Below, piece by piece: positions 1 to 64,000 of a stretch of 64,000 nucleotides of DNA. The translations under genes and the position numbers were made by a program. The stretch is from contig JBAUGX010000220.1 in NCBI GenBank assembly GCA_049679965.1, positions 33,583 through 97,582 on the forward strand, read 5' to 3'. Numbering within the stretch: position 1 is the stretch's first letter; each line of letters opens with the position of its first letter. The notes beneath the pieces were generated by a model. That model saw only the letters and a list, made by a program, of their open reading frames with translations. It had not been told where the DNA came from and made no database searches. This stretch comes from Vicinamibacterales bacterium. Lineage in GTDB: Bacteria > Acidobacteriota > Vicinamibacteria > Vicinamibacterales > CAVVIG01.

Positions 1-352
1 CACAGGTCCTCGGATTATAAATGATTCATATCCCCTGCAGCCTTCCCAGATACAATCGCGACCGCCATTTATGGATGAGCCCGAGAAATGCCTGTACAAG
101 TTTTGTGCCAGTCGTAGCGGCCCTCGATTTTCAGCCGGGCGATTGGTTTCCGCCGCTTCATTAGCCATTCCCTGGTCGAGCTGTTGGCCGACGGTCGCCA
201 CTCGTCGCCTAATGAGATCGAGGTTGGAAATGGAATTGCGCTGGATGAGGGGACGACCGTGAAAGGCTTCAGGAATTAGGGCATACCCCCCCCTCCTTCC
301 GCGCCTTTCGCCCGCGCGACCATCGCTTTGAGGAATCGATTCGCGAGTCGCC

Positions 353-688
353 TCAGTCCCCGGCTGGCGGGTGATCGAACCATCCCTCACCGAGGGCGGC
401 ATCCTCGTCAGCGTTCCGAACGACGCATGCGGGCTTCGAGGCATGAAATCGGTACGTCGGATAGGCGATCCCCGCCAAGTTCGGCGCCGACCAGCGCCAA
501 TAGAGATGGCGGCCGATAGGGTCACGTTCACAGGTGGCCACGGCGCCGAGACGTTTCTTCGCCACCTTCAAGTCATCTCTATTCAGCCCGAGCGCCTGCG
601 CCTCCGACACGAGGTCGCGTACACGCGCCGGTCCGCGGAGCAGATGCGCGCGAAGAAAGCTGGAGGCTTTGTGAGCGCGAGGGCTCAT
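353..688 (-). CDS. Hypothetical protein of the integrated element
   Basis: ORF 353-751 with an internal ATG at 688. The segment LGLNRDDLKVAKKRLGAV looks like a small DNA-binding helix, but no family was recognised. Confidence 0.3.
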   Translation of the reverse strand: MSPRAHKASSFLRAHLLRGPARVRDLVSEAQALGLNRDDLKVAKKRLGAVATCERDPIGRHLYWRWSAPNLAGIAYPTYRFHASKPACVVRNADEDAALGEGWFDHPPAGD

Positions 689-1475
689 GCCAGCGCAGCT
701 AGTGTCCGGTTGACGACCGGAGGGCCGCGGGCGAGCTCCTGAGGGTTTCACCAGTCTTGATCGTGCTGTTGGTCTTTAGGTTGCCAGGCAGGTTTGGTTT
801 GGCCAAGAAGCCGGCCGATGGTGGTCAACTCTGACCTCACGGTCGAGGCAGCGGGTCAAGATTGACCCGCTAGTCTGATTCGGCGGGCCAGGCCTGATTC
901 GGTGCGCGAAGCCTCGGGGCGGCGCATGCGGGCCACCGCGGGGGCCACGCCTTCCCGACGGCGCACGGGTAAGTCCAGCGAGTAGCCGACCTGCGAATTG
1001 AAGCCACAAGTACCGCGAGCCACGCCACGACCCCGCCGTTTCTCCAGGTGCTGCACGGACACGACACCGCTCAAACGCGCACGAAACTTGCTGCGCGTCG
1101 CCTGCAACTCGCTCGCGCTGAGCCCCGCCTGGCGCGGACGCGCGACCCTCGGGCGCCTCAAGAGACCGAGAGCGAGTTCCTCTGAAGTCGCGACAACGGG
1201 GCTGAAACGCTCTCGCCCATGAGAAACGTGCCCGGCCGCCCACGGTGACGAACCTCGGACCTAGGGGTCGACACGATGGACGCCGGCGTAAGAGCCGAAC
1301 GACGGCCCGGCGCGGAACCAGGGTCAAGGCCGCAGCCCGGTCGAGCAGACGGGTCGAAGCGAACTGAGAGCCTTGACGCTGGCGAGCACCGGGCCAAACT
1401 CTCCGCCGGCCGGCGGCCGGCCAACAGGCCGCCTCGATCTCAAGCAAATGAAGGCTCAATCGAATGAGGTGACAG

Positions 1476-1673
1476 GTGATCCGGCGCGCACCTAATCTGT
1501 TGACACCGGTCGAGGTGGCGGAACTGCTACGAACGAGCAAGAAAGCGATCTACTCGATGATTGAGCGCGCGCAGCTCCCAGGCGTCGTGCGAATCGGCCG
1601 CCGCGTGCTCATTCAAGAGGACGCTCTGGTACACTGGCTTCGCCAGAAGTCCACGCCATCGCTGGAAAGGTAG
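1476..1673 (+). CDS. Excisionase-family helix-turn-helix DNA-binding protein
   Basis: A 65-aa GTG-start ORF. LLTPVEVAELLRTSKKAIYSMIERAQLPGVVRIGRRVLIQEDALVHWL is the typical Xis/AlpA-type HTH pattern, and the gene lies directly upstream of the integrase. Confidence 0.7.
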   Translation: MIRRAPNLLTPVEVAELLRTSKKAIYSMIERAQLPGVVRIGRRVLIQEDALVHWLRQKSTPSLER

Positions 1674-1680
1674 AACAGCG

Positions 1681-2793
1681 ATGAGCGTAACAGTCAGACC
1701 GTATCGACGCGGCGGTTGGACGGTGGACGTGATCACGCGATTGGCGGATGGTCGTCGCTACCGAGAGCGCCGACGATTGTCCGTCCGATCGCAATCAGCC
1801 GCCCACCGATGGGGCGAGGATCGCGAGCGGCATGTGCTGCAGCACGGCCCGCCCCAGGTCAAGAAGGAGGTGCCGACACTGGAAGAGTTCGCGCCGCGAT
1901 TCATTGATGGACATGCGCGGGCGAATCGGCAGAAGCCGAGCGGGATCGCGGCGAAAGAAACGATCCTCAAGGTTCATCTCGTACCGCTGCTTGGGACAAA
2001 GAAGCTGGATGCCATCAGGAATGAGGACGTCCAGCGGCTGAAGAGCGTCCTGAGTCAGAAGTCGGCGAAGACGGTCAACAACGTCCTCGCGGTTCTTGGC
2101 GTGCTGTTGAAAAAGGCGGTCGAGTGGGAGGTCTTGGAGCGACTACCCTGCTCAATTCGGCTGCTACCCGTCTCAGCGGGGTCTGCGAGATTTCACGACT
2201 TCGATGAGTACGAGCGACTGGTCAAGGCTGCTCATGAAACGGACCGGCAGGCTCTTGTGGTCGTGTTGCTGGGAGGCGAGGCCGGCTTGCGGTGCGGCGA
2301 GATGATGGCAATGGAGTGGACGGATGTCGATTTGGTCAAACGTCAATTGTGTGTCGCCCGGTCGGAATGGAAGGGGCACGTCACGGTACCGAAGGGAGGA
2401 CGGTTGCGCTACGTGCCTCTGACAGCGCGGCTCTCAGGAGCGCTCAGGGAGCATCGGCATCTCCGCGGGTCGCGCGTCTTGTGCGAGCGTGATGGATCGC
2501 CACTGACACAGCGAGCGGTGCAAGGTCTCGTTCTGAGAGCCGCTCGACGCGCCAACCTTCGGAACGTCGGTGTCCACGTGCTCAGGCACACGTTCTGCTC
2601 GCACCTGGCCATGCGTGGCGCACCAACGCGAGCCATCCAAGAGTTGGCCGGTCATCGTGATCTCGTCACGACGCAGCACTACATGCACCTGAGCCCGTCT
2701 GCCGTTGAAGACGCGATTCGACTCCTCGAGCACGGCGCCCGTGGCAACATGGTGGCAACGAGCGCTCTAGCCGGCCAAAACATCAATAAGTAA
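1681..2793 (+). CDS. Tyrosine recombinase / phage-type integrase
   Basis: ATG at 1681 inside ORF 1561-2793. The C-terminal catalytic region HVLRHTFCSHLAMRGAPTRAIQELAGHRDLVTTQHYMHL carries the H-x-x-R ... H ... Y signature. Adjacent to the tRNA. Confidence 0.9.
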   Translation: MSVTVRPYRRGGWTVDVITRLADGRRYRERRRLSVRSQSAAHRWGEDRERHVLQHGPPQVKKEVPTLEEFAPRFIDGHARANRQKPSGIAAKETILKVHLVPLLGTKKLDAIRNEDVQRLKSVLSQKSAKTVNNVLAVLGVLLKKAVEWEVLERLPCSIRLLPVSAGSARFHDFDEYERLVKAAHETDRQALVVVLLGGEAGLRCGEMMAMEWTDVDLVKRQLCVARSEWKGHVTVPKGGRLRYVPLTARLSGALREHRHLRGSRVLCERDGSPLTQRAVQGLVLRAARRANLRNVGVHVLRHTFCSHLAMRGAPTRAIQELAGHRDLVTTQHYMHLSPSAVEDAIRLLEHGARGNMVATSALAGQNINK

Positions 2794-2803
2794 AAGGGAA
2801 AGT

Positions 2804-2880
<77 letters not shown>

Positions 2881-2923
2881 TCACTGAAAGGACCCTAATG
2901 GTAGCATAGCGGCCGGAAATCCG

Positions 2924-4480
2924 ATGAAGCGTCTTGCAGTCGTCGCAATTCTCGCGGCGATCATCGGTCCGGCTAAAGCCGGACCCCACGTACGTCCTCT
3001 CGCCCCTTCGATTCTCCACGCACAGCAGCAAGAGGACGACGCCGCGGCGCGGCGCAATCGCGCGCCGGTCACGTTGCTGCAGCTCAACGACATCTATTCC
3101 ACCCTGCCCGTCAACGGACTGGGCGGGCTGGCGCGCATCGCCACGCTCAAGCAGCAACTCACGGCCGCCGGCAGCACGCCACTACTTGTCCTCGCCGGTG
3201 ACTTCCTATCACCGTCGGTCGCCTCCAGCATCTTCAAGGGCGAGCAGATGATCGCCGCGTTGAACGCCGCCGGGCTGGATCTCGCCACGCTCGGCAATCA
3301 CGAGTTCGACTTCGGCAAGGACGTCCTCATCCAGCGCATGTCGGAAGCGAAGTGGCAATGGGTCGTCTCGAACGTCATCGACCGCACGACCGGCAGGCCC
3401 GTCGGCGGCGCCGCCCCCTACGTCGTCCGCACGATCGGAGGCTTGAAGGTCGGCTTCATCGGCTTGTGCTTGACGACGAGCGAAATCAGCCGGGGCAACC
3501 TCACGGGCCTCCGTCTCGTCGACCCCGTCGCGGCCGCCGCGCAGTACCTGCCGGCCCTCAGACGCCAGGGCGCCAACGTCATTGTGGCCATCACCCACCT
3601 GAAACTGGCAGACGATCGCGAACTGGCGAGGCGCTTTCCGCAGATCGATCTCATCATCGGCGGCCACGAGCACGAACCGGTCACCACGACCGTGAACCGC
3701 ACGCTCATCAGCAAGGCCGGCTCGGACGGCAAGTGGGTGGCACGGATCGACGTCGGCCGCCGCCCCAACAACCGCACGGTGGAGCGCTTCTACGAGCTGG
3801 TGTCCATCACTTCCGCGCTCGCGGACGAGCCGCGCACGGCGGAGGTGATCAGGTCCTATGAAGACCGGCTGAGCAAGGACCTCGAGGTCGTCGTCGGGAC
3901 CACGAGCGTCCCTCTCGACTCCGAGGACACGCGCGTGCGGAGCTCAGAAACGAACCTCGGCAATTTCGTGGCCGACGCGGTCAGGGCCGACGCCGGTACG
4001 GACGTCGCCATCGTGAACGCCGGCGGCATCAGAGGGGATCGCCTCTACCCAGCCGGCCCGCTCACCCGCCGCACGCTCGTCGAAATCCACACGTTCGGCA
4101 ACCTGATCTGCACGATCGCCTTGCCCGGCCGGGTACTGCTCCAGGCGCTCAATCACGGCGTCGCCAGGCTACCGGCCGCGGCTGGACAATTCCCACAGGT
4201 CTCGGGGCTGACAATGACGATAGACCCGCGCGGACCGCCTGGGGATCGCGTGCGCGACGTGCGCGTTGGCGGCCAGCCGCTCGATCTCGGCAGGACGTAC
4301 AGCGTGGCCATCCCCGACTATCTCCTCAAGGGGGGCGACAACTACACAGTGTTCGCGGGCCAGCGCGTGCTCGTCACCCCAGAGGCGGGGCGCCTGATGC
4401 TCGACGCGCTGGAGAAGTACGTCTCGGCGCGAGGCACGATCGCGCCTGCAATTGACGGACGGATTACTGTCGCCCGCTAG
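2924..4480 (+). CDS. Secreted bifunctional metallophosphatase / 5'-nucleotidase (UshA-like)
   Basis: Signal peptide MKRLAVVAILAAIIGPAKA. Metallophosphoesterase motifs GDFLSPS and GNHEFDFG, followed by a C-terminal 5'-nucleotidase-type domain. Confidence 0.85.
   Translation: MKRLAVVAILAAIIGPAKAGPHVRPLAPSILHAQQQEDDAAARRNRAPVTLLQLNDIYSTLPVNGLGGLARIATLKQQLTAAGSTPLLVLAGDFLSPSVASSIFKGEQMIAALNAAGLDLATLGNHEFDFGKDVLIQRMSEAKWQWVVSNVIDRTTGRPVGGAAPYVVRTIGGLKVGFIGLCLTTSEISRGNLTGLRLVDPVAAAAQYLPALRRQGANVIVAITHLKLADDRELARRFPQIDLIIGGHEHEPVTTTVNRTLISKAGSDGKWVARIDVGRRPNNRTVERFYELVSITSALADEPRTAEVIRSYEDRLSKDLEVVVGTTSVPLDSEDTRVRSSETNLGNFVADAVRADAGTDVAIVNAGGIRGDRLYPAGPLTRRTLVEIHTFGNLICTIALPGRVLLQALNHGVARLPAAAGQFPQVSGLTMTIDPRGPPGDRVRDVRVGGQPLDLGRTYSVAIPDYLLKGGDNYTVFAGQRVLVTPEAGRLMLDALEKYVSARGTIAPAIDGRITVAR
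2966..2997 (+). repeat. REP-like hairpin element, copy 1 (inside the signal-peptide region of the 5'-nucleotidase ORF)
   Basis: GGTCCGGCTAAAGCCGGACCCCACGTACGTCC. The stem is GTCCGGC/GCCGGAC with loop TAAA and flank CCCCACGT. It matches the reverse complement of copy 3 at 28 of 30 positions. Confidence 0.75.
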
Positions 4481-5169
4481 GACTGTGAACCCCGTAAGTC
4501 TGCCTTCGAAGTCCTCTTCAGTCGAGCCCAGTACACCCGAAGCAGAAGCAGCACACCCACGACGATCGCATACCGCTGCGGACGGGCGACGTCGGCCTTG
4601 ACCAGCCACCAGTAGTGAGTCACGCCCGCGATGGCGGACACGTACACGAGCCTGTGCAGCGCCTGCCATCGCCGGCCGCCCAGGCGGCGGATCATGCCGG
4701 CTGTCGAGGTGGCGGCGAGCGGCACCATCGACACGAACGCCAGAGAGCCGATCATGATGAACGGCCGTTTGTAGATGTCGGCCGCCACCGCCATCGCGAG
4801 CCCTCGAGCCGTCTTCCACGACATGATCGTCCCCAATGAAAGGCCGTCCGAGAAGTCGAGGCCCGCAAATCGGTCGAGGATCACATAGGTCATCAGGTGC
4901 AGCGTGCCGTAAAAGAACGCGTACAGGCCGACCATGCGCCGGAACCGAATCGCCCCGTTCCAGCCGCTCAGCCGGCGCAGCGGGGTCATCGCCAGCGTGA
5001 GGCAGAGAAACCGGAGCGTCCAAACGCCGGTTTCATTGGTGACGTCGCTCAGGGGATTCGCGCTGAGGTTGCCGGTGAAGAGCGCCCAGACGAGATAGAC
5101 GGCCGGGCCGAGGCACGCGACAAACGTGACGGGTTTGAGTACCCACCGCGTGAACTGATGCGCAGTCAC
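4477..5169 (-). CDS. msrQ: Protein-methionine-sulfoxide reductase heme-binding membrane subunit MsrQ (YedZ)
   Basis: A polytopic ferric-reductase-like membrane protein lying immediately downstream of msrP. Confidence 0.85.
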   Translation of the reverse strand: MTAHQFTRWVLKPVTFVACLGPAVYLVWALFTGNLSANPLSDVTNETGVWTLRFLCLTLAMTPLRRLSGWNGAIRFRRMVGLYAFFYGTLHLMTYVILDRFAGLDFSDGLSLGTIMSWKTARGLAMAVAADIYKRPFIMIGSLAFVSMVPLAATSTAGMIRRLGGRRWQALHRLVYVSAIAGVTHYWWLVKADVARPQRYAIVVGVLLLLRVYWARLKRTSKADLRGSQS

Positions 5170-5176
5170 GTGCGGG

Positions 5177-6145
5177 CTAGAAGTTCTTCTTGAGATCCAT
5201 GCCGGTGTAGAGGCTCGCCACCTGATCGGCGTAGCCGTTGAACGGCAGCGTCTTGCGCATGAAGAATTCCGGCAGGCGGCGCTCGGTGGCCTGGCTCCAG
5301 CGCGGGTGATCGACCGCCGGGTTCACGTTCGCGTAAAACCCGTACTCGTCGGGCACGGCAACCTCCCAGACGGTGAGCGGCTGCGTGGCGAGGAAGCGGA
5401 TCTTGACGATCGACTTGATGCTCTTGTACCCGTATTTCCACGGCACCACCAGCCGGACCGGCGCGCCGTTCTGATTCGGGAGGACTTCTCCATAGAGACC
5501 GACGGCGAGAATCGCCAGCGGATGCATGGCTTCGTCCATCCGCAGCGCGTCGAGGTACGGCCAGCGAAGCACCGTGCTCCTGACGCCTGGCATCTGCCTC
5601 GGGTCGTTGAGCGTCGTGAACTCGATGAACTTCGCGTTCGAGGTCGGCTCGCACTTCTTGATGAAATCGGCCAGCGGGAAGCCGACCCACGGAATGACCA
5701 TCGACCACGCCTCGACGCAGCGGTGCCGGTAGACGCGCTCCTCGAGCGTCTGGCCCTTGAGGATGTCCTCGAGGTTCCAGACCGCGGGCTTATTGCATTC
5801 GCCCTCCACGGCCACCGACCACGGCGCGGGCTTCAGCATCCCGGCGTACTGAGCCGGCGAGTCCTTGTCAGGCCCAAACTCGAGGAAGTTGTTGTAGGTC
5901 GTGATCTGCTGCCACGAGTTCTTGGCCTCGGTCGTGCTGAGCGGGCTGGGCTTGACGTTCTGGAGCAGGCGCCCATGCGGAGCAGCTTGAATCCGCTGCG
6001 CCTCCGCAGTTCGCGAACCCAGCAGGCCGACGGCAGCCGCGGCGGCAGTTCCTGCGGCCCCACGCATGAAGGCGCGGCGATCGAGGTACACCTTCTTGTC
6101 GGTGATCTCGGAGCTCGGAATATCGGCCGCGCGTTTGATCAACAT
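5177..6145 (-). CDS. msrP: Protein-methionine-sulfoxide reductase molybdopterin catalytic subunit MsrP (YedY)
   Basis: Tat-type signal [17 protein letters not shown] and the YedY-like oxidoreductase molybdopterin-binding domain. Paired with msrQ. Confidence 0.9.
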
Positions 6146-6150
6146 GTTGA

Positions 6151-6171
6151 GACTTCAGACTTTCGACTTTC
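6151..6171. repeat. Tandem heptanucleotide tract (GACTTCA GACTTTC GACTTTC) in the msrP 5' leader
   Basis: Three 7-bp units read directly from the sequence. They lie in the 39-bp gap between the SpoIID-like stop (6185) and the msrP start (6145). Confidence 0.8.
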
Positions 6172-6184
6172 AGTATACGACCCC

Positions 6185-7738
6185 TCAGTTGACGTCTTTC
6201 CAGTTCTTTCCGGCCGCGAGCTGCCTGGCAAAACAAGCCCGGGCACGGGCATAGGCGCTCGAGAGGGCGCCAATCGAAACCGGACGCAGCAGCTCGGCGT
6301 CGCTCGGGCACGAGACGGCCGGCACCGTCGCCGGGAACGGTCGAGGCGCCGGCGGCTCGGGCGACGCGCCCGTCACCCGTGATTCACCGGCGAAGTAGAT
6401 CGCCGCGCCCTCCCGCACCCAGGCCGGCCGGTCGGCCAACACGCCGTCGGTCAGGACATGGACGATCTGGTGGCGAATCGTGCGGTCGAGCACACCGCGC
6501 TCCCGCAGCACGGCGAGCGGCAGCAGATGCAGTTCGCCATTCCGCACCGCGTCGGCCGCAAACCATGGCTGGCCAGTCGTGCGCTCGAAGTCGTCGGTCG
6601 TGGGATGCACGCGGAGGGTGATGCGCGCGGGGGGCTGAATGCCCAGCGTTCGAACCAGCTCATCGCGAGCGGCAGCCAGAACGACCTCTATGGCGGCACG
6701 CTCCCCTTCCTGGTCGTCCGGAAGCGACACGATCGTTTCGAGAAGGGCCGGCCGGGGGCTGGCGACTGGCACGGGCGCGGGCACGACGCGTGGCGCCTCG
6801 GGTGTTGCCGCGACGACCCGCGGCCCCACCGACCCAATCGTCAGGCCAGGAAAGTACTTCGCCAGAATCGCGTCGGCGGTCTGGCCCTGCTCGGCCAGAT
6901 GCGTCGAACCGATGACGCACAACCCGACGCCGTGGCCCGAGCCGTGGCCGGCAAAGCGGTAGGACGCCGACTGCCGGCGGAGCTCGAACGCCGTGCTCTT
7001 GATGTATTGCCACCCAAGCGTCCGCCCGACGGCCAACCGCAGGTCTTGTCCGGAAATCTCGTCCGGCGTCAGGCCGTCGACTTTCAGCCGCGCGACCCGG
7101 CCCGAATCGTTCCGCGAGAGGATTCGCAGCTCGCGCAGCCGATCGCCGCGGAAACCGGCGGCCCGCAACGCGCGCAGCATGTCCGCCTCGCTGAGCGCAG
7201 CCTCCCATGCCGGCTCGCCCATGCACGCCTCATCGGCGACCGATGGCAGATGCGGCGGGTCGTCCGCCCCGGGCCAGACGTCGGACGGCGTTTCGGTACG
7301 CCCGCCGCAGGACGCGGAGTAGAACACTGAAGCGGGCGCGCCGCCCTTCATCAGCACGCGCCCGGCGGTCGCTTGCGTGGCGCGTTCGGTCGCGGGCGTG
7401 GCCGTCCGCACGACCTGACAGTGCGTCTGGTCGCACAGGTCGAACCCGTCGCCGCGGTGGCGTCCCGGATTGGCGAGCGCGAAGGTGCGAATGGTCACGG
7501 CCAGCGCCTCGAGGGCCGCTGGACGGCTGTCGCGCGCCGCCTCGCCCGCCAGCACGCGTGCGACGTAGGCTTCGAGCGGCATGGTGACCACGGCGTAGCC
7601 ACCCCCAGGCCGCGCGAGGCCGACGCGCAGCTGCGGCCCGGCCGCGTCAACGTTCCCAGGGCCAGGCCGTGACTGGGGCTCCGCGCGGGCGCCCAACGCG
7701 AGCACGAGCAGGACCGCGACGAGAAGGACTGATCTCAA
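6185..7738 (-). CDS. SpoIID/LytB-domain protein with a C-terminal peptidase-MA-like domain (HQxxH variant)
   Basis: Signal peptide, and the SpoIID-type core with VFYSASCGGRTE. The C-terminal RHQIVHVLTDGVLADRPAWVREGAAIYFAGE resembles the HELAHV...WLSEG motif of the TPR-peptidase at 58820-61342. Confidence 0.75.
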   Translation of the reverse strand: MRSVLLVAVLLVLALGARAEPQSRPGPGNVDAAGPQLRVGLARPGGGYAVVTMPLEAYVARVLAGEAARDSRPAALEALAVTIRTFALANPGRHRGDGFDLCDQTHCQVVRTATPATERATQATAGRVLMKGGAPASVFYSASCGGRTETPSDVWPGADDPPHLPSVADEACMGEPAWEAALSEADMLRALRAAGFRGDRLRELRILSRNDSGRVARLKVDGLTPDEISGQDLRLAVGRTLGWQYIKSTAFELRRQSASYRFAGHGSGHGVGLCVIGSTHLAEQGQTADAILAKYFPGLTIGSVGPRVVAATPEAPRVVPAPVPVASPRPALLETIVSLPDDQEGERAAIEVVLAAARDELVRTLGIQPPARITLRVHPTTDDFERTTGQPWFAADAVRNGELHLLPLAVLRERGVLDRTIRHQIVHVLTDGVLADRPAWVREGAAIYFAGESRVTGASPEPPAPRPFPATVPAVSCPSDAELLRPVSIGALSSAYARARACFARQLAAGKNWKDVN

Positions 7739-8385
7739 TCCGTCAACCCCAGAAAGGTTTCCGTCTCACTCCAGATGCGCGGCAGGCTGGCCATCAACTG
7801 GTGATCGTCTTCGACGAGCGACACGGTGACGTTGGTCCGTCCGCGCGCGAAGGCGTCAACCGTTCGATGATCGACCGACGCGTCGCGGACGCCCTGAACG
7901 ATGAGCGTCGGCTGCGCGAATTTCGCCGTCAAGGCATTGTACCGAACACTGTCTTCGTAGAAGCTGAAATTCAGGGGTCGCTCCTGCTTATCGGCGTAGT
8001 GGAAGATCGGCAACACACCGCGGCGCCGCCACTCGTCCACTCGCTCCGGTGAAAACAGATGGTGGCCCGGCCGGGCGAACATGACAGCCGGCGCCAATAG
8101 TACCAGCTGAGTCACACGAGGGCCGAACCGATCGGCCGACAGAATGGCCAGCGTGCCGCCGAGGCTCGATCCGATGAGCACGACCGGGCCGCGGCCGGTC
8201 GCCGCAATTTCTTGCTCCAGCTGGCCGAGCATCCGCGTGATCGTCAGCGTGGCGAAATCGGGCTGGTTGAAGTCCGGGCACCGTAGCCTGATGTGATGAG
8301 CGGCGAATCGCTCGGCGAGGTACGATGCCTTGCCCGAGCCTGGAGAGGAAGCGAAGCCGTGCAGGTAGAACACATGCGGCGTCAT
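7735..8385 (-). CDS. YqiA-like alpha/beta-hydrolase esterase
   Basis: The N-terminus FYLHGFASSPGSGKA and the nucleophile elbow GSSLGG align by eye with E. coli YqiA. Confidence 0.65.
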   Translation of the reverse strand: MTPHVFYLHGFASSPGSGKASYLAERFAAHHIRLRCPDFNQPDFATLTITRMLGQLEQEIAATGRGPVVLIGSSLGGTLAILSADRFGPRVTQLVLLAPAVMFARPGHHLFSPERVDEWRRRGVLPIFHYADKQERPLNFSFYEDSVRYNALTAKFAQPTLIVQGVRDASVDHRTVDAFARGRTNVTVSLVEDDHQLMASLPRIWSETETFLGLTD

Positions 8386-8395
8386 CCTTGAATGC

Positions 8396-8401
8396 TATAA
8401 T
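8396..8401 (+). promoter_or_regulatory. Candidate -10 box TATAAT for the radical-SAM operon
   Basis: A perfect TATAAT 14 nt upstream of ATG 8416, within a 30-bp divergent gap. No Shine-Dalgarno sequence in between. Confidence 0.4.
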
Positions 8402-8415
8402 TTTTCCCGTCCTCG

Positions 8416-9435
8416 ATGCTTTCCACCACAGCCAGCCGCCAGGCCCGATCACTCCGCGCGTTTCTGCACGGGCTCACGCACACCGCGCATCCGCTCCTCG
8501 TCCAGATCATCCCCATCCGCCGCTGCAACATCGACTGCGGATACTGCAACGAGTACGACAAGGTGTCCGAACCGGTCCCGACCGAGGCGATGAAACGGCG
8601 CATCGACAAGCTCGCCGCCCTCGGCACCTCGGTCGTCGCCTTCAGCGGCGGCGAGCCGATGCTGCATCCGGATCTGGACGGCCTCATCCGGCACATTCGC
8701 AGCCACGGGATGATGGCGGGCCTCATCACGAACGGCTACTTCCTCGTGCCCGCTCGCATCAAGGCGCTCAACGACGCCGGCCTCGACTTCCTCCAGATCA
8801 GCATCGACAATGTCGAGCCCGACGCCGTCTCGAAGAAGAGCTTGAAGGTCCTCGACAAGAAACTCCAGGATCTGAAGACCTACGCCCACTTCGACGTGAA
8901 CATCAACTCCGTGCTGGGCGGCGGTATCAAGAACCCTGAAGACGCGCGGACGATCAACACACGTGCGCGGCAGCTCGGCTTCTCGACCTCGATCGGCATC
9001 ATTCACGATGGAGCGGGACGGCTCAAGCCGCTGGCCACGGCCGAACGCAAGGTCTACGACGAGGTGTCGGCGGCCATCAGCAGCCCGTGGCAGGTGTTGA
9101 AGAATCTCTACTCGGGGATTCGCCACTTCCAGGACAACCTGGCCGATGGCAAACCGAACGACTGGCGATGCCGGGCGGGGGCGCGCTACCTCTATGTCTG
9201 TGAGGAGGGCCTCGTTCACTATTGCAGCCAGCAGCGCGGCTACCCCGGCGTGCCGCTCGAGTCCTACTCCGTCGACGACATTCGTCGGGAGTTCGACACG
9301 CCGAAGCCCTGCGCGCCGTACTGCACGGTGGGCTGCGTGCATCGCGTGTCCACGATGGATTTTTGGCGGAGTCCCCAGCGGGCAGTCGCCAGTCAGCAGT
9401 CTGCAGTCGACGGTCAGCAGGCGCCAAGAGCCTGA
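8416..9435 (+). CDS. Radical SAM enzyme (MoaA/HpnH-like architecture with a Cys-rich C-terminal auxiliary-cluster region)
   Basis: CNIDCGYCNEY is the CxxxCxxC motif, and GGEPMLHP the SAM-binding motif. The C-terminal cysteines are CRAGARYLYVCEEGLVHYC and CAPYCTVGC. Confidence 0.85.
   Translation: MLSTTASRQARSLRAFLHGLTHTAHPLLVQIIPIRRCNIDCGYCNEYDKVSEPVPTEAMKRRIDKLAALGTSVVAFSGGEPMLHPDLDGLIRHIRSHGMMAGLITNGYFLVPARIKALNDAGLDFLQISIDNVEPDAVSKKSLKVLDKKLQDLKTYAHFDVNINSVLGGGIKNPEDARTINTRARQLGFSTSIGIIHDGAGRLKPLATAERKVYDEVSAAISSPWQVLKNLYSGIRHFQDNLADGKPNDWRCRAGARYLYVCEEGLVHYCSQQRGYPGVPLESYSVDDIRREFDTPKPCAPYCTVGCVHRVSTMDFWRSPQRAVASQQSAVDGQQAPRA
9383..9420. repeat. Tandem heptanucleotide tract (CAGTCGC CAGTCAG CAGTCTG CAGTCGA CGGTCAG CAG) at the 3' end of the radical-SAM gene
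   Basis: Five units of CAGTCNN read directly. The tract encodes the tail AVASQQSAVDGQQ just before the TGATG stop/start junction at 9433-9437. Confidence 0.8.
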
Positions 9436-10790
9436 TGCCCGCGTCGCCGCTGACGCTGAATCGGTTTGCGGGGTTCTATGCACCGCTGGCGGCGACGAGC
9501 CTCTTACTCACAGTCACCAATCCGCTGCTGACCAGCGCGATGTCTCGGAGCGTGAATCCCGCGATTGCGCTGGCGGGGTTCGGCGTGGCGTTCTCGCTGT
9601 GCGGCGTCCTGTACAGTCCCCTTCTGGCCGGTCAGCAGGTCGCCGCGACCAAGCTCCTCGCCGGCCGTCCGTTCCGACCCATCCTGACCTTCTGGTTGCG
9701 GATCGGCACGCTCTCTTCTCTCGTGGCCGCCGCCGTCGCGTTCACGCCCCTGGGCCTATGGATCTTCAGCGACCTCATGGGTGTGTCCGGAGACATCTTC
9801 GATCAGGCGCGCACGGCCAGCGCGCTGCTCATCCCCGTTCCGTGGCTCACGGCGCTGCGATCAGTTCACCAGGGCCGCCTGGTCGCGGGGCACCGCACCA
9901 ACGCCATCGCGTTCGCCACCGGTGCTCGGACCGCCGTCCTGGGGCTCGTGGCCGTGGCACTGATTGTTTCAACTTCAGGCGGCGCCTGGGTCGGTGCGGC
10001 CGCCTTCACCCTGGGCCTGCTGGTCGAGACCATCTTGGTGACCGGCGCAGGGGTTGCCGCCGACGGAGCCTACCACCCGGTCGCCGCGGAGGGCGTCGAC
10101 TTTGGCGCGGCTGACGATCGCTTGCTGCGGTTCTCGACACCGCTCATGGTCAACGTGCTGCTGTGGTGGGCCACGCCCCTGCTCATCGACAGCGTGCTGG
10201 CGCGTTCTCCGTTCCCGGCCGAAGCGATTGCGGCGTTCGTGGTGGTGGAGGCCGTGGCCTGGTTTCTTGCAGCCCCTGTCGGGCAGTACCAGCATCTGAG
10301 TATCGGCCTGGTCGACTGTCAGGACGCACACCGCAGCGTCCAGCGCTGGTCCCTCGTCCTGGCCGCCGGCGTCGCGCTGTGTGTCGCGCTCGTGTCGATT
10401 TCTCCCGTGTCGCGGGTCATCCTGGGCGTAATCTTCAAGCTCGACTCGGGCCTTCTTTCCGACATCGGGGCGGCGCTCCCATTCACGGTGGCGTACCCTC
10501 TCCTGTACGGGCACCGGCAGTACTACCAGGGGCTGTTCACTCGTTGCGGCCGGTCCGATGCCGTAGGATGGGGCGCGGCGCTCCGCGTGACGGTCGTGCT
10601 CGTCGTCGCCGTGGCCGGTCTCAGACCTCTCGGAGACGCGGGGGCCACACTCGGCGTGCTGGCCTCGGCCGTCGGGCTCGTCGTCGAGGGCATCTTCCTC
10701 GAACGAGTTTCTCGCCGGCACGTGATGTCGCTGCTGCCGGAGTCGCGTCGCACGCCACACGAAGCACTGTCGGGCGGAGGAATCCCATGA
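9435..10790 (+). CDS. Polytopic membrane protein, MOP/MATE-superfamily-like (about 12 TM segments)
   Basis: ATG at 9435 overlaps the radical-SAM stop (TGATG). The protein has two hydrophobic halves with many helices. Family assignment is by general resemblance only. Confidence 0.55.
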   Translation: MPASPLTLNRFAGFYAPLAATSLLLTVTNPLLTSAMSRSVNPAIALAGFGVAFSLCGVLYSPLLAGQQVAATKLLAGRPFRPILTFWLRIGTLSSLVAAAVAFTPLGLWIFSDLMGVSGDIFDQARTASALLIPVPWLTALRSVHQGRLVAGHRTNAIAFATGARTAVLGLVAVALIVSTSGGAWVGAAAFTLGLLVETILVTGAGVAADGAYHPVAAEGVDFGAADDRLLRFSTPLMVNVLLWWATPLLIDSVLARSPFPAEAIAAFVVVEAVAWFLAAPVGQYQHLSIGLVDCQDAHRSVQRWSLVLAAGVALCVALVSISPVSRVILGVIFKLDSGLLSDIGAALPFTVAYPLLYGHRQYYQGLFTRCGRSDAVGWGAALRVTVVLVVAVAGLRPLGDAGATLGVLASAVGLVVEGIFLERVSRRHVMSLLPESRRTPHEALSGGGIP

Positions 10791-11476
10791 TGAAGCGATT
10801 CACGCACGGGAATCGGGGCGTGGCGGCAGGGACGCTCCTGGCGGCGGGACTGGCGATCGGCTCGTGCGGAGGTCCGGGAGCCAACGTCGGTCCACCGGCC
10901 GTCGCGTCACCGGACGCGCACCTTCCGCCCGGGTATGCGCTTCGATTGGATCGCCCGAACCGCGACGACACGGAGTTCGTCGCGACCTCCCGCGATGACG
11001 GCCTGGAAGTGCAAACGGGCCCCGCAGGGATCGTGTATCGGCCCGATCAGGTGGTCGACGCTGAACAGTACGCCGTGCATGCACGGCTCACCGAAATCAA
11101 TGCTCCCGTTGGGCACCTGGAGGGCTTCGGGCTGTTCATCGGTGGTCAGGACCTGCAGGGCGCCGGCCAGCGGTACATCTATTTTCTCATCCGCGGGGAC
11201 GGACGCTACCTCATCAAGCGACGTGACGGCGCCAACACTCCGGAGATCTCAAATGGATGGCAGCCGTCCAAGGCCGTGCGGTTCGCCACCCATCAGGACG
11301 GCGACATGACCAACGAACTGGCCATTGCCGTGGACCGTGGACGGCTGCGCTTCTCCTGCAACGGCGAACAGGTCGCCGACATGCCCGTTGGCGACCTGAG
11401 TGTGCGGGGCGTGGCGGGAGTACGGGTGAACCACAACCTTGTGGTGCGCATTCAGGATTTCCGCGTCGAGCGCTGA
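10787..11476 (+). CDS. Lipoprotein with a C-terminal DUF1080 / LamG-like (concanavalin-fold) domain
   Basis: ATG at 10787 overlaps the upstream stop (ATGA). Lipobox LAIGSC. The C-terminus GVAGVRVNHNLVVRIQDFRVER resembles the DUF1080 terminal motif. Confidence 0.5.
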   Translation: MMKRFTHGNRGVAAGTLLAAGLAIGSCGGPGANVGPPAVASPDAHLPPGYALRLDRPNRDDTEFVATSRDDGLEVQTGPAGIVYRPDQVVDAEQYAVHARLTEINAPVGHLEGFGLFIGGQDLQGAGQRYIYFLIRGDGRYLIKRRDGANTPEISNGWQPSKAVRFATHQDGDMTNELAIAVDRGRLRFSCNGEQVADMPVGDLSVRGVAGVRVNHNLVVRIQDFRVER

Positions 11477-11496
11477 CGATTCGAGGTGGCGGGCGG

Positions 11497-11712
11497 CTAC
11501 CGGCTGAAGCGTTCGCGTCTTGCCGCCAGCTCGGCCACGCCAATCTCGAGCGCATGCAGCAGGGCGATTTCCCGCTTGTCCGACGGGATGGCCTGCAGAT
11601 ACGCCACGATAGTCGGCCGGTTGATGACGAGCTCGCGGATGTGCATCGGCGCCGACAGTCCGCGCAGCGACGAGTCGATTGAGGCGGCGATGGGATCGAG
11701 GTGGTATTGCAT
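11497..11712 (-). CDS. Small hypothetical protein (71 aa from ATG 11712; ORF extends to 11757)
   Basis: ORF only; no family recognised and no clear SD. Confidence 0.3.
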   Translation of the reverse strand: MQYHLDPIAASIDSSLRGLSAPMHIRELVINRPTIVAYLQAIPSDKREIALLHALEIGVAELAARRERFSR

Positions 11713-11841
11713 GACCGTTCCGCTGGGCAAAGGCAGTGCCAGACACAACCGGTGCAAATAGGCGCGATCCCGCGCCTCGGCGTGACAGGTCCTGGGCCTC
11801 GATGACGGAACTGGCGTGCGGATACAAAGCGTGCGGTAACA

Positions 11842-13188
11842 TTGACCTCAGGACCTCGATTGGCTGAACCCGCCCCCGCAGAAGCATCCCCGACGGCCGA
11901 CACCATCACGTCTGTGGCAGCCCCGGCGCCCCCGGGCACGTCGTTCGGCTCCCGCGCCGCGCGGCGTACGCTCGCCGCCTTCGCCTACCGCGACTTTCGC
12001 GTGCAGTGGTTCGGCGCCTGCACATCGAGCGTCGGCACGTGGACGCAGTCGGCCGCCCAGAACTGGATGGTCCTGTCGCTGACCGGCTCTGCGTTCTATC
12101 TGGGTCTCGACGCGTTCCTGCAGCAGCTGCCGATCATGCTCTTCACCCTCATCGGCGGCGTGCTGGCCGATCGACTCGATCGCCGGCGGACGCTACTCAT
12201 GTCTCAGTACATGCAGATGACGACGGCCGTCGCGCTGGCGCTGCTCGTCTATTTCGATGTCGTCCAGATCTGGCACATCCTGGTGCTGTCGTTCGCGACG
12301 GGCCTGGCCCAGGCGTTCGGCGGTCCGGCCTATCAGGCGCTCATTCCCTCGCTCGTCGACAAGAAGGATCTGCCGAACGCCGTTGCGCTCAACTCGATCC
12401 AGTTCAACGTCGCGCGCGTGCTCGGGCCCTTGCTCTTCAGTGCGACGATCGCCGCGTTCGCGACGTGGCGCTACAGCGACCAGATGGGCATGGCCGCGTG
12501 TTTCGCGATCAATGCCGTGTCGTTCCTCGTCGTCATCTCGACACTGATGTCGCTGCGAGTGAAACATATCCCGCCGGTCGCCGTGCAGTCGATGGGCGAC
12601 GAGCTGCGCGGCGGCCTGTCGTACGTGCGCCATCACGACAACCTCGCGGCACTCATCGTCCTCGCGGCGGTCACGACGTTTCTCGGATTCGCGGTCCTGA
12701 CCTTCCTGCCACTCTTTGCGAAGCAGGTGTTCGGCGGAGACGCCCAGACCTACAGCCACCTGCTGGCGTTCTCGGGGGTTGGCTCGATCGTCGGCGCTCT
12801 TGTCGTCGCCTGGCTTGGCAAGTTCAGGCGCATGGGGCTGACCGTGCTGCTCGTGCAGGTGATCTACGGGATCCTGATTCTGCTCTTTGCCCTGTCGCGG
12901 GTGCTGTGGGTCAGCGAACTGCTGCTGTTTCTCACCGGCGTCGCGCTGATGATCGTCTTCTCGACGGTCACCTCGCTCGTTCAACTGATCGCGCCCAACG
13001 AGATGCGCGGGCGCGTGATGAGCATCTACATGGTCGCCTTCCGCGGTGGCATGCCGCTCGGCAGCCTCGCCAGCGGCTACCTCGCGACGTTCATCGGCGC
13101 CCCGATGGTCCTTGGCATCAACGGCGTCCTGCTCGTCGTCGTCGCCGGATATTTCCTCGCGCGCAGCCACGGAGTGAGGGAAGCGTGA
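11842..13188 (+). CDS. MFS transporter (EntS/MFS_3-like); start uncertain
   Basis: Twelve hydrophobic segments and a typical MFS loop (ADRLDRRRTLL). The listed start is TTG and no in-frame ATG lies upstream. Confidence 0.8.
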   Translation: MTSGPRLAEPAPAEASPTADTITSVAAPAPPGTSFGSRAARRTLAAFAYRDFRVQWFGACTSSVGTWTQSAAQNWMVLSLTGSAFYLGLDAFLQQLPIMLFTLIGGVLADRLDRRRTLLMSQYMQMTTAVALALLVYFDVVQIWHILVLSFATGLAQAFGGPAYQALIPSLVDKKDLPNAVALNSIQFNVARVLGPLLFSATIAAFATWRYSDQMGMAACFAINAVSFLVVISTLMSLRVKHIPPVAVQSMGDELRGGLSYVRHHDNLAALIVLAAVTTFLGFAVLTFLPLFAKQVFGGDAQTYSHLLAFSGVGSIVGALVVAWLGKFRRMGLTVLLVQVIYGILILLFALSRVLWVSELLLFLTGVALMIVFSTVTSLVQLIAPNEMRGRVMSIYMVAFRGGMPLGSLASGYLATFIGAPMVLGINGVLLVVVAGYFLARSHGVREA

Positions 13189-13877
13189 TTGAACTCCTTG
13201 CCAGCTCGGGGCTTGGTTCGCTGCTCGGCATGCGTCACGCGCTCGAGCCCGACCATCTGGCGGCCGTGTCCACGCTGATCGCCAGAGAGGCTGGCAGCCG
13301 CAGGGCCGCGTTTCTGGGCATGTGCTGGGGCGTCGGCCACACGTTCTCCCTGCTGCTCGTCGGCGTCGTGCTCGTCATCCTCCGCGCGGAGATGCCCGCG
13401 CGCGTCTCGAACCTGTTCGAATTCTTCGTTGCGCTGATGCTGATCGCGCTCGGTGCGCGCGCCGTCTTTCTGTCGGCACGTCGGGGCGTGGCCGGCCCGC
13501 CGCACGTGCATCACCACGGCCGTCTCGTCCACAGCCATCCGGGTGTGCCCGAGCACGTCCACATCGGTCACTGGACGCTGGCCCGCCGCCCGCTCCTCGT
13601 TGGCGCCATACACGGACTGGCCGGCAGCGGCGCGCTCACCGCGCTCGTGCTGACGACGCTGCCGACCACGGCGGCGAGGCTCGCATACATGGCGCTGTTC
13701 GGGTTGGGATCCACACTCGGGATGGCGGCGTTGTCCGGGCTGCTCGGCTGGCCGCTCGCGCGCATGGGCGCGCATCACGCCGTGGCCCGGACCGTGTCGA
13801 TGGTGGTGGGCTGCGTGTCGATCGGCTTGGGTGTCGCCTGGGGCTATCCGTTCATCTCACGTCTATTGTCCAACTGA
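13185..13877 (+). CDS. NiCoT/NicO-family nickel-cobalt transporter-like membrane protein with a His-rich loop
   Basis: GTG 13185 overlaps the MFS stop (GTGA). The signature RHALEPDHLAAV is the H-x4-D-H motif, GVGHTFS is the second signature, and the loop is HVHHHGRLVHSHPGVPEHVHIGH. Confidence 0.7.
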   Translation: MIELLASSGLGSLLGMRHALEPDHLAAVSTLIAREAGSRRAAFLGMCWGVGHTFSLLLVGVVLVILRAEMPARVSNLFEFFVALMLIALGARAVFLSARRGVAGPPHVHHHGRLVHSHPGVPEHVHIGHWTLARRPLLVGAIHGLAGSGALTALVLTTLPTTAARLAYMALFGLGSTLGMAALSGLLGWPLARMGAHHAVARTVSMVVGCVSIGLGVAWGYPFISRLLSN

Positions 13878-14364
13878 CCGGCACCGACTCGGGCACGAAG
13901 CACACCTTGTTGTCGCACGCCTGGTAGGCCACCGTGCCGGTCAGCCTGATCTTCGTACCAGGCTTCACCGAAGCCCCAATCGTCACGCCCTGCGTCAGGC
14001 GGAACGGACCCTTGTAGCCTGGCACCGGCCCGCCGGCCAGCGCATCGAACACCAAACCGACGTACTTGGGGTAGGTCAGCGTTCCCGCCTTCACGCTGGT
14101 GTGGGGATCGACTTTCACCGCGATTGGCAGGTAATCCTTGGCGCCAGGCGCGTAGACGTGAATCCCCTGCTTAGGCGCGATATCGATAAAAAGCGACACG
14201 AGCGCGCCAGGCTTCACGACTGCCGCGCTGGCGCTGGTCGCAATCGTGAGATGTCTGGCGATGACCGGTGGCGCCAGCGGCAGCGGTGGCGACGGATAGC
14301 CACCCGTCTGGGCGGCGAGAGGCACCGCCAGCAGGACGATGCCGGTCACGATCGCGAGGCGCAT
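13852..14364 (-). CDS. Secreted DsbD N-terminal-domain-like (thiol-disulfide interchange fold) protein
   Basis: Signal peptide plus the C-terminal motif VAYQACDNKVCFVPESV, typical of the DsbD alpha-domain family. Confidence 0.55.
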   Translation of the reverse strand: MRLAIVTGIVLLAVPLAAQTGGYPSPPLPLAPPVIARHLTIATSASAAVVKPGALVSLFIDIAPKQGIHVYAPGAKDYLPIAVKVDPHTSVKAGTLTYPKYVGLVFDALAGGPVPGYKGPFRLTQGVTIGASVKPGTKIRLTGTVAYQACDNKVCFVPESVPVSWTIDVR

Positions 14365-14386
14365 CTGTCCGGGATTATAGAACGAT

Positions 14387-14392
14387 TAGAAT
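14387..14392 (+). promoter_or_regulatory. Candidate -10 box TAGAAT 9 nt upstream of the phoB ATG (near-leaderless)
   Basis: The context is GGGATTATAGAACGATTAGAATTGAGCCCGAATG, with GATTA repeated at 14373 and 14384 (11-bp phase). No SD is present. Confidence 0.3.
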
Positions 14393-14401
14393 TGAGCCCG
14401 A

Positions 14402-15100
14402 ATGCCCGCACGCATCCTGGTCGTCGAGGACGATCCCGACATCGCCGAGCTGGTCGCCCGCTACCTCGACAAGGCTGGCTACACCACGACGCGTCTGTCG
14501 TCGGGGCGTGAAGCGCTCGACGCGGTCCGTGCGAAGCCGCCGGATCTGATCGTCCTCGATCTGATGCTGCCTCAGATGGACGGGCTCGAGGTGTGCCGCG
14601 CGCTCCGGGCGAACGACAAGACCGCCGCCATCCCCATCATCATGCTCACCGCTCGATCCGAAGAGGCCGAGCGCATTGTCGGCCTCGAGATGGGCGCGGA
14701 CGACTATCTGGCCAAGCCCTTCAGCCCCAACGAACTGGTGGCGCGCGTGCGGGCGCTGCTCCGCCGGGCGCAACGCATCGTACCGGTTTCGGGCCCCTTG
14801 ACCTACGGCTCGATCGCGGTCGATTCCGAGCGGCACACGGTGTCGTTGGAAGGTCGAGACGTGACGCTAACGGCCAAGGAGTTTCTCCTGCTCGAGTACT
14901 TGCTCCAGCATCGCGGACGCGTCCTGTCGCGCGATATTCTGCTCGAGGAGGTCTGGGGCTATCGCTATACCGGCGGAACCCGAACGGTTGACGTGCACGT
15001 GCGCCGCCTGCGCGAGAAGCTGCCGCTGCTGGCCGAGGCCATCGTGACCGTCAAGCAGTTCGGCTACAAACTCCTCGATCACCCGGCCGCGGACCGATGA
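14402..15100 (+). CDS. phoB: OmpR/PhoB-family response regulator (likely PhoB)
   Basis: A receiver domain ([14 protein letters not shown]) plus a winged-helix output domain. The gene is coupled to the kinase gene and lies adjacent to phoU-pst. Confidence 0.8.
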
Positions 15101-16854
15101 CCAGGGGCTTTCAAGCCAAGTTCTTCCTCGCCGCCGTCTCGTCGGCCATTGTCGCGCTCATCGTGGCCGGGACGCTCTTCGCGACGATGATGCGCGGACA
15201 GATCGACCAGCAGATCGAGGCGACGCTCGTCGCCGAGGCCCGGCTGGCGGCAGAGCTGATCGAGCTCGCGCCCTCGCTCTCGACCGTCCCCGATCTTGAC
15301 GAAGTCGCCGATCGGATTGGGCAGCGGGTTGGGGCTCGCGTGACCTTGATCGCCGGCGATGGTCGCGTGATGGGCGACTCGTCGGAGCCGCCCGCAGGTG
15401 TGGCGGCGATGGACAATCACGCCGGGCGACCGGAAGTGGTCGAAGCGCGCGCCTCCGGGCTCGGCCACGCGCGCCGCCACAGCGACACCCTCAAGATCGA
15501 CATGTTGTACGTGGCCGTCCCGGTTCGGCACCCGGCGATCGCGTTCGTCCGTGTCGCGCTTCCGCTGACCGATGTCGGTCAACAGCTGCGGCCGGTGCTC
15601 ACGGTGACCCTCACGTCGCTCGCGATCGCCTTTATCGGCGCGGCGACCATTGCGTGGCTCTCGTCAGCCAGAATCGGTCAGCGCGTTCGCGGGGTGGCCG
15701 ACCTCGCCCGCCGCTACCGGAGCGGCGACCTGACCCCGCCGCGGATCGACTTTGGCGACGATGAGATGGGCGCCGTCGCACGGGCGCTCGACGAGTCGGT
15801 GCAGGAAGTCGGGCGCCGCCTCGCCGAGCAGGCGCGCGACCACGGCCGGATGGAGGCGATTCTCGCCGGCATGGTCGAAGGCGTCATCGTCGTAGATCCG
15901 CAGGGGCGGCTCCAGCTCGCCAACCAGGCCGCGCAGCGGATGCTGAAGCTCGACGCGCTCGCCCTGGGCCGGCCGTATGTGGAGACCATCCGGCACCCGG
16001 CGATTGCCGAACTGCTGGCGGCAGGGCTCTCGGGCCGCACGCCCGACGCCTTGCAGTTCACTCCCCCGCGCGACTCGTCGCGCGCCATCATCGCGAGAGC
16101 AGCGCCCGCGTCTCCAGACGCGGCGCACGGCGCGGTCGTCGTGATGCACGACATCACAGAGCTCAAGCGCGCCGACCAGATCCGCCGCGACTTCGTCGCC
16201 AACGTGTCGCACGAACTGCGCACGCCACTGACCGCCATACGCGGGTATGTCGAGGCGTTGTCGGATGGGGACGGTGACCCCGAGGAACATCGCCGCTTTC
16301 TGGCCATCATCACGCGCCACACCGAGCGCATGGAGCGACTGGTCAAGGACCTGCTGCGGCTGGCCCGGCTCGACGCCGGACAGGAAACGCTGGACATCAT
16401 CGGCTGCGATGCGCGGGCGCTCGCCCAGGCCGTCATCGCCGATCTCTCGATGGCCCTCGCCGAGCGTCACCAGAGAGTCGAGGTGGCCGTCGCGCCGGAT
16501 GCCGAGACGGTTCGGGGCGATCTCGGCAAGCTGCACGACGCGCTGCGGAATCTGGTCGCCAACGCGGTCACCTACGCGCCCGAGCACACCACGATTCGGA
16601 TCGAGGCCCGCCGAGCTGACGGCCGGGTCGCCATTGCCGTCTCGGACGAAGGACCAGGCATTCCCGAGGAAGATCTGCCGAGGGTGTTCGAGAGGTTCTA
16701 TCGCGTGGACAAGTCGCGCGCGCGCGATCCCGGAGGCACCGGTCTGGGGCTGGCGATCGTCAAGCACCTGATCGAGCTGCACGGTGGCGATGTGCGCGCT
16801 GAGAATCGCGCAGAGGGAGGAGCGCGTTTTACGTTGACACTCCCGTCGTCTTAA
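15097..16854 (+). CDS. phoR: PhoR-like sensor histidine kinase (TM-HAMP-PAS-HisKA-HATPase)
   Basis: H-box [14 protein letters not shown] and ATPase motifs [12 protein letters not shown]. The start overlaps the phoB stop. Confidence 0.8.
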
Positions 16855-16900
16855 CTTTTTAGTTTTGACTTTTTCGTTCTAACTTTTGACTTCTACGTTC
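16852..16900. repeat. Seven heptanucleotide units (TAACTTT TTAGTTT TGACTTT TTCGTTC TAACTTT TGACTTC TACGTTC) filling the phoR/phoU convergent gap
   Basis: Read directly. The tract is T-rich on the + strand and spans from the phoR stop (16852-16854) to the phoU stop (16893-16895). Confidence 0.75.
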
Positions 16901-17552
16901 CTCCTGTCTGATGCCTGACGTCCTCGCCCTTGACCAGATAAATCACTTCCTCGCAGATGTTCACCGCGTGATCGGCGATGCGCTCGAGCGCGCGCGCCAG
17001 CAGGATGAGACTCATGCAGCGCTTGACCATCTCGGGGTCGTCGGTCCGATCGGTCAAGAGGTCCTTGAACGTCTGCCGGTTCAGCGAGTCCACCTCGTCG
17101 TCCAGCTTGACGACCTGCTCGGCCTTCTGCACATCTTCCTGGTCGAACGCCTGGAGCGCGTCGTGAACCATCTGGCAGGTGATCTCGGTCATCCGCGACA
17201 GGTCCTTCAGGGGGCGGGGCGGGGGATCGGATATGAACATCTCGACGTACTCGCAGTTGTTCACTGCGTGGTCGCCGATACGCTCCAACTCGGTGTTGAT
17301 CCGCACGACCATCAACAGGAACCGCAGATCCTTCGCGGTCGGCGTGTAGATGGTGATGAGGCGGATCGCTTCACTGTCGATCTCGATCTGAAACCGGTCC
17401 AGTTTTTCCTCGGCGGCCAGCACTTCCGCGATGATCGCGCGGTCGCGCGTCACGAGCGCACTGGAGGCCCATGCCACCATGCGCTCGGCCAGCGCGGCCA
17501 TCTCCATCAGGCGGGCCTTGACGCCCTTCAGTTCCTGCTCAAACTTGATCAT
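16893..17552 (-). CDS. phoU: Phosphate signalling regulator PhoU (copy 1)
   Basis: A two-repeat PhoU fold with paired E(R)IGD motifs (LERIGDHAVN and LERIADHAVN). Downstream of pstB. Confidence 0.9.
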   Translation of the reverse strand: MIKFEQELKGVKARLMEMAALAERMVAWASSALVTRDRAIIAEVLAAEEKLDRFQIEIDSEAIRLITIYTPTAKDLRFLLMVVRINTELERIGDHAVNNCEYVEMFISDPPPRPLKDLSRMTEITCQMVHDALQAFDQEDVQKAEQVVKLDDEVDSLNRQTFKDLLTDRTDDPEMVKRCMSLILLARALERIADHAVNICEEVIYLVKGEDVRHQTGGT

Positions 17553-17564
17553 GCCTGCACTCCT

Positions 17565-18356
17565 CTAACCATATCGGCCTTCCACGTACATTTCCGTCTC
17601 CTTGTGCGTGGGTTTCAAGAAGACGTCCACTGTCGGCCCGTGCTCAATCAACTCTCCGAGCAGCATGAAGATGCACTCGTCGCTGATCCGGCGGGCCTGC
17701 GCCATGTTGTGGGTCACGATCACGATGGTGAAGCGTCCTCGCAGTCCGTCCATCAGCCGCTCGATGGCGGCGGTGCCCTGAGCGTCGAGCGCTGAGCAGG
17801 GCTCGTCCATCAGGATGACGCTCGGCTTGAGCGGGAGCAGGCGGGCGATACAGAGCTTCTGCTGCTGTTCGAGCGTCAGGTGCGTCGCCTTGTGGTGCAG
17901 GATGTCCTTCACGGCGTCCCACAAGGCGACCTCCGTCAGCGACGACTCCACCAGCTCGTCGAGTTGACGCCGTGTCAGCGCGCGTGCGCCGGCGTGTACC
18001 CGAAGCCCGAACACGATGTTCTCGTAAATGGAGATCGGGAGCGGGTTCGGCCGCTGGAAGACCATGCCCACCGCCTTGCGCAACTCGCCGAGGCTCACGT
18101 CCGCGTCGTAGATGTTCTTGTCCAGTATCCGGACCGTGCCCGTGGTCTTCACGTTGCCGTATCGCTCGTTGAGGCGGTTGAGACTGCGCAGAAATGTCGT
18201 CTTGCCGCAGCCCGAGGGGCCAATCAGGCCGGTGATCAACCCTTCCCGGATCTCGACGGACACGTGCTTGAGCGCCTGGAAGTCTCCGTACCACAGACAC
18301 AGGTCCTCGGCCGAGATGGTGTACCGCACCGAAGACGTCGCCTCGGTCCCGCTCAT
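17565..18356 (-). CDS. pstB: PstB-type phosphate ABC ATPase with a degenerate signature motif (LTLEQ instead of LSGGQ)
   Basis: ATG 18356 overlaps the upstream stop (ATGA). Walker A GPSGCGKT, Q-loop MVFQ, Walker B ILMDEP and H-loop VTHNM are intact. The signature reads HLTLEQQQKLCIARL. Confidence 0.85.
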   Translation of the reverse strand: MSGTEATSSVRYTISAEDLCLWYGDFQALKHVSVEIREGLITGLIGPSGCGKTTFLRSLNRLNERYGNVKTTGTVRILDKNIYDADVSLGELRKAVGMVFQRPNPLPISIYENIVFGLRVHAGARALTRRQLDELVESSLTEVALWDAVKDILHHKATHLTLEQQQKLCIARLLPLKPSVILMDEPCSALDAQGTAAIERLMDGLRGRFTIVIVTHNMAQARRISDECIFMLLGELIEHGPTVDVFLKPTHKETEMYVEGRYG

Positions 18357-19123
18357 CCGAAGTGCCCTCGGACGTAGTCGAACGTCAGACGCTCGGCAGG
18401 ATGCTCCGAGAACATGTGCTCGGTGGGGCCCACTTCGATCAGCGTGCCGTCGTTGAGGAACGCGACGCGATCCGCGAGCCGGCGGGCCTGCTGCACCAGG
18501 TTGGTCACGAGCACGACGGTCATCTGCTGCTTGAGCTCGAGGAGCACGTCCTCGATCTTCATGGTCGTGACCGGATCGACGGCGATCGAGAACTCGTCGA
18601 GGCACAGAATCTCCGGCCGGTGCGACAGGGCCCTGGCGATCGTCAGGCGCTGCTGCTGCCCCCCGGAGAGTCGAGTGCCGAGCAGCTGCATGCGGTCCTT
18701 GACCTCGTCCCAGAGCGCCGCGTGCCGGAGACAGGTTTCGACGAGCGCGTCCAAATCGTCCCGGTGGTTGAGACCGGCCATTCGCGGCGCGTACGCCACG
18801 TTGTCGTACACCGACAGCGGGAGGCCGACCGGCAGCGGGAACACCATGCCGATGCGGCGCCGCAGACTGAACACGTTCGCCATCTGGAAGACGTCTTCGC
18901 CGCCGACGAGCACCTCTCCGCTGACCCGCGCGCTCGGCGTGAAGTCGATCGTCCGGTTGATGCACTTGAGCAGGGTCGTCTTGCCGGAATTCGCCGGGCC
19001 GATGATCCCGAAGATCTCGTGGCGCGGCATCTCGAGCGTCACGCTCTTGAGGGCAACTTTCCGGCCGTAGCTCACCGACACGTTTCGAAACTCGATGTGG
19101 GGATTCACGGCGCCGGTTACCAC
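18353..19123 (-). CDS. Second PstB-like ABC ATPase with intact LSGGQ but altered Q-loop, post-Walker-B and H-loop
   Basis: The candidate GTG start at 19123 overlaps the pstA stop (GTGGTAA). Walker A GPANSGKT. MVFPLP is Q to P, LSGGQQQR is intact, LCLDEF replaces LDEP, and VTNLV is H to N. Confidence 0.8.
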   Translation of the reverse strand: MVTGAVNPHIEFRNVSVSYGRKVALKSVTLEMPRHEIFGIIGPANSGKTTLLKCINRTIDFTPSARVSGEVLVGGEDVFQMANVFSLRRRIGMVFPLPVGLPLSVYDNVAYAPRMAGLNHRDDLDALVETCLRHAALWDEVKDRMQLLGTRLSGGQQQRLTIARALSHRPEILCLDEFSIAVDPVTTMKIEDVLLELKQQMTVVLVTNLVQQARRLADRVAFLNDGTLIEVGPTEHMFSEHPAERLTFDYVRGHFG

Positions 19124-20022
19124 CGCTTGCGAGACCGCAGGTACACGCGAAACCCGATCGAGAGCAGGTTGACGCTGATGACGAGCGCGATGAGGACGAC
19201 GGCCGTGCCGTACTGCAGGGCCTCGGACACGCCGGTGACCTGGGTCGAGATGGTGAACAGGTGATACGAGAGGGCCATGCAGCGATCGAAGAGCCCGTAG
19301 GGAAGAAACGCCGCGAGTCCCCGATCCGGCACCGAGACGTAGAACACCGCGCCGGTGAACAGGATCGGGGCCGTTTCGCCAGCCGCCCTGGACACTTGGA
19401 GAATGACGCCGGTCAGGATGCCGCTGATCGCGTTCGGGAGCACAATCGTGCGGATCGTCTGCCAGCGGCTCGCCCCCATGTTCCAACATGCCTCTCGGAA
19501 CGACTGCGGGACCGCCGCCAGGGCCTCCTTGGTGCTCGTGATGATGACCGGCAGCGTCATGACGGCCAGCGTGAGCGAGGCGGCCAGGACGGAGCGGCCG
19601 ATGCCCGCGAACAGCACGAAGGCGCCAACGCCAAACAGCGCGTGGACGATGCTCGGCACGCCGGCGAGGTTGACCACCGCGAGGGTGACCAGCCGCGTCC
19701 ACCAGTTCTCGGCGGCGTACTCGTTGAGGTAGACGCCGGCCAGCACGCCGATGGGGGCGGCGACCGCCAGCGAGATGAAGACGAGGTAGAAGGTGCCGAC
19801 GAGTGGCGCCCAGATCCCGCCCGACGTCATGTACGTCTGGGGGTTCTGGGTGATGAAGGCCCATGACAGCACGGGCCACGCCTTCACGACCAGGGTGGTC
19901 AGGATGGCGATCAAGGGCAGGACGAGCAGCACCGTGACGCCTCCGAGCAGCGACGCGACCAGCCGCTCGACGAGCACCTTGCGACGCTCCACCGCGCCGG
20001 CCGTGAACCGCCCGTTAACCAT
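19117..20022 (-). CDS. pstA: Phosphate ABC transporter permease PstA (system 1)
   Basis: A six-TM permease with the EAA-type loop. ATG 20022 overlaps the pstC end. Confidence 0.85.
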   Translation of the reverse strand: MVNGRFTAGAVERRKVLVERLVASLLGGVTVLLVLPLIAILTTLVVKAWPVLSWAFITQNPQTYMTSGGIWAPLVGTFYLVFISLAVAAPIGVLAGVYLNEYAAENWWTRLVTLAVVNLAGVPSIVHALFGVGAFVLFAGIGRSVLAASLTLAVMTLPVIITSTKEALAAVPQSFREACWNMGASRWQTIRTIVLPNAISGILTGVILQVSRAAGETAPILFTGAVFYVSVPDRGLAAFLPYGLFDRCMALSYHLFTISTQVTGVSEALQYGTAVVLIALVISVNLLSIGFRVYLRSRKRW

Positions 20023-20923
20023 TCTGCTTTCCGCGCACACCCTTGACCACCAGGTCGGCGGTCAAGTTGACGGCAAACGCCATGAGCATCAGCAGCGTGC
20101 CGATGACGAACAGCACGCGGTAGTGATCGCCGCCCTCCACCGATTCTCCGAGCTCGGCGGCGATCGTGGCCGTCAGCGTGCGGACCGGATCGAGCAGGCT
20201 GTGGGGAATCTGGACCGAGTGGCCGGTGGCCATCAGCACCGCCATGGTCTCGCCGACCGACCGTCCGATGCCGAGCAGGGCTGCCGCGAGAAGGCCGTTT
20301 TTGGCCGCCGGCAACAGGACCTTGTAGACCACCTGCCAGCGGCTGGCGCCGAGCGCGAGGGCCGCCTCGCGATACGTGTCCGGCACGGCTTTGAGCGCAT
20401 CCTCGCCGACCGACATGATGATCGGGACGCTCATCAGCGCCAGGATGATGCCGCCGTTGAGGATGTTGATGCCGATCGGCGCGCCCGTGAGCGCGATCAA
20501 GAGAGGGTTGAGCACCATGACGCCAATGAACCCCCAGACGACCGAGGGAATGGCTGCGAGCAGCTCGATAACGATCTTGAGGGTCTCGCGGACGCGCGGA
20601 TGGCAGAACTCGGACACGAAGATTGCCGCGCCGAGGCCGGCCGGCACCGAGAGCAGCATCGCCAGAGCGGTGACCGATGCCGTGCCGGCCAGCAGCGCCA
20701 GGACGCCGTACTGCGCCTGGATCCTGGAATCGGGCCGCCAGTTCACGCTCGTGAAGAACTCCCCCAGGTCGAGCGCGCCGAACAACATCGGGGCGCCCTC
20801 GCGGAAGACGAAGAAGAAGATCGCGAAAACGAAGAAGATCGCGCTCCACCCACAGAGGCGGATGATCACCTCCACCAGCGGCTCCGCGAGACGACTCAGG
20901 CGGGGAGCTATGGCGTGACGCAT
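20015..20923 (-). CDS. pstC: Phosphate ABC transporter permease PstC (system 1)
   Basis: ATG 20923 lies inside ORF 20015-21124. Typical PstC sequence. Confidence 0.85.
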   Translation of the reverse strand: MRHAIAPRLSRLAEPLVEVIIRLCGWSAIFFVFAIFFFVFREGAPMLFGALDLGEFFTSVNWRPDSRIQAQYGVLALLAGTASVTALAMLLSVPAGLGAAIFVSEFCHPRVRETLKIVIELLAAIPSVVWGFIGVMVLNPLLIALTGAPIGINILNGGIILALMSVPIIMSVGEDALKAVPDTYREAALALGASRWQVVYKVLLPAAKNGLLAAALLGIGRSVGETMAVLMATGHSVQIPHSLLDPVRTLTATIAAELGESVEGGDHYRVLFVIGTLLMLMAFAVNLTADLVVKGVRGKQNG

Positions 20924-20942
20924 CGCGGCCAGGGCTCGACGG

Positions 20943-21854
20943 CTACTTGTTGACAGCCGGGGCGGGGACGAACCCGATGTCCTTGAGGACCTGCTGGCCC
21001 GCTTCGCCGAGCGTCCAGTCGATGAATTCCTTGGTCGGCCCGGTAGGCGTGCCGCGCGTGTACAGATACAGCGGCCGAGCGATGGGGTAGGTCTTGTCGA
21101 GTGCGCTCTCCACGGTCGGCGCAAATCCCGGCTCGCCTTTCTTCTTCGAGATCTTCAGCGCGCGCACGCCAGGCATGGCATACGCCATCCCGCTGTAGCC
21201 GATGGCGCACGGCGTCCGGGACACCAGTGCCACGACGTCCTTCGAGCCGCTCTGATCGATCGAGCCGAGCCGGAACTCGCGTGTTGTTCCGAGGACCGCC
21301 TCGCGAAAATAGACGTAGGTGCCGGAGTTGTTCTGGCGGCCGACGCGGATGATCTCGTCGCTGGCACACGCCGTGTTCTCGATGCCGGCCTGCGACCATT
21401 TGACCAGCTGTCCGCCGTCACCGTAGATCTCCGCCAACTCTTCGAGTGAGATCGTCTGAACGGGATTGCCCTCATGGACGTACACGGCCAGTGCGTCCAG
21501 TCCGACCACGAATCCCCTGGGCTCCGCGCCAGCGGTCTTCACGACCCGTGCGATCTCTTCCGCCTCCATCTCCCGGCTGGATGCGGCAATGTCGAGGATC
21601 CCGTCGATGAGGCCGGCGATCCCCACGCCAGATCCTCCGCCTGCGACCTGGATCGAGACGTCCGGCTTCACCTTCCTGTAGTTTTCTGCCCAGGCCTGAT
21701 CCAGGTTGACCATCGTGTCCGAGCCCGTGAGCCGAATCACGACGCTGGTGCTCACGGCCGGTCCGGACGTCGTGGCCGGCGGACTCGAGCATGCGATGCC
21801 GACCAGCGCGCCGCCGACCAGACAGAGAGCGGTGACCGTTCTTACCGTTGACAT
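20943..21854 (-). CDS. pstS: Phosphate-binding lipoprotein PstS (system 1)
   Basis: ATG 21854 is preceded by GGAGAA. Lipobox VGIACS. The motif LTGSDTMVNL...GGGSGVG marks a PstS-family PBP. Confidence 0.85.
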   Translation of the reverse strand: MSTVRTVTALCLVGGALVGIACSSPPATTSGPAVSTSVVIRLTGSDTMVNLDQAWAENYRKVKPDVSIQVAGGGSGVGIAGLIDGILDIAASSREMEAEEIARVVKTAGAEPRGFVVGLDALAVYVHEGNPVQTISLEELAEIYGDGGQLVKWSQAGIENTACASDEIIRVGRQNNSGTYVYFREAVLGTTREFRLGSIDQSGSKDVVALVSRTPCAIGYSGMAYAMPGVRALKISKKKGEPGFAPTVESALDKTYPIARPLYLYTRGTPTGPTKEFIDWTLGEAGQQVLKDIGFVPAPAVNK

Positions 21855-21900
21855 GCGTTCTCCTCGCGGGGAATCAGATGGAATGATCCGGGGCGGGATT

Positions 21901-21919
21901 GTAACAGATTCGTTTACAC
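21901..21919 (-). promoter_or_regulatory. Pho-box-like site between pstS (system 1) and glgC
   Basis: The minus strand reads GTGTAAACGAATCTGTTAC, with half-sites GTGTAA and CTGTTA (12-bp phase here). It lies 46 nt upstream of the pstS ATG and 30 nt upstream of the glgC ATG. Confidence 0.45.
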
Positions 21920-21948
21920 CTCGCCCCGATGTACCATTTTCCTGCCAC

Positions 21949-23229
21949 ATGGCCATTAACAACGAAGTCCTCGCGCTTATCCTCGGCGGCGGCCGGGGCA
22001 CGCGTCTCTTTCCACTGACCCAGCACCGATCGAAGCCAGCGGTGCCGATCGGCGGCAAATACCGGTTGATCGACATCCCGATCTCCAATTGCCTGCACGC
22101 CGACATCCGGCGCATTTTCGTGTTGACGCAGTTCAACTCGGCATCGCTCAACCGGCACATCTCGCAGACCTATCGGCTGGACCTCTTCAGCACCGGCTCG
22201 GTCGAAATCCTGGCCGCCGAACAGACGCCGGACAACCCACACTGGTTCCAGGGCACGGCCGACGCCGTGCGCCAGGCGACCCGGCACTTCGCGCGCCACG
22301 GCGCCGACTACTACCTCATCATGGCTGGCGATCAGCTGTACCGGATGAATTTCAACGACCTGATCGATGCCCACATCGATCGCCGCGCCGACGTGACCGT
22401 CGCGGCGTGCCCGGTCACCGTCCAGGATGCGTCAACCATGGGCATCTTCCGATTCGACCGCACCGGGCACATTGTCGCGTTCGAGGAAAAGCCGTCGCCC
22501 GCGCGGCTCGAGGAGATCGGCCAGAGCATTCCGCCGCACTCGACGCTGGCCGGTCACACACCGGGCAAGCCGTTTGTGGCCTCGATGGGGATCTACGTGT
22601 TTTCCCGCGATGTACTCTTCGACGCACTCGAGCGGGAGAGCTATAAAGATTTCGGCCGTGAAGTGATTCCTGCGGCGCTGGGGCAGTACCGGGTCGAGTC
22701 GCATCTGTTTCGCGGTTATTGGGCGGACGTGGGAACCGTGGCTTCGTTCTACCAGGCCAACATCGGGCTTACCGCGGCGAATGCACCGTTCACGTTCTAC
22801 GATTCGCGCTGCCCCATCTACACGCACGCGCGCTTCCTGCCGGGATCCCGCCTGAGCGACTGCACCGTGCGCAACACGGTCATCGCCGAAGGCTCGTTCC
22901 TCGAGCGCTGCACGATCGAAGATTCCATCGTGGGCATCCGCGCGGCCATCCAGCCCGGCACCTCCGTCCGGCGATCGGTGTTGCTCGGCGCCGATTACTA
23001 CGAACTGGACGACATCGCGCCGGCCCAGGGCGACAGACCGCCGCTCGGCATCGGACGAAACGTCGTCCTGGATGGCGTCATCGTCGACAAGAACGCCCGC
23101 ATTGGCGACGACGTCCGGCTGGTGAACGAGGCTGGCGTCCAGGAGGCCGATGGCGATGGCTACTACATTCGAGACGGCGTCATCATCGTGCCCAAGGACG
23201 GGGTGATACGGGCGGGGACCAGGGTCTAG
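21949..23229 (+). CDS. glgC: Glucose-1-phosphate adenylyltransferase
   Basis: ATG 21949. The N-terminus LILGGGRGTRLFPLTQHRSKPAVPIGGKYRLIDIPISNC is the canonical GlgC sequence. Confidence 0.9.
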   Translation: MAINNEVLALILGGGRGTRLFPLTQHRSKPAVPIGGKYRLIDIPISNCLHADIRRIFVLTQFNSASLNRHISQTYRLDLFSTGSVEILAAEQTPDNPHWFQGTADAVRQATRHFARHGADYYLIMAGDQLYRMNFNDLIDAHIDRRADVTVAACPVTVQDASTMGIFRFDRTGHIVAFEEKPSPARLEEIGQSIPPHSTLAGHTPGKPFVASMGIYVFSRDVLFDALERESYKDFGREVIPAALGQYRVESHLFRGYWADVGTVASFYQANIGLTAANAPFTFYDSRCPIYTHARFLPGSRLSDCTVRNTVIAEGSFLERCTIEDSIVGIRAAIQPGTSVRRSVLLGADYYELDDIAPAQGDRPPLGIGRNVVLDGVIVDKNARIGDDVRLVNEAGVQEADGDGYYIRDGVIIVPKDGVIRAGTRV

Positions 23230-23366
23230 CCCCCAGCCCCAATTTGGCCGCAGCGGCGTGTCACGCCGAGGATCCCTATTTGTAACGCGGTCGTCGCATC
23301 GCAGACACGGTGGCGTCGCGGCGTCCTCCTAGACTGGCTCGGTTCCACTTCAAGGAGGATTGCTGC

Positions 23367-25007
23367 ATGCGTGTACGAACGACAACACTGGCTCTCGCGC
23401 TCGTCGCGGTCGGGGCCTTCCCCGCCGCCGCGCAAGTCACACCCGGCACCGTGCCGGGAACGTTCCAGGGACCGACCAGCTCGCAGACGCCGTTCGTCGT
23501 CCCCGCCGCCGACGGCTGGGAGGTGGTCTCGCTCATCTCGGCAGGCGACCCCGCCAAGAACAACGGCTACCGAATGGTCGGGATTCCCGACGGCCTCGGC
23601 GCCGTGGCCGGCAAGTTCGAGGCGGGCCGATGGGGCCGCTACGTCGCCGACGAGAAGTACATGACGGTGTTCATGAATCACGAGATCCCGGCCGGTGGCG
23701 GCATCGCGCGCGCGCACGGCCAGAATGGTGCCTTCGTGTCGCAGTGGACCATTCAGCTGAACACCCTGCAGGTCAAGGCGGGCGAGGATCTGATTCAGGA
23801 TGTGTACACGTGGGACACCGCCAGCGGGCAGTACGTGTTCAACCCCACGGCGCAGTTCAACCGGTTCTGCTCAGCCGACCTGGCCGAGTTCACGGCGTTC
23901 TACAACCCCAGAACAGGCAAGGGCTTCTACGGCCGTCTCTTCATGAACGGCGAGGAGGCGGGGAACGAGGGCCGGGCGTTCGCCCATGTGATTACTGGCT
24001 CGGGAAAGGGCGACTCCTATCAGCTGGCCTCGCTTGGACGCCTCTCCTATGAAAACAGTGTCGCCAGCCCCAACTCTGGCGACAAGACCCTCGTGGTCAG
24101 CATGGACGACAGCACGCCTGGCCAAGTGTATGTGTACCTCGGCAACAAGCAGAAGACCGGCAATCCGGTCGAGCGTGCGGGTCTCGTCGGCGGGAAGCTC
24201 TTCGGCATCAAGGTGACCAACGGTGGCACGAACTACTCGGGCGCCGCCGTGACCCGCGAGAACAACGGCCCGATCAACGGGGCGTTCTCGCTCGTCGAGG
24301 TCTCCGACGCGGCCACGGGGACGGGCGCAGTGCTGCAGACGACGAGCACGACCAGGGGCATCACGGAATTCGCGCGCCCGGAGGATGGGGCGTGGGACAC
24401 GCTCAACCCGCGCGTTTTCTACTTCGTCATCACCGGTGCCACCATTGACGGCAAGCTGCAGTCGGCGCGCCTCTACAAGCTGACCTTCAACAGCATCACC
24501 AACCCGACCGGGGGCACGATCGAACCCGTGATCGACCGTGCAGACCTGCTGCCTTCAACGACGGGCTTCGCGCAATTCGACAACCTCACAGTCGACAGTG
24601 ACGGCTTCGTCTTGATTCAGGAAGATCCCGGCAATCAGGCGTATCTCGCGCAGACATGGCGAGTCAATCCCGCGACGAAGACCGCCACCGCGATCTTCCA
24701 CTCCGACGCGGCACGGTTTGGGTCGCCGGCGCCGGCCCCCTTCAACCTTGACGAAGAAAGCTCCGGCATCATCGAAGTGACGGACATCGTCAGGTCCGCA
24801 CGCTGGTACGAGCATGGCCGGCGGTATTTTCTGGCCGACATGCAGGCGCACTACGCCATCTCAGGCGAGTTGTTCGAAGGCGGCCAGCTCTACCTCCTCG
24901 CCTCGCCAAAGGCGCCGCGTCGACACTTCGATGACGACGACGACGATCGCGGCCGCGACAACGGTGGGTGGGACAACGACCATCACGGGCACGACGACGA
25001 GGATTAG
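23367..25007 (+). CDS. Secreted beta-propeller protein, DUF839/PhoX-like (putative phosphatase) with an acidic His-rich tail
   Basis: AAGGAGGA precedes ATG 23367. Sec signal ending AAAQ. The motifs YRMVGIPDGLGA, EFARPEDGAWD and FDNLTVDSDGFVLIQEDPG resemble PhoX-family blades. The tail is DDDDDDRGRDNGGWDNDHHGHDDED. Confidence 0.45.
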   Translation: MRVRTTTLALALVAVGAFPAAAQVTPGTVPGTFQGPTSSQTPFVVPAADGWEVVSLISAGDPAKNNGYRMVGIPDGLGAVAGKFEAGRWGRYVADEKYMTVFMNHEIPAGGGIARAHGQNGAFVSQWTIQLNTLQVKAGEDLIQDVYTWDTASGQYVFNPTAQFNRFCSADLAEFTAFYNPRTGKGFYGRLFMNGEEAGNEGRAFAHVITGSGKGDSYQLASLGRLSYENSVASPNSGDKTLVVSMDDSTPGQVYVYLGNKQKTGNPVERAGLVGGKLFGIKVTNGGTNYSGAAVTRENNGPINGAFSLVEVSDAATGTGAVLQTTSTTRGITEFARPEDGAWDTLNPRVFYFVITGATIDGKLQSARLYKLTFNSITNPTGGTIEPVIDRADLLPSTTGFAQFDNLTVDSDGFVLIQEDPGNQAYLAQTWRVNPATKTATAIFHSDAARFGSPAPAPFNLDEESSGIIEVTDIVRSARWYEHGRRYFLADMQAHYAISGELFEGGQLYLLASPKAPRRHFDDDDDDRGRDNGGWDNDHHGHDDED

Positions 25008-25036
25008 GCCAAGACGACGTGGCATAGCATAAGCAC

Positions 25037-25076
25037 GGAGGAAGGGGGCGGCGTCGGCTGCTCTCTTCCTCCTTTT
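25037..25076 (+). terminator. Rho-independent terminator after the PhoX-like gene
   Basis: GGAGGAAGGGGGCGGC / GCTGCTCTCTTCCTCC forms a stem of about 16 bp (three G-U pairs) with loop GTCG, followed by TTTT. Confidence 0.7.
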
Positions 25077-25193
25077 CACGGGTGGCGACGGCCTGTGTAC
25101 TTGCGGCGACGGACATGTTGCGCCCACGTTAAATGTCGCCGGACGGCGCACACACTGAGCGTGGCGAGTGATGTAGGCGAGTAACATGGTGAC

Positions 25194-25850
25194 GTGACGC
25201 TTCCCAGGAAGGCGGCAAGCGAGTTCATCGGGACGGCTCTGCTCCTGGCGGCAGTGGTCGGCTCGGGAATCATGGGCGAGCGACTCGCCGGCGGCAACGT
25301 CGCGGTCGCGCTCCTGGCCAACGCGATCGCAACGGGTGCCGTCCTGATCGCGCTCATCCTGACCTTCGCGCCGATCTCTGGCGCACATTTCAATCCCCTC
25401 GTGACGATCGCGGACGCCAGTCAGGGCGGGGCCTCCTGGCGCGACGTCCTGGCGTACGTGCCGGCACAGGTCTTCGGCGCCGTGGCGGGCGTAGCGTGCG
25501 CCAACACGATGTTCGGTGAGCCGGTGTTTGCCTGGTCCAGTCGCGCGCGCACGGGATTCCCGCAGGCGCTCAGCGAGGCTGTGGCCACCTTCGGCCTACT
25601 TTCGGTGATTGGAGGCTGTGCGAAGCGACGCCCGGACGCCGTAGCTTTCGCGGTCGGCGCGTACATCACCGGGGCGTACTGGTTCACCTCATCGACGTCG
25701 TTTGCCAATCCGGCCGTCACGGTCGCGCGAGCGCTGACGGATACGTTCAGCGGCATTCGCCCAGCCGACGTCCCAATGTTCCTGCTCGCGCAGGTGGTCG
25801 GCGCAACAGCGGCCACGCTCTACTTCCGCTGGCTCTTCTCGAAAGACTGA
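25194..25850 (+). CDS. MIP-family channel (AqpS-like putative arsenite/glycerol channel)
   Basis: GTG start. The NPL (HFNPLVT) and NPA (FANPAVT) boxes are present. Lies immediately upstream of arsC. Confidence 0.75.
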   Translation: MTLPRKAASEFIGTALLLAAVVGSGIMGERLAGGNVAVALLANAIATGAVLIALILTFAPISGAHFNPLVTIADASQGGASWRDVLAYVPAQVFGAVAGVACANTMFGEPVFAWSSRARTGFPQALSEAVATFGLLSVIGGCAKRRPDAVAFAVGAYITGAYWFTSSTSFANPAVTVARALTDTFSGIRPADVPMFLLAQVVGATAATLYFRWLFSKD

Positions 25851-25856
25851 GGTCTC

Positions 25857-26360
25857 ATGGCTCACTACAACGTCCTGTTTCTTTGCACCGGCAACTCGGC
25901 GCGCAGCATCATGGCCGAAGCGCTCCTCAACTACTGGGGGAAGGGCCGGTTCACCGCGTTCAGCGCTGGAAGCCACCCGAAGAAGGAGGTCCATCCGCTT
26001 GCGCTCGACGTGCTGGAGAAGAATCAGCTCCGGATAGACGGTCTCCGAAGCAAGAGCTGGGATGAGTTCGCGACGCCGGGCGCGCCGCCTCTCCACTTCG
26101 TGTTCACCGTCTGCGACCGTGCGGCGGCCGAAGTCTGCCCGATCTGGCCGGGCCAGCCCATGACGGCCCATTGGGGCATCGAAGACCCGGCGGCCTTTGA
26201 AGGATCCGACGAAGACAAACGGCGGGCCTTTAACCGTGCGTTTCGGGAACTCGACGCGCGGATCAAGATCTTCACGAGCCTGCGCCTCGAGGCGCTCGAT
26301 CAGTTGTCCTTGAAGCGTCAACTGGACGAGATTGGCAGACAGCCGCGTGCGAAGGACTAG
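25857..26360 (+). CDS. arsC: Arsenate reductase, LMW-PTP (thioredoxin-coupled) type
   Basis: The P-loop VLFLCTGNSARSIMAE and downstream Cys residues typical of ArsC of the LMW-phosphatase family. Confidence 0.85.
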   Translation: MAHYNVLFLCTGNSARSIMAEALLNYWGKGRFTAFSAGSHPKKEVHPLALDVLEKNQLRIDGLRSKSWDEFATPGAPPLHFVFTVCDRAAAEVCPIWPGQPMTAHWGIEDPAAFEGSDEDKRRAFNRAFRELDARIKIFTSLRLEALDQLSLKRQLDEIGRQPRAKD

Positions 26361-27175
26361 CGGAACACCCTCTCGGCCGTGTTCCAGCGAGTCGCCGGAT
26401 CGACGAGGCGGTAGGCGGGAAAGCGCGAGGACGGCGATCGAAGAAGGGCGGCATCGACGCCTGTCCGCACCTGCTCGGTCGAGAATCGGGTGAACCCGGC
26501 GCCGTCGGCCGTCGTGAAATCGCCTGGGAAGATCTGACTGTCACTCCACCACACGTCTCGGGCGACGGCCTCCTTGCGCATGGTCGTATAACGGTCGAAC
26601 CGAATCCCTCCCACAACGCGCGCCTGTCCAGTGGGCTCGAGTTCGGCGAGCAGATCAGCATCACATCCGAGCATCAACACAGAGGCCCACCCGCGAATCC
26701 CCAGCGCGGCATGCAACCCGCTTTCGTCGTACGTCACGATCACCTGCGAGGGATGATCGATGAGAAACCCCGACACGCGGCGGCGATCCCGGACACTGCG
26801 CTCGAACAGCCACTCGCGGCCCTCGGATGTCGCGACGTGGATGCGATCGGAGGTTCGCGAAATGGTCTGATGAAGAGTCTGAACGGTTCCGTCTGGTGCT
26901 TGACGGCGTACGGTCGCCTCCAGCGTTAGCGGCGCCACCCGGTCCGCGCCGGCCGGGAGAGCTGGGGGTGACGCCGGTGGATTGCTGAGCCCGACCCGGG
27001 CGGCTGCGACCGCCGTGGCGACCGCAGTCAACGCCAGGACGGCGATGGCCCAACTCCAACGCGCTCTCGTCGGCAGTGCCTCCCCGCGCGCCCGTGCCGT
27101 GCCTGGATCCACGCGATCGACGATAGCGGGCACCCATGACGTGCACATCACGGGCGCGTAAACGTTGTGCAACAA
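26357..27175 (-). CDS. Hypothetical membrane-anchored protein
   Basis: A single N-terminal hydrophobic helix (WAIAVLALTAVATAVAAA) and no recognised domain. Start uncertain. Confidence 0.4.
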   Translation of the reverse strand: MLHNVYAPVMCTSWVPAIVDRVDPGTARARGEALPTRARWSWAIAVLALTAVATAVAAARVGLSNPPASPPALPAGADRVAPLTLEATVRRQAPDGTVQTLHQTISRTSDRIHVATSEGREWLFERSVRDRRRVSGFLIDHPSQVIVTYDESGLHAALGIRGWASVLMLGCDADLLAELEPTGQARVVGGIRFDRYTTMRKEAVARDVWWSDSQIFPGDFTTADGAGFTRFSTEQVRTGVDAALLRSPSSRFPAYRLVDPATRWNTAERVFR

Positions 27176-27185
27176 AACGCCGGGC

Positions 27186-27191
27186 TATAAT
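27186..27191 (+). promoter_or_regulatory. Candidate -10 box TATAAT 9 nt upstream of the FAH-family ATG (leaderless-type)
   Basis: The context is GCTATAATGCCCACCCGATG, with no room for an SD. Confidence 0.4.
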
Positions 27192-27200
27192 GCCCACCCG

Positions 27201-28103
27201 ATGAAGTACCTGACCTTCTCGCTCCCCGACGACCGCACGCCGCGCACGGGCGTTGTCCTCAACAACGGCATCGCGGACGTGAACACACTCGTCGCCGGGA
27301 AGTGGCCAGGGGCTCCTCCGGCAAGCCTTCTCGACCTGATCCGTTCGGGACCGGACGCCTGGCAACGTATGGAGCGTCTGGCGAGTTCGGCGCGCGAAGG
27401 CCCGTACCGGGCCGAGGACATTCGCTGGCACGCGCCCATCCCACGGCCGCGAAAGAACATCTTCTGTCTCGGCCTGAACTACCGGAGCCATGCGATCGAA
27501 TCGGCGACCTCGCGCGGGCGAGAGGTCAAGATTCCCGACGCGCCGGTCATCTTCACCAAGGCGCCCACGACGGTGAATGGCCCGTACGATTCGATTCCCT
27601 GGGATCCGTCGGTCACCCAGCAGTTGGATTATGAGGCAGAACTTGGCGTCATCCTCGGTGCGGACGGGAAGAACATCCCCCGCGCCCAATCGCTCCGTCA
27701 TGTCTTCGGCTACACCGTCCTCAACGACACAACGGGGCGGGACCTGCAGGCCAGGCACGTTCAGTGGTTCAAGGGTAAGAGCCTGGACGGCTGCTGCCCG
27801 ATGGGGCCCGTCGTCGTGACCGCCGACGAGTTCGGCGATCCTCAGACCAAGCGCATCACGCTGCGCATCAACGGGGAGACCCGGCAGGATGCGAATACGG
27901 CCGAGATGCTCTTCCCCATCGACGCAATCATCGAATGGCTGTCCAAGGGCATGACGCTCGAGGCTGGGGACATCATCGCGACCGGGACGCCAGAAGGCGT
28001 CGGCCTGGGACGAACGCCGCCTGAATACCTCAAAGACGGCGATCTCATCGAAACCGAGATCGAGGGAATCGGGACTCTACGGAACCGAGTCGTCGGCGCT
28101 TAG
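27201..28103 (+). CDS. Fumarylacetoacetate hydrolase (FAH) family protein
   Basis: ATG 27201. The motifs GLNYRSHA, DYEAELGVILG and GKSLDGCCPMGP are typical of FAH-family hydratases/decarboxylases. Confidence 0.85.
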   Translation: MKYLTFSLPDDRTPRTGVVLNNGIADVNTLVAGKWPGAPPASLLDLIRSGPDAWQRMERLASSAREGPYRAEDIRWHAPIPRPRKNIFCLGLNYRSHAIESATSRGREVKIPDAPVIFTKAPTTVNGPYDSIPWDPSVTQQLDYEAELGVILGADGKNIPRAQSLRHVFGYTVLNDTTGRDLQARHVQWFKGKSLDGCCPMGPVVVTADEFGDPQTKRITLRINGETRQDANTAEMLFPIDAIIEWLSKGMTLEAGDIIATGTPEGVGLGRTPPEYLKDGDLIETEIEGIGTLRNRVVGA

Positions 28104-28309
28104 GACTCCGTCCAGCCTTCCTCGCGCAACTCTTCAACTTGTCGGGTGAAACGCATGACCTCCCGTTCCACGCGATGCCAGTCCGTATGCCGGTGGCGTA
28201 GCGTCCCCTTTTCCTCGTCCTGTTCGGACACTTCCCATCCACCAGGTACAAAGGAGATGTTGAAGGCTCGGACGTGACCAGCGCGAACAAGCGTCTTTTC
28301 GAAGACCAT
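28100..28309 (-). CDS. Small hypothetical protein (69 aa), charged, no family recognised
   Basis: A strong SD (GGGAGGG) lies 7 nt upstream of ATG 28309. A Pho-box-like site lies 65 nt upstream. The stop overlaps the FAH stop (TTAG). Confidence 0.45.
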   Translation of the reverse strand: MVFEKTLVRAGHVRAFNISFVPGGWEVSEQDEEKGTLRHRHTDWHRVEREVMRFTRQVEELREEGWTES

Positions 28310-28373
28310 ATAATTCCCTCCCGCCCGCTTAGAAAAACAGCCTCTGTACCCTAATCCATGCCTCGAGGAAGCT

Positions 28374-28392
28374 GTGTAAAACGTGTGTTAAC
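28374..28392 (+). promoter_or_regulatory. Pho-box-like site in the gap between the pstA2 3' end and the 69-aa ORF
   Basis: GTGTAAAACGTGTGTTAAC, with half-sites GTGTAA (28374) and GTGTTA (28385), exactly 11 bp apart. Confidence 0.45.
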
Positions 28393-28463
28393 TCTGACAG
28401 CGCGTGCAGGTCGGTGTCAAAGTGGGAAGAAACACAGGGAAATTTGCGAAAAACACACGTTTT
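28378..28463. other. Perfect 12-bp inverted repeat AAAACGTGTGTT / AACACACGTTTT separated by 62 nt
   Basis: 28378-28389 is the exact reverse complement of 28452-28463. A further ACACA core lies at 28431-28437. The whole 208-bp gap is AT-richer than its surroundings. Confidence 0.6.
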
Positions 28464-28517
28464 GGTGACCTGCCCCATTCAAGCGCCGGTTCCGGCAGTG
28501 GTTGTCTACCCGGTGGT

Positions 28518-29381
28518 CTAAGAGGTCAGCCCCTCGAGCTTGCGGGTGGCAAAGCGGGCGAGTAGCGAACAGATCAGCACGATCGCCACGAGGACGAGCG
28601 CGCCGGCCCACGCCTGTCGATGCCAATCCTCGTAGGGCGAGATGGCATAGGTGTAGATCTGCACGGTGAGGGACCCAATCGGCTGTGTCAGGCTGGTGGT
28701 GAAGAATCGATTATTGAACGACGTGAAGAGGAGCGGCGCTGTCTCTCCGGCGATGCGGGCCAGGGCCAGCACGACACCGGTAATGATTCCAGGGAGGGCC
28801 GCCGGCACCACGACGGTGAACACCGCGCGGGCGCGCGTCGCGCCGAGCGCCAACGCCCCCTCGCGCATCGTGTTCGGTACCAGAAGCAGGAGCTCTTCGG
28901 TCGTACGGGCGATGATCGGAATCATCATGATGCCGAGCGCCAGGCCGCCGGCCAAGGCGCTGAACTGCTTGAACGGCAGCACCGCAACGCCGTAGGCGAA
29001 CACACCGATGACGATCGACGGGACGCCATTGAGCGTATCGGCTGCGAAGCGCACCACGCTGGCCAGGGTGCTACCCGCGTACTCGGACATATACACACCG
29101 CTCATGATCCCGATCGGGATCGCGAACAGCGAACCGAGTCCGGTCAGCATGAGGGTGCCGACGATGGCGTTGGCCATGCCTCCGCCGGGCTCTCCAACGG
29201 GCGTCGGCATGCGTGTGAAAAAATCGAGGTTGACAGATTGAATGCCCTGGCCGATGACGAAGAACAGGACGAAGCCGAGCGGCACCAGGGCCGCCAGGAC
29301 GCACAACACGCAGAAGCCGACGAACATCGACGACAGGATCTTGCGTCGGATGGTTCGTCTGGCCACGTCAGCCCTCGTCAT
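28518..29381 (-). CDS. pstA: Phosphate ABC transporter permease PstA (system 2)
   Basis: ATG 29381 overlaps the pstC2 stop (ATGA). Canonical PstA sequence. Confidence 0.85.
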   Translation of the reverse strand: MTRADVARRTIRRKILSSMFVGFCVLCVLAALVPLGFVLFFVIGQGIQSVNLDFFTRMPTPVGEPGGGMANAIVGTLMLTGLGSLFAIPIGIMSGVYMSEYAGSTLASVVRFAADTLNGVPSIVIGVFAYGVAVLPFKQFSALAGGLALGIMMIPIIARTTEELLLLVPNTMREGALALGATRARAVFTVVVPAALPGIITGVVLALARIAGETAPLLFTSFNNRFFTTSLTQPIGSLTVQIYTYAISPYEDWHRQAWAGALVLVAIVLICSLLARFATRKLEGLTS

Positions 29382-30334
29382 GCCGCCGACTCCTCCGCGG
29401 GAACGACCGCGACCGGCGCGAGGCGTTTGGCTGGACGCGCCATGCTCCAAATCAGGACCCGCGACAGCCCATTGACGACGAGCGTGATGATGAACAGGAC
29501 GAGGCCGATCTCGACGAGCGCGTTGAGATACAGGTCGTCGGAGGCCTCGGTGAACTCGTTCGCCAGGACGGCCGCCATCGTGTGCTGCGGCGCAAACAGC
29601 GACGCGGACACCTGGGGGTTGTTCCCAATCACCATCGTCACGGCCATGGTTTCGCCAAGCGCGCGGCCGAAGCCCAGCATGACGGCGCCGATAATACCGG
29701 TGCGCGCGAAAAAGACCGCCGCGCGAATCGCTTCGAAGCGCGTGGCGCCCAGCGCATACGCACCCTCACGTTGCGCGACCGGCACCGACTTAAGCACCTC
29801 CCGCGCGACTGACGAGGTGAACGGCACGACCATGACCGCCAGGATCACGGCGGCCGTCAGCATGCCCACGCCGATCGGAGGGCCGGTGAAGAGCGGGACC
29901 TGCTTCAGCCAGTCCGGTGTCGCCACTTCGAGTGCCCGCACGGCCGGCACCAGGACAAAAATACCCCAGAGACCGTAGACAATCGAAGGAATCGCCGCGA
30001 GAAGTTCCGTCAGGAAGACCAGCGGCTGGCGCAGGCGGGCGGGCGCAAGCTCGGAGATGAAAATCGCAATACCGATGGCGACCGGGGTCGCCAGCAGGAG
30101 CGCGAGGACCGATGAGTACAACGTGCCCCAGATGAACGGGAGCGCGCCGAACTCGCCGGCGACCGGGTCCCAGATCTCAGTCCCCCAGAAGCCCAGGCCG
30201 AACTTCTGGATCGACAACATCGACTGGCGCACCAACTCGTAGCCGATCGCGAAAACGATCAGGACGAGCGCGAGGGCAAACGCGCCCGTCCCGATCCGGA
30301 ACCCGAGGTCTTTACCTTTACCGAACATGCCCAC
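29378..30334 (-). CDS. pstC: Phosphate ABC transporter permease PstC (system 2)
   Basis: Canonical PstC sequence lying between pstS2 and pstA2. Confidence 0.85.
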   Translation of the reverse strand: MGMFGKGKDLGFRIGTGAFALALVLIVFAIGYELVRQSMLSIQKFGLGFWGTEIWDPVAGEFGALPFIWGTLYSSVLALLLATPVAIGIAIFISELAPARLRQPLVFLTELLAAIPSIVYGLWGIFVLVPAVRALEVATPDWLKQVPLFTGPPIGVGMLTAAVILAVMVVPFTSSVAREVLKSVPVAQREGAYALGATRFEAIRAAVFFARTGIIGAVMLGFGRALGETMAVTMVIGNNPQVSASLFAPQHTMAAVLANEFTEASDDLYLNALVEIGLVLFIITLVVNGLSRVLIWSMARPAKRLAPVAVVPAEESAA

Positions 30335-30364
30335 TGATTTTATCCTGACGCGGGGACAAGGCCG

Positions 30365-31393
30365 TTATCCGATCTTGATCTTCGCCAGCGTGGCCATCTC
30401 GAGCTCCACGATGCTCGCCGGCAACGGTGCATAGCCCAGTTCCGTGGCGAACTTCTGACCGTCGGTCAGGGCCCACTTCATGAACTCCACCATCGTCCTG
30501 GACTGGACCTTGTCCTTCGGATTCTCATAGAGCAGGATCCACGTGAACGATGCAATCGGATACACACCGGGGCCCGGCGCGTTCACAATCGAGACGCGGA
30601 AGTCGGCCGGCATGGCTGCAGTCGCCGCCGCCGCCGCCGCCGTCACGGATGCCACCGAAGACTTCACAAACTCGCCGGCCATGTTCTGGACGCTGCCGTA
30701 GTTGATCTTGCTCTGCAGCGCGTAGATGAGCTCGACGTATCCGATCGAGCCCGGGGTCTGCGTCACCAGACCGGCCACGCCTTCGTTGCCCTTGCCGCCG
30801 ACGCCCGCCGGCCAGTTGACGGCCGTGGCGACGCCAACCCTCGTCTTCCACTCGGGCGATATCTTCGCCAGGTAGTCCACCCAGATGTAGCTCGTGCCCG
30901 AGGCATCGGACCGGTGAACAACGGTGACGGCGCTACCCGGAAAGTTGACGCCTGGATTCAGCTTCGCGATCGCCGGGTCGTTCCATGTGGTGATCTTGCC
31001 GAGGAAGATGTCGGCCAACACCTGTCCCGTGAACTTGAGCTCAACGTTGACACCCGGGATGTTGTAGATGGGGACCACGCCGCCAAGCACTGTCGGAAGA
31101 TGGTGCACTTTGCCGGCGGCAGCGACCAACTGGTCGCTGGTCATCGGGCCGTCGGTCGCCCCGAAGAACACCGTCTGGGCCGTGAGCTGGCGAATGCCGC
31201 CGCCCGATCCAATCGACTGGTAGTTAATCTGCACGTTCGGGTGCAACTTGTTGTACTCGGAGAACCACTTCGAGTAGATGGGATACGGGAACGTCGCGCC
31301 CGCTCCGTTGATCTGAATCGTCTGCGCGGCGACCGCGCCTGCCATGACCACGACCGCCGCGATCGTCGCGAGAACTTTGTGAATCGGCTTCAT
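30365..31393 (-). CDS. pstS: Periplasmic phosphate-binding protein PstS (system 2, E. coli-like type)
   Basis: ATG 31393. A signal peptide is followed by INGAGATFPYPIYSKWFSEY...SIGSGGG. Confidence 0.9.
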   Translation of the reverse strand: MKPIHKVLATIAAVVVMAGAVAAQTIQINGAGATFPYPIYSKWFSEYNKLHPNVQINYQSIGSGGGIRQLTAQTVFFGATDGPMTSDQLVAAAGKVHHLPTVLGGVVPIYNIPGVNVELKFTGQVLADIFLGKITTWNDPAIAKLNPGVNFPGSAVTVVHRSDASGTSYIWVDYLAKISPEWKTRVGVATAVNWPAGVGGKGNEGVAGLVTQTPGSIGYVELIYALQSKINYGSVQNMAGEFVKSSVASVTAAAAAATAAMPADFRVSIVNAPGPGVYPIASFTWILLYENPKDKVQSRTMVEFMKWALTDGQKFATELGYAPLPASIVELEMATLAKIKIG

Positions 31394-31416
31394 TGGAACA
31401 ACCTCCACTTAAGTTA

Positions 31417-31440
31417 GGGCGGACCCGACAGGGTCCGCCC
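31417..31440 (-). terminator. Perfect 10-bp GC hairpin between the porin gene and pstS2 (attenuator, processing or stability element)
   Basis: GGGCGGACCC gaca GGGTCCGCCC. On the minus strand it is followed by TAACTTAAG, a weak U-tract, so full termination is doubtful. Confidence 0.35.
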
Positions 31441-31447
31441 TGCATCC

Positions 31448-32719
31448 TCAGAAATTGAGCAACGCACGAATCGTGAACGTCTTGAACGTGGGTGTCGGAA
31501 GAAACGGACCGTTGGCGGTCAAACCCGGGTTGGTCTGCGTCGGGGCCGCCGTGCCGATCCCGCTGACGCCAACAAGCCCGCCGGTGGCATTGGGCACGCC
31601 CGGGCCCGTCGTGAGTCCGTCGAAGTCAAACATGATGGCCGTGGTCGCGCCGCCGGCCGGATGCGGGAACCAATACGCGATGCCGAGGACCACACGGTTC
31701 CGCTCCTGCTGCTCGAAGGTCACCGTGTTGGTGCCCGTCGTGACGGGAATCGCCGTGCTCCGGGTGTCGGGGACGAGGTGGTCGTATCGGACGAGTCCCT
31801 CCCACCCGAGGTTCCCGGCGCCTTGCTTCGGCACGGCCCAGATCGAGTAACCCTTGCCCTCCCGGTTGAAGGGGGTCCCGAGCGCCGTGCCCTGATCGTT
31901 GGCGATCATGTACTGGAACGCCGCGTTCACATACTGATGCTCGAACGTCACCGCGCCAATGAGTCGCTTCCGCTCGGAGTCCGTCTGGTAGCTGTCCTTG
32001 TCGTAGAAGACCGACGCACGCAAGCCGCGATAGAGCGGAGCCATCCTGGCAAACGGCCGGACCGTCACGCGAGTCCTCCACGCCTTCTGCTGGTTGGTCT
32101 CGGCCGCCTGGTAGTTCTCGCCGTTGTAGATGCCCGTGTGGACGTCGCCCCAGTTCGCCGGAAAGGTGTAGTGGAACGACGCGCCCCGGTCCGACGAGGA
32201 CAGATAGCCGCCGCTTCGCTCGCCGAACACGGTGCCCTGGAACCGATAGCGGTAGATGCCTTCCTCGAAGTCGATCCACGGCGTCTGCTGCTGCCCGAAT
32301 CGGACCCAGTTGGTTCGGCTGTTCTTGATCCAGTCGTCGAGGCTGAACTGCGCGTACGCGTACTTGATCCGCAACGGGTAACTGGTGCCGGCGACCAGGC
32401 CGGTGAGGTCCGGGCTGATCCGGTAGGAAATCAGGTGAGAGATGTTGCCGGTGACATTCAAGTACGTGCGGCCCACATTGAAGGCGCTTGGCGTGAAGTC
32501 CTGGCTGCAACCCGGGGTCGCCGCGCAATCAGCGGACGTGCCCTTCGGGCCGAGCATGTAGGTGTTGTCCAGGAACATCGTCATCCCGACCCGAAGGGAC
32601 TGCGTGTCGTCAGGCGGCACGAATCCGGCGGCCGGTGTGACCTGAGCGGATACCGTGGCCGCAAGGAACACCATCGGGGCAATCAAGGCAAAAGTGCGTC
32701 GCAAAGAAACCTCCTTCAC
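31448..32719 (-). CDS. Outer-membrane beta-barrel, putative phosphate-selective porin (OprO/OprP-like)
   Basis: Signal peptide ending SAQ, a Gly/Tyr/Asn-rich alternating sequence and a C-terminal F. It is the first gene of the pstS2C2A2 operon. The likely true start is TTG 32704, after AAGGAGG. Confidence 0.5.
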   Translation of the reverse strand: MKEVSLRRTFALIAPMVFLAATVSAQVTPAAGFVPPDDTQSLRVGMTMFLDNTYMLGPKGTSADCAATPGCSQDFTPSAFNVGRTYLNVTGNISHLISYRISPDLTGLVAGTSYPLRIKYAYAQFSLDDWIKNSRTNWVRFGQQQTPWIDFEEGIYRYRFQGTVFGERSGGYLSSSDRGASFHYTFPANWGDVHTGIYNGENYQAAETNQQKAWRTRVTVRPFARMAPLYRGLRASVFYDKDSYQTDSERKRLIGAVTFEHQYVNAAFQYMIANDQGTALGTPFNREGKGYSIWAVPKQGAGNLGWEGLVRYDHLVPDTRSTAIPVTTGTNTVTFEQQERNRVVLGIAYWFPHPAGGATTAIMFDFDGLTTGPGVPNATGGLVGVSGIGTAAPTQTNPGLTANGPFLPTPTFKTFTIRALLNF

Positions 32720-32791
32720 TCACTCGATATCAATTCTGTGAACGTTGACTCGGCAACAGTAGCGGCGCGACATATCCGAGGTACTTCGCGT

Positions 32792-32839
32792 GTGTTACGT
32801 CGCTGTTAATTTCCCGTCGGCCGTAACGCCGCTGTAAAC
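32792..32839 (+). promoter_or_regulatory. Two Pho-box-like pairs upstream of the porin-pstS2 operon
   Basis: GTGTTACGTCGCTGTTAAT has half-sites at 32792 and 32803, 11 bp apart. CCGTAACGCCGCTGTAAAC has half-sites at 32821 and 32832, also 11 bp apart. The sites lie 72-120 nt upstream of the porin start, in inverted orientation relative to the gene. Confidence 0.4.
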
Positions 32840-32862
32840 GGCCGGGGCCGACGAGTCGGGCC

Positions 32863-33609
32863 TCAGGCTGCCCAGGATCCGTTGCGGTACAGCGTCAGGG
32901 CGATGTCGACGTTCGCCCGCAGCGTGCGCGCAATGGCGTCCCAGTTCTTCTCGCATCTGAGCAGGGTCTTCCACGAGTACAGATGCTTCGGCTTGTGGAA
33001 GTCGCTGTTGGCCACGTACGGGTAGTGCTTCAGGCTGGTCACCGAGAACAAGTCGTCCCGGTTGGCCGCCTCCCACACGTCGACAAGGTCCACGAGCCGC
33101 TTGCGATGATCCCAGAGGTAGCAGGTGCTGATTTCGAACCGCCGGGTCGTGCGGTGGTGCGGGTGGCAAGCGATGCTAAACGCGCCCTGCCGGCGTATCT
33201 CGCGCAGGATGTCTTCCGCCGGCTGGTCGGCGCTGATGTACTCCTTGAGATTGAGCGCCACGATGTGCGAGTTCTTCCTGCTGCGGAGGTGATTCTGGGT
33301 CACCTCGGCGCCGGGAATCACGAGCAGGTCGTACAGCTCCCTGGCCCGCCTGGCTTCAGCCGCGATGTCGGCCAGATAGGCGTCGAACCGCTTCTCGGTG
33401 ACCGAACACTCACGCCGGCCGAGCGTCGCCAGTCGCGCGGCTCGGCCGAGCAGGTCGCGCTTCATCAAAATATGGTCGGTGATCGCGATGACGTCGAAGC
33501 GCCCCGTCCGGCCGTACAGGTCCACGACCTCTCGCACCGACAGACGCCCGTCGCTCCACTGCGTGTGCACATGAAAGTCGCAGAGGAGGAAGGGTTCGTA
33601 GCCAGGCAT
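32863..33609 (-). CDS. PHP-domain metal-dependent phosphoesterase
   Basis: The N-terminus CDFHVHTQWSDG and the later ITDHI and CHPH motifs are typical of the PHP fold. The start lies 1 nt after the GT2 stop. Confidence 0.75.
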   Translation of the reverse strand: MPGYEPFLLCDFHVHTQWSDGRLSVREVVDLYGRTGRFDVIAITDHILMKRDLLGRAARLATLGRRECSVTEKRFDAYLADIAAEARRARELYDLLVIPGAEVTQNHLRSRKNSHIVALNLKEYISADQPAEDILREIRRQGAFSIACHPHHRTTRRFEISTCYLWDHRKRLVDLVDVWEAANRDDLFSVTSLKHYPYVANSDFHKPKHLYSWKTLLRCEKNWDAIARTLRANVDIALTLYRNGSWAA

Positions 33610-33610
33610 G

Positions 33611-34366
33611 TCAGGCCCTCACATCCAGATGTTCGCGATCAGAGGGACGATGGCGCAGGATCTCGGACCAAAAGTTTCGCACGTAGAGCCCGAAGACCTG
33701 GCGCTTCCCCATCGCTCGGTACCGCCGCGCCGACGTCCAGACCCAGCAGTCGAGGCAGACGGCGATGTTGCCGACCGGCGTCAGACGCCGGCCAAGGTTG
33801 GTGTCCTCGCCGTGGAAATCGATGCGGCGATCGAAACCGCCGATGCGGGCCAGCGGCTCGCGCCGCACCGCGAAGTTACCGCCGTAGAGAATCGCACCGA
33901 TCCCCAATAGGTGGTGCACGACCGCGTGGGTCGGCGGCGCCACCAGCATGTCGTACGCGCGAATCGCCGTGCGGCCACTCCAGTCCCAGTCGTAGAACCG
34001 GTACGGGCCCGTCACGGCGACGAGCGAGGCGCGATCGCGCAACCGCGCCTCCACCCGCTCGAGCCATCGGAGAGGCGCCCGGCAATCGGCGTCGACATAC
34101 ACCAGGACGTCGCCTTGCGCGATCCGCCGCGCGGTTTCCCGGGCCACGACCAGCCCCTTCTCCGGCTCGTCCACCACCCGGACGCCAGGCACCGCGCGCG
34201 CAAGAGCGCCCGTCTCGTCGGTGCTCGCGTTGTTGACGACGATGATCTCGTCAGGGGGCCGGGTCTGGGCGAGGAGAGAAAAGAGACAAGCAGGCAGCAG
34301 GCGGGCTTCGTTGTAGGCACACACGATGGCGGTTATGGTCACGCCCCGCTGTGCTCCCCTCCGCAA
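33611..34366 (-). CDS. Family-2 glycosyltransferase
   Basis: TAIVCAYNEARLL...VVNNASTDET...YVDADC are the GT2 DxD-type motifs. The start is TTG 34366 or GTG 34342. Confidence 0.8.
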   Translation of the reverse strand: MRRGAQRGVTITAIVCAYNEARLLPACLFSLLAQTRPPDEIIVVNNASTDETGALARAVPGVRVVDEPEKGLVVARETARRIAQGDVLVYVDADCRAPLRWLERVEARLRDRASLVAVTGPYRFYDWDWSGRTAIRAYDMLVAPPTHAVVHHLLGIGAILYGGNFAVRREPLARIGGFDRRIDFHGEDTNLGRRLTPVGNIAVCLDCWVWTSARRYRAMGKRQVFGLYVRNFWSEILRHRPSDREHLDVRA

Positions 34367-34431
34367 CCCCCTGCCATTCCTCGTAGGGTAACCGCCCGAT
34401 GTAACCGCTCCGCGCCGATGGCCTCATATCG

Positions 34432-34461
34432 GTGTGACGAATGTGTAAAATCCGTGTTAAA
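34432..34461 (+). promoter_or_regulatory. Triple Pho-box-like site centred in the GT2 / ppk1 divergent region
   Basis: GTGTGACGAATGTGTAAAATCCGTGTTAAA carries half-sites GTGTGA (34432), GTGTAA (34443) and GTGTTA (34454), exactly 11 bp apart. It lies 65 nt from the ppk1 ATG and 66 nt from the GT2 TTG. Confidence 0.5.
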
Positions 34462-34525
34462 TGAAGAGCCGGAAAGCCCTGCGGTCCGCGAGACGCGAAC
34501 TCCTCGCGGTACAATTCCGCGGGCC

Positions 34526-36619
34526 ATGGACACACTTCAGGGCGCTCAGAATTTCCTCGCGGAGCCGGCGAACTCCGACACCGACCTGAGGGATCCTCGG
34601 CTGTACATCAACCGTGAGTTGAGTTGGCTGGCGTTCAACGAACGCGTGCTGGGACAGGCCCGCAACGAAGCCCATCCCCTCCTCGAGCGGGTGAAGTTTC
34701 TCGCGATTGCCGCCAATAATCTCGACGAGTTCTTCATGATTCGCGTCGCGACGCTCACGCGTCAGCATCGGATGGGCGTCGCCGCGTCTTCGCCCGACGG
34801 GCTCACGGTCGGCGAGCAACTGACGGCCGTCCGGGCCCGCGCCGAGCGGATGCTGCGAGACATCGAGGCGTGCTGGGCACGCGACCTGCGGCCGTTGCTC
34901 GCCGCGGCGAACGTCGCGTTTCTCGATCCGGCGCAATACTCAACGGCGGTGGCCCGCTATCTGGGGCAGTACTTCCGCGCCAGCGTCTATCCGGTTTTGA
35001 CGCCGTTGGCCTTCGATCCCGGGCACCCCTTCCCCTACATCTCGAATCGCAGCAAGAGCTTCGCCGTGGTGGTCGAAGACCGGGGCGCGACGAAGTTCGC
35101 CCGCGTGAAGGTGCCCGACGTGCTGCCGCGCTTCGTCCCGGTGCCCGCGTCGATCTCGGGCCGCGCGGGCCAGACGTTCGCCTTTCTCGAGGACGTGATC
35201 CATCTGAACCTCGGGGACCTGTTTCCCGGAACGACCATCCAGGGCGCCCACCTCTTTCGCATCATTCGCGACTCCGACATCGTGCTTCGCGAGGAGGAAG
35301 GTGAGGACCTGCTCGAGTCGGTGGATCGCAGCCTGAAGGAGATGCGTCACGGACCGATCACGCTGCTGCAGATCGACGCCGACATGCCGGAGCGCGTGGT
35401 CACGATCCTCATCGAGAATTTCGCACCGCACCAGCCCGTCGTGGTCCCGACCGGGACGCGCCTGGGCATCGCCGATTGGTTTGCGTTGACGCGAATCGAG
35501 CGGCCCGAACTGAAGGATGTGCCATTTGTGCCGAGCGTCATCTGGCGCGGCCTCGACCCTGAAGCGGTGTTCGACCGGATCAAGAACCGCGACCAGCTGG
35601 TCCACCATCCCTTCGATTCGTTCGCGGCGGTCGAGACCTTCCTTGACGCGGCCGTCGAGGACCCGCATGTGGTGGCCATCAAGATCACACTCTATCGAGT
35701 CGGGGGCAATTCGCCCGTCATCGATCGCCTGATCGAAGCGGCCGACCGGGGCAAGCAGGTCGCCGTGCTCGTCGAGCTCAAGGCCCGCTTCGACGAGCGA
35801 AGCAACATCGAGTGGGCGACCCGGCTGGAAGAGGCTGGGGTGCACGTGGTCTACGGTCTGGTGAGTCTGAAGACGCACTGCAAGCTCTGCCTGGTCGTCC
35901 GCCAGGAGGGAGATCGCGTCGCGCGGTACGTGCACGTCGGCACCGGCAACTACAACCGGACCACAGCCTCGATCTACACGGACCTGGGCCTGTTCACCGC
36001 GAACGAGCAGATCGCGGCGGATGTGTCGGATCTGTTCAACTATCTGACCGGCTACTCGCGCCAGACCGAATACCGTACCTTGCTCGTGGCCCCCGTCGCG
36101 CTGCGTGAGCAGTTCACGGCGCTTGTGGATCGCGAAATCGCGCATGCGGCGGCCGGCCGGCCCGCGGGGATCATCATCAAGAACAACTCCATCTCGGATC
36201 CCGACATCATCCGCCAGCTCTATCGCGCATCGCGCGCCGGGGTTCGAGTCGATGCGATCGTCCGGGGCATCTGCTGCCTCAGGCCGGGCATTCCCGCCGT
36301 GAGCGACAGGATTCGGGTGCGATCGATTGTCGGGCGGTTCCTGGAGCACTCACGCATCTACTCGTTCGAGAACGGCGGCGACACCGAGATCTACATCGGC
36401 AGCGCCGACCTCATGGAGCGCAACCTCAACCGCCGCGTCGAGGCGTTGTGTCCGATCCTCGATCCGGAAGTCCGCCGCTACCTCCGGTTCGAGCTGCTCC
36501 CCACGTACTTGCGGGACGACACCAAGGCCACGGTCCTTGGACCGGACGGACGCTACCAGCGGATCCACGACACCAAAGCCGGTACGGTCGATGCGCAGCA
36601 CATCTTGATGTCTCGATGA
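34526..36619 (+). CDS. ppk: Polyphosphate kinase 1
   Basis: ATG 34526. The N-terminus YINRELSWLAFNERVLGQA...LERVKFLAIAANNLDEFFMIRVA and the rest are canonical PPK1. Confidence 0.95.
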   Translation: MDTLQGAQNFLAEPANSDTDLRDPRLYINRELSWLAFNERVLGQARNEAHPLLERVKFLAIAANNLDEFFMIRVATLTRQHRMGVAASSPDGLTVGEQLTAVRARAERMLRDIEACWARDLRPLLAAANVAFLDPAQYSTAVARYLGQYFRASVYPVLTPLAFDPGHPFPYISNRSKSFAVVVEDRGATKFARVKVPDVLPRFVPVPASISGRAGQTFAFLEDVIHLNLGDLFPGTTIQGAHLFRIIRDSDIVLREEEGEDLLESVDRSLKEMRHGPITLLQIDADMPERVVTILIENFAPHQPVVVPTGTRLGIADWFALTRIERPELKDVPFVPSVIWRGLDPEAVFDRIKNRDQLVHHPFDSFAAVETFLDAAVEDPHVVAIKITLYRVGGNSPVIDRLIEAADRGKQVAVLVELKARFDERSNIEWATRLEEAGVHVVYGLVSLKTHCKLCLVVRQEGDRVARYVHVGTGNYNRTTASIYTDLGLFTANEQIAADVSDLFNYLTGYSRQTEYRTLLVAPVALREQFTALVDREIAHAAAGRPAGIIIKNNSISDPDIIRQLYRASRAGVRVDAIVRGICCLRPGIPAVSDRIRVRSIVGRFLEHSRIYSFENGGDTEIYIGSADLMERNLNRRVEALCPILDPEVRRYLRFELLPTYLRDDTKATVLGPDGRYQRIHDTKAGTVDAQHILMSR

Positions 36620-36664
36620 TATCCACCCCTTCCGGCCCGGGTCCCGTGCTGTCGCTACTTGTTC

Positions 36665-36704
36665 CGTTAACCCACATTTAACCCGGCAGACACGAGCCGT
36701 TAAC
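36665..36704 (+). promoter_or_regulatory. Phased GTTAAC-type Pho-box-like sites upstream of the orphan response regulator
   Basis: CCGTTAAC (36664), CATTTAAC (36675) and CCGTTAAC (36697) are offset by 11 and 22 bp. The last site ends 30 nt before ATG 36734. Confidence 0.4.
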
Positions 36705-36733
36705 TTGCCTGTCGTACGGTGGGCCATTCTGTC

Positions 36734-37447
36734 ATGCCCACTCCACATCGCATCCTGATCGTCGAGGACGAACGCGACATCGCGGGCCTCATCAAGCACA
36801 CGCTCGAGCGCACGGGCGAAGCCAAGGCCGACATTGTGTCGAGCGGCGATGCCGCGCTCAAGGCGATGACCGAGCGGCCGCCGGATCTCGTCATCCTGGA
36901 TCTCAACCTTCCGGTTCTCAGCGGTCTGGACGTCTGCCGGCATCTTCGTGCCCGCTCGGATCTCCGGCACGTCCCAATCATCATGTTGACCGCGCGCACG
37001 AGCGAAGACGACCGCGTCAGCGGTCTCGAGCTCGGCGCCGACGACTACATCACCAAGCCGTTCAGCCTGCGGGAGCTCACGGCACGCGTGCGGGCCGTGC
37101 TCCGGCGGACCGCGGCGCGCGACGAACAGCCCGCCACCGGGACGTATCGGGGCGAGCACATGAGTGCCGACTTCGACGCCGTGGCCGTGACGGTCGACGG
37201 CGCTGCCATCCGGCTGACGCGTCGCGAGTTCGAATTGCTGCGGTATCTGGTCCAGAACAAGAACAGAGTGATCTCGCGCGATCGTCTGCTCGAGCGTGTG
37301 TGGGGCTACGACCGCCTGATCGAGACGCGCTCGGTCGATGTCCACGTCGGCCGCCTGCGGACGAAGCTCAGGACCGCAGGACGGCAGATCGAGACCGTCG
37401 TCGGCCTCGGATACCGCTTCGTGGACGAACAGCCGGCATCATCGTAG
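36734..37447 (+). CDS. OmpR-family response regulator with no adjacent kinase
   Basis: A receiver domain (DLVILDLNLPVLSG) plus a winged-helix domain. An alternative GTG start lies at 36719. Confidence 0.85.
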   Translation: MPTPHRILIVEDERDIAGLIKHTLERTGEAKADIVSSGDAALKAMTERPPDLVILDLNLPVLSGLDVCRHLRARSDLRHVPIIMLTARTSEDDRVSGLELGADDYITKPFSLRELTARVRAVLRRTAARDEQPATGTYRGEHMSADFDAVAVTVDGAAIRLTRREFELLRYLVQNKNRVISRDRLLERVWGYDRLIETRSVDVHVGRLRTKLRTAGRQIETVVGLGYRFVDEQPASS

Positions 37448-37471
37448 AATCTGCGGCGAGGAGCCATCCCA

Positions 37472-37906
37472 ATGCCGCAGACCCAGGACTTCAAGCACCA
37501 CGCCCGTTTCTATCCGCCGTTTCACTTCTTCGTGATTCCCGTGCTCCTGCTCAACTTCCTGAACTCGGTGCGTCACCTCTGGTTGGACCCCAGGCAAGGC
37601 ACGGTGTTCACCTTGATCGTGGCCGCGGCGGTCCTGATGCTCGGGTTCGCCTCTCGCCTGATGGCGCTGACGGCCCAGGACCGGATCATTCGGCTCGAGA
37701 TGCGGCTGCGGCTCCGGGATCTCCTGCCGCCCGACCTGCGGAGTCGCATCGACGAGCTGACGCCTCAGCAACTCGTCGCGCTGCGCTTTGCCGGCGACGC
37801 GGAACTGCCGGATCTGGTCCGCGATGTGCTGGCGGGAAATCTGCCGACGCAGAAGAGCATCAAGCAGCGTGTCAAGAACTGGCAGGCGGATCTCTTGCGG
37901 GTGTGA
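37472..37906 (+). CDS. Hypothetical two-TM membrane protein
   Basis: The N-terminus HHARFYPPFHFFVIPVLLLNFL is followed by a second helix and a charged C-terminal domain. No function inferred. Confidence 0.5.
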   Translation: MPQTQDFKHHARFYPPFHFFVIPVLLLNFLNSVRHLWLDPRQGTVFTLIVAAAVLMLGFASRLMALTAQDRIIRLEMRLRLRDLLPPDLRSRIDELTPQQLVALRFAGDAELPDLVRDVLAGNLPTQKSIKQRVKNWQADLLRV

Positions 37907-37911
37907 GGCGA

Positions 37912-38409
37912 CTAGCCGATCCTCCGCAGCATTCTCGAGGTCAGGAACCACCGCAGCTCGCCGGGCCCTGACGGCGGAAGCGCGTCGAGGTCAATGCGGC
38001 ACACCGCACCTTTCCTGAACGGGACGGCGTGGCGGGATCCGATGAGGCGCGCCGTCAGCTCGCCGATTCCCGGCTCGTGCCCCACGAGGGCGATGCGCGT
38101 CCGCTTGGTGTGCTTCTCGAGTTCAGCGGAGACCGCCGCATAGCTTCCCCCGGGAGCGAGCGACTCGGCCGTCACGAGGGCAGGCCGGGCGTCGAACCCG
38201 GCCGCAACGATTTCCGCCGTCTGCCGCGCTCGAACGAGCGGGCTGGTGAGGATGACGTCGAAAGAGACACCGAGTTCCGCGAGCCCGCGAGCCGCCTTGC
38301 GGAGCCGCGACATGCCTTTTGCCGTCAGAGGCCGCTTGTCGTCGTCGGGCCACGCCTCGCCACGCTCCTCGGCCAGCCCGTGGCGAATCAGATACAGCTC
38401 AAAAGACAT
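37912..38409 (-). CDS. sixA: Phosphohistidine phosphatase SixA
   Basis: LYLIRHGLAE...RPLTAKG...ILTSPLVRARQTAEI is the histidine-phosphatase RHG motif with SixA length. Confidence 0.85.
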   Translation of the reverse strand: MSFELYLIRHGLAEERGEAWPDDDKRPLTAKGMSRLRKAARGLAELGVSFDVILTSPLVRARQTAEIVAAGFDARPALVTAESLAPGGSYAAVSAELEKHTKRTRIALVGHEPGIGELTARLIGSRHAVPFRKGAVCRIDLDALPPSGPGELRWFLTSRMLRRIG

Positions 38410-38412
38410 CTC

Positions 38413-38508
38413 AAAGGTAAGACTGAAAAGTAAAAAGGGAAAAGTGGAGAGCGAAGCGAAATCCCGGCTAGGTCCTTTTGAGTCTTAACTTTTCAGTTTT
38501 TCCTTCAG
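38413..38508. repeat. Paired heptad tracts: purine-rich arm (38413-38462) and pyrimidine-rich arm (38474-38508) around the CHAD stop codon
   Basis: Arm 1 contains TAAGACT GAAAAGT AAAAAGG GAAAAGT. The reverse complement of arm 2 contains GAAAAGT TAAGACT CAAAAGG. The same 7-mers therefore occur in inverted orientation. Confidence 0.65.
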
Positions 38509-39388
38509 CCCCGCCGCTGCGCCCGCTGAGTCGCGCCGCCAGTTCCGCGAGCGCGCCGCGGTCGCGCACGTAGCGACCATGCAGTCGCCGGCACTCGTCT
38601 TCGAGCGGAACGACGAGCGTGTCGAGTTCGCGCCAGACGCCGAGATCCGTCGGAGCTGGCGAGGCCTGCATCTGACGAACCCGGTCGATGAGCACCTGCA
38701 AATCATGGAGGCGCCCGAGCACGCCCTGCGTCCTTCGCAGGTGGTTCAGAGCGCCCGGCGCCTGACCGCCTGTGGTCTCGGCAGACACCTCGAGCGCGTA
38801 TCGCAGCTTCTTGACGGCAATACGCACTGTATGCAGGCGGTCGGGCAGGTACACCCCGGCGGCCGCTGAGATTGCCTCGGACAAGGTCGCCGCTCGCCGC
38901 GCGATCCGTGCCTCGATCGCCCATCGCCACGTGCGCGACGCGGCCCGAGGCGGCCGCGCGCCCGCCGACTCCAGCCGCCGTTCGATCCTCTCCAGCTTCG
39001 CGGCCACCCGGTGCAGCTCAGTCAGCGTCGATTTCGTGAGCAGCCGCGCGCGCGCCCGGCGGCGCTCATCGCCGACGGCCAGGGCGACACGGGCCAGGGC
39101 CGGCCTTGAGTACCTCCCGGTCGCCGCCAAATCGTCGACCACAGCCAACAGGACGTCAAGCTCGCGCACCACACCAAACCGATCGGTGACGTGTTTGAGC
39201 CGGCGCGCCAGCTTGTGGGTCGTCTCGGCGTCGAGCTGCAGCACGGGGAGCAGTTCACGAAGGCGGCGCGACGCCACACGCGCCCGATGGAGCGACCGGT
39301 CGTTGCCGGCCTCGACGCCGTGTAACATCCGTGTAAACCGGTCGCGGCGCTTGCGGAGGAGTTCGTAACGGTCCAGTGACGTCGGCAT
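38468..39388 (-). CDS. CHAD-domain protein (polyphosphate-granule associated family)
   Basis: Repeated basic helices are present (RVASRRLRELLPV, VRIAVKKLRYALE). Adjacent to ppx. Confidence 0.8.
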   Translation of the reverse strand: MPTSLDRYELLRKRRDRFTRMLHGVEAGNDRSLHRARVASRRLRELLPVLQLDAETTHKLARRLKHVTDRFGVVRELDVLLAVVDDLAATGRYSRPALARVALAVGDERRRARARLLTKSTLTELHRVAAKLERIERRLESAGARPPRAASRTWRWAIEARIARRAATLSEAISAAAGVYLPDRLHTVRIAVKKLRYALEVSAETTGGQAPGALNHLRRTQGVLGRLHDLQVLIDRVRQMQASPAPTDLGVWRELDTLVVPLEDECRRLHGRYVRDRGALAELAARLSGRSGGAEGKTEKLRLKRT

Positions 39389-39447
39389 GATATAGGAAGG
39401 CGACGAAGTCTGGGATTATAGTCGAGCCGGCCTTCGTCCATATCCAG

Positions 39448-41205
39448 ATGCTCATTGCCGCCATCGACATCGGCACCAACTCGCTGCACATGATCGTGGT
39501 GCGCGTGCGGCCCGACCTGTCGTTTGAAATCGTCGATCGCGAGAAGGAAATGGTCCGGCTCGGCGCGGGCGGACTCGACGGTCGCGCGCTCACGCCGGAC
39601 GCCATCCAGGCGGCCGTTCGCGTGCTATCGAAATTCCGACGTCTCGCGGAATCGCGCCAGGTCGACAAGATCGTCGCCGTCGCCACGAGCGCCGTGCGTG
39701 AGGCCGAAAACGGCGGGGAGTTCCTGCACGCCGTGCGCGAGCAGACCGGCATCCGCGCGCGCGTCATCTCGGGGACCGAAGAGGCGCGGCTCATTCATCT
39801 CGCCGCCGTCTATGGCGTCGGATCGGGAGATGTGGCCGTCGTCATCGACATTGGCGGGGGCAGTGTCGAGATCACGCGTGGCGGCACCACGGTCGAGCGC
39901 GGGCGGAGCTTCAAGCTCGGCGTCATCCGGCTGACCGAGCGGTTCGTCAAGAGCGATCCCCTGTCATCGCACGACGAACGGAAGCTGGTCAGACACATCT
40001 ACGCGGAAGCCGGCAAGTACCTGGATGATCTCGCCCGCGCCGGGTTCAATCGCGTCATCGGCACCTCGGGGACCATCCTCAGTCTCGGTGCGCTCGCCGG
40101 GCAGCAGGGTCGCGAGACAGACGCCGCACTTCGTAACCGTCGCGTGTCGGCCAGGCAGCTTCGCCGCGTCAAGAAGCAGCTGCTGCCGCTCTCGCTGGAG
40201 AGGCGCCTTCGTCTGGTGGGGCTCGAGCCGCGCCGCGCCGATCTGTCGGTGGCCGGCATCGTGCTCCTCGACGCGATTGTCAGGCGCCTTGGCGCTGATG
40301 AGATCACGCTCTGCGACCTGTCGCTGCGCGAGGGCCTGGTGCTCGACTACATCGCCCGGCACCGGAAGGAGATCGTCCAGGTCGATCGGTACCCTGACAT
40401 CCGCCGCCGCAGCGTGATCGAGCTGGCCGAGCGGTGCAACTACTGGCCCGAGCACGCCGCGCAGGTGGCGCGACTGGCCCTCACCCTCTTCGATCAGACG
40501 CGAAGCGTCCATGCCCTCACCGATCGCGAGCGGGAATGGCTGGAATACGCGGCCTTGCTGCACGACATCGGGGTCCATATCAGCTACGAGGGCCATCACA
40601 AACACTCGCACTATCTCATCAAGAACGGGGACCTCCGTGGCTTCGAGCCCCAGGAAGTCGCCGCCATCGCCCTCGTTGCCAGGTACCATCGGCGCGCGAC
40701 GCCCAAGCGCGAACACGATGAGTTCGCCGACCTCCCGCGGGAGCGCCGACGAACGGTTCGCACGCTCGCCGCGATCCTGCGGCTCGCCGAGACCCTTGAC
40801 CGTAGTCACTCACAGAGCCTCTCAGGCGTCGAACTCCACGATCGCGGCAAGGACGCGCTGCTGCAAGTGCGGACGAGCGGCGACGCCGAGCTGGAACTGT
40901 GGGCTGCGTCGCGCCAGGCCGTGCCGTTCGAGCGCCTGATCGGCAAGCCCTTGCGTATCGAAGTCGGGACCGCACAGGCCGAACAACCCCGCAGAACGCC
41001 ACGGATATCCGGGAAAGCCGTTCGTCGTCGAACGAATCGACGGATCGGGCAAGACGCCGCAGCTCGGGCTGCTGGCCAAGTGGCTGCGCGCGGAGGGGCA
41101 CCGCGTGTTCGTCACCGAATCGAACTCGTGCGCCCTGGTCAAGGCGGCGACCACGACCGGGAAGAAGAAGAACGCGCCGATCGTCTTCGCAGACAGGCCG
41201 GGTGA
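39448..41205 (+). CDS. ppx: Exopolyphosphatase Ppx/GppA; the last ~75 codons read through a decayed downstream gene
   Basis: The N-terminal ASKHA fold (IAAIDIGTNSLHM) and an HD-like region (LHDIGVHISYEGHHKHSHYLI). After ...RIEVGTAQ the ORF continues, out of frame, over a thymidylate-kinase-like sequence. Confidence 0.85.
   Translation: MLIAAIDIGTNSLHMIVVRVRPDLSFEIVDREKEMVRLGAGGLDGRALTPDAIQAAVRVLSKFRRLAESRQVDKIVAVATSAVREAENGGEFLHAVREQTGIRARVISGTEEARLIHLAAVYGVGSGDVAVVIDIGGGSVEITRGGTTVERGRSFKLGVIRLTERFVKSDPLSSHDERKLVRHIYAEAGKYLDDLARAGFNRVIGTSGTILSLGALAGQQGRETDAALRNRRVSARQLRRVKKQLLPLSLERRLRLVGLEPRRADLSVAGIVLLDAIVRRLGADEITLCDLSLREGLVLDYIARHRKEIVQVDRYPDIRRRSVIELAERCNYWPEHAAQVARLALTLFDQTRSVHALTDREREWLEYAALLHDIGVHISYEGHHKHSHYLIKNGDLRGFEPQEVAAIALVARYHRRATPKREHDEFADLPRERRRTVRTLAAILRLAETLDRSHSQSLSGVELHDRGKDALLQVRTSGDAELELWAASRQAVPFERLIGKPLRIEVGTAQAEQPRRTPRISGKAVRRRTNRRIGQDAAARAAGQVAARGGAPRVRHRIELVRPGQGGDHDREEEERADRLRRQAG
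41003..41197 (+). pseudogene. Remnant of a thymidylate-kinase-like P-loop kinase gene (no start codon, truncated)
   Basis: The frame shared with ORF 41105-41344 reads GYPGKPFVVERIDGSGKTPQLGLLAKWLRAEGHRVFVTESNSCALVKAATTTGKKKNAPIVFADR. No ATG/GTG/TTG lies between the upstream stop (40937) and the P-loop. Similarity ends after FADR. Confidence 0.6.
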
Positions 41206-41235
41206 CGACCGTGTGCCGGGATGCGCCTGGCGGCA

Positions 41236-41254
41236 GAGTTACGCACAATTTACA
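41236..41254 (+). promoter_or_regulatory. Weaker Pho-box-like site upstream of pstB3-phoU2
   Basis: GAGTTACGCACAATTTACA has half-sites GAGTTA (41236) and AATTTA (41247), 11 bp apart. It ends 44 nt before ATG 41298. Confidence 0.35.
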
Positions 41255-41297
41255 TTACCGAAACCGCTTGGAAACTCGACCGGGATAGCCTTCCCGG

Positions 41298-42170
41298 ATG
41301 CTTTTGCAGGATCCGCCTGCCGTGGCCGCCGGTGCCGAGCCTGAGAAGTCTGCAAAGCCGCTGAAGGCATCTGGAGCGCCGGAATCGATGACGAGCCCGC
41401 CTGTCCCCGCCGTGCCCGCCAAGATCGACGTCAGCGGGATGGACTTCTTCTATGGGGCCAACCGCGTGCTCCAGCAGATCGCCGTGCAGATGCCCGCGAA
41501 TCAGGTCACGGCGCTCATCGGACCCTCGGGCTGCGGCAAGTCGACGTTCCTGCGATGCCTCAACCGCATGAACGACATCATCCCTGGTACGCGCGTCGTC
41601 GGCTCCATGCGGATTGACAATCAGGACATCTATGCGCCCTCCGTGGACGTGGTCGACCTCAGGCGGCGCGTCGGCATGGTGTTCCAGAAGTCGAATCCGT
41701 TTCCCAAGTCGATTTTCGAGAACGTGGCGTACGGTTTGCGGATCAATCACCTCGTCGACTCACGCGCGGAAATGAGCAACCGGATCGAAGCCAGCCTGAA
41801 ATCCGCGGCCCTGTGGGACGAGGTCAAGGATCGCCTGCATACCTCGGCCATGGCGCTCTCGGGCGGACAGCAGCAGCGGCTCTGTATTGCACGGGCGCTG
41901 GCGGTCGAGCCCGAGATTCTGCTGATGGACGAGCCGGCGTCCGCGCTCGACCCCATCGCCACCCAGCGCATCGAAGAGCTCATCTATCAGCTCAAGACGA
42001 AGTACACGATCGTCATCGTGACCCACAACATGCAGCAGGCGGCGCGCGTGTCTGACATCACGGCGTTTTTCTGGCTGGGCAAGCTCGTCGAGTGCGACCG
42101 CACGAACAAGATCTTCACCGCGCCGTCACAGAAAGTGACCGAAGACTACGTCACCGGTCGATTTGGCTAA
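41298..42170 (+). CDS. pstB: Canonical PstB phosphate ABC ATPase (third PstB homologue)
   Basis: [35 protein letters not shown] and VTHNMQQA are all intact. An alternative ATG at 41388 would remove a 30-aa Pro/Ala-rich extension. Confidence 0.9.
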
Positions 42171-42208
42171 CGCGCAGCCGGGGTGGGGCTCCGCTGCAAG
42201 GTTAAATA

Positions 42209-42895
42209 ATGGAATCTGCCGAAAAGGTTGTTCCGCATTTCCGCGAAGAACTCGAACAGCTCAAGGCGCGGCTGCTCGAAATGGGTGGCATGGCCGAAGA
42301 ACAGGTCCACCTGGCGGTCCAGGGGCTTGTCGGCCGCGACAGCGCGATGATCGAACAGGTGCTGCGCGGAGACGGTCCGCTCAATTCGATGCACATCGAG
42401 ATCGACAATCGGTGCTTCATGCTGTTGGCGCTCCATCAGCCGATGGCCGCCGACCTGCGCACGATCGTGTCGGCCGTGAAGATCAACACCGATCTTGAGC
42501 GGGTGGGCGATCTCGCGGTCAACATCGCTGAGGCCGCGATGCGCTACACCCAGCACCCGCCCGTCAAGAAGCTGATCGACATCCCGCACATGGCGCGCAT
42601 CGCGCAGTCGATGCTCCGCGACGCCCTGGATGCCTTCGTCCGCCGCGACACCGACCTCGCCCAGCTGGTGCTGAACCAGGACGATGAGCTCGACGCGCTC
42701 AAGACGCAGCTCTTCCGCGAGCTGCTCACCTACATGCTCCAGGATCCCGCCACCATCGAGCCGGCACTGGACCTCATCCTGATTTCGCGCCACCTCGAAC
42801 GCATCGGGGACCATGCCACGAACATCGCCGAAGACGTGATTTTCATCGTTTCGGCCAAGGACGTGCGGCACCACGGCGCCGACCAGGACCGCTAG
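42209..42895 (+). CDS. phoU: PhoU (copy 2)
   Basis: Paired LERVGDLAVN and LERIGDHATN motifs. Follows pstB3. Confidence 0.9.
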   Translation: MESAEKVVPHFREELEQLKARLLEMGGMAEEQVHLAVQGLVGRDSAMIEQVLRGDGPLNSMHIEIDNRCFMLLALHQPMAADLRTIVSAVKINTDLERVGDLAVNIAEAAMRYTQHPPVKKLIDIPHMARIAQSMLRDALDAFVRRDTDLAQLVLNQDDELDALKTQLFRELLTYMLQDPATIEPALDLILISRHLERIGDHATNIAEDVIFIVSAKDVRHHGADQDR

Positions 42896-42899
42896 CCGG

Positions 42900-42911
42900 C
42901 CGCAATTGCGG
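42900..42911. other. Perfect 12-bp palindrome CCGCAATTGCGG between phoU2 and yacG
   Basis: Read directly, 5 nt after the phoU2 stop. TATACAAT follows at 42912-42919. Confidence 0.5.
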
Positions 42912-42940
42912 TATACAATCTGGGCAGGTTTCGGCCCTGC

Positions 42941-43126
42941 ATGCCTGAGACGCCCCTGTGTGTGTTCTGCCGGAGCCGTCCGGTCGTTGCCGGGTGGCGG
43001 CCCTTCTGCAGCGAGCGGTGCAAGATCCAGGATCTGGCACGCTGGGCGGACGGCCGGTACCGCGTGCCGGGCGAAGCGGCGACAGAGGAAAGTGAAAACT
43101 TAGAACTAAAAACTGAGAAGGACTGA
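42941..43126 (+). CDS. yacG: DNA gyrase inhibitor YacG (zinc-finger)
   Basis: CVFCRSRP...[24 protein letters not shown] matches the YacG C4 pattern. The C-terminal tail is encoded by a heptad tract. Confidence 0.75.
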
Positions 43127-43205
43127 GCCCCGTCCTCCTATAATTTGCCTTGCTGACGTTGTCCTTTTAACTTCTTCATTTTCCCTTTTCACTTTTCACT
43201 CTCCC
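43087..43205. repeat. Paired heptad tracts: purine-rich arm (43087-43127, yacG 3' end) and pyrimidine-rich arm (43163-43205, gltA leader)
   Basis: Arm 1 is GAAAGTG AAAACTT AGAACTA AAAACTG AGAAGGA. Arm 2 is CTTTTAA CTTCTTC ATTTTCC CTTTTCA CTTTTCA CTCTCCC. A TATAAT lies between them at 43139-43144. Confidence 0.65.
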
Positions 43206-44498
43206 ATGGCTGACACGCTGAGCATTGTCGACAACCGCACGGGCAAGCAGTACGAGCTGCCAATCAAGGACGGCACGATCCGCGCGATGGACCTGCGACA
43301 GATCAAGACCGGACCCGACGATTTCGGGATGATGACGTACGACCCCGCGTTCCTGAACACGGCGAGCTGCCGGAGCGCCATCACCTACATCGACGGCGAC
43401 AAGGGCATCCTGCTCTACCGCGGCTACCCCATCGAAGAGCTGGCCGAACACAGCGACTACCTCGAGACGGCGTACCTGATTCTGTTCGGCGAGCTGCCGA
43501 CCGCCCAACAGCTGCAGAGCTGGACGCACGAGATCACCATCCACACGATGCTCCACGAGAACATCAAGAAGTTCATGGATGGGTTCCAGTACGACGCTCA
43601 TCCGATGGGTATCTTCCTCAGCACCGTCGGGGCGCTGTCAACGTTTTATCCAGAGGCGAAGCAAGTCTTCGACAGGGAATCGCGGCGGCATCAGACGCAC
43701 CGATTGATCGCCAAGGTGCCGAGCATTGCCGCCTACGCGTACCGCCACAGCATCGGCCGGCCCTACATCTATCCGGACAACGAGCTGAGCTTCGCCGGCA
43801 ACTTCCTGAACATGCTGTTCAGAATGACCGAGGTGAAGTATCAGCCCAACCCGGTGCTCGTGCGGGCGCTCGACATCCTTTTCATCCTGCACGCGGATCA
43901 CGAGCAGAACTGCAGCACGAGCGCCATGCGCGGCATCGGCAGCTCTCAGGTCGACCCGTACTCGGCGCTGGTGGGCGCGGCCGCCGCGCTCTACGGTCCG
44001 CTGCACGGCGGCGCCAACGAGGCGGTGCTGCGCATGCTGAAGGAAATCGGATCGGTCGACCGCGTCCCGGAATTCATCAAGAAGGTCAAGTCGGGCGAGG
44101 GCGGCGTCAGGCTGATGGGCTTTGGCCACCGCGTGTACAAATCGTACGACCCGCGCGCCAAGGTCATCAAGCGGATCGCGGATCTCGTCTTCACGGTGAC
44201 GGGCAAGAACCCGTTGCTGCAGATCGCGCTCGAGCTCGAGCGCATTGCGCTGCAGGACGAATATTTCATCTCGCGCAAGCTGTATCCGAACGTCGACTTC
44301 TATTCAGGGCTCATCTACCAGGCGATGGGCTTCCCGGTGGAAATGTTCCCGGTCCTCTTCGCGATCCCGAGAACCGCCGGCTGGATTGCACAGTGGGAGG
44401 AGATGCTGCTCGACGGGGAGCAGAAGATTGCCAGACCACGGCAGATCTACACGGGCCCACAGGTTCGTGAATACGTCCCGCGCGACAAACGATCTTAG
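43206..44498 (+). CDS. gltA: Citrate synthase (type II)
   Basis: Canonical sequence, including GPLHGGANEAV and MGFGHRVYK. Confidence 0.95.
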   Translation: MADTLSIVDNRTGKQYELPIKDGTIRAMDLRQIKTGPDDFGMMTYDPAFLNTASCRSAITYIDGDKGILLYRGYPIEELAEHSDYLETAYLILFGELPTAQQLQSWTHEITIHTMLHENIKKFMDGFQYDAHPMGIFLSTVGALSTFYPEAKQVFDRESRRHQTHRLIAKVPSIAAYAYRHSIGRPYIYPDNELSFAGNFLNMLFRMTEVKYQPNPVLVRALDILFILHADHEQNCSTSAMRGIGSSQVDPYSALVGAAAALYGPLHGGANEAVLRMLKEIGSVDRVPEFIKKVKSGEGGVRLMGFGHRVYKSYDPRAKVIKRIADLVFTVTGKNPLLQIALELERIALQDEYFISRKLYPNVDFYSGLIYQAMGFPVEMFPVLFAIPRTAGWIAQWEEMLLDGEQKIARPRQIYTGPQVREYVPRDKRS

Positions 44499-44548
44499 GG
44501 ATCACGGGGATCACGCATTGCAGATTTCAGATTGCAGATTGCAGATTG
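44498..44548. repeat. Tandem repeats (GGGATCAC x2, then CAGATTT CAGATTG CAGATTG CAGATTG) at the start region of the M28 peptidase gene
   Basis: Read directly. The heptads supply TTG codons at 44518 and 44539 that are in frame with the peptidase ORF. Confidence 0.8.
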
Positions 44549-45429
44549 GCGCGCTGCTAATTGTGGCGGGCGCGTGCGTCTCGGCCCAGGCGCCGGCGCT
44601 CGCGTTTGACTCCAATCGCGCGTGGGAGCATCTCCGGCAGCTCGTCGCCATCGGCCCGCGGCCTGCCGCCTCCCCTGCCATCGAACAGGCCCGCGCCTAC
44701 ATCAAGAATCAGGTCGCGGCGGCCGGCCTCACCGCGGTCGAGCAGGCCTGGGACGATCAGACGCCGCTCGGCAGGATGCGGATGGTGAATCTGATCGTCA
44801 CGATCCCCGGCGCGCGGAAGGACCGGATCGTGATTGCCGGGCACTACGACACGAAGCTCTTCCGTCAGTTCCGCTTTGTCGGCGCCAACGACGGCGGGTC
44901 GAGCGCGGCGTTTCTCATCGAGCTCGCCCGCGTGCTGACGGCACGCCGGAACCCGCTGACCATCGAGTTGCTCTTCCTCGACGGCGAAGAGGCGGTCAAC
45001 ACCGAATGGGCCGGCAACGACAACACGTACGGCAGCCGGCACTACGTGGACGTCGCCAAGAAAGACGGCTCGCTCGCGGGCCTCAAGGCATTCATCCTCG
45101 TCGACATGATTGGCGATCGCGATCTCCGGATCCGGCGCGACTTGAACTCGACGCGCTGGCTGACCGACATCGTCTGGGACGCGGCCAAGCGACAGAAGCT
45201 CGAGGGCACCTTCATCGCGGAGACGACGTCGGTCGAGGACGACCATATCCCGTTCCTGCAGGCCGGCGTGCCGTCGGTGGATATCATCGACCTCGACTTC
45301 GCCGCGTGGCACACCGCGCAGGACACGCTCGACGCCGTCAGCGCGCGCAGCTTACAGGCCGTCGGCGACGTCGTCCTCGCCGCACTCCCGCAGATCGAAG
45401 CACGCCTCACCGCCGCGCCAGCACGATAG
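44518..45429 (+). CDS. Secreted M28-family metallopeptidase (aminopeptidase / glutaminyl-cyclase-like); start uncertain (TTG 44518 or 44539)
   Basis: Signal-like GALLIVAGACVSAQA, plus GHYDTK, NDGGSSAA, FLDGEE and LVDMIGD metal-ligand motifs. The ORF-track start 44245 overlaps gltA and is rejected. Confidence 0.75.
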   Translation: MQISDCRLQIGALLIVAGACVSAQAPALAFDSNRAWEHLRQLVAIGPRPAASPAIEQARAYIKNQVAAAGLTAVEQAWDDQTPLGRMRMVNLIVTIPGARKDRIVIAGHYDTKLFRQFRFVGANDGGSSAAFLIELARVLTARRNPLTIELLFLDGEEAVNTEWAGNDNTYGSRHYVDVAKKDGSLAGLKAFILVDMIGDRDLRIRRDLNSTRWLTDIVWDAAKRQKLEGTFIAETTSVEDDHIPFLQAGVPSVDIIDLDFAAWHTAQDTLDAVSARSLQAVGDVVLAALPQIEARLTAAPAR

Positions 45430-45439
45430 CTGACATGAC

Positions 45440-45470
45440 AATCCGGCTAAAGCCGGATCCCACGTCCGAC
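45440..45470 (+). repeat. REP-like hairpin element, copy 2
   Basis: AATCCGGCTAAAGCCGGATCCCACGTCCGAC, with stem TCCGGC/GCCGGA and loop TAAA. Confidence 0.75.
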
Positions 45471-45495
45471 ACGGTCACATGTCGCTGTCTTTGAT

Positions 45496-45525
45496 GACGT
45501 ACGTGGGGTCCGGCTTCAGCCGGCC
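45496..45525 (-). repeat. REP-like hairpin element, copy 3 (inverted relative to copy 2; overlaps the last codons of ORF 45516-45848)
   Basis: The reverse complement GGCCGGCTGAAGCCGGACCCCACGTACGTC matches copy 1 at 28 of 30 positions. Confidence 0.75.
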
Positions 45526-45848
45526 CGCGGCCGACGCGCCGACAGCTGCACAGCAACAAGTCCGACGACGAGAATGGCCGCGCCGGCAGCCGTCGCCATC
45601 CACAGGCCACGGATCACGGCCGGACGCATCCAGTCGTCGATGTGCGCGTAGGGGCCAGGTCCCCTCGCCGCCAGCGTTGCTGCCCGCACATACTCTCGGC
45701 CGGCGACGACGATCACACGGTCGAATACGACATTCCAGACGACAATCGCCCAGACGATCCACAGGACTCTGGCCAGGCGCCTGGCGCGCGCCGGCTGCCT
45801 CAGCTCAACCAGACGTCCGCGCACCCAAGCACCTAAGAACCGAAGCAC
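45516..45848 (-). CDS. Small hypothetical membrane protein (two predicted helices) trailing the bio operon
   Basis: A GTG start abuts the bioA stop. The N-terminal codons lie within the octamer repeat, so the start is uncertain. Confidence 0.4.
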   Translation of the reverse strand: MLRFLGAWVRGRLVELRQPARARRLARVLWIVWAIVVWNVVFDRVIVVAGREYVRAATLAARGPGPYAHIDDWMRPAVIRGLWMATAAGAAILVVGLVAVQLSARRPRAG

Positions 45849-45861
45849 CTAAGCACCACAG
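45822..45861. repeat. Five tandem octanucleotide units (CACCCAAG CACCTAAG AACCGAAG CACCTAAG CACCACAG) across the bioA stop
   Basis: Read directly. The tract straddles the bioA stop codon (45849-45851) and the start of the next ORF. Confidence 0.8.
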
Positions 45862-47204
45862 AGGTCAGCGAGCACCTCATGGATCTGAGTTATCGCCCAT
45901 GTCGTCTCTGCCTGCGTGATGACGTACGGTGGCATGAAGTACAGAATGTTGCCGAGCGGACGTAGCAGGAGACCGCGAGACAGGAAGGCCGCCGCAAGGC
46001 GAGGTCCGATGTCGTCGAGGTACCCGCCCGCATCCTTCCGCACTTTGTCTGTGACCAACTCGACGATGCCCACTCCCCCGATGACGCGAACGTCACCAAC
46101 CATCGGAAGCGTGGCCAGCGGTGACAGACCCTTTTCCAGCCAGCCCTCGAGCGCGCGAACGGCGTCGAGTGTGCCCGTCTCCCCGAACAGATCCAGGCTA
46201 GCCAGCGCGACCGCACACGCCAGCGGATTGGCGGTGAACGAATGGCCGTGGAAAAACGTCTTCGAGCGGTCGTCGCTCGAAAAGGCCTCGTAGACGGCCT
46301 CGGTCGCGACCGTCGCCCCGAGCGGTAGATAACCTGCCGTCAGCGCCTTCGACAGGCAGACGATGTCGGGCGACACCGCGGCGTGCTCGCACGCAAACAT
46401 CCGTCCGGTCCGGCCGAAGCCCGTCAACACCTCGTCGGCAATCATGAGGGTGTCAAAGCGATCGCACAGGCGCCGGACGCCAGCGAGGAACTCGGCCGGC
46501 CACACGATCATGCCGCCCGCCCCTTGCAGCATCGGTTCGACGAGCACGCCAGCCACCGAACCAGAGTGTTCTCGCAACAGCCGCTCGAGGTCGCCGAGGC
46601 AATCGATCTGGCAGGTCGATCGCTTCAGCCCCAGCGGGCAGCGATAACAGTACGGCGAATGCGCTCGCAGGACGTCGAACAACATCGATGCGAACGGACG
46701 CGTGAAGATAGAGTCCTCGCTCGCCGACATCGCCCCGACCGTATCGCCGTGGTACGCGTGGTGAAGCGTGATGAAGGTCCGTCGCGAGGGCTCGCCTCGG
46801 TTGCCCCAGTACTGAAGGGCCAGCTTCAGCGCCACTTCCACCGCCGTGGATCCGTTGTCCGAGTAGAACACTCGCGTCAGCCCTTGAGGCAGCACGGCGA
46901 CCAGCCGCTCGGCCAACCGGACAGCTGGCGGATGCGTACAGCCAGCGAAGACGACGTGCTCGAGCTGGCGCGCTTGCGTCGCGAGTGCCTCGTTGAGGCG
47001 CGGATGCGAGTGGCCGTGAATGTTGACCCACCACGAAGAGATCCCGTCGAGCAGGCGGCGGCCGTCCTCCGTATAGAGGTACACGCCCTCACCCCTGACG
47101 ATCGGCAGCGGCGGCGCCGCCGTCCGCGCCTGCGTGTACGGGTGCCACACACAGGCGCGATCGCGATCTACGAGCGTCGGCGGCACGGTCGCCGGCTCGC
47201 TCAT
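45849..47204 (-). CDS. bioA: Adenosylmethionine-8-amino-7-oxononanoate aminotransferase
   Basis: ATG 47204 overlaps the bioD stop (ATGA). A class-III aminotransferase with typical BioA N-terminus VWHPYTQ. Confidence 0.9.
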   Translation of the reverse strand: MSEPATVPPTLVDRDRACVWHPYTQARTAAPPLPIVRGEGVYLYTEDGRRLLDGISSWWVNIHGHSHPRLNEALATQARQLEHVVFAGCTHPPAVRLAERLVAVLPQGLTRVFYSDNGSTAVEVALKLALQYWGNRGEPSRRTFITLHHAYHGDTVGAMSASEDSIFTRPFASMLFDVLRAHSPYCYRCPLGLKRSTCQIDCLGDLERLLREHSGSVAGVLVEPMLQGAGGMIVWPAEFLAGVRRLCDRFDTLMIADEVLTGFGRTGRMFACEHAAVSPDIVCLSKALTAGYLPLGATVATEAVYEAFSSDDRSKTFFHGHSFTANPLACAVALASLDLFGETGTLDAVRALEGWLEKGLSPLATLPMVGDVRVIGGVGIVELVTDKVRKDAGGYLDDIGPRLAAAFLSRGLLLRPLGNILYFMPPYVITQAETTWAITQIHEVLADLCGA

Positions 47205-47863
47205 CCGAGGAACTCCATCAGCCGACCTTCCGGATCGAGCGAGGTCCGCGCCCATCGCTCGAGCGGACGAGGATCGAGCCGGGCCAGCATCGGCAATTCG
47301 CCAAGCACGCGCACGACGCCGTAGCGTTCGATCGCGAGCCGGTTCTCGGCGTCAGCCACGCCGACCATCACCAGGCCGGCGATTCGCACCAACCGCGCGC
47401 GCAGCACTTCGAGCGTCAGCAGCGTGTGGTTGATGGTTCCGAGGCCGCTGCGCGCGACGATGACAACCGGCAGGTCGAGCCCGACGATCAGATCGATCAT
47501 CAGTTCGGACTCGTTCAGAGGCACGAGCACGCCGCCGGCGCCCTCGACAATCCAGCGGTCCGTCGGCGGCTGCGATGCGACGAGTGCCGTCAGCATGCCG
47601 ATGTCGATCCGCTCGCCCGTGAGCTGCGCAGCAAGGTGCGGCGACACCGCCGGCGCAAACCGGAACCCCTCGTCGACAATCTCGGTCGCCGAACAGGCGG
47701 CCAGCCGCCGCACCTCGGCCGTGTCGTCACTGTGTTCGGTACCGGTCTGGATCGGCTTCCAGTACTTGATAGGTGCCGCGCCGCGATAGCGGCAGAGGAG
47801 CGCCGCCGACACGACCGTCTTGCCGATGTTGGTATCGGTTCCGGTTACAAAGACGCCGCGCAA
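47201..47863 (-). CDS. bioD: Dethiobiotin synthase
   Basis: The candidate TTG 47863 follows GGGAGG and overlaps the bioF end. The P-loop is VTGTDTNIGKT. Confidence 0.8.
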   Translation of the reverse strand: MRGVFVTGTDTNIGKTVVSAALLCRYRGAAPIKYWKPIQTGTEHSDDTAEVRRLAACSATEIVDEGFRFAPAVSPHLAAQLTGERIDIGMLTALVASQPPTDRWIVEGAGGVLVPLNESELMIDLIVGLDLPVVIVARSGLGTINHTLLTLEVLRARLVRIAGLVMVGVADAENRLAIERYGVVRVLGELPMLARLDPRPLERWARTSLDPEGRLMEFLG

Positions 47864-48999
47864 CAGACTCCGACCTCCCTGAGCGTGTCGGCCAGCGTGC
47901 TCGCGAACCGATCGATTGTCTCCTCGGACAGGCCGGCGTTCACCGAGACTCGGAGCCGCGCGGTGCCCGACGGGACGCTCGGCGGACGAATCGCCCGCAC
48001 GTCGAATCCTCTCGCCTGGAGCGCGTTCGCGACGGTGACGGCCCGGTCGTTGTCGCCGATCACGATGGGGATGATCTGCGACGTCCCGGCTGTCTGGATG
48101 ACACCCGCCTCGAGCAGCTTCGATCGCAACCGTCCGGCGCGGGCGGCGAGCCGATCGCGCCGATCCGGTTCGTTCGCCACGACGTCGAGGCTCGCGTCCA
48201 GGGCGGAGGCGAGCGCGGGCGGAGCGGCGGTTGAGAATACGAAGGGCCGGGCCCGCTGGATCAGGTAGTCGACCGCCCATGCGGGGCCCGCGACGAACGC
48301 ACCGCCAACGCCGAGCGCTTTCCCCGCCGTGTTCACGGAGATACACGCGCCGCCATCGACGCCGCACGCTTCGAGCAGCCCGCTTCCGGTCGCCCCGTAG
48401 ATCCCGACGGCATGCGCTTCGTCGACAATGAGGGTGGCGCCGGTCGAGCGGCACAGGCGCGCGTACTCGGCGAGCGGTGCCATGTCGCCGTCCATGCTGA
48501 AGAGCGATTCCACCACGATGAAGCGATGTGTGGCGTCTCCGGCCTCGCCCATCAGCCTCGCCAGTCCATCGACGTCATTGTGCGGGAAGACGATCCGGCG
48601 GGCGGGCGACAGCCGCGCACCGTCGATCAGGCTGGCGTGATTCCGGTCGTCGGAGAAGATCACGTCGTCCTGCTCGCCGAGCGTCGTCAGCACGGCCAGA
48701 TTGGCGAGATAACCGCTCGAGAAGTACAGCGCCGCCTCGGTGCCTTTGAAGCGCGCGAAGCGGCGCTCGATCGCCTGGAATGCCTCGCGCTCGCCACGCA
48801 GCAGGCGCGACCCGGTGCTGCCGCATCCCTCGCGAGCGACCGCCTGAATCAGCCGCTCGACGATGAGCGGATGTGTGGCGAGACTCAGGTAGTCGTTCGA
48901 GGAGAGATCGATCCCGGAGGGTGGACGGAGCACGCGCAGCAGGCCGGACGCCTCCCAGCCGGCGAGTCGCTCGCGCACACGGGCTTCAAGCGAATTCAT
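47845..48999 (-). CDS. bioF: 8-amino-7-oxononanoate synthase
   Basis: Alpha-oxoamine synthase family, lying between bioB and bioD. Confidence 0.9.
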   Translation of the reverse strand: MNSLEARVRERLAGWEASGLLRVLRPPSGIDLSSNDYLSLATHPLIVERLIQAVAREGCGSTGSRLLRGEREAFQAIERRFARFKGTEAALYFSSGYLANLAVLTTLGEQDDVIFSDDRNHASLIDGARLSPARRIVFPHNDVDGLARLMGEAGDATHRFIVVESLFSMDGDMAPLAEYARLCRSTGATLIVDEAHAVGIYGATGSGLLEACGVDGGACISVNTAGKALGVGGAFVAGPAWAVDYLIQRARPFVFSTAAPPALASALDASLDVVANEPDRRDRLAARAGRLRSKLLEAGVIQTAGTSQIIPIVIGDNDRAVTVANALQARGFDVRAIRPPSVPSGTARLRVSVNAGLSEETIDRFASTLADTLREVGVCCAASL

Positions 49000-49011
49000 G
49001 GTTCCCGGCCG

Positions 49012-50016
49012 CTACGAAGTGGGCGGGCTCTCCTGCAGTCGCAATCCTAGCTTCTCGAACAGCTGCGCGTCACGATCGACGCCCGGATTGGGTGTCGTCA
49101 GGAGACGATCGCCGAGAAACACCGAGTTGGCGCCGGCGAGAAAGCACAGCGCTTGCGCCTCGTCTGAGAGCGACAGGCGGCCTGCGCTCAGGCGGACCGT
49201 CGACGCGGGCATCAGGATGCGCGCGGTGGCAATCGTGCGGACCAGCTCGAGCGGATCCTCGGGCGGCAGATCGGCCAGCGGCGTGCCGGAGACTCGGACC
49301 AGCAGATTGATCGGCACGCTCTCGGGGTGCGGGTCGAGCGTCGCCAGCTGCCGCAGCAGGCCATAGCGGACGCGCCGGCTCTCGCCCATGCCGATGATGC
49401 CGCCGGAGCACACCGTGACACCGGCCCTCCGGACGCGCGCCAGCGTCTCCAGCCGGTCGTCGTAGGTCCGCGTCGTGATGATCTGGCCGTAGAACTCGGG
49501 CGCCGTGTCGAGGTTGTGGTTGTAGGCTGTCAGCCCGGCCTCGGCGAGCGCCTCGGCTTGCTCGCCGGTGAGCATGCCGAGCGTGCAGCACGCCTCCATG
49601 CCGAGCCCGCGCACGACGCGCACCATCTCGAGGACGCGCCCAAACTGTGGGCCGTCGGGCACGTCGCGCCAGGCGGCGCCCATGCAGAAGCGCGTCGCCC
49701 CCTGCTGGCGGGCGCGCGTGGCCGCCTCGGTCATCTCCTCGAGATCGACCAGCTCGGTCCGCGTCACCCCGGTCTGGTAGTGCGCCGACTGCGGGCAGTA
49801 CCCGCAGTCCTCCGGGCATCCGCCAGTTTTGATGCTGAGCAGGACACAGCCCTGCACCTCATCCGCCCGGTGCCACGCGCGGTGCGTCTGCTGGGCCTGA
49901 AAGATAAGGTCGGTCAGCGGAGCCGCGTAAATGGAGGCGATCTCGTCGAGCGTCCAGTCGTGTCGGATCGCGGGCTGAGCAGGAGTGGCGGTCGTCACGA
50001 GTGCTGAGTCTAACAT
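49012..50016 (-). CDS. bioB: Biotin synthase
   Basis: ATG 50016. The radical-SAM motif is [11 protein letters not shown]. Confidence 0.9.
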
Positions 50017-50020
50017 CTCG

Positions 50021-50311
50021 CTATCGGCGGCGCGAGAGCACGCGGAGCACGGCAATCACCACGACGCCGCCGATGATGGCCCACTGCACGGCCTGGGGAG
50101 GCAGTCCGGGCGGCGTCGGGCCGGCGTAAGCGATGAACAGCAGCAGCAGGACCAGAAAGACGAAGGCAAGCAGCGCCAACTGCAGATGGAGCGACGACCG
50201 GCGCCGCCCTGGAACCGGTGCTGTGACGGCCGGCTCGGCGGTCGCCGCGCCGCAGCGAAAGCACACGAGCGCCTTTTCGGCGATTTCAGTTCCGCACTGG
50301 CGGCAAAGCAT
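50021..50311 (-). CDS. Zinc-ribbon domain membrane protein
   Basis: N-terminal CRQCGTEI...CFRCGA is followed by two hydrophobic helices. Confidence 0.55.
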
Positions 50312-50323
50312 GGAGGAAGTAAT

Positions 50324-51163
50324 TTACGCCGCTCGTCGTTGCACGAGCGGCCGCACGGAGGCCATGATAATCAGAACGAGGCCGAAGGTGCAGACGATCG
50401 TCGCACCGGTCGGCAGATCGAGCCGGAGCGAGAGATACACGCCAAGCGCCGACACGATCGTGCCCATCGACCAGCCAATCGCGAGCCGCTTGCCGATCTG
50501 ATCGGCATATAGCATGGCCGCGACGGAGGGCACGATCAGATAGCAGAAGACGAGCAGCACGCCGGCAATTGCCACGGATGATGTGACGACGAAGCCGAAT
50601 GACGCGTAAAACAGGAAATCCCACAGCCTGATCGAGATCCCCTCGGCCTCGGCTCGCGCTGGGTCCATCGAAATAGCGAGAAACTTGTGGCGGCAGAGGA
50701 AATGGAACAACCCGACCGCACCGTAGAGCGCCGCGGTCTCCCCCACTTCGGGCCACGACACGGCGAGGATGTTGCCGACGAGCATGTCCTTGAGGTGCTC
50801 GCTTTCAGACGTGGCTTTGCTCAACGCCAGAATCGCCGCCGCTGACGCGACCGCGTAGCAAATGCCGATAATCGCTTCCAGTGGGATGCGCGCATGGCGG
50901 CCGCGAATGGTCGAGAAGACCAGAGCGCCGATGAACGTGAACGCCAGACTGATCCAATAGACCGCCGCGCCGTGCGGATCGCCGCCAGAGATCGGTAGCA
51001 GCAGCGCAATGGTTGCGCCGAGGGCCGCGATCTGGGCCAGCGAGAGGTCGACGAAGATCACGCCGCGCTCGACGACGTGCACGCCGAGATACGCGTGGAT
51101 GCCGGTGAGGATCAAACTGGCTGCGAACGGCGCCGCCAGGAATTCGAGCGTTGAGGTGTCCAT
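50324..51163 (-). CDS. Metal (Zn/Mn) ABC transporter permease, ABC-3 family
   Basis: A ZnuB/MntB-like polytopic sequence downstream of the binding protein. Confidence 0.8.
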   Translation of the reverse strand: MDTSTLEFLAAPFAASLILTGIHAYLGVHVVERGVIFVDLSLAQIAALGATIALLLPISGGDPHGAAVYWISLAFTFIGALVFSTIRGRHARIPLEAIIGICYAVASAAAILALSKATSESEHLKDMLVGNILAVSWPEVGETAALYGAVGLFHFLCRHKFLAISMDPARAEAEGISIRLWDFLFYASFGFVVTSSVAIAGVLLVFCYLIVPSVAAMLYADQIGKRLAIGWSMGTIVSALGVYLSLRLDLPTGATIVCTFGLVLIIMASVRPLVQRRAA

Positions 51164-51165
51164 GC

Positions 51166-52095
51166 CTACTTCGCCGGGTTCTTCCTGATCGCGTCGATCA
51201 GCAGGCCAAGATTGTAGTCAAACAGCTTGAAGTAGTCGGTCACTTCCTTGACCCCGCCGACCGAGGGCGGCATCACGAGCACCTCGGCGCCCGTCGCCCG
51301 GCCGATCGCGTTGGGCGTCTTCAGATCGAAATACGGCTCGACCAGCACCAGCTTCACGTTGGCCCGCTTCATCTCGTTGATGAGGTCGAGCGTGTGCTGC
51401 GGCGACGGCGGTATGCCCGGGCGCGGCTCGACGTAGCCGACGATGTCGAGGCCGAAACGTTCGGCGAAATTGGGGAACGAGCGATGGTAGGTGACCATCT
51501 TCGTGCCCTTGTAGGGCGCCATCATCGCCAGCCAACGTTTCTCCGCGGCGTCGAGGCGCAATGTGAAATCGCCGAGTCGCTGCTCGAAGTACGCGCGATC
51601 GTTTGGACGCAACCGCGACAGCGTGCCGGCGATCTGTCGCGCGATGTGCTTGCCGTTCTCCGGATCCATCCAATAGTGGGGATTCCCCAGTGGGTGGACG
51701 TCGCCCATCGCCCGGGTAATCTGGCCGGTCGGAATGTCGAGGATCTGCGCCTCGAGTGACGCGTCGAGATAGCCATCGGCACCGGCCTGAATCTTCGCGT
51801 TGCGGCTTTGCAGGATGAGCGGCGGCAGCCATCCGACCTCGAGCTCGCGCCCGACGAGGACCAGCAGGTCGGCTCTCTGGAGCTTGAGGATGAAGCTCGG
51901 CTTGGCCTCGACGTAGTGCGGATCCTGGTACCCCTTCGCGATCGACTCGACGGTAATCCGATCGCCCCCGACTTCCCTCGCAATCGACGCGAGATCCTCG
52001 GTCGTCGTCATTACATTCAACTTGCTCTGGGCGAATGCCGGCGCGCCCATGGCCACGGCCACAACGAGAGCGCTGAGAGACATCCTGCGTTTCAT
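51166..52095 (-). CDS. Metal ABC transporter substrate-binding protein (ZnuA/TroA family)
   Basis: Signal peptide plus cluster-9 SBP features (DPHYVEAKP, NPHYWMDP). Confidence 0.8.
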   Translation of the reverse strand: MKRRMSLSALVVAVAMGAPAFAQSKLNVMTTTEDLASIAREVGGDRITVESIAKGYQDPHYVEAKPSFILKLQRADLLVLVGRELEVGWLPPLILQSRNAKIQAGADGYLDASLEAQILDIPTGQITRAMGDVHPLGNPHYWMDPENGKHIARQIAGTLSRLRPNDRAYFEQRLGDFTLRLDAAEKRWLAMMAPYKGTKMVTYHRSFPNFAERFGLDIVGYVEPRPGIPPSPQHTLDLINEMKRANVKLVLVEPYFDLKTPNAIGRATGAEVLVMPPSVGGVKEVTDYFKLFDYNLGLLIDAIRKNPAK

Positions 52096-52103
52096 AAGAA
52101 CCT

Positions 52104-53402
52104 CTAGAAAGGATGGGCGCCGTGTGCGCCAATCGCAAACTGGAACTGGAACAGGAATTCATTCGCCGTCGGCCCAGCCGCATAGCTGGTCCGGCGGTAC
52201 TGGCCGCGGATCTGACTGAACTCGCTCGGCCAGTACGTCAGCGTGACTGATTGCCCTTCGTCGACCATCGACCGATCGACGGCCCGCTCGGAACGATCGA
52301 GCCGCAGACCGGCAAACCATCGGCGCGCAAACTGGTAGTCGCCCGATACATACCACCCCATGGCGCGCTCGAGCCCTGTGAACTGGTCGCGCTGGCTCCA
52401 CACAAGCTCGGAGCGTCCGACAAACGACCGGTAGATCGACCGCTGCAGCGGCCGCCACCGGAACGTCGCGTCGGCTCCATACAACGTTGTTTTGAATCGT
52501 CCTTCGTCGATCCCCGCGACAATACCCGCGTCGTTATGGCCACGAGCCACGGAGGCACCCAGGTCGATGTTGCTGTTGTCGGTGATGTCCTGGTAGCCGC
52601 GCAGGTGCGCCACGTAGCTGAGGTCGCCGCGCTCATGGGACTGAAACAGGGTGCTCGAATCGCCACGGAACACCTGACCGGTAGCTTCGAGGAACAACCA
52701 CGGATTGGGAATCAATCGCGCAACTGAGATTCCCGCGTCGCTGATGCCCTCTTCGCCGGCCACGAGGTTGCTCGTGACCAGCGGCCGATCGGTCCAGGCA
52801 AGCATGTGGTTGTGCTGGCCGTTGACCCTGCCAAACGCGGCACGCAGCTTCCCGACTTTCATCAGCAGGCCACCCGGCACGGTCGGAAAGGTGATAAACC
52901 CTTCTTCAAGCTCCACGCCTTCCTCGCCAAAGGCCATGAAGAAGTCGGCGCGCGCAAACGGGTCGACGATGGCCTGGAACGAGGCCTCGGACTCCTGCAT
53001 CTGCAGCGCCGGACCGGGATTCACGCTGTTCCGGCCCGAGGCGCCGAGAAAATTGCCGATGATGGCGATGTCTGGATTGAACACCTTCGAGCTCGCCGTC
53101 GCGGCACCGTACACCGGCAGCGAGCCGGCCGGTCCGCCGGCGCCAGCCGCGCCCGCCGGCACTTCCGCCGCTGGTGCCTGCGCGCCTGAGGGCTGGCTGC
53201 CCTGCCCCGCCTGAAGGGCGGCCAGTTGCGCCTCGAGCGCCGCCAACCGGGCATCGTGCTGCTGCTTGAGCGCATCGATGTCGCGCTTGATTTGATCGAT
53301 TTGTTGTTGAATCGCCTGCGCGTCCTGCGCCGAAGCGCGCGGCGCCGACGCGCTCAGCAACACCGCGGCGACCAACGACGCGCGAACAAGTTGCGCTCGC
53401 AT
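52104..53402 (-). CDS. Outer-membrane beta-barrel protein with an N-terminal coiled coil
   Basis: Signal peptide, then IQQQIDQIKRDIDALKQQHDARLAALEAQLAALQ, then alternating barrel-like sequence with a C-terminal F. Confidence 0.5.
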   Translation of the reverse strand: MRAQLVRASLVAAVLLSASAPRASAQDAQAIQQQIDQIKRDIDALKQQHDARLAALEAQLAALQAGQGSQPSGAQAPAAEVPAGAAGAGGPAGSLPVYGAATASSKVFNPDIAIIGNFLGASGRNSVNPGPALQMQESEASFQAIVDPFARADFFMAFGEEGVELEEGFITFPTVPGGLLMKVGKLRAAFGRVNGQHNHMLAWTDRPLVTSNLVAGEEGISDAGISVARLIPNPWLFLEATGQVFRGDSSTLFQSHERGDLSYVAHLRGYQDITDNSNIDLGASVARGHNDAGIVAGIDEGRFKTTLYGADATFRWRPLQRSIYRSFVGRSELVWSQRDQFTGLERAMGWYVSGDYQFARRWFAGLRLDRSERAVDRSMVDEGQSVTLTYWPSEFSQIRGQYRRTSYAAGPTANEFLFQFQFAIGAHGAHPF

Positions 53403-53440
53403 CCTTCCCTCCTAAACCCAACGGACAAAACTTCCGGCGA

Positions 53441-53454
53441 CGGGCGGCCGCCCG
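53441..53454. other. 14-bp perfect palindrome CGGGCGGCCGCCCG between the small Cys/His protein gene and the OM barrel gene
   Basis: Read directly in the 79-bp intergenic gap. Confidence 0.5.
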
Positions 53455-53481
53455 CCGCGAGTCAACGAAGAAGGTCTGGCG

Positions 53482-53775
53482 TCAGACAGGAGGTGAACGA
53501 CCAGTGGACCGGACCGGCAGGAGGGCATCGTCAGCGAGGACGTGAACGGCCACCGCGCGGCCGGCGTCAGCGAGGCTCCAGGCGCCGACAATCTGCGGGC
53601 CCTGCGGATCCGAACCGGGCAGGTTCGACGTGCAGGCCGTGCAGTGAAGCGGGTTCTTGAGATGGCAGGCGAGATCGTGATGCTCGAGGGGCGCCAACAT
53701 CACGAAGATGGCGTAGAGCGCGACGCCCATGAAGGCCAGGGGTCTCGAGCTCCAATCGCGCACTCTGCCACTCAT
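53482..53775 (-). CDS. Small membrane-anchored Cys/His-rich protein
   Basis: One N-terminal helix, then LEHHDLACHLKNPLHCTAC. It is the first gene of the metal-uptake cluster. Confidence 0.4.
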   Translation of the reverse strand: MSGRVRDWSSRPLAFMGVALYAIFVMLAPLEHHDLACHLKNPLHCTACTSNLPGSDPQGPQIVGAWSLADAGRAVAVHVLADDALLPVRSTGRSPPV

Positions 53776-53875
53776 GGACCTTCGATGATACGCTCGCCGG
53801 GCCGACTCTCACAAGCCCACGTTCGGGCATCGCTTGTCGGCAGGCCCGCTTTGATGGTCTACTTGGGTCACCGAA

Positions 53876-55309
53876 ATGGCCGACACACTCTTTCACAAAG
53901 TCTGGAACGCGCACGCCATCCGCACGCTGCCCAGCGGACAAACGCAGCTCTTCGTGGGCCTGCACCTCATCCACGAAGTCACGAGCCCGCAGGCGTTCGA
54001 CATGCTGCGGCAGCACGGCTGGACAGTCGCCTACCCCACCCGCACGTTTGCCACGGTCGATCACATCGTCCCCACCAACCGGCAGGGACGCCCGTTTCTC
54101 GATCTGATGGCCGAGGAGATGACGGGAACGCTCGAGCGAAACTGCCGCGAGTTCGGGATTTCCCTCTGGACACCCGACAACGAGAATCAGGGGATCGTGC
54201 ACGTCATCGGCCCGGAGCTGGGCCTCACACAGCCCGGCCTGACGATCGCGTGCGGAGACAGCCACACGTCCACGCACGGCGCGCTCGGCGCGATCGCGCT
54301 CGGCATCGGCACTTCGCAGGTCCGCGACGTGCTCGCCAGCCAGTCGCTCGCCCTGGAACCGCTCAAGGTTCGCCGGATCGACGTCAACGGCTCTCTGGGG
54401 AGCGGCGTGTACGCGAAGGACGTCATCCTGACGATCATCCGCCGCCTTGGCGTCAACGGCGGCGTTGGATTCGCCTACGAGTACGGCGGCACGGCCCTCG
54501 ACAGGATGACGATCGAGGAGCGCATGACCATCTGCAACATGTCGATCGAGGGCGGCGCGCGCGTCGGCTACGTGAATCCGGACGAGACGACGTTCAAGTT
54601 TCTGCGCGGGCGGCCGTTCGCACCGTCGGGCGCCGCCTTCGACCGCGCGGTCGCGTGGTGGCGGACGCTGGCGTCGGACCCGAACGCGTCGTACGACGAT
54701 CGCGTGACGCTCGACGCCGGGTCCATCGAGCCGACGGTCACGTGGGGTATCAATCCGGGGCAGTCGGTTGGCATCTCGGAGCCGATCGTCGCCGATCCCA
54801 CAGACGAGGCGCTCGCGTTCATGGGCTTCACGCCGGGAGCGCACGTCAAGGGCACGCGCATCGATGTCGCCTTCATCGGATCGTGCACCAACGGCCGGCT
54901 GTCCGACCTCGAAGAGGCGGCACGGCTGGTCAAAGGACACCACGTCGCCTCCCACGTCACGGCGCTCGTCGTGCCCGGCTCGCGCCACGTGCGACAGGCG
55001 GCAGAGGCCAAGGGCCTGCACCAGGTGTTCATCGACGCCGGCTTCGAGTGGCGCGGCGCGGGTTGCTCGATGTGCCTCGGCATGAACACCGACAGGCTCG
55101 AGGGACGCCAGGTCTGCGCATCTTCGTCGAACCGCAACTTCAAGGGACGCCAGGGGAGCCCGACGGGGCGCACGCTGCTGATGAGCCCGGCCATGGTGGC
55201 CGCCGCGGCGGTGTCAGGCGAAGTGGTCGACGTCAGAACGTTTGAAGCCCAGGACCGAGCACTTGAATCCACACGTGGGGTCCGCCTTCAGGCGGACCAA
55301 TCCGGCTGA
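53876..55309 (+). CDS. leuC: 3-isopropylmalate dehydratase large subunit (C-terminus extended through a REP-like element)
   Basis: Canonical aconitase-family LeuC with cluster cysteines ([15 protein letters not shown]). The last ~20 codons lie within REP copies 4 and 5. Confidence 0.9.
55272..55298 (-). repeat. REP-like hairpin element, copy 4 (compensatory stem variant)
   Basis: The reverse complement is GGTCCGCCTGAAGGCGGACCCCACGTG. Its stem GTCCGCC/GGCGGAC differs from GTCCGGC/GCCGGAC of copy 1 by a paired G-C to C-G swap. Confidence 0.7.
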
Positions 55310-55325
55310 AGCCGGATCCCACTGG
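55299..55325 (+). repeat. REP-like hairpin element, copy 5
   Basis: AATCCGGCTGAAGCCGGATCCCACTGG is nearly identical to copy 2 over its first 24 nt. Confidence 0.7.
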
Positions 55326-55345
55326 TTGCGAACACCGGTGACAAC

Positions 55346-55954
55346 ATGACCGCTACACAGGTACAGGCAGGTCCCGTCCTCAAGATCTCCGGCCGCGGCC
55401 TGCCGCTGCGCGGCAACGACATCGACACCGACCGCATCATGCCGGCGCGCTTCCTGCGCGTCGTCTCCTTCAGCGGCCTGGAGCAGCATCTCTTCGAAGA
55501 CGATCGCGCCACCGATCCCCGCCACCCGTTCAGCAACCCGCGCTATACGGGCGCGACGGTGCTCGTCGTCAACGCCAACTTCGGATCCGGGTCGTCGCGC
55601 GAGCATGCGCCGCAGGGCCTGCTTCGGGCTGGGATTCGGGCGATTGTCGGGGAATCGTTTGCCGAGATCTTCCAGGGCAACTCCGCCATCCTCGGCATAC
55701 CCTGCTTTGCCGCAGGCCACGACGAGGTCGGCCGGCTGCAGACGCTCGTCGAACAGACGCCCGACGCGATCATCGAGGCCGACGTTCGCTCGGGTGTCGT
55801 CACGGCCGGCTCGCTGCGCATCGCGGCGAGCATTCCGCCGGCCCTCTGCGAGGCGTTTGTGAGCGGCCAATGGAATCCGACGGCGATGCTCCTCCACCAG
55901 TACGACGAGGTCCGGCGCATCGCCGACCGGCTGCCGTACGTCAAAGGCTTCTGA
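55346..55954 (+). CDS. leuD: 3-isopropylmalate dehydratase small subunit
   Basis: The NFGSGSSREHAP motif. Follows leuC. Confidence 0.9.
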   Translation: MTATQVQAGPVLKISGRGLPLRGNDIDTDRIMPARFLRVVSFSGLEQHLFEDDRATDPRHPFSNPRYTGATVLVVNANFGSGSSREHAPQGLLRAGIRAIVGESFAEIFQGNSAILGIPCFAAGHDEVGRLQTLVEQTPDAIIEADVRSGVVTAGSLRIAASIPPALCEAFVSGQWNPTAMLLHQYDEVRRIADRLPYVKGF

Positions 55955-55956
55955 AA

Positions 55957-56844
55957 TCAGGCCATGGCCTTCGTTTTCTCCTGAGCCACCTCGAGGAACG
56001 CATCGGCGGCGTGCGATCGATGCGCCCGGCGGCAGACGAGCGTCACCTGGCGGCGGCGCGAGATCCCGGTCACGGGAATGGCGACGAGCCGCCCGCTGGC
56101 AATTTCAGTCAGCGCGCAGCGGCGCGGCAGGAGCGCCACGCCGAGCTTCATCTCCACCGCGCGCTTGATGCCGTCGAGGCTCGGCAGCGAAATCACCATC
56201 CGGAGCGCGAGGTGGCGCTCCTGGAACATCCGAAGGACACGTTCGCGCGCAGGTGACGGATCGTTGTGGGCCACCACCGGTTCACCTGCCACCTCCTCCA
56301 TCGACACTTGTTTCTGACTGGCCAGCGGATGCGTCGGCGGCACGAGCAGCGCCAGTTCGTCGCTGCCCACCGGCACTTCGAGCAGGCCTTGTTCCGAGGG
56401 GCGGAAGGTCAGCGCGCCGAAATCGAGACTGCCCTGCTGCACCTCGACGGCAATCTGCCGCGCGGGCACGCGGCGCACGTCGATCGTGATGTCCGGATAC
56501 CGCTGCCGGAACCGCCCGATGAGCGGCAGCAGCGTATGCACGGCCGCTTCGTTGGCGCCCACGAGCACGCGGCCACGGCGAAGATCGCGAAGCTCGCGCA
56601 CCGACGATTCGGTTTCTTCGGCCAACCGAACGAGCCGCTGACCGTAGTTCTGCAGCATCCGGCCGGCTTCGGTCAGCGTGCCGGTCTTTGACGACCGATC
56701 GAAGAGCTGCTCGCCGAGATCCGCCTCGAGCCGCCGCACCGCCTGGCTCACCGCGGGCTGCGTCCGATGGACCTTCGCCGCCGCGCGCGAAAAGCTGCGC
56801 TCGTGGGCCACGGCCAGGAAGATTCTGAGCGCTGCCAAATCCAT
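55957..56844 (-). CDS. LysR-family transcriptional regulator
   Basis: The N-terminal HTH is LRIFLAVAHERSFSRAAAKVHRTQPAVSQAVRRLE. Divergent from the leuA-like gene. Confidence 0.9.
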   Translation of the reverse strand: MDLAALRIFLAVAHERSFSRAAAKVHRTQPAVSQAVRRLEADLGEQLFDRSSKTGTLTEAGRMLQNYGQRLVRLAEETESSVRELRDLRRGRVLVGANEAAVHTLLPLIGRFRQRYPDITIDVRRVPARQIAVEVQQGSLDFGALTFRPSEQGLLEVPVGSDELALLVPPTHPLASQKQVSMEEVAGEPVVAHNDPSPARERVLRMFQERHLALRMVISLPSLDGIKRAVEMKLGVALLPRRCALTEIASGRLVAIPVTGISRRRQVTLVCRRAHRSHAADAFLEVAQEKTKAMA

Positions 56845-56852
56845 GGCTGGAG

Positions 56853-56884
56853 ATTATAAACTAATCTTATTGTTTGGTAATTAC
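56853..56884. promoter_or_regulatory. Divergent LysR / leuA-like control region: minus-strand TATAAT 8 nt from the LysR ATG, a T-N11-A dyad and a GTAATTAC palindrome
   Basis: Plus-strand ATTATA at 56853-56858 is TATAAT on the minus strand. TAAACTAATCTTA (56857-56869) has TAA/TTA arms. GTAATTAC lies at 56877-56884. Confidence 0.4.
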
Positions 56885-56929
56885 TATCATCTTGACTTCT
56901 AGGCCAGCTGGACGCTACAACAGTCCCGT

Positions 56930-58108
<1,179 letters not shown>

Positions 58109-58807
58109 ATGATCCCGCTGCGGGACGTCATTCCGTCCCGGACCACCCCATACATCACCTTCGCCATCATCGGTCTCAACGCCCTCGCGTGGCTGTACGA
58201 GCTGAGTCTGCCCCGCCCGCTGCTGCAGCCGTTCCTCCAGACCTACGGCCTCGTGCCGGCCGCCTTCAGCGGCTCGACGCTCGTCACGTCGATGTTCCTG
58301 CACGGCAGCGCGTCGACAGTCCTCAGCTCGATGTTTCTGCACGGCAGCTGGTCCCATGTGATCGGCAACATGTGGTACCTCTGGATCTTCGGCGACAACG
58401 TCGAGGACCGCCTCGGCCACGGCCGCTTCGTCGCCTTCTACCTGCTGTGCGGCATCGCGGCAGCCGTCGGCCAGACAGTCATGGATCCGGATTCGCTGCT
58501 GCCGATGATCGGCGCGAGCGGCGCGATCGCGGGCATCATGGGCGCGTACTTCGTGCTCTATCCCAAGTCGCGCGTACTGACACTCATCCCGCTCATCATC
58601 TTCTGGGAAATCGTCGAGCTGCCGGCCATCTTTCTCCTGGGCTTCTGGTTCGTGATGCAGTTGTTCAGCGCCGGGGCCATTGCCGTCACGGCCAGCTCGG
58701 CCAGTGGCGGCGTGGCGTTCGTGGCGCACGTCGCGGGATTTGCGATGGGCGTGATTGGCGTGTTCGCGTTCCGACAGCGCCGACGCGCGGAGCAGTACTG
58801 GACCTAG
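58109..58807 (+). CDS. Rhomboid-family intramembrane serine protease with an internal 13-aa tandem duplication
   Basis: FLHGSWSHVIGNMWYLWIFG and GASGAIAGIMGAY carry the catalytic Ser. The motif SMFLHGS occurs twice, 13 codons apart. Confidence 0.85.
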   Translation: MIPLRDVIPSRTTPYITFAIIGLNALAWLYELSLPRPLLQPFLQTYGLVPAAFSGSTLVTSMFLHGSASTVLSSMFLHGSWSHVIGNMWYLWIFGDNVEDRLGHGRFVAFYLLCGIAAAVGQTVMDPDSLLPMIGASGAIAGIMGAYFVLYPKSRVLTLIPLIIFWEIVELPAIFLLGFWFVMQLFSAGAIAVTASSASGGVAFVAHVAGFAMGVIGVFAFRQRRRAEQYWT

Positions 58808-58819
58808 GCGCCCGCAGGC

Positions 58820-61342
58820 CTATTTGACGAGACTGAGCAGCAACGTCTGCGCGCGCTCGTAGCTCGGCGCGATCTCGAGCGCCGCCAGCGTCTGCTTCTT
58901 GGCCTCGGCGGCCTTGCCGTCCTTGAAATAGCTCTCGGCCAGATCGGTGAGTGCCACGGCGCGATCCACCGGACCGAGGGCCACGACGGCGCGGAACTCG
59001 CGCGACGCCACGCTGGGCTCGTTCCGCTGCATCGCCAGCCGGCCGAGCATGCTGTGGGCGTCGGCGTCGAAGGGGTCGACCGACGCGATACGCTGATACA
59101 CTGGCCGCAATCTGGCCGGATCGGTGACACCGGCCTCTTTCAGCAGCCTGCCCAGCAGCCGCGCCGCCGCGACGTTGTCGAAGTCGACCGCCACGAGCGA
59201 GGTCAGTTCGGCGATGGCGCGGGTCCGATCGTTTTTCTCGATGGCGATCGCCGCCATCTGCGCGTGGGGACTGTCATCGCCATGCGCGATCGGCACGAGT
59301 GCCGCCGCCTTCTCGAACGCCGCCATGGCCTCGTCGGTCTGCTGCGCGCGGCGCAACGCGCTGCCGAGCGCCATCTGCACGGTGTAGCTCTCGGCACGAT
59401 CCGCTGCGTAAAGTTTGAGAGCAGGCAGGGGGAGCTGCAGGACCGTCGCATCCTCGGGGCGCGTGGCCATCGCACGCTTCAAGCCGTCGAACTTCCGGCT
59501 GACCAGCTGATCGAACCCGGGCTGCAATTCCTCGAAGCTGGTGTTGAAGACCATCTTGAGCGCGGCGTCCGTGTCGAGCCCCTGCGCGAAGCTTCTGACG
59601 AACCTCTGCAGGCCGGCGTCGCCGTACACGGCGACGAGCTGCTCGACGAGCAGCGAAGCCTGAAAGTACGCAATCGAGATCTTCTGCGGATCGGTGAACG
59701 CCGCGTTGAGGTCGCCGAGCTTGAGCGTCTCGCCCTGAGCGAGGAGCGAGGCGAACTCCATATCCTGCTGCCGCGCCCATTCCGGCTTGCCGCGGCCTTC
59801 CTCGAACACCGAGATACCCTCGCTCAGCCAGCGCGGCAGGCGCTGGTTCGACATCTGAAGCGTGATGACGTGCGCCAGCTCGTGCCAGAGGGTCGACTCC
59901 CACTGGAACGTGCCCGGCGGCTGCGCCTTGGGTGAGTCAATCGTCACCACGCGGCCGAAGCACGCGCCGAGCGCGCCGATCATCCCGGGCAGGCCGAGTG
60001 TTCTCACGGCAAAGTCGTCGTGCTTGGAGAAGATCTCGATGAGGATCGGCCCTTTGGGCGTGAATGCGTAGCGTTTGCCCAGCGTGTCGAGAGCCTGATG
60101 GGCGAGGGGCACCGCGAACTCCCGCATCAAGGGGGCTTCTGCCTTGCTCATGCGGAAGATGAGATCGCCATCGGTCACCGTCTCGAACTTGTCGAGCGTG
60201 TCCAGCATGCCGAGCAGGTTGAACGTGACCACGTCGTAAGGGTCGATCTTGAACGAGGCATCGAGCGCGGCACGGGCGCCGGGCTCGTCGCCCGTCCGCA
60301 GCAGCTGCATACCCAGCGCCGCGAGCGCCCGCGGATTCTCGGGCTCGAGGGCGAGCGCCCGCCGCGTCAGCACGACCGCCTCGTCGAAGCGGTAGCTCCG
60401 CGCGGTCATCTCGCCGGCCACACGATAGACATCGCCGCGCGTGGGCGCAATCGCCAGCGCGCGGGCAACCTCGGCGTCGAACTCCGCCTGCCGGTCTTCG
60501 ACGTAGGCCAACCCCGCCAGGATCGATCGTGCATCGAGGCTCGACGGGTTGACGGCGAGTGCCTTCTGGACGAGCTCTCGCGCTTCGTCCCGATGGTCGG
60601 CGTCAAAGGCCTGCTGGGCCAGAAACACGTAGGCGTCAACCGACGAAGGGTTGATCGCGAGCGCGCGTTGGGCCATCGCAACGGCCTGGGGCGGATTGTC
60701 GTCGGAGAGCGCACGCGCCGCACCGATGAACGCGGGCGCCCACCGCGGGTCGGCCTGGAGCACCGCCTGGAACGACCGGAGCGCCTCGGTGATGTTGTAC
60801 GTCTCAAGGAACAGTTCGCCCCACCCGGCATTAATCGCGACGTCGGTGGGGGCAGCGGCGGCCGCGGTCCGGTAGAGGGCGTTCGCGTCGCGGGACTGAC
60901 CGAGCGCGCGCAGCGCACGTGCCGCGCGCGCGAGCTCCTGGGGGTCGCTGGTCGTGTTTCCGAGCGCGGCCACGCGCAGCAGCAGCGGCCGTGCGTCGGC
61001 GCGGCCCAGCATGTCCTGCAGCAGACCCAGCTCGAGAGCCGCGTCGCTGGCTGGCGCGCGCTGCGCCACCGGCCTGAGCATCGCCTCGGCTTCCTGATAA
61101 CGGCCGCGGGCGATGGCCGCCCGCGCCTTCAGTGCCACGACGCTTGGATCATCGGCGTCCAGCGTGGCGGTGAGCGACTCAATCTGGTCGAATCGTCCTT
61201 CGATGAAGGCGCGTGTCGCGGCCTGGAGGGGCCCACCGGCTCGCGGCACCTGGGCGGTCGCCGACACGATCGGAATGCCCAGGAGCACACCGGCAATCAC
61301 GAAGGCTGGAAGGCGGCTCATCTGGCCGATGTTGCGGGTCAT
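58820..61342 (-). CDS. Secreted TPR-repeat protein with a central gluzincin (peptidase-MA-like, HExxH...E) domain
   Basis: ATG 61342 and a signal peptide ending ATAQ. WHELAHVITLQMSNQRLPRWLSEGISVFEE is flanked by long TPR-like helical repeats. Confidence 0.75.
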   Translation of the reverse strand: MTRNIGQMSRLPAFVIAGVLLGIPIVSATAQVPRAGGPLQAATRAFIEGRFDQIESLTATLDADDPSVVALKARAAIARGRYQEAEAMLRPVAQRAPASDAALELGLLQDMLGRADARPLLLRVAALGNTTSDPQELARAARALRALGQSRDANALYRTAAAAAPTDVAINAGWGELFLETYNITEALRSFQAVLQADPRWAPAFIGAARALSDDNPPQAVAMAQRALAINPSSVDAYVFLAQQAFDADHRDEARELVQKALAVNPSSLDARSILAGLAYVEDRQAEFDAEVARALAIAPTRGDVYRVAGEMTARSYRFDEAVVLTRRALALEPENPRALAALGMQLLRTGDEPGARAALDASFKIDPYDVVTFNLLGMLDTLDKFETVTDGDLIFRMSKAEAPLMREFAVPLAHQALDTLGKRYAFTPKGPILIEIFSKHDDFAVRTLGLPGMIGALGACFGRVVTIDSPKAQPPGTFQWESTLWHELAHVITLQMSNQRLPRWLSEGISVFEEGRGKPEWARQQDMEFASLLAQGETLKLGDLNAAFTDPQKISIAYFQASLLVEQLVAVYGDAGLQRFVRSFAQGLDTDAALKMVFNTSFEELQPGFDQLVSRKFDGLKRAMATRPEDATVLQLPLPALKLYAADRAESYTVQMALGSALRRAQQTDEAMAAFEKAAALVPIAHGDDSPHAQMAAIAIEKNDRTRAIAELTSLVAVDFDNVAAARLLGRLLKEAGVTDPARLRPVYQRIASVDPFDADAHSMLGRLAMQRNEPSVASREFRAVVALGPVDRAVALTDLAESYFKDGKAAEAKKQTLAALEIAPSYERAQTLLLSLVK

Positions 61343-61349
61343 CCTGCGT

Positions 61350-61355
61350 ATTATA
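61350..61355 (-). promoter_or_regulatory. Minus-strand TATAAT 7 nt upstream of the TPR-peptidase ATG (leaderless-type)
   Basis: Plus-strand ATTATA at 61350-61355. The minus strand reads GCTATAATACGCAGGATG. Confidence 0.4.
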
Positions 61356-61415
61356 GCCCGACCCTTTTCGAGAGTTCCGGCCCCTGCGGAACGAGGAATC
61401 TGTGAAAAACGTCGG

Positions 61416-61946
61416 TCAGGTGCGGGGAGGTACGACCGTCGCTTCAAGCGCACACTCCTCAATAGCAATCCGCCTGACGAGCAACCCACCGAAGCCGAGG
61501 ACGGCGAGTGCCCCAGAAAGGATCGCGCCGGTCATCCCGGCAACGCCCACCAGCTCGCCGATGACGCCGACGTAGTTGGGGTGACGCAGATACAGGTACG
61601 GGCCCGACACGACCCGACTGTCTCCCGGCACGACGATGACTCGGAAGGTCCAGCGCGGGCCGAGTGAGAGGATTGCCCACCACTTCAGCCCCTTGGCGAG
61701 CGCAAAGGCGATCGCCCCGGCGACGAAGACGGCCAGCCTCGGGGTGCCGCGCAACCAGCCCTCGCCCATCATCGCGAGGAAGCACGCCGGATACGCGATT
61801 CGCATGATCCGATAGACGTCGCCGTCTGGCTCGACGCCGCCGCGGGCGCGCTGAGCCTGTTCATTGCGCGCGGCCCGGCCTGCTTCAATCAGCATCAGGC
61901 CAAAGACCACGACCGACACGATTACCTCAGTCAATCTGGCAGTCAC
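61416..61946 (-). CDS. ICMT/PEMT-like membrane methyltransferase
   Basis: The candidate GTG 61946 overlaps the upstream gene end. The C-terminal motif is VSGPYLYLRHPNYVGVIGELVG. Confidence 0.65.
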   Translation of the reverse strand: MTARLTEVIVSVVVFGLMLIEAGRAARNEQAQRARGGVEPDGDVYRIMRIAYPACFLAMMGEGWLRGTPRLAVFVAGAIAFALAKGLKWWAILSLGPRWTFRVIVVPGDSRVVSGPYLYLRHPNYVGVIGELVGVAGMTGAILSGALAVLGFGGLLVRRIAIEECALEATVVPPRT

Positions 61947-63084
61947 CGGCGAAGCCGACCAGACCGCGAAGGACTCCGGGAGCGAATGACGCGATGGTCC
62001 CGGCGGCAACGACAGCCGCCGGCGAGGAGACGAGGGCGCGGAGCGTCCGATTGAAGCGCCATTTCGCGGCGAACTCACGACGCCGAAGGGCGGCGATGCG
62101 CTGGTGGACGCCGGGCCACCCCTGCTCGAGCGCCTGCAGCGCGGCTCGAGCGACCAGTTCGGCGCCGTGCACCGCGAACCGCAGGCCATCGCCCGTCATC
62201 GGATCGATGAAGCCGGCCGCATCACCGGCAAGGAAAAGCCCGTCGAGTCCGGCATCGCGGACATCGACGGCCAAGGGCCCAAGCACGACGGGCGGCGCCA
62301 CGAGTCGTGCGGCGGCAAATCGATCGGCCAGCGCGGGATCGCGCGTGAGCTCACGCCGGAGCGCGGCTGCCGGATCACGAAGGGGGATGTCGCCAGCCGC
62401 GGGGTCCCAGGCCTTGACCAGGCAGACATTTGTGAGACCGCCCGGCACTGGCGCCACGCCAATGTACCGTCCTCGGCGGACGTGCATTTCGCCGCACGCC
62501 GACAGCCCGGCGACGTTGTCAAAGTACGCGCCGAGTGCCCACCGGCGCGGACGCTTCGGATGCCGCGCAAGCCCCAGGCCAAAGGCGACCGTCGAATGAC
62601 GGCCGTCGGCGGCTATCACGACCCGCGACCTCAGCTCGCGCTCCGATCCGCTGACACCCACGACCACGCCGGCGACACGAAGCGGCCGGCCCTCGTGAAC
62701 AATTGCGCGGCGGACCACGGTCTGCGGCTCGAACTGCGCGCCCGCGGCAAGGGCGTGCTCCACGAGCGCTAGGTCCATCTCCCGCCGCACCAGGGCGCGG
62801 CCGTAGAGGTCGTGGGGATATCGGCACGCCACGCGGACGCCCCGCTCGCCCGTGACGACCATGCCGTCCACCCGGAGGCCACGCCCCTCGACGGCTCCGG
62901 CCATGCCGAGCCGCCGCAGAATCGCGAGGGTGCCGGGGTTGACCGTGTCGCCACACAGCTTGTCACGCGGAAAGCAGAGGCGATCGATGAGCCGCACGCG
63001 CGCACCCGCACGCGCCAGCAAGGTCGCCGCCACGGCGCCCGCCGGGCCGGCGCCAACCACGATCACATCGTCATCACCAGTCAT
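61927..63084 (-). CDS. FAD-dependent oxidoreductase (geranylgeranyl-reductase family)
   Basis: VIVVGAGPAGAVAATLLARAGARVRLIDR is the dinucleotide fold. ATG 63084 is preferred over the ORF-track GTG 63105, which lies in the heptad tract. Confidence 0.8.
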   Translation of the reverse strand: MTGDDDVIVVGAGPAGAVAATLLARAGARVRLIDRLCFPRDKLCGDTVNPGTLAILRRLGMAGAVEGRGLRVDGMVVTGERGVRVACRYPHDLYGRALVRREMDLALVEHALAAGAQFEPQTVVRRAIVHEGRPLRVAGVVVGVSGSERELRSRVVIAADGRHSTVAFGLGLARHPKRPRRWALGAYFDNVAGLSACGEMHVRRGRYIGVAPVPGGLTNVCLVKAWDPAAGDIPLRDPAAALRRELTRDPALADRFAAARLVAPPVVLGPLAVDVRDAGLDGLFLAGDAAGFIDPMTGDGLRFAVHGAELVARAALQALEQGWPGVHQRIAALRRREFAAKWRFNRTLRALVSSPAAVVAAGTIASFAPGVLRGLVGFAGDCQID

Positions 63085-63112
63085 CAGTCTGCAGTCGGCA
63101 GCCACCGGTCAG
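63078..63112. repeat. Tandem heptanucleotide tract (CAGTCAT CAGTCTG CAGTCGG CAGCCAC CGGTCAG) at the KAS / oxidoreductase junction
   Basis: Read directly. It belongs to the same CAGTCNN family as 9383-9420. Confidence 0.75.
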
Positions 63113-64000
63113 GCCACGCGTCCAATGACAAGTGCGCTGTTCTTGGACCCAAAGCCGAGACAATTGCAGAGTGCGGCGTCGACGCGGGCGGATCGGCCCT
63201 TGTTTGGGATGAAGTCGAGATCGCACGCGGGATCGGGGCGGGACAGGTTGATGGTTGGCGGCAGGAACTCTCGGTCAATCGCGAGCGCCGCGGCGACCAC
63301 GCCCGCTGCGCCGCTTGCGCCCTGCGGGTGGCCAATCATCGACTTGATCGACGAGCCCGCCAGCCGATCGGCAAGCGGACCAAACACCTGCCGCACGCAG
63401 TGCGATTCGACGCGGTCGTTGATCACGGTCGATGTCCCGTGGTAGCTGACGTAGCCAATCTCTTCGCGACGCCTCCCCGATCGCTCGATCGCGATAGCGA
63501 GGGCGCGAACGATCTCGTCGCCAGCGGGCGCCATCTGCACGCGATGGTAGGCATCGCACGTCGACCCGTAGCCGTCAATCGAGGCGTAGATCTTCGCGCC
63601 GCGCGCCCGGGCCCGGTCCTCGCGTTCGAGCACCATCATCCAGGCGCCCTCACCGAGCACGAACCCGTCGCGCGCGCTGTCGAAGGGCCGCGAGGCCTCG
63701 GCCGGCCGTTCGTTGTATGCCATCGACACGACCTTCATGCGTGAAAAGCCGAAGATCATGCCCGGCGTGACGCACGCGTCCGTGCCGCCAGACACCAGGA
63801 CGTCGGCCTCTCCCGATCGAATCAGCGCCGCGGCGTATCCGATCGCGTCGGTCGAGCTCGTGCACCCGCACGAGAGGACGTGGCTGACGCCGTGCAGGCG
63901 CAGCGAAATCGAAATCTCGCTCGAGACCATGCCGACAATCGAGACGGGAATGGCGTAAGGCGTCACCTTCCTGCCCCGCTCGACGAAGAACTCGTAGTAC
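63109..64000 (-). CDS. Beta-ketoacyl-ACP synthase I/II-type (FabF-like), 5' end beyond the window
   Basis: HGTSTVINDRVE, GHPQGASGAAG and the C-terminal NCLGFGSKNSALVIG are KAS motifs. The reading frame stays open to position 64000. Confidence 0.8.
   Translation of the reverse strand, partial: YYEFFVERGRKVTPYAIPVSIVGMVSSEISISLRLHGVSHVLSCGCTSSTDAIGYAAALIRSGEADVLVSGGTDACVTPGMIFGFSRMKVVSMAYNERPAEASRPFDSARDGFVLGEGAWMMVLEREDRARARGAKIYASIDGYGSTCDAYHRVQMAPAGDEIVRALAIAIERSGRRREEIGYVSYHGTSTVINDRVESHCVRQVFGPLADRLAGSSIKSMIGHPQGASGAAGVVAAALAIDREFLPPTINLSRPDPACDLDFIPNKGRSARVDAALCNCLGFGSKNSALVIGRVA

Follow-up and report, generated by a model that had tools for sequence, protein, structure and literature searches.

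Two adjacent PstB-like genes in a pstS-pstC-pstA-pstB-pstB-phoU operon, located on the minus strand of a 64-kb stretch of DNA (hereafter, the window) from a member of the Vicinamibacterales (Acidobacteriota) described as a soil bacterium, carry complementary changes in their ATPase motifs, and their products, the proximal P1 and the distal P2, most likely form the obligate heterodimeric NBDs of the PstS1-PstC1-PstA1 importer, with a single catalytic ATP site. We assign this reading a probability of roughly 75%; from the sequences of the two proteins and their relatives, we infer assembly of the heterodimer, hydrolysis at one site, and the role of the second, dead site.

The placement of tandem PstB paralogues after pstS-pstC-pstA, as originally predicted, was borne out with its coordinates and motifs, on the minus strand throughout. 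P1 (18353..19123) consists of 256 aa and P2 (17565..18356; stop codon TAG at 17567-17565) of 263 aa; for both, the best family is TIGR00972 (PstB), matched across profile positions 2-248 of 248, with the next non-PstB family scoring below 140 bits, and both miss the curated equivalog cut-off of 343.2 bits (285 bits for P1 and 328.5 bits for P2). On the same strand, the operon further includes the permease genes pstA1 (19117..20040; TIGR00974, 250 bits, above the cut-off of 193) and pstC1 (20015..20923; TIGR02138, 275 bits, above the cut-off of 196), the gene for the phosphate-binding lipoprotein PstS1, of the ptsS_2 type (20943..21854; TIGR02136, 194.8 bits, cut-off 206.6), and, as the last gene, phoU1 (16893..17552; TIGR02135, 193 bits, above the cut-off of 130). 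The pstC1 ORF extends to 21124, with the likely start at the ATG at 20923, 20 nt past the pstS1 stop; pstS1 likely starts at the ATG at 21854, which is preceded by GAGGAG, and encodes a signal peptide (...LVGIAC/SS). The phoU1 ATG, with AGGAG ahead of it, lies 12 nt past the P2 stop. A putative Pho-box-like direct repeat, TGTAAACGAATCTGTTACA, was identified by sequence match at 21900..21918 (minus strand), which places it 46-64 nt ahead of the ATG of pstS1. The window contains a single copy, against 0 matches in shuffles; a search of the 64-kb window for a Pho box shared with other phosphate genes found none, the pstS1 repeat being unique. Genes for a phoB-like response regulator (14402-15100) and a phoR-like histidine kinase (15097-16854), both recognized from their translations on the plus strand, adjoin the operon (14402..16854), convergent toward its phoU1 end, and phoB/phoR homologues adjoin the P1-P2 pair in many other loci.

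The original prediction also had the genes joined by overlapping stop and start codons. This holds at the P2/P1 junction, where ATGA (18356-18353) combines the P2 ATG with the TGA stop of P1. At the P1/pstA1 junction, GTGGTAA is present (19123-19117), with a P1 GTG start overlapping the TAA stop of pstA, but the NCBI record starts P1 at a GTG 15 nt further downstream (251 aa), so that the overlapping start is plausible rather than certain. Translational coupling through these two overlaps would yield equal amounts of P1 and P2.

Motif positions were determined by phmmer alignment of P1 and P2 to E. coli PstB (PDB 9k3x_C), the top PDB match for both (E = 7e-63 for P1 and 5e-71 for P2). The P1 alignment is gap-free through all motifs, and that of P2 is interrupted once, by a gap of 3 residues that falls between the Q-loop and the signature and leaves the motifs themselves gap-free; P1 and P2 are 37% identical to each other. 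The substituted positions, in E. coli PstB numbering, are the Q-loop Gln98, Pro180, His210, and the signature Gly156/Gly157. P1 (all motif coordinates on the minus strand) retains a Walker A motif, GPANSGKT (18977-19000), and an intact LSGGQ signature (18656-18670, followed by QQR), but has Pro in place of the Q-loop Gln (MVFPLPVGLP; 18818-18847), DEF instead of DEP in Walker B (ILCLDEF; 18590-18610), Ile in place of Ser in the D-loop (SIAVD; 18575-18589), and Asn in place of the H-loop His (VTNLV; 18494-18508). P2 possesses canonical Walker A (GPSGCGKT), Q-loop (MVFQRP), Walker B (ILMDEP), D-loop (CSALD), and H-loop (VTHNM) motifs along with a degenerate signature, LTLEQ (17865-17879, followed by QQK). 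The alignments to E. coli PstB place the P1 Q-loop, DEF and H-loop changes and the P2 LTLEQ at the motifs to which they had been assigned, and the profile alignments likewise have LTLEQ at the signature and VTNLV at the H-loop, rather than outside these positions. Of the full catalytic set (Walker A, Q-loop Gln, LSGGQ, Walker B Asp-Glu and H-loop His), P1 thus misses the Gln and the His, and P2 the Gly-Gly of the signature.

In NBD dimers, the two subunits are arranged head-to-tail, so that each ATP site comprises the Walker side of one subunit and the signature of its partner, the backbone of which normally contacts the ATP gamma-phosphate. Given that P1 or P2 paired with itself would be defective at both sites, whereas P1+P2, alone among the P1/P2 combinations, rebuilds one complete site from the complementary lesions, an obligate heterodimer is the best reading; that P1, damaged in its other motifs, keeps LSGGQ without exception is understandable only if this motif completes the catalytic site of the partner. 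The catalytic site would consist of the P2 Walker A, Walker B, Q-loop and H-loop together with the P1 LSGGQ, and would hydrolyse ATP. The second site, formed by the Walker side of P1 and the L-x-L-E-Q of P2, would be non-catalytic, being devoid of both the Q-loop Gln and the H-loop His and having a carboxylate facing the gamma-phosphate contact. Each cycle of the pump would then consume one ATP. P1 probably still binds nucleotide, given that its A-loop Tyr, Walker A Lys/Thr, and Walker B Asp-Glu are kept. The claim that all lesions fall in one composite site stands for the Q-loop, H-loop, DEF and signature changes, which converge on one site and leave the other with all consensus motifs; the exception is the P1 D-loop Ser-to-Ile change, at the dimer center, which adjoins the consensus site and because of which this site may not be fully canonical in its behavior.

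The motif changes are fixed and do not represent decay, as indicated by their complete conservation and by dN/dS values between 0.04 and 0.25. Across 68 P1 orthologues, compared by columns in E. coli PstB numbering, the changes Q98P, K99L, P102G, P180F, S182I and H210N are each present in 100%, and K49 (100%), D178 (98%), E179 (98%) and LSGGQ (100%) are retained; across 67 P2 orthologues, G156L, G157E and R161K are each found in 100%, as are the intact Walker A, Q98, D178-E179, P180 and H210. The same motif states were observed in 120 close metagenome homologues of P1 and 120 of P2. Both genes evolve under purifying selection, with dN/dS of 0.05-0.25 for P1 and 0.04-0.12 for P2.

The pair is of ancient origin and occurs in many phyla. 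The best 68 genome matches were all P1-type; in all 67 of these loci with downstream DNA, the next gene is P2-type, in invariant order and across at least 8 phyla. PstA is encoded directly upstream of P1 in 66 of the 68 loci, and PhoU downstream of the pair in 50, about 60 loci having sufficient downstream DNA. The distance matrices of P1 and P2 correlate (r = 0.77, a value reached in 0 of 999 Mantel permutations); that is, the two genes co-evolve and their trees mirror each other. In a sister clade (class 2), the proximal copy shows Q-to-A and H-to-N changes with the signature kept in 119 of 120 matches (exact LSGGQ in 117, I/FSGGQ in two), and the distal copy has an LSxEQ signature (LSAEQ, LSLEQ, LSGEQ or LSPEQ) in all four loci, with the same polarity as in P1/P2. 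Hence the survey of orthologous tandems agrees with the original prediction: the lesions are paired to the same composite site in 67/67 class-1 and 4/4 class-2 loci. An NJ tree (500 bootstraps), which did not include B. subtilis or E. faecalis sequences, groups P1 with the class-2 proximal copies (84%) and P2 with the class-2 distal copies (67%), and the canonical tandems from Saccharofermentans (L073) and a Gemmatimonadetes MAG (L074) join the P1 or P2 clades in 0% of the bootstraps. Among the organisms carrying the pair is the gut bacterium Akkermansia muciniphila (L033), in which a six-gene phosphate cluster, Amuc_1302-1307, is co-induced (PMC11480725); this cluster presumably corresponds to the L033 locus.

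These patterns bear on the possibility that the paralogues act independently, one as a homodimeric motor and the other as an accessory or regulatory ATPase, as proposed for PstB1 and PstB2 of E. faecalis. Tandem pstB genes with unequal roles are known in that organism, where excess PstB2 can substitute for PstB1 (PMC12096839), and PstBA/PstBB of B. subtilis are another known tandem (PMC11466899); as in P1/P2, two adjacent, functionally non-equivalent pstB copies follow pstA in a pst-phoU operon. However, the Firmicute copies both keep Walker A, LSGGQ and the H-loop, which P1 and P2 do not, and all motifs are canonical in both E. faecalis proteins. With P2 paired to itself, both sites would have LTLEQ, and with P1 paired to itself, neither would have the Q-loop Gln or the H-loop His; furthermore, the invariant pairing, the mirrored trees, and the universal LSGGQ of P1 are unexpected of separate proteins, and the canonical tandems do not group with the pair. 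Independent function is therefore improbable. Redundancy of the Firmicute type was also considered and is ruled out by the motifs and the tree.

The window encodes a third PstB, pstB3 (41298-42170, plus strand), which, as originally predicted, proved to be canonical in all motifs, with a TIGR00972 score of 394.6 bits, above the cut-off of 343.2. It is located apart from any permease genes, between ppx (39448-41205, plus strand) upstream and phoU2 (42209-42895, plus strand) downstream. A second Pst set on the minus strand (28518..32719) comprises a porin O/P-like gene (31448-32719), pstS2 of the E. coli type (30365-31408; TIGR00975, 395 bits), pstC2 (29378-30334; TIGR02138, 292 bits) and pstA2 (28518-29450; TIGR00974, 291 bits). 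Because this set has no pstB of its own, pstB3 most probably encodes its ATPase. By motif logic, pairing PstB3 with either P1 or P2 would also restore one complete site, and PstB3 is encoded in the same window yet distant from permease genes, so that mixed dimers could be envisaged on one or both permease sets, with P1 and P2 as alternative modulators. This arrangement is quite unlikely: the pstS2-pstC2-pstA2 cluster offers PstB3 an obvious job, just one of the 68 loci (L029) has a canonical pstB no more than 8 kb from the pair, and P1 and P2 are translationally coupled and co-evolving.

The conserved Walker A Lys, Walker B Asp, catalytic Glu and A-loop Tyr of P1 would also fit hydrolysis at both sites, with the P1 changes reflecting lineage-specific alternative chemistry or an adaptation to TMD docking. 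We consider this quite unlikely, given that the Q-loop Gln and the H-loop His are lost at the same site, each in 100% of the sequences, that an acidic residue has been gained at signature position 4, where it blocks closure over ATP in CFTR, and that Walker B Asp-Glu has decayed to Asn-Arg (LCLNRF), in one P1 lineage only (L004 and P0241), as expected were catalysis dispensable. Pseudogenization or assembly artefact, for which the origin of the window from a MAG and frame breaks in two related loci (L008 and L068) could be invoked, is refuted by conservation and dN/dS and has a negligible chance of being correct, since hundreds of independent assemblies, representing several phyla, show the same residues, the P1/P2 frames are intact with dN/dS far below 1, and the frame breaks are limited to two 'MFD' MAG assemblies.

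Under the preferred reading of an obligate P1-P2 heterodimer, a striking feature of the dead site is the one invariant change in the distal subunit, the replacement of the second signature Gly with Glu (signature position 4), which is equivalent to CFTR G551E. In CFTR, the negative charge of G551E/D repels the gamma-phosphate and abolishes ATP-driven dimerization at that site (PMC4178940), and the invariant P2 Glu, by analogy, argues against canonical closure over ATP at the degenerate site, which therefore may not be an ATP 'glue' site. The likeness is limited to the acidic residue at the second Gly of LSGGQ: CFTR G551D/E is a disease mutation and disables the catalytic site, whereas the P2 Glu is fixed, selected, and located in the non-catalytic site. 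Slow hydrolysis may occur at the site on the Walker side of P1, given that 98% of P1-type sequences keep the catalytic Glu that follows Walker B, unlike the usual degenerate sites of exporters. The Q-loop also contacts the coupling helix of the permease, and part of its remodelling in P1 may serve the docking of this particular subunit to PstA or PstC instead of representing catalytic loss; comparison of the coupling-helix regions of PstA1 and PstA2, each aligned to E. coli PstA, revealed nothing distinctive in this respect. More speculatively, and on balance unlikely, the dead site might have been rebuilt, either with the Glu serving as a gamma-phosphate surrogate or latch against the P1 Lys, or by turning the site into an allosteric nucleotide or energy sensor feeding the PhoU/PhoR phosphate signal. 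In the latch version, the signature-4 Glu would oppose the P1 Walker A Lys with ADP bound or the site empty, and the P1-P2 interface would be held half-closed without the use of ATP while the importer cycles on a single ATP. If true, either version would establish a second type of degenerate site with a mechanism of its own, which arose in a type I importer and has persisted in the PVC group, Acidobacteriota, Gemmatimonadota and relatives.

The resemblance to heterodimeric ABC exporters with a degenerate site, such as TM287/288, TmrAB, TAP1/2, BmrCD, CFTR and MsRv1273c/72c (PMC7756269, PMC3971661), which had been part of the original prediction, is partial. As in the exporters, two non-identical NBDs are encoded together, here by adjacent overlapping genes, Walker-side changes in one subunit and signature changes in its partner meet at a single composite site while the second site is consensus, Asn or another residue stands in for the H-loop His, and the D-loops are asymmetric. 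However, the pair is not a copy of the exporter arrangement: the exporters are type IV systems with NBDs fused to TMDs, whereas P1 and P2 are free NBDs of a type I binding-protein-dependent importer, and loss of the catalytic Glu after Walker B, a hallmark of degenerate sites (PMC7544095), is typical of the exporters, in which the ATP 'glue' is kept, whereas P1 keeps the Glu and has lost the Q-loop Gln. In P1/P2, an invariant Glu of the opposing signature should repel the gamma-phosphate. The canonical PstB homodimer is that of E. coli PstSCAB (PDB 9k3x/9k3s; PMC12976172), with one NBD on PstA and one on PstC; P1 and P2 share its family, its length, 42-48% identity, and the pstSCAB-phoU operon logic, but there one gene yields identical subunits with two equivalent sites and here two genes yield one complete site. 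Among importers, the sugar and nucleoside transporters RbsA and NupO (CUT2 type) likewise have one of two ATP sites off consensus (PMC11466899), but these, which that source classes with the type II importers, have both NBDs in one polypeptide rather than in separate chains, the losses affect Walker A Lys or Walker B, and the proteins are unrelated to PstB.

A literature search, with most subscription journals outside its reach, found no prior description of degenerate PstB pairs, and the matched P1/P2 pair, present across many phyla including Akkermansia, is apparently previously undescribed. The number of ATP molecules that an ABC importer uses in each cycle, and the need for both sites to fire, have been debated for decades with engineered half-dead mutants of MalK and HisP. 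If our reading is true, the pair would represent a naturally occurring type I importer with one working site that has been stable in evolution; it occurs in cultivable organisms (such as Akkermansia muciniphila and planctomycetes), which makes the question directly testable, and the canonical Pst system with two sites that the genome also encodes offers a built-in comparison. Degenerate sites would then extend beyond exporters and fused NBDs, and could be built in an alternative way, with the catalytic Glu kept and an acidic signature. P1 and P2 fall below the PstB cut-off, and such proteins are tallied in genome surveys simply as 'PstB' (e.g. PMC12872454), so that inferences on Pst stoichiometry and copy number are off in these phyla.

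The two PstB-like genes lie in a six-gene phosphate operon on the minus strand, in the order pstS1 (20943-21854, likely start ATG at 21854), pstC1 (20015-20923), pstA1 (19117-20040), P1 (18353-19123), P2 (17565-18356) and phoU1 (16893-17552), where P1 and P2 denote the proximal and distal PstB-like genes and their products. The overlapping junctions of the original prediction hold, with GTGGTAA (19123-19117) linking pstA1 to P1 and ATGA (18356-18353) linking P1 to P2; phoU1 starts 12 nt past the P2 stop, behind AGGAG. A phoB/phoR pair (14402-16854) is encoded on the opposite strand. NCBI lists an identical P1 protein from a Vicinamibacterales MAG (Acidobacteriota), whose start is called 15 nt further in, at a GTG. 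PstS1 is a member of the ptsS_2 subfamily, which makes the whole of system 1 (PstS1-PstC1-PstA1 with P1 and P2) a divergent Pst lineage. Ahead of the pstS1 ATG, by 46-64 nt, lies TGTAAACGAATCTGTTACA, a Pho-box-like direct repeat found at one place in the window (21900-21918, minus strand); its TGT period is 12 nt vs 11 nt in E. coli. Adjoining the operon, a gene at 23310-25007 (plus strand) has a 565-aa product that looks secreted, matches PhoX alkaline phosphatase weakly (24 bits, at the cut-off) and ends in an Asp/His-rich C-terminal tail (DDDDDDRGRDNGGWDNDHHGHDDED). The MIP-family channel and low-molecular-weight phosphatase (ArsC-like) encoded at 25194-26360 (plus strand) may be an arsenic-handling pair, noteworthy because phosphate transporters let arsenate into cells.

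The best profile match of both P1 and P2, across the full profile length, is the PstB equivalog TIGR00972, with scores (285 and 328.5 bits, respectively) below the curated cut-off of 343.2, compared with 394.6 bits for PstB3, the third, canonical PstB of the window. Alignment to E. coli PstB (9k3x_C) using phmmer runs without gaps through every motif and places the changes at the expected positions. The motifs are GPANSGKT, MVFPLP, LSGGQ, ILCLDEF, SIAVD and VTNLV in P1 and GPSGCGKT, MVFQRP, LTLEQ, ILMDEP, CSALD and VTHNM in P2, and the original observation is borne out in full. P1 shares only 37% identity with P2, and each is nearer to canonical PstB (42-48%), so that their split is old.

In any ABC nucleotide-binding domain (NBD) dimer, ATP is held between the subunits, one contributing Walker A/B, the Q-loop and the H-loop, and the other the signature. 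The solved structure of E. coli PstSCAB follows this geometry in its PstB2 (PMC12976172). Two copies of P1 would thus make a dimer with neither the Q-loop Gln nor the H-loop His at either site, and two copies of P2 one with LTLEQ at both; one complete site would arise from P1+P2 only, combining the Walker side of P2 with the LSGGQ of P1. The overlapping stop and start codons are compatible with 1:1 production of the two proteins. Together with the conservation of LSGGQ, these features argue for an obligate heterodimeric motor with a single catalytic site, a reading to which we assign a probability of roughly three in four, its assembly and one-site hydrolysis being predicted from sequence. That LSGGQ is perfectly conserved in the otherwise crippled P1 is the strongest argument for P1 serving the catalytic site of its partner. 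Sequence and comparative evidence thus supports, with refinements, the heterodimer with one degenerate site proposed originally; the claim that all lesions map to one site was slightly too strong, given the Ser-to-Ile change in the P1 D-loop beside the consensus site.

Among 120 close P1 homologues, MVFPLP is present in 119, LSGGQ in all 120 and VTN in 111; LTLEQ is present in 118 of 120 P2 homologues, all of which have a canonical Walker A and Q-loop. Column statistics were obtained by aligning 68 P1-type and 67 P2-type orthologues with 16 canonical PstBs (E. coli numbering). Q98P, K99L, P102G, P180F, S182I and H210N each occur in 100% of the P1-type proteins (n = 68), which retain the A-loop Tyr20, Walker A Lys49, Asp178, Glu179 and the entire LSGGQQQRL, and G156L, G157E, R161K and A169P each occur in 100% of the P2-type proteins (n = 67), with a wholly canonical Walker side. 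Pairwise dN/dS ranges from 0.05 to 0.25 in P1 and from 0.04 to 0.12 in P2. P1 and P2 are, on this comparative record, functioning proteins and not copies in decay. The P1 gene of locus L068 (8001-8809) and the P2 gene of L008 (8784-9542) are each split over several frames; both come from 'MFD' MAG assemblies, and the breaks are therefore probably indel errors, not pseudogenes. In L004 (8001-8747) and protein P0241, the P1-type Walker B Asp-Glu has decayed to Asn-Arg (LCLNRF), with VSNLV or VSGQV as the H-loop; in this one lineage the non-catalytic site would have decayed further, which fits dispensable catalysis there.

Searching with P1 through GTDB, one genome for each species, yielded at least 80 loci, and the best 68 of those listed, a minimum count, were P1-type (57-82% identity). 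Among the matches listed, these were distributed over Planctomycetota (30), Verrucomicrobiota (17, including Akkermansia muciniphila), Acidobacteriota (9), Myxococcota and 'Deltaproteobacteria' (3), Gemmatimonadota (2), Lentisphaerota (2), Kiritimatiellae, a Rokubacteria-labelled MAG and a few others. In this survey of tandems, a P2-type gene, with the signature L-[TSQLP]-L-E-[QE], comes next in 67/67 listed P1-type loci having downstream DNA. PstA is directly upstream in 66/68 listed loci, and PhoU is downstream of the pair in 50 of the 68, about 60 of which have enough downstream DNA. The P1 and P2 clades each have 100% bootstrap support and their pairwise distance matrices are correlated (r = 0.77, reached by 0/999 Mantel permutations), indicating that the two genes have travelled and diverged together. 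A canonical pstB occurs within 8 kb of the pair in only one of the 68 listed loci (L029, 2885-3625, ~5 kb upstream on the same strand). Tandems with two fully canonical copies were observed in a Saccharofermentans MAG (L073, 7174-8729) and a Gemmatimonadetes MAG (L074, 7186-8741), neither clustering with the P1/P2 pair in the bootstrap tree; Gemmatimonadota therefore hold both kinds of tandem.

An exhaustive representative search yielded more PstB-like proteins with Q-to-A and H-to-N changes, one of which served as the next query. Both changes and an intact signature were present in 119/120 matches (LSGGQ exactly in 117, ISGGQ in 1 and FSGGQ in 1), and the proximal copy of this sister clade keeps DEP. 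All four loci with readable DNA, from metagenome contigs (pairs at L081 6001-7565, L082 6001-7534, L084 4001-5594 and L085 4001-5522), have the order pstS-pstC-pstA-proximal copy-second PstB, followed by phoU in two (L081 and L085); this order, phoU included, is also that of another locus that was listed without its DNA. The distal PstB of the four loci is canonical but for its signature (LSAEQ, LSLEQ, LSGEQ or LSPEQ), and the degenerate pair has the polarity of P1/P2 in 4/4. In neighbor-joining analysis, the sister proximal copies group with P1 (84% bootstrap) and the distal copies with P2 (67%), suggesting that the degenerate pair likely arose once. Replacement of the second signature Gly by Glu is the sole distal-subunit change that never varies over both clades.

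Degenerate sites are frequent in exporters, where they are usually marked by a missing catalytic Glu and keep ATP as a stable bridge (PMC3971661, PMC7756269, PMC7544095). In contrast, P1-type proteins retain this Glu in 98% of sequences and lack the Q-loop Gln, and P2, unlike exporter degenerate sites, places an invariant carboxylate in the signature opposite the P1 Walker side. The position is equivalent to that of CFTR G551D and G551E, which abolish ATP-dependent NBD dimerisation there via gamma-phosphate repulsion, an effect not shared by G551S or G551K (PMC4178940); by analogy, the dead site of P1/P2 may never close over ATP. Because the Glu is invariant, it seems to be under selection, perhaps, speculatively, as a gamma-phosphate surrogate.

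Firmicutes are known to carry tandem pstB genes; the two copies of E. faecalis have every motif intact, and PstB2 in excess can substitute for PstB1 (PMC12096839), whereas P1 and P2 have each lost motifs. B. subtilis PstBA/PstBB was modelled as a heterodimer in a study that notes degenerate sites in fused RbsA and NupO only (PMC11466899), and a 2026 survey of Akkermansiaceae counts the proteins described here simply as PstB (PMC12872454). The six-gene cluster Amuc_1302-1307 of A. muciniphila is co-induced (PMC11480725), which fits an expressed pstSCA-P1-P2-phoU operon under the gene-by-gene assignment that we infer. The literature search, which covered few subscription journals, gave no account of complementary degeneracy in PstB; an earlier mention may exist.

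A second Pst set on the minus strand (28518-32719) comprises a porin O/P-like gene, pstS2, pstC2 and pstA2, with pstS2 of the E. coli type (TIGR00975, 395 bits). No pstB was found after this set; the canonical pstB3-phoU2 lies 12 kb from it, directly behind ppx (ppx to phoU2 at 39448-42895, plus strand), and this split from the only canonical pstB is unusual in itself. The polyphosphate cluster at 33911-41205 encodes ppk, an OmpR-type response regulator, DUF6526, a histidine phosphatase, a CHAD protein and ppx; the first Pfam domain of ppk begins at residue 232, and its start codon is therefore probably over-called. Most probably, PstB3 powers PstS2C2A2. Mixed dimers, in which PstB3 would pair with P1 or P2, are weakened as an alternative, because the set without its own pstB gives PstB3 a probable partner.

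The P1+P2 pair would thus represent an ancient and widespread NBD heterodimer with a degenerate site, one that serves a type I importer and differs in build from the exporter cases. Such heterodimers are already known, and the importer setting and the different build would be what is new, a testable result that is moderately surprising for specialists in ABC transporters and phosphate uptake. If PstB3 powers PstS2C2A2, this genome would hold one-site and two-site Pst systems side by side.

Follow-up and report, generated by a model that had tools for sequence, protein, structure and literature searches.

Phased 11-bp direct repeats as the probable Pho box of a Vicinamibacterales (Acidobacteriota) bacterium

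The recognition helix of Escherichia coli PhoB is RTVDVHIRRLR, and the boxes of Bacillus subtilis PhoP are TT(A/T/C)ACA direct repeats with a period of about 11 bp. By a published definition, a PHO box consists of two direct repeats of 11 nt, in each of which seven positions are conserved and four vary (PMC4415409). Streptomyces PhoP and the mycobacterial SenX3-RegX3 system use 11-nt direct repeats whose number and arrangement vary, giving both simple and complex operators (PMC4415409, PMC2275107). The box of actinobacterial GlnR is built from an a-site, gTnAc, and a b-site, GaAAC, with 6-nt spacers (PMC10235972; PDB 8HML/8HIH); the GlnR residues R186, V190, R193 and R194 read GTAAC in head-to-tail sites whose 6-nt spacers amount to an 11-bp spacing (PMC10235972). 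Here we describe the repeats of a Vicinamibacterales bacterium in a window of 64 kb, the whole stretch of DNA that was analysed. They fit the published PHO-box definition (PMC4415409), being tandem 11-nt direct repeats with about seven conserved and four variable positions each. Since they occur far beyond chance and are conserved upstream of phosphate genes in related soil Acidobacteria, they are almost certainly the Pho box of this lineage, an operator of a kind already known, in a GTGTWAM version.

The unit is 11 bp long and carries a conserved 7-bp element, G-T-G-T-W-A-M, with the core GTnAC, in place of which GTTTC (reverse complement GAAAC) is tolerated; head-to-tail tandems contain two to four units. 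Across a profile of 18 units the information lies in positions 1 to 7 (G12, T13, G18, T18, W17, A18, M18), with almost none in positions 8 to 11. The motif is AT-rich and the genome 65% GC. Counted over both strands of the 64 kb, [GC]TGT[TA]A, the strict half-site, occurs just 14 times, and ten of these 14 form five pairs, four exactly 11 bp and one 12 bp apart. STGTWA-N5-STGTWA has four exact matches in the window, where 100 dinucleotide shuffles predict 0.00; with up to two mismatches it has 11, where 4.2 are expected, a count that none of the 100 shuffles reached. When GTWA pairs are scanned from d=4 to 36, seven fall at d=11 (0.13 expected) and three or fewer at every other spacing. The exact dimers and the spacing peak confirm the 11-bp-phased direct repeats claimed in the original prediction, and all the sequences quoted there were recovered in place. 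With the threshold for a dimer set at 12 bits (half-site scores summed), the strong dimers all lie within the phosphate gene cluster at 21.9-41.3 kb, and elsewhere in the window there are none, save weak matches with two mismatches. One proposed pair, at 25115/25126, falls away: its sum of 10.1 bits is below the threshold and indistinguishable from chance.

The phosphate identity of the flanking genes, which had also been proposed, is borne out by Pfam and NCBIfam models for two pstS genes, pstC/A, pstB, two phoU genes, porin O/P, ppk1, ppx, CHAD and a PhoR-like kinase. Within the window, boxes stand at the promoters of phosphate-starvation genes, pstS first (pstS1, porin-pstS2, pstB3-phoU2, ppk1/ppx). 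The same association is seen in DNA outside the motif definition, namely 57 non-redundant pstS-homologue loci from metagenomes. Here 16 of the 11-bp dimers fall in the 11.3 kb upstream of pstS and 11 in the remaining 310 kb (Fisher p = 5e-17, a value that overstates independence since many promoters of the relatives have a common origin), a 40-fold enrichment in the 200 nt upstream of pstS, where spacings other than 11 bp give 0-2 matches. All 11 dimers found elsewhere in these loci precede the first gene of a longer pstS operon. Together with the phosphate gene context, this enrichment in unseen loci supports the Pho-box reading first put forward. The density of dimers beyond the window is based on about 440 kb of relatives' DNA; in 442 kb, 30 GTWAM pairs fall at d=11, 15 at d=22 and at most five at any other spacing. 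All three dimers of one locus, L001, precede ppk and a phosphodiesterase of the NPP type. Boxes persist at orthologous promoters in syntenic loci with 60-78% protein identity, and over loci with 60-84% identity they are kept at the pstB-phoU, RR2, GT2, orf69 and CHAD promoters, while the intergenic DNA around the boxes diverges in the alignments. A few distant pstS loci (L132, L157) carry TTCAC-type repeats instead of GTGTWAM.

The pstS1-pstC1-pstA1-pstB-pstB-phoU1 operon (16893-21854, minus strand, from Pfam and NCBIfam; pstS1 ATG at 21854) lies downstream of a promoter-proximal half-site GTGTAAA at 21913-21919 (minus strand, 12.8 bits), which runs forward as in E. coli. A pair at 12-bp phase had been predicted here, and half of it stands: the GTGTAAA at 21919 is clear, while the second element, CTGTTACAAT, fits an extended -10 (TGnTAnnAT) seen there in relatives. 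By its likeness to relatives' promoters, TGTTACAAT (21898-21906, minus strand) is best read as that extended -10, found at the same position in relatives, and was rejected as a second half-site. Orthologous pstS1-type promoters in L085, L087, L101, L135 and L159 each have two half-sites at the position of 21913-21919. For the -10 reading, the L101 promoter reads ATGTAAACGCC ATGTAACGAAT TTGTTACAAT, and those of L085 and L159 have ...TCTGGTAGAAT and ...GACGGTATAAT, respectively.

Upstream of the conserved 69-aa gene orf69 (28309-28100, minus strand), the dimer GTGTAAAACGT GTGTTAACTCT (28374-28395, plus strand) matches the pattern exactly and is reversed relative to the gene, with a candidate -10, TAGGGT, at 28348-28353 (minus strand); in L169, whose orf69 homologue is 75% identical, GAGTTAACACACCTTTTACAT is followed after 21 nt by TACGGT. 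The dimer GTGTTACGTCG CTGTTAATTTC (32792-32813, plus strand) precedes porin-pstS2-pstC2-pstA2 (porin start 32719, minus strand), and the same intergenic region holds, 29 bp away, a weaker one with one mismatch, CCGTAACGCCG CTGTAAACGGC (32821-32842, plus strand; 17.3 bits). Three phased units, GTGTGACGAAT GTGTAAAATCC GTGTTAAATGA (34432-34464, plus strand), lie between GT2-PHP (minus strand) and ppk1 (ATG 34526); L171 keeps TCATTTAAC.../GGTTAAC/GTCGCAC upstream of GT2, without an adjacent ppk.

Four 11-bp units precede the orphan regulator RR2 (36663-36706, minus strand), reading AAGTTAACGGC TCGTGTCTGCC GGGTTAAATGT GGGTTAACGGA from 36706 and kept in L170 and L171; in gene orientation they are GTTAAC / TTTAAC / GACAC / GTTAAC. 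The candidate -10 here would be TACGGT at 36715-36720 (plus strand), 16 nt past the start of the proximal unit and ahead of the ATG at 36734, and CGTACGGTGG is invariant across the window, L170 and L171. At pstB3-phoU2 the dimer ATGTAAATTGT GCGTAACTCTG (41234-41255, minus strand) is reversed relative to the gene, and its orthologues in L170, L171 and L172 score 20-24 bits. The whole pstB3 promoter (41238-41291, plus strand), aligned in gene orientation over four genomes, has the units GTTAC, TTTAC, GAAAC and GAAAC from 41238, 41249, 41260 and 41271 and a -10, TAGCCT, at 41286-41291; the ATG follows at 41298, which makes a leaderless mRNA probable. The boxes predicted at 36664 and 41236 are thus present but had been read on the wrong strand: plus-strand CATTTAA and AATTTAC score 1.8 and -0.1 bits, and the minus strand reads well at both.

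A strong dimer overlooked in the first reading, the exact match GTGTAACATCC GTGTAAACCGG (39320-39341, plus strand), lies in the CHAD coding region at codons 17-23, 107-128 nt upstream of the ppx ATG (39448). It is kept in the CHAD orthologues of L170, L171 and L172, where the rare codons TTT and TTA are invariant. These two codons are otherwise avoided.

Box orientation relative to the gene was predicted to be non-uniform, and among orthologous pstS promoters seven boxes are forward and seven reverse. Such a mixture is unusual for a single activation geometry. The puzzle resolves into two classes, E. coli-like at pstS1 and GlnR-like, reversed, at most other promoters. At pstS1-type promoters the box follows the gene direction, and the -10 hexamer comes 16 nt after its proximal unit begins. 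The pstB3-phoU2, RR2 and orf69 promoters carry their units on the opposite strand, arranged in the GlnR-like pattern GTTAC-n6-TTTAC-n6-GAAAC-n6-GAAAC; at pstB3 and RR2 the -10 again comes 15-16 nt after the proximal unit begins, and at orf69 the box is set back by roughly one more helical turn, to 20 nt from its candidate -10. With a conserved TAnnnT 15-16 nt beyond the start of the proximal unit, the pstS-type, RR2 and pstB3 promoters would fit a box that overlaps or replaces the -35, about one turn ahead of the -10. Opposite-strand units also precede GT2 and the porin gene, at a greater distance from the candidate -10. Some boxes are remote from any plausible -10, by about 49 nt for ppk1 and about 79 nt for ppx, and near ppk1, ppx and GT2 the distances to candidate -10s span 40-80 nt. 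Reversed GlnR-like boxes are found at polyphosphate and signalling genes. Within each promoter class the distance between box and -10 is constant; we infer the promoter positions from -10 elements assigned by eye and by conservation, a generic promoter scan having been uninformative.

RR1 (14402-15100, plus strand), an OmpR/PhoB-family response regulator, is translationally coupled by a 4-nt overlap to a PhoR-like sensor histidine kinase with HAMP, PAS, HisKA and HATPase domains (15097-16854, plus strand), and phoU1-pstBBACS1 comes after the pair. The kinase reaches 310 bits against PhoR TIGR02966 (cut-off 334), with the PnpS and WalK models slightly higher. The top NCBIfam match of RR1 is PhoB TIGR02154, at 244.2 bits below the equivalog cut-off of 296.2; its best full-length PDB match is RegX3 (8e-57) and that of its DNA-binding domain is GlnR. 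The recognition helix is identical to that of S. erythraea GlnR, including the contact residues R186, V190, R193 and R194, and its base-contact residues match E. coli PhoB (helix RTVDVH(I/V)RRLR in both). Adjoining a PhoR-type kinase and a pstSCAB-phoU operon, and with PhoB-type DNA-contact residues, RR1 resembles a functional PhoB orthologue. A PhoB-type winged-helix protein, as originally suggested, is therefore a supported candidate binder, given the top-ranking PhoB model and a helix common to GlnR and E. coli PhoB, and RR1 is the most likely one. It is thus probable, judged from sequence, that the GTGTWAM repeats are the Pho box of this bacterium under RR1. We infer the binder and the sign of regulation as follows: on phosphate limitation the kinase would phosphorylate RR1, whose dimers or tetramers would use the recognition helix of the winged-helix domain to occupy the phased units, and bound RR1 would recruit RNA polymerase to promoters with a good, often extended, -10 and without a -35.

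It is conceivable, if improbable, that box orientation and position encode the regulatory logic of a two-regulator circuit. The forward E. coli-like box at the uptake operon pstS1 would then serve classical activation, and the reversed GlnR-like multi-unit boxes (pstB3-phoU2, RR2, GT2-PHP, orf69) and the CHAD-embedded operator would be read differently, the difference being the sign or which regulator binds, with an Arg-to-Gly change in the RR2 helix. If true, this would be a feed-forward Pho circuit, of a kind that to our knowledge is undescribed in any phylum.

The boxes could instead be the operator of RR2 (36734-37447, plus strand), a PhoB-like orphan regulator that shares 49% identity with RR1, serving a separate polyphosphate/phosphate-storage regulon, or be sites partitioned between RR1 and RR2. 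PhoB is the top-ranked NCBIfam model for RR2 too (229.5 bits, below the cut-off of 296.2), and RR2 lies within the cluster, has four boxes in its own promoter in what looks like autoregulation, is 90-92% conserved in L170 and L171, and retains the GlnR contacts R186, V190 and R194 in its DNA-binding domain. Its recognition helix, TRSVDVHVGRLR, has however a glycine where RR1, an exact match to GlnR and PhoB, has the arginine of the GlnR R193 position. L172, with no RR2 beside DUF6526, still has boxes at pstB, CHAD and a 41-aa ORF and an RR1 orthologue (80% identity) nearby, and pstS boxes occur on dozens of wider-lineage contigs, all of which makes operation by RR2 unlikely.

A regulator unrelated to phosphate, whether a GlnR-like nitrogen regulator or another of the OmpR family, with the phosphate co-location as incidental cross-regulation, is very unlikely to own the motif. 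Letter for letter, the half-site core GTnAC/GAAAC, spaced by 6 nt, is the GlnR box of Actinobacteria (PMC10235972), and the RR1 DNA-binding domain is nearest GlnR in the PDB; yet all sites in the window and the relatives adjoin phosphate genes (pstS, pstB-phoU, ppk, ppx/CHAD, porin O/P, phosphodiesterase) and none a nitrogen gene. Nor is RR1 an orphan, since it has a PhoR-like kinase as its partner, next to the pstSCAB-phoU operon, and despite the match in box and helix the GlnR regulon, an orphan regulator with nitrogen-assimilation genes, is replaced here by a cognate kinase and phosphate targets. That AT-rich promoter composition or core elements (-10-like TGTTACAAT, UP elements) produce the pattern, and no transcription-factor site does, is extremely unlikely, for although the motif is AT-rich in so GC-rich a genome, one claimed half-site is truly an extended -10 and a naive EM motif search of intergenic DNA returned generic A/T-rich tracts only, the enrichment is confined to 11 bp and its multiple 22 with none at neighbouring spacings, boxes persist where the surrounding DNA diverges, and one lies within coding DNA, fixed by rare codons.

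Read as a Pho box under RR1, the repeats can be set beside the known systems. Like the E. coli PhoB box (CTGTCATA(A/T)A(A/T)CTGTCAY), they have at least two head-to-tail 11-bp units with seven conserved and four variable positions, and the two have in common the core T-G-T-n-A and A-rich 3' flanks. At the pstS-type promoters the likeness extends to a box in the gene direction, which would take the place of the -35; the -10 of E. coli pstS lies about 17 nt after the proximal unit, against 16 nt here. The consensus differs, GTGTWAM against CTGTCAT, and CTGTCAT-N4-CTGTCAT with up to three mismatches has no match in the window (3.25 expected). Also unlike E. coli, most window boxes are on the strand opposite to the regulated gene, and RR1 remains under the PhoB equivalog cut-off. 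The TTAACA of B. subtilis is the reverse complement of TGTTAA, a hexamer found in the window too; the coding strand carries the PhoP repeats, as it does those of the reverse class here, and PhoP sites also occur inside coding regions, as does the CHAD site. B. subtilis belongs to another phylum and is monoderm, whereas the window organism is diderm. The Streptomyces PhoP unit, GTTCACC, differs from GTGTWAM and shares its 11-nt period, and mycobacterial RegX3 is the best full-length structural match to RR1. With GlnR the likeness covers the identical recognition helix of RR1, the 5-bp core and the 11-bp period, and the pstB3 promoter, with its four GTTAC-to-GAAAC units followed by the -10, mirrors the GlnR a1-b1-a2-b2 layout around the -35 (PMC10235972); GlnR, however, is an orphan nitrogen regulator of Actinobacteria, whereas RR1 is a kinase-paired regulator of Acidobacteriota whose putative targets are all phosphate genes.

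Phosphate genes are unusually dense at about 14-43 kb of the window, as judged from Pfam and NCBIfam, and the GC content of the window is 65%. RR1, an OmpR/PhoB-family response regulator (14402-15100), is coupled to a PhoR-like kinase (15097-16854), and pstS1-pstC1-pstA1-pstB-pstB-phoU1 lies on the minus strand from 21854 to 16893. The cluster further includes glgC with a weak PhoX-like gene, MIP with an ArsC/LMWP-type phosphatase, a fumarylacetoacetate hydrolase, the minus-strand porin O/P-pstS2-pstC2-pstA2 operon (32719 to 28518), PHP and GT2 on the minus strand between this operon and ppk1 (34526-36619), the orphan PhoB-like regulator RR2 (36734-37447) with DUF6526, His_Phos and CHAD on the minus strand (CHAD ORF, 38468-39388) and, last, ppx, then pstB3-phoU2, then citrate synthase. 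The CHAD protein is 100% identical to that of an NCBI Vicinamibacterales MAG, whereas the closest matches of ppk1 in species-representative genomes are Vicinamibacterales MAGs at only 60-66% identity. A ppk1-based scan of the genome collection found no synteny with the window beyond ppk1, its usable sites being only ppk-proximal or next to a phosphodiesterase, and an exact-sequence look-up of RR1 matched only contigs of 1.1-1.4 kb.

The original prediction, that [GC]TGT[TA]A half-sites recur here as 11-bp-phased direct repeats, is borne out, and every repeat sequence it quoted lies where it was placed. The strict half-site occurs 14 times on both strands of the whole window; ten copies form pairs, of which four have a spacing of exactly 11 bp and one of 12 bp. 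Exact matches to STGTWA-N5-STGTWA number 4 against 0.00 expected (11 against 4.2 with up to 2 mismatches), and a scan that does not assume the 11-bp period gives a single spike, with 7 GTWA pairs at 11 bp against 0.13 expected and at most 3 at each of the other spacings between 4 and 36. Alignment of 18 units yields G-T-G-T-W-A-M followed by four uninformative positions, which is the 7+4 structure of the PHO-box repeat unit (PMC4415409). The GTWAC core is pseudo-palindromic, and its polarity is given by a GT extension on the 5' side and an A-rich flank on the 3' side. A home-made EM motif search of 32 intergenic regions converged on A/T-rich tracts and missed the motif, an outcome that is due to the crude background model and does not speak against the motif. 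Similarly, a sigma-70 and terminator scan of 21.6-41.5 kb returned 2 promoter-like sites against 2.6 expected, as would be anticipated should Pho promoters have no -35 element.

Several individual sites required revision. The plus-strand readings at 36664 (CCGTTAAC/CATTTAAC) and 41236 (GAGTTAC/AATTTAC) are present as sequence, but the strand was wrong, both being mirror readings of minus-strand units; the true readings are AAGTTAACGGC TCGTGTCTGCC GGGTTAAATGT GGGTTAACGGA at 36706(-) and ATGTAAATTGT GCGTAACTCTG at 41255(-). An exact dimer at 39320-39341 had been overlooked, and the weak pair proposed at 25115 is rejected as a Pho box on its chance-level score of 10.1 bits and the absence of any conservation support.

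Since the consensus was derived from the window, an independent test had to use DNA outside the motif definition. A metagenome scan with PstS1 provided 80 loci at 53-86% identity, of which 57 were non-redundant. When the window PWM was applied with two half-sites required at 11 bp, the 11.3 kb directly upstream of pstS contained 16 matches and the other 310 kb of these loci 11 (1.41 versus 0.035 per kb; Fisher p = 5e-17, a value that overstates independence, since many of the promoters are related by descent). Specificity for the spacing holds without assuming that promoters are independent: any spacing other than 11 bp gives 0-2 matches upstream of pstS. Moreover, the 11 matches that fall outside the 200 nt before pstS are all found 1.2-1.7 kb upstream of the gene, where they head operons one or two genes longer. 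PWM-free counts of GTWAM pairs in 442 kb of relatives' DNA gave 30 at 11 bp, 15 at 22 bp and at most 5 elsewhere. Two 22-kb ppk loci (L001 and L002) carry three 11-bp matches each; in L001, one adjoins ppk and the other two precede the gene of an NPP-type phosphodiesterase.

The pstS promoters of relatives fall into two classes of geometry. Forward promoters, in which two units are oriented like the gene and the -10 hexamer, often an extended TGnTAnnAT, begins about 16 nt beyond the first base of the proximal unit, are exemplified by L085 (ATGTAACGTCC GTGTAAACGAA TCTGGTAGAAT), L087 (GTGTAACAGGA CTGTAAAATCT GCTACGAT), L101 (ATGTAAACGCC ATGTAACGAAT TTGTTACAAT) and L159 (CTGTAACGAAA CTGTAACGAAT GACGG TATAAT). 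The layout of E. coli pstS is essentially the same. Reverse promoters, with the box on the strand opposite to the gene (L092-L097 and L100), read (G)TTAACAC-N4-GAAACAT on the gene strand, with exactly 16 nt between GAAACAT and TGnTAnnnT in all six. Wherever a -10 can be assigned beside a box of either class, the centre of the proximal 5-bp core lies about 12-14 nt upstream of the hexamer. Orthologous pstS promoters divide into 7 forward and 7 reverse, so box orientation varies between lineages. Within the window, after strand correction and gene assignment, only pstS1 has a forward box, and those of orf69 (a 69-aa gene), porin-pstS2, GT2, RR2 and pstB3 are reverse, which agrees with the non-uniform orientation noticed earlier. 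At pstS1 (GTGTAAACGAAT CTGTTACAAT), alignment with L101 identifies CTGTTACAAT as an extended -10 and leaves one good unit, so that the 12-bp-phased dimer originally read there is replaced by a half-site and a promoter element. A TAnnnT hexamer lies 6-13 nt before the start codons of glgC (21932-21951), ppk1 (34510-34528), RR2 (36715-36736) and pstB3 (41286-41300), with no Shine-Dalgarno, which suggests leaderless or near-leaderless mRNAs for these genes; in many pstS relatives, TGCTAAGAT is followed by 11 nt and then ATG. The -10 hexamers proposed for pstS1, RR2 and pstB3 are TACAAT at 21898-21903 (-), TACGGT at 36715-36720 and TAGCCT at 41286-41291.

Contigs with CHAD homologues provided three syntenic loci, L170 (78% identity), L171 (72%) and L172 (60%), with 3, 4 and 4 matches at 11 bp and 0-2 at other spacings; all except one pair with a window site. 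Their pstB-promoter dimers, GTGTAAATTCC CTGTAACGGAC, GTGTAAATTCC GCGTAACGCTC and GCGTTACGGCT GTGTAAAATCC GTGTAACGGCA, stand in the same strand relation as the window site at 41255, with 43 nt to the start codon in each. Read in gene orientation, this promoter is GTTAC-n6-TTTAC-n6-GAAAC-n6-GAAAC, about 10 nt, TAGCNT, 6 nt and ATG in all four genomes, that is, four phased units abutting a -10, and the start of pstB3 is probably leaderless. Two Thymidylate_kin (Pfam) genes, possibly PPK2-type kinases, separate ppx from pstB in the relatives (L170:1469-2714, L171:1114-2569, L172:6881-8174) and are absent from the window, where the pstB3 promoter comes directly after ppx. The RR2 promoter keeps the units GTTAAC, TTTAAC, GAYAC and GTWAAC before an invariant CGTACGGTGG. 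At GT2, L171 keeps three units with no adjacent ppk gene, so GT2-PHP is probably a target of the boxes at 34432 no less than ppk1 is. A block between these boxes and the GT2 start, 34385-34423 (-), is also shared with L171 (ACCGATRTGAKGCCRTCGGYGCRGAGC ... GGTTAYCCTACGMGGAATGGCAGGGGGTTGCGGA) and could be either another regulatory element or a leader that folds into a structure. The gene orf69 (28309-28100 (-)) is real and conserved, with six homologue clusters at 66-100% identity that always adjoin pstA and the fumarylacetoacetate hydrolase gene, and its protein belongs to no Pfam or NCBIfam family. Its box reads GAGTTAACACACCTTTTACAT, 21 nt, TACGGT in L169, with 20 nt and TAGGGT in the window; in L168, the gene lies 39 nt after pstA without a box and is thus co-operonic with pst. 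Either with a predicted box of its own or within the pst operon, orf69 is a new candidate for membership of the Pho regulon.

The dimer at 39320-39341 lies within the coding sequence of CHAD, where it falls on codons 17-23 (CGG TTT ACA CGG ATG TTA CAC, RFTRMLH). A CHAD start codon downstream of the box is ruled out, as the protein sequence of the N-terminus, RFTRMLH included, is conserved across four genomes. The dimer recurs in the relatives (L170:4566-4587, L171:4210-4231, L172:10048-10069), and TTT and TTA are kept at the box codons in all four orthologues while neighbouring synonymous sites vary, even though TTA makes up 2 of 1,663 Leu codons (0.1%) and TTT 20% of Phe codons in well-supported window genes. 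The retention of these codons, together with an L171 box that persists without the divergent ppx, argues for selection on the DNA itself and suggests a conserved intragenic operator. Its target may be ppx, which starts far downstream of it, or CHAD, whose conserved TATAAT precedes it. At 39415-39424 lies a pseudo-palindromic -10, GACTATAAT in CHAD orientation and TATAGT in ppx orientation, which is kept in L170 and L172 and appears to be common to both promoters.

The EM search exposed near-identical pyrimidine-rich leaders directly upstream of the starts of gltA (43176-43205 (+)) and His_Phos (38410-38446 (-)), TTTTCCCTTTTCACTTTTCACTCT and TTTTCCCTTTTTACTTTTCAGTCT. Neither has a Shine-Dalgarno, and they may be leaders of the translation-enhancer type; downstream of the stop codon of the kinase, 16855-16890 (+) is a T-rich tract of similar kind.

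As to the protein that reads the boxes, RR1 and RR2 share 49% identity, and PhoB (TIGR02154) is the best NCBIfam model for both, each scoring under its cut-off. RR2, whose own promoter carries boxes, is a conserved, probably Pho-regulated paralogue that may share or modify the sites; it has a glycine at the position of GlnR R193. RR1 is the favoured primary binder, because its GlnR-like helix matches the unit and because L172 keeps its boxes with an RR1 orthologue (80% identity, identical helix) and no RR2 beside DUF6526. Over its full length, the best PDB match of RR1 is RegX3, the mycobacterial phosphate regulator, and its DNA-binding domain is closest to actinobacterial GlnR (8HML, 8HIG, 8HIH; 4e-27), from which a 21-residue stretch differs only at three or four positions outside the helix. 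Co-crystal and cryo-EM structures of GlnR revealed that R186, V190, R193 and R194 of the recognition helix read GTAAC, and that protomers line up head-to-tail on a-sites (gTnAc) and b-sites (GaAAC) separated by 6-nt spacers, with as many as four of them around the -35 (PMC10235972). Both the unit described here and the promoters of pstB3 and RR2, with four units each, fit this layout.

Acidobacteriota rank with the most abundant bacteria of soils, and Vicinamibacterales feature prominently in surveys of phosphorus cycling. Among the papers that could be searched, none describes a Pho box or a defined Pho regulon in Acidobacteriota. If validated, the consensus (GTGTWAM at 11-bp phase, the GAAAC variant and a TGnTAnnnT -10) would allow Pho regulons to be predicted from MAGs. 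It nominates the 69-aa protein, the GT2-PHP operon, CHAD/His_Phos and the orphan PhoB paralogue with DUF6526 as new regulon members, and the box sites (28374-28395, 34432-34464, 36663-36706, 39320-39341 and 41234-41291) offer precise probes for EMSA or DAP-seq.

At the level of sequence, the element agrees with the definition of a PHO box, and its association with phosphate genes is confirmed. Given the genes that it accompanies and the type of regulator present, it is very likely the Pho box it was predicted to be; the computational support is good and the outcome not surprising. The window box differs from that of E. coli, whose consensus has no match in the window even with 3 mismatches. 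The closest in sequence are the GlnR box and, probably, the TTAACA repeats of B. subtilis PhoP. It would seem that the DNA-reading head that actinobacterial GlnR employs for nitrogen control is used here for the control of phosphate.
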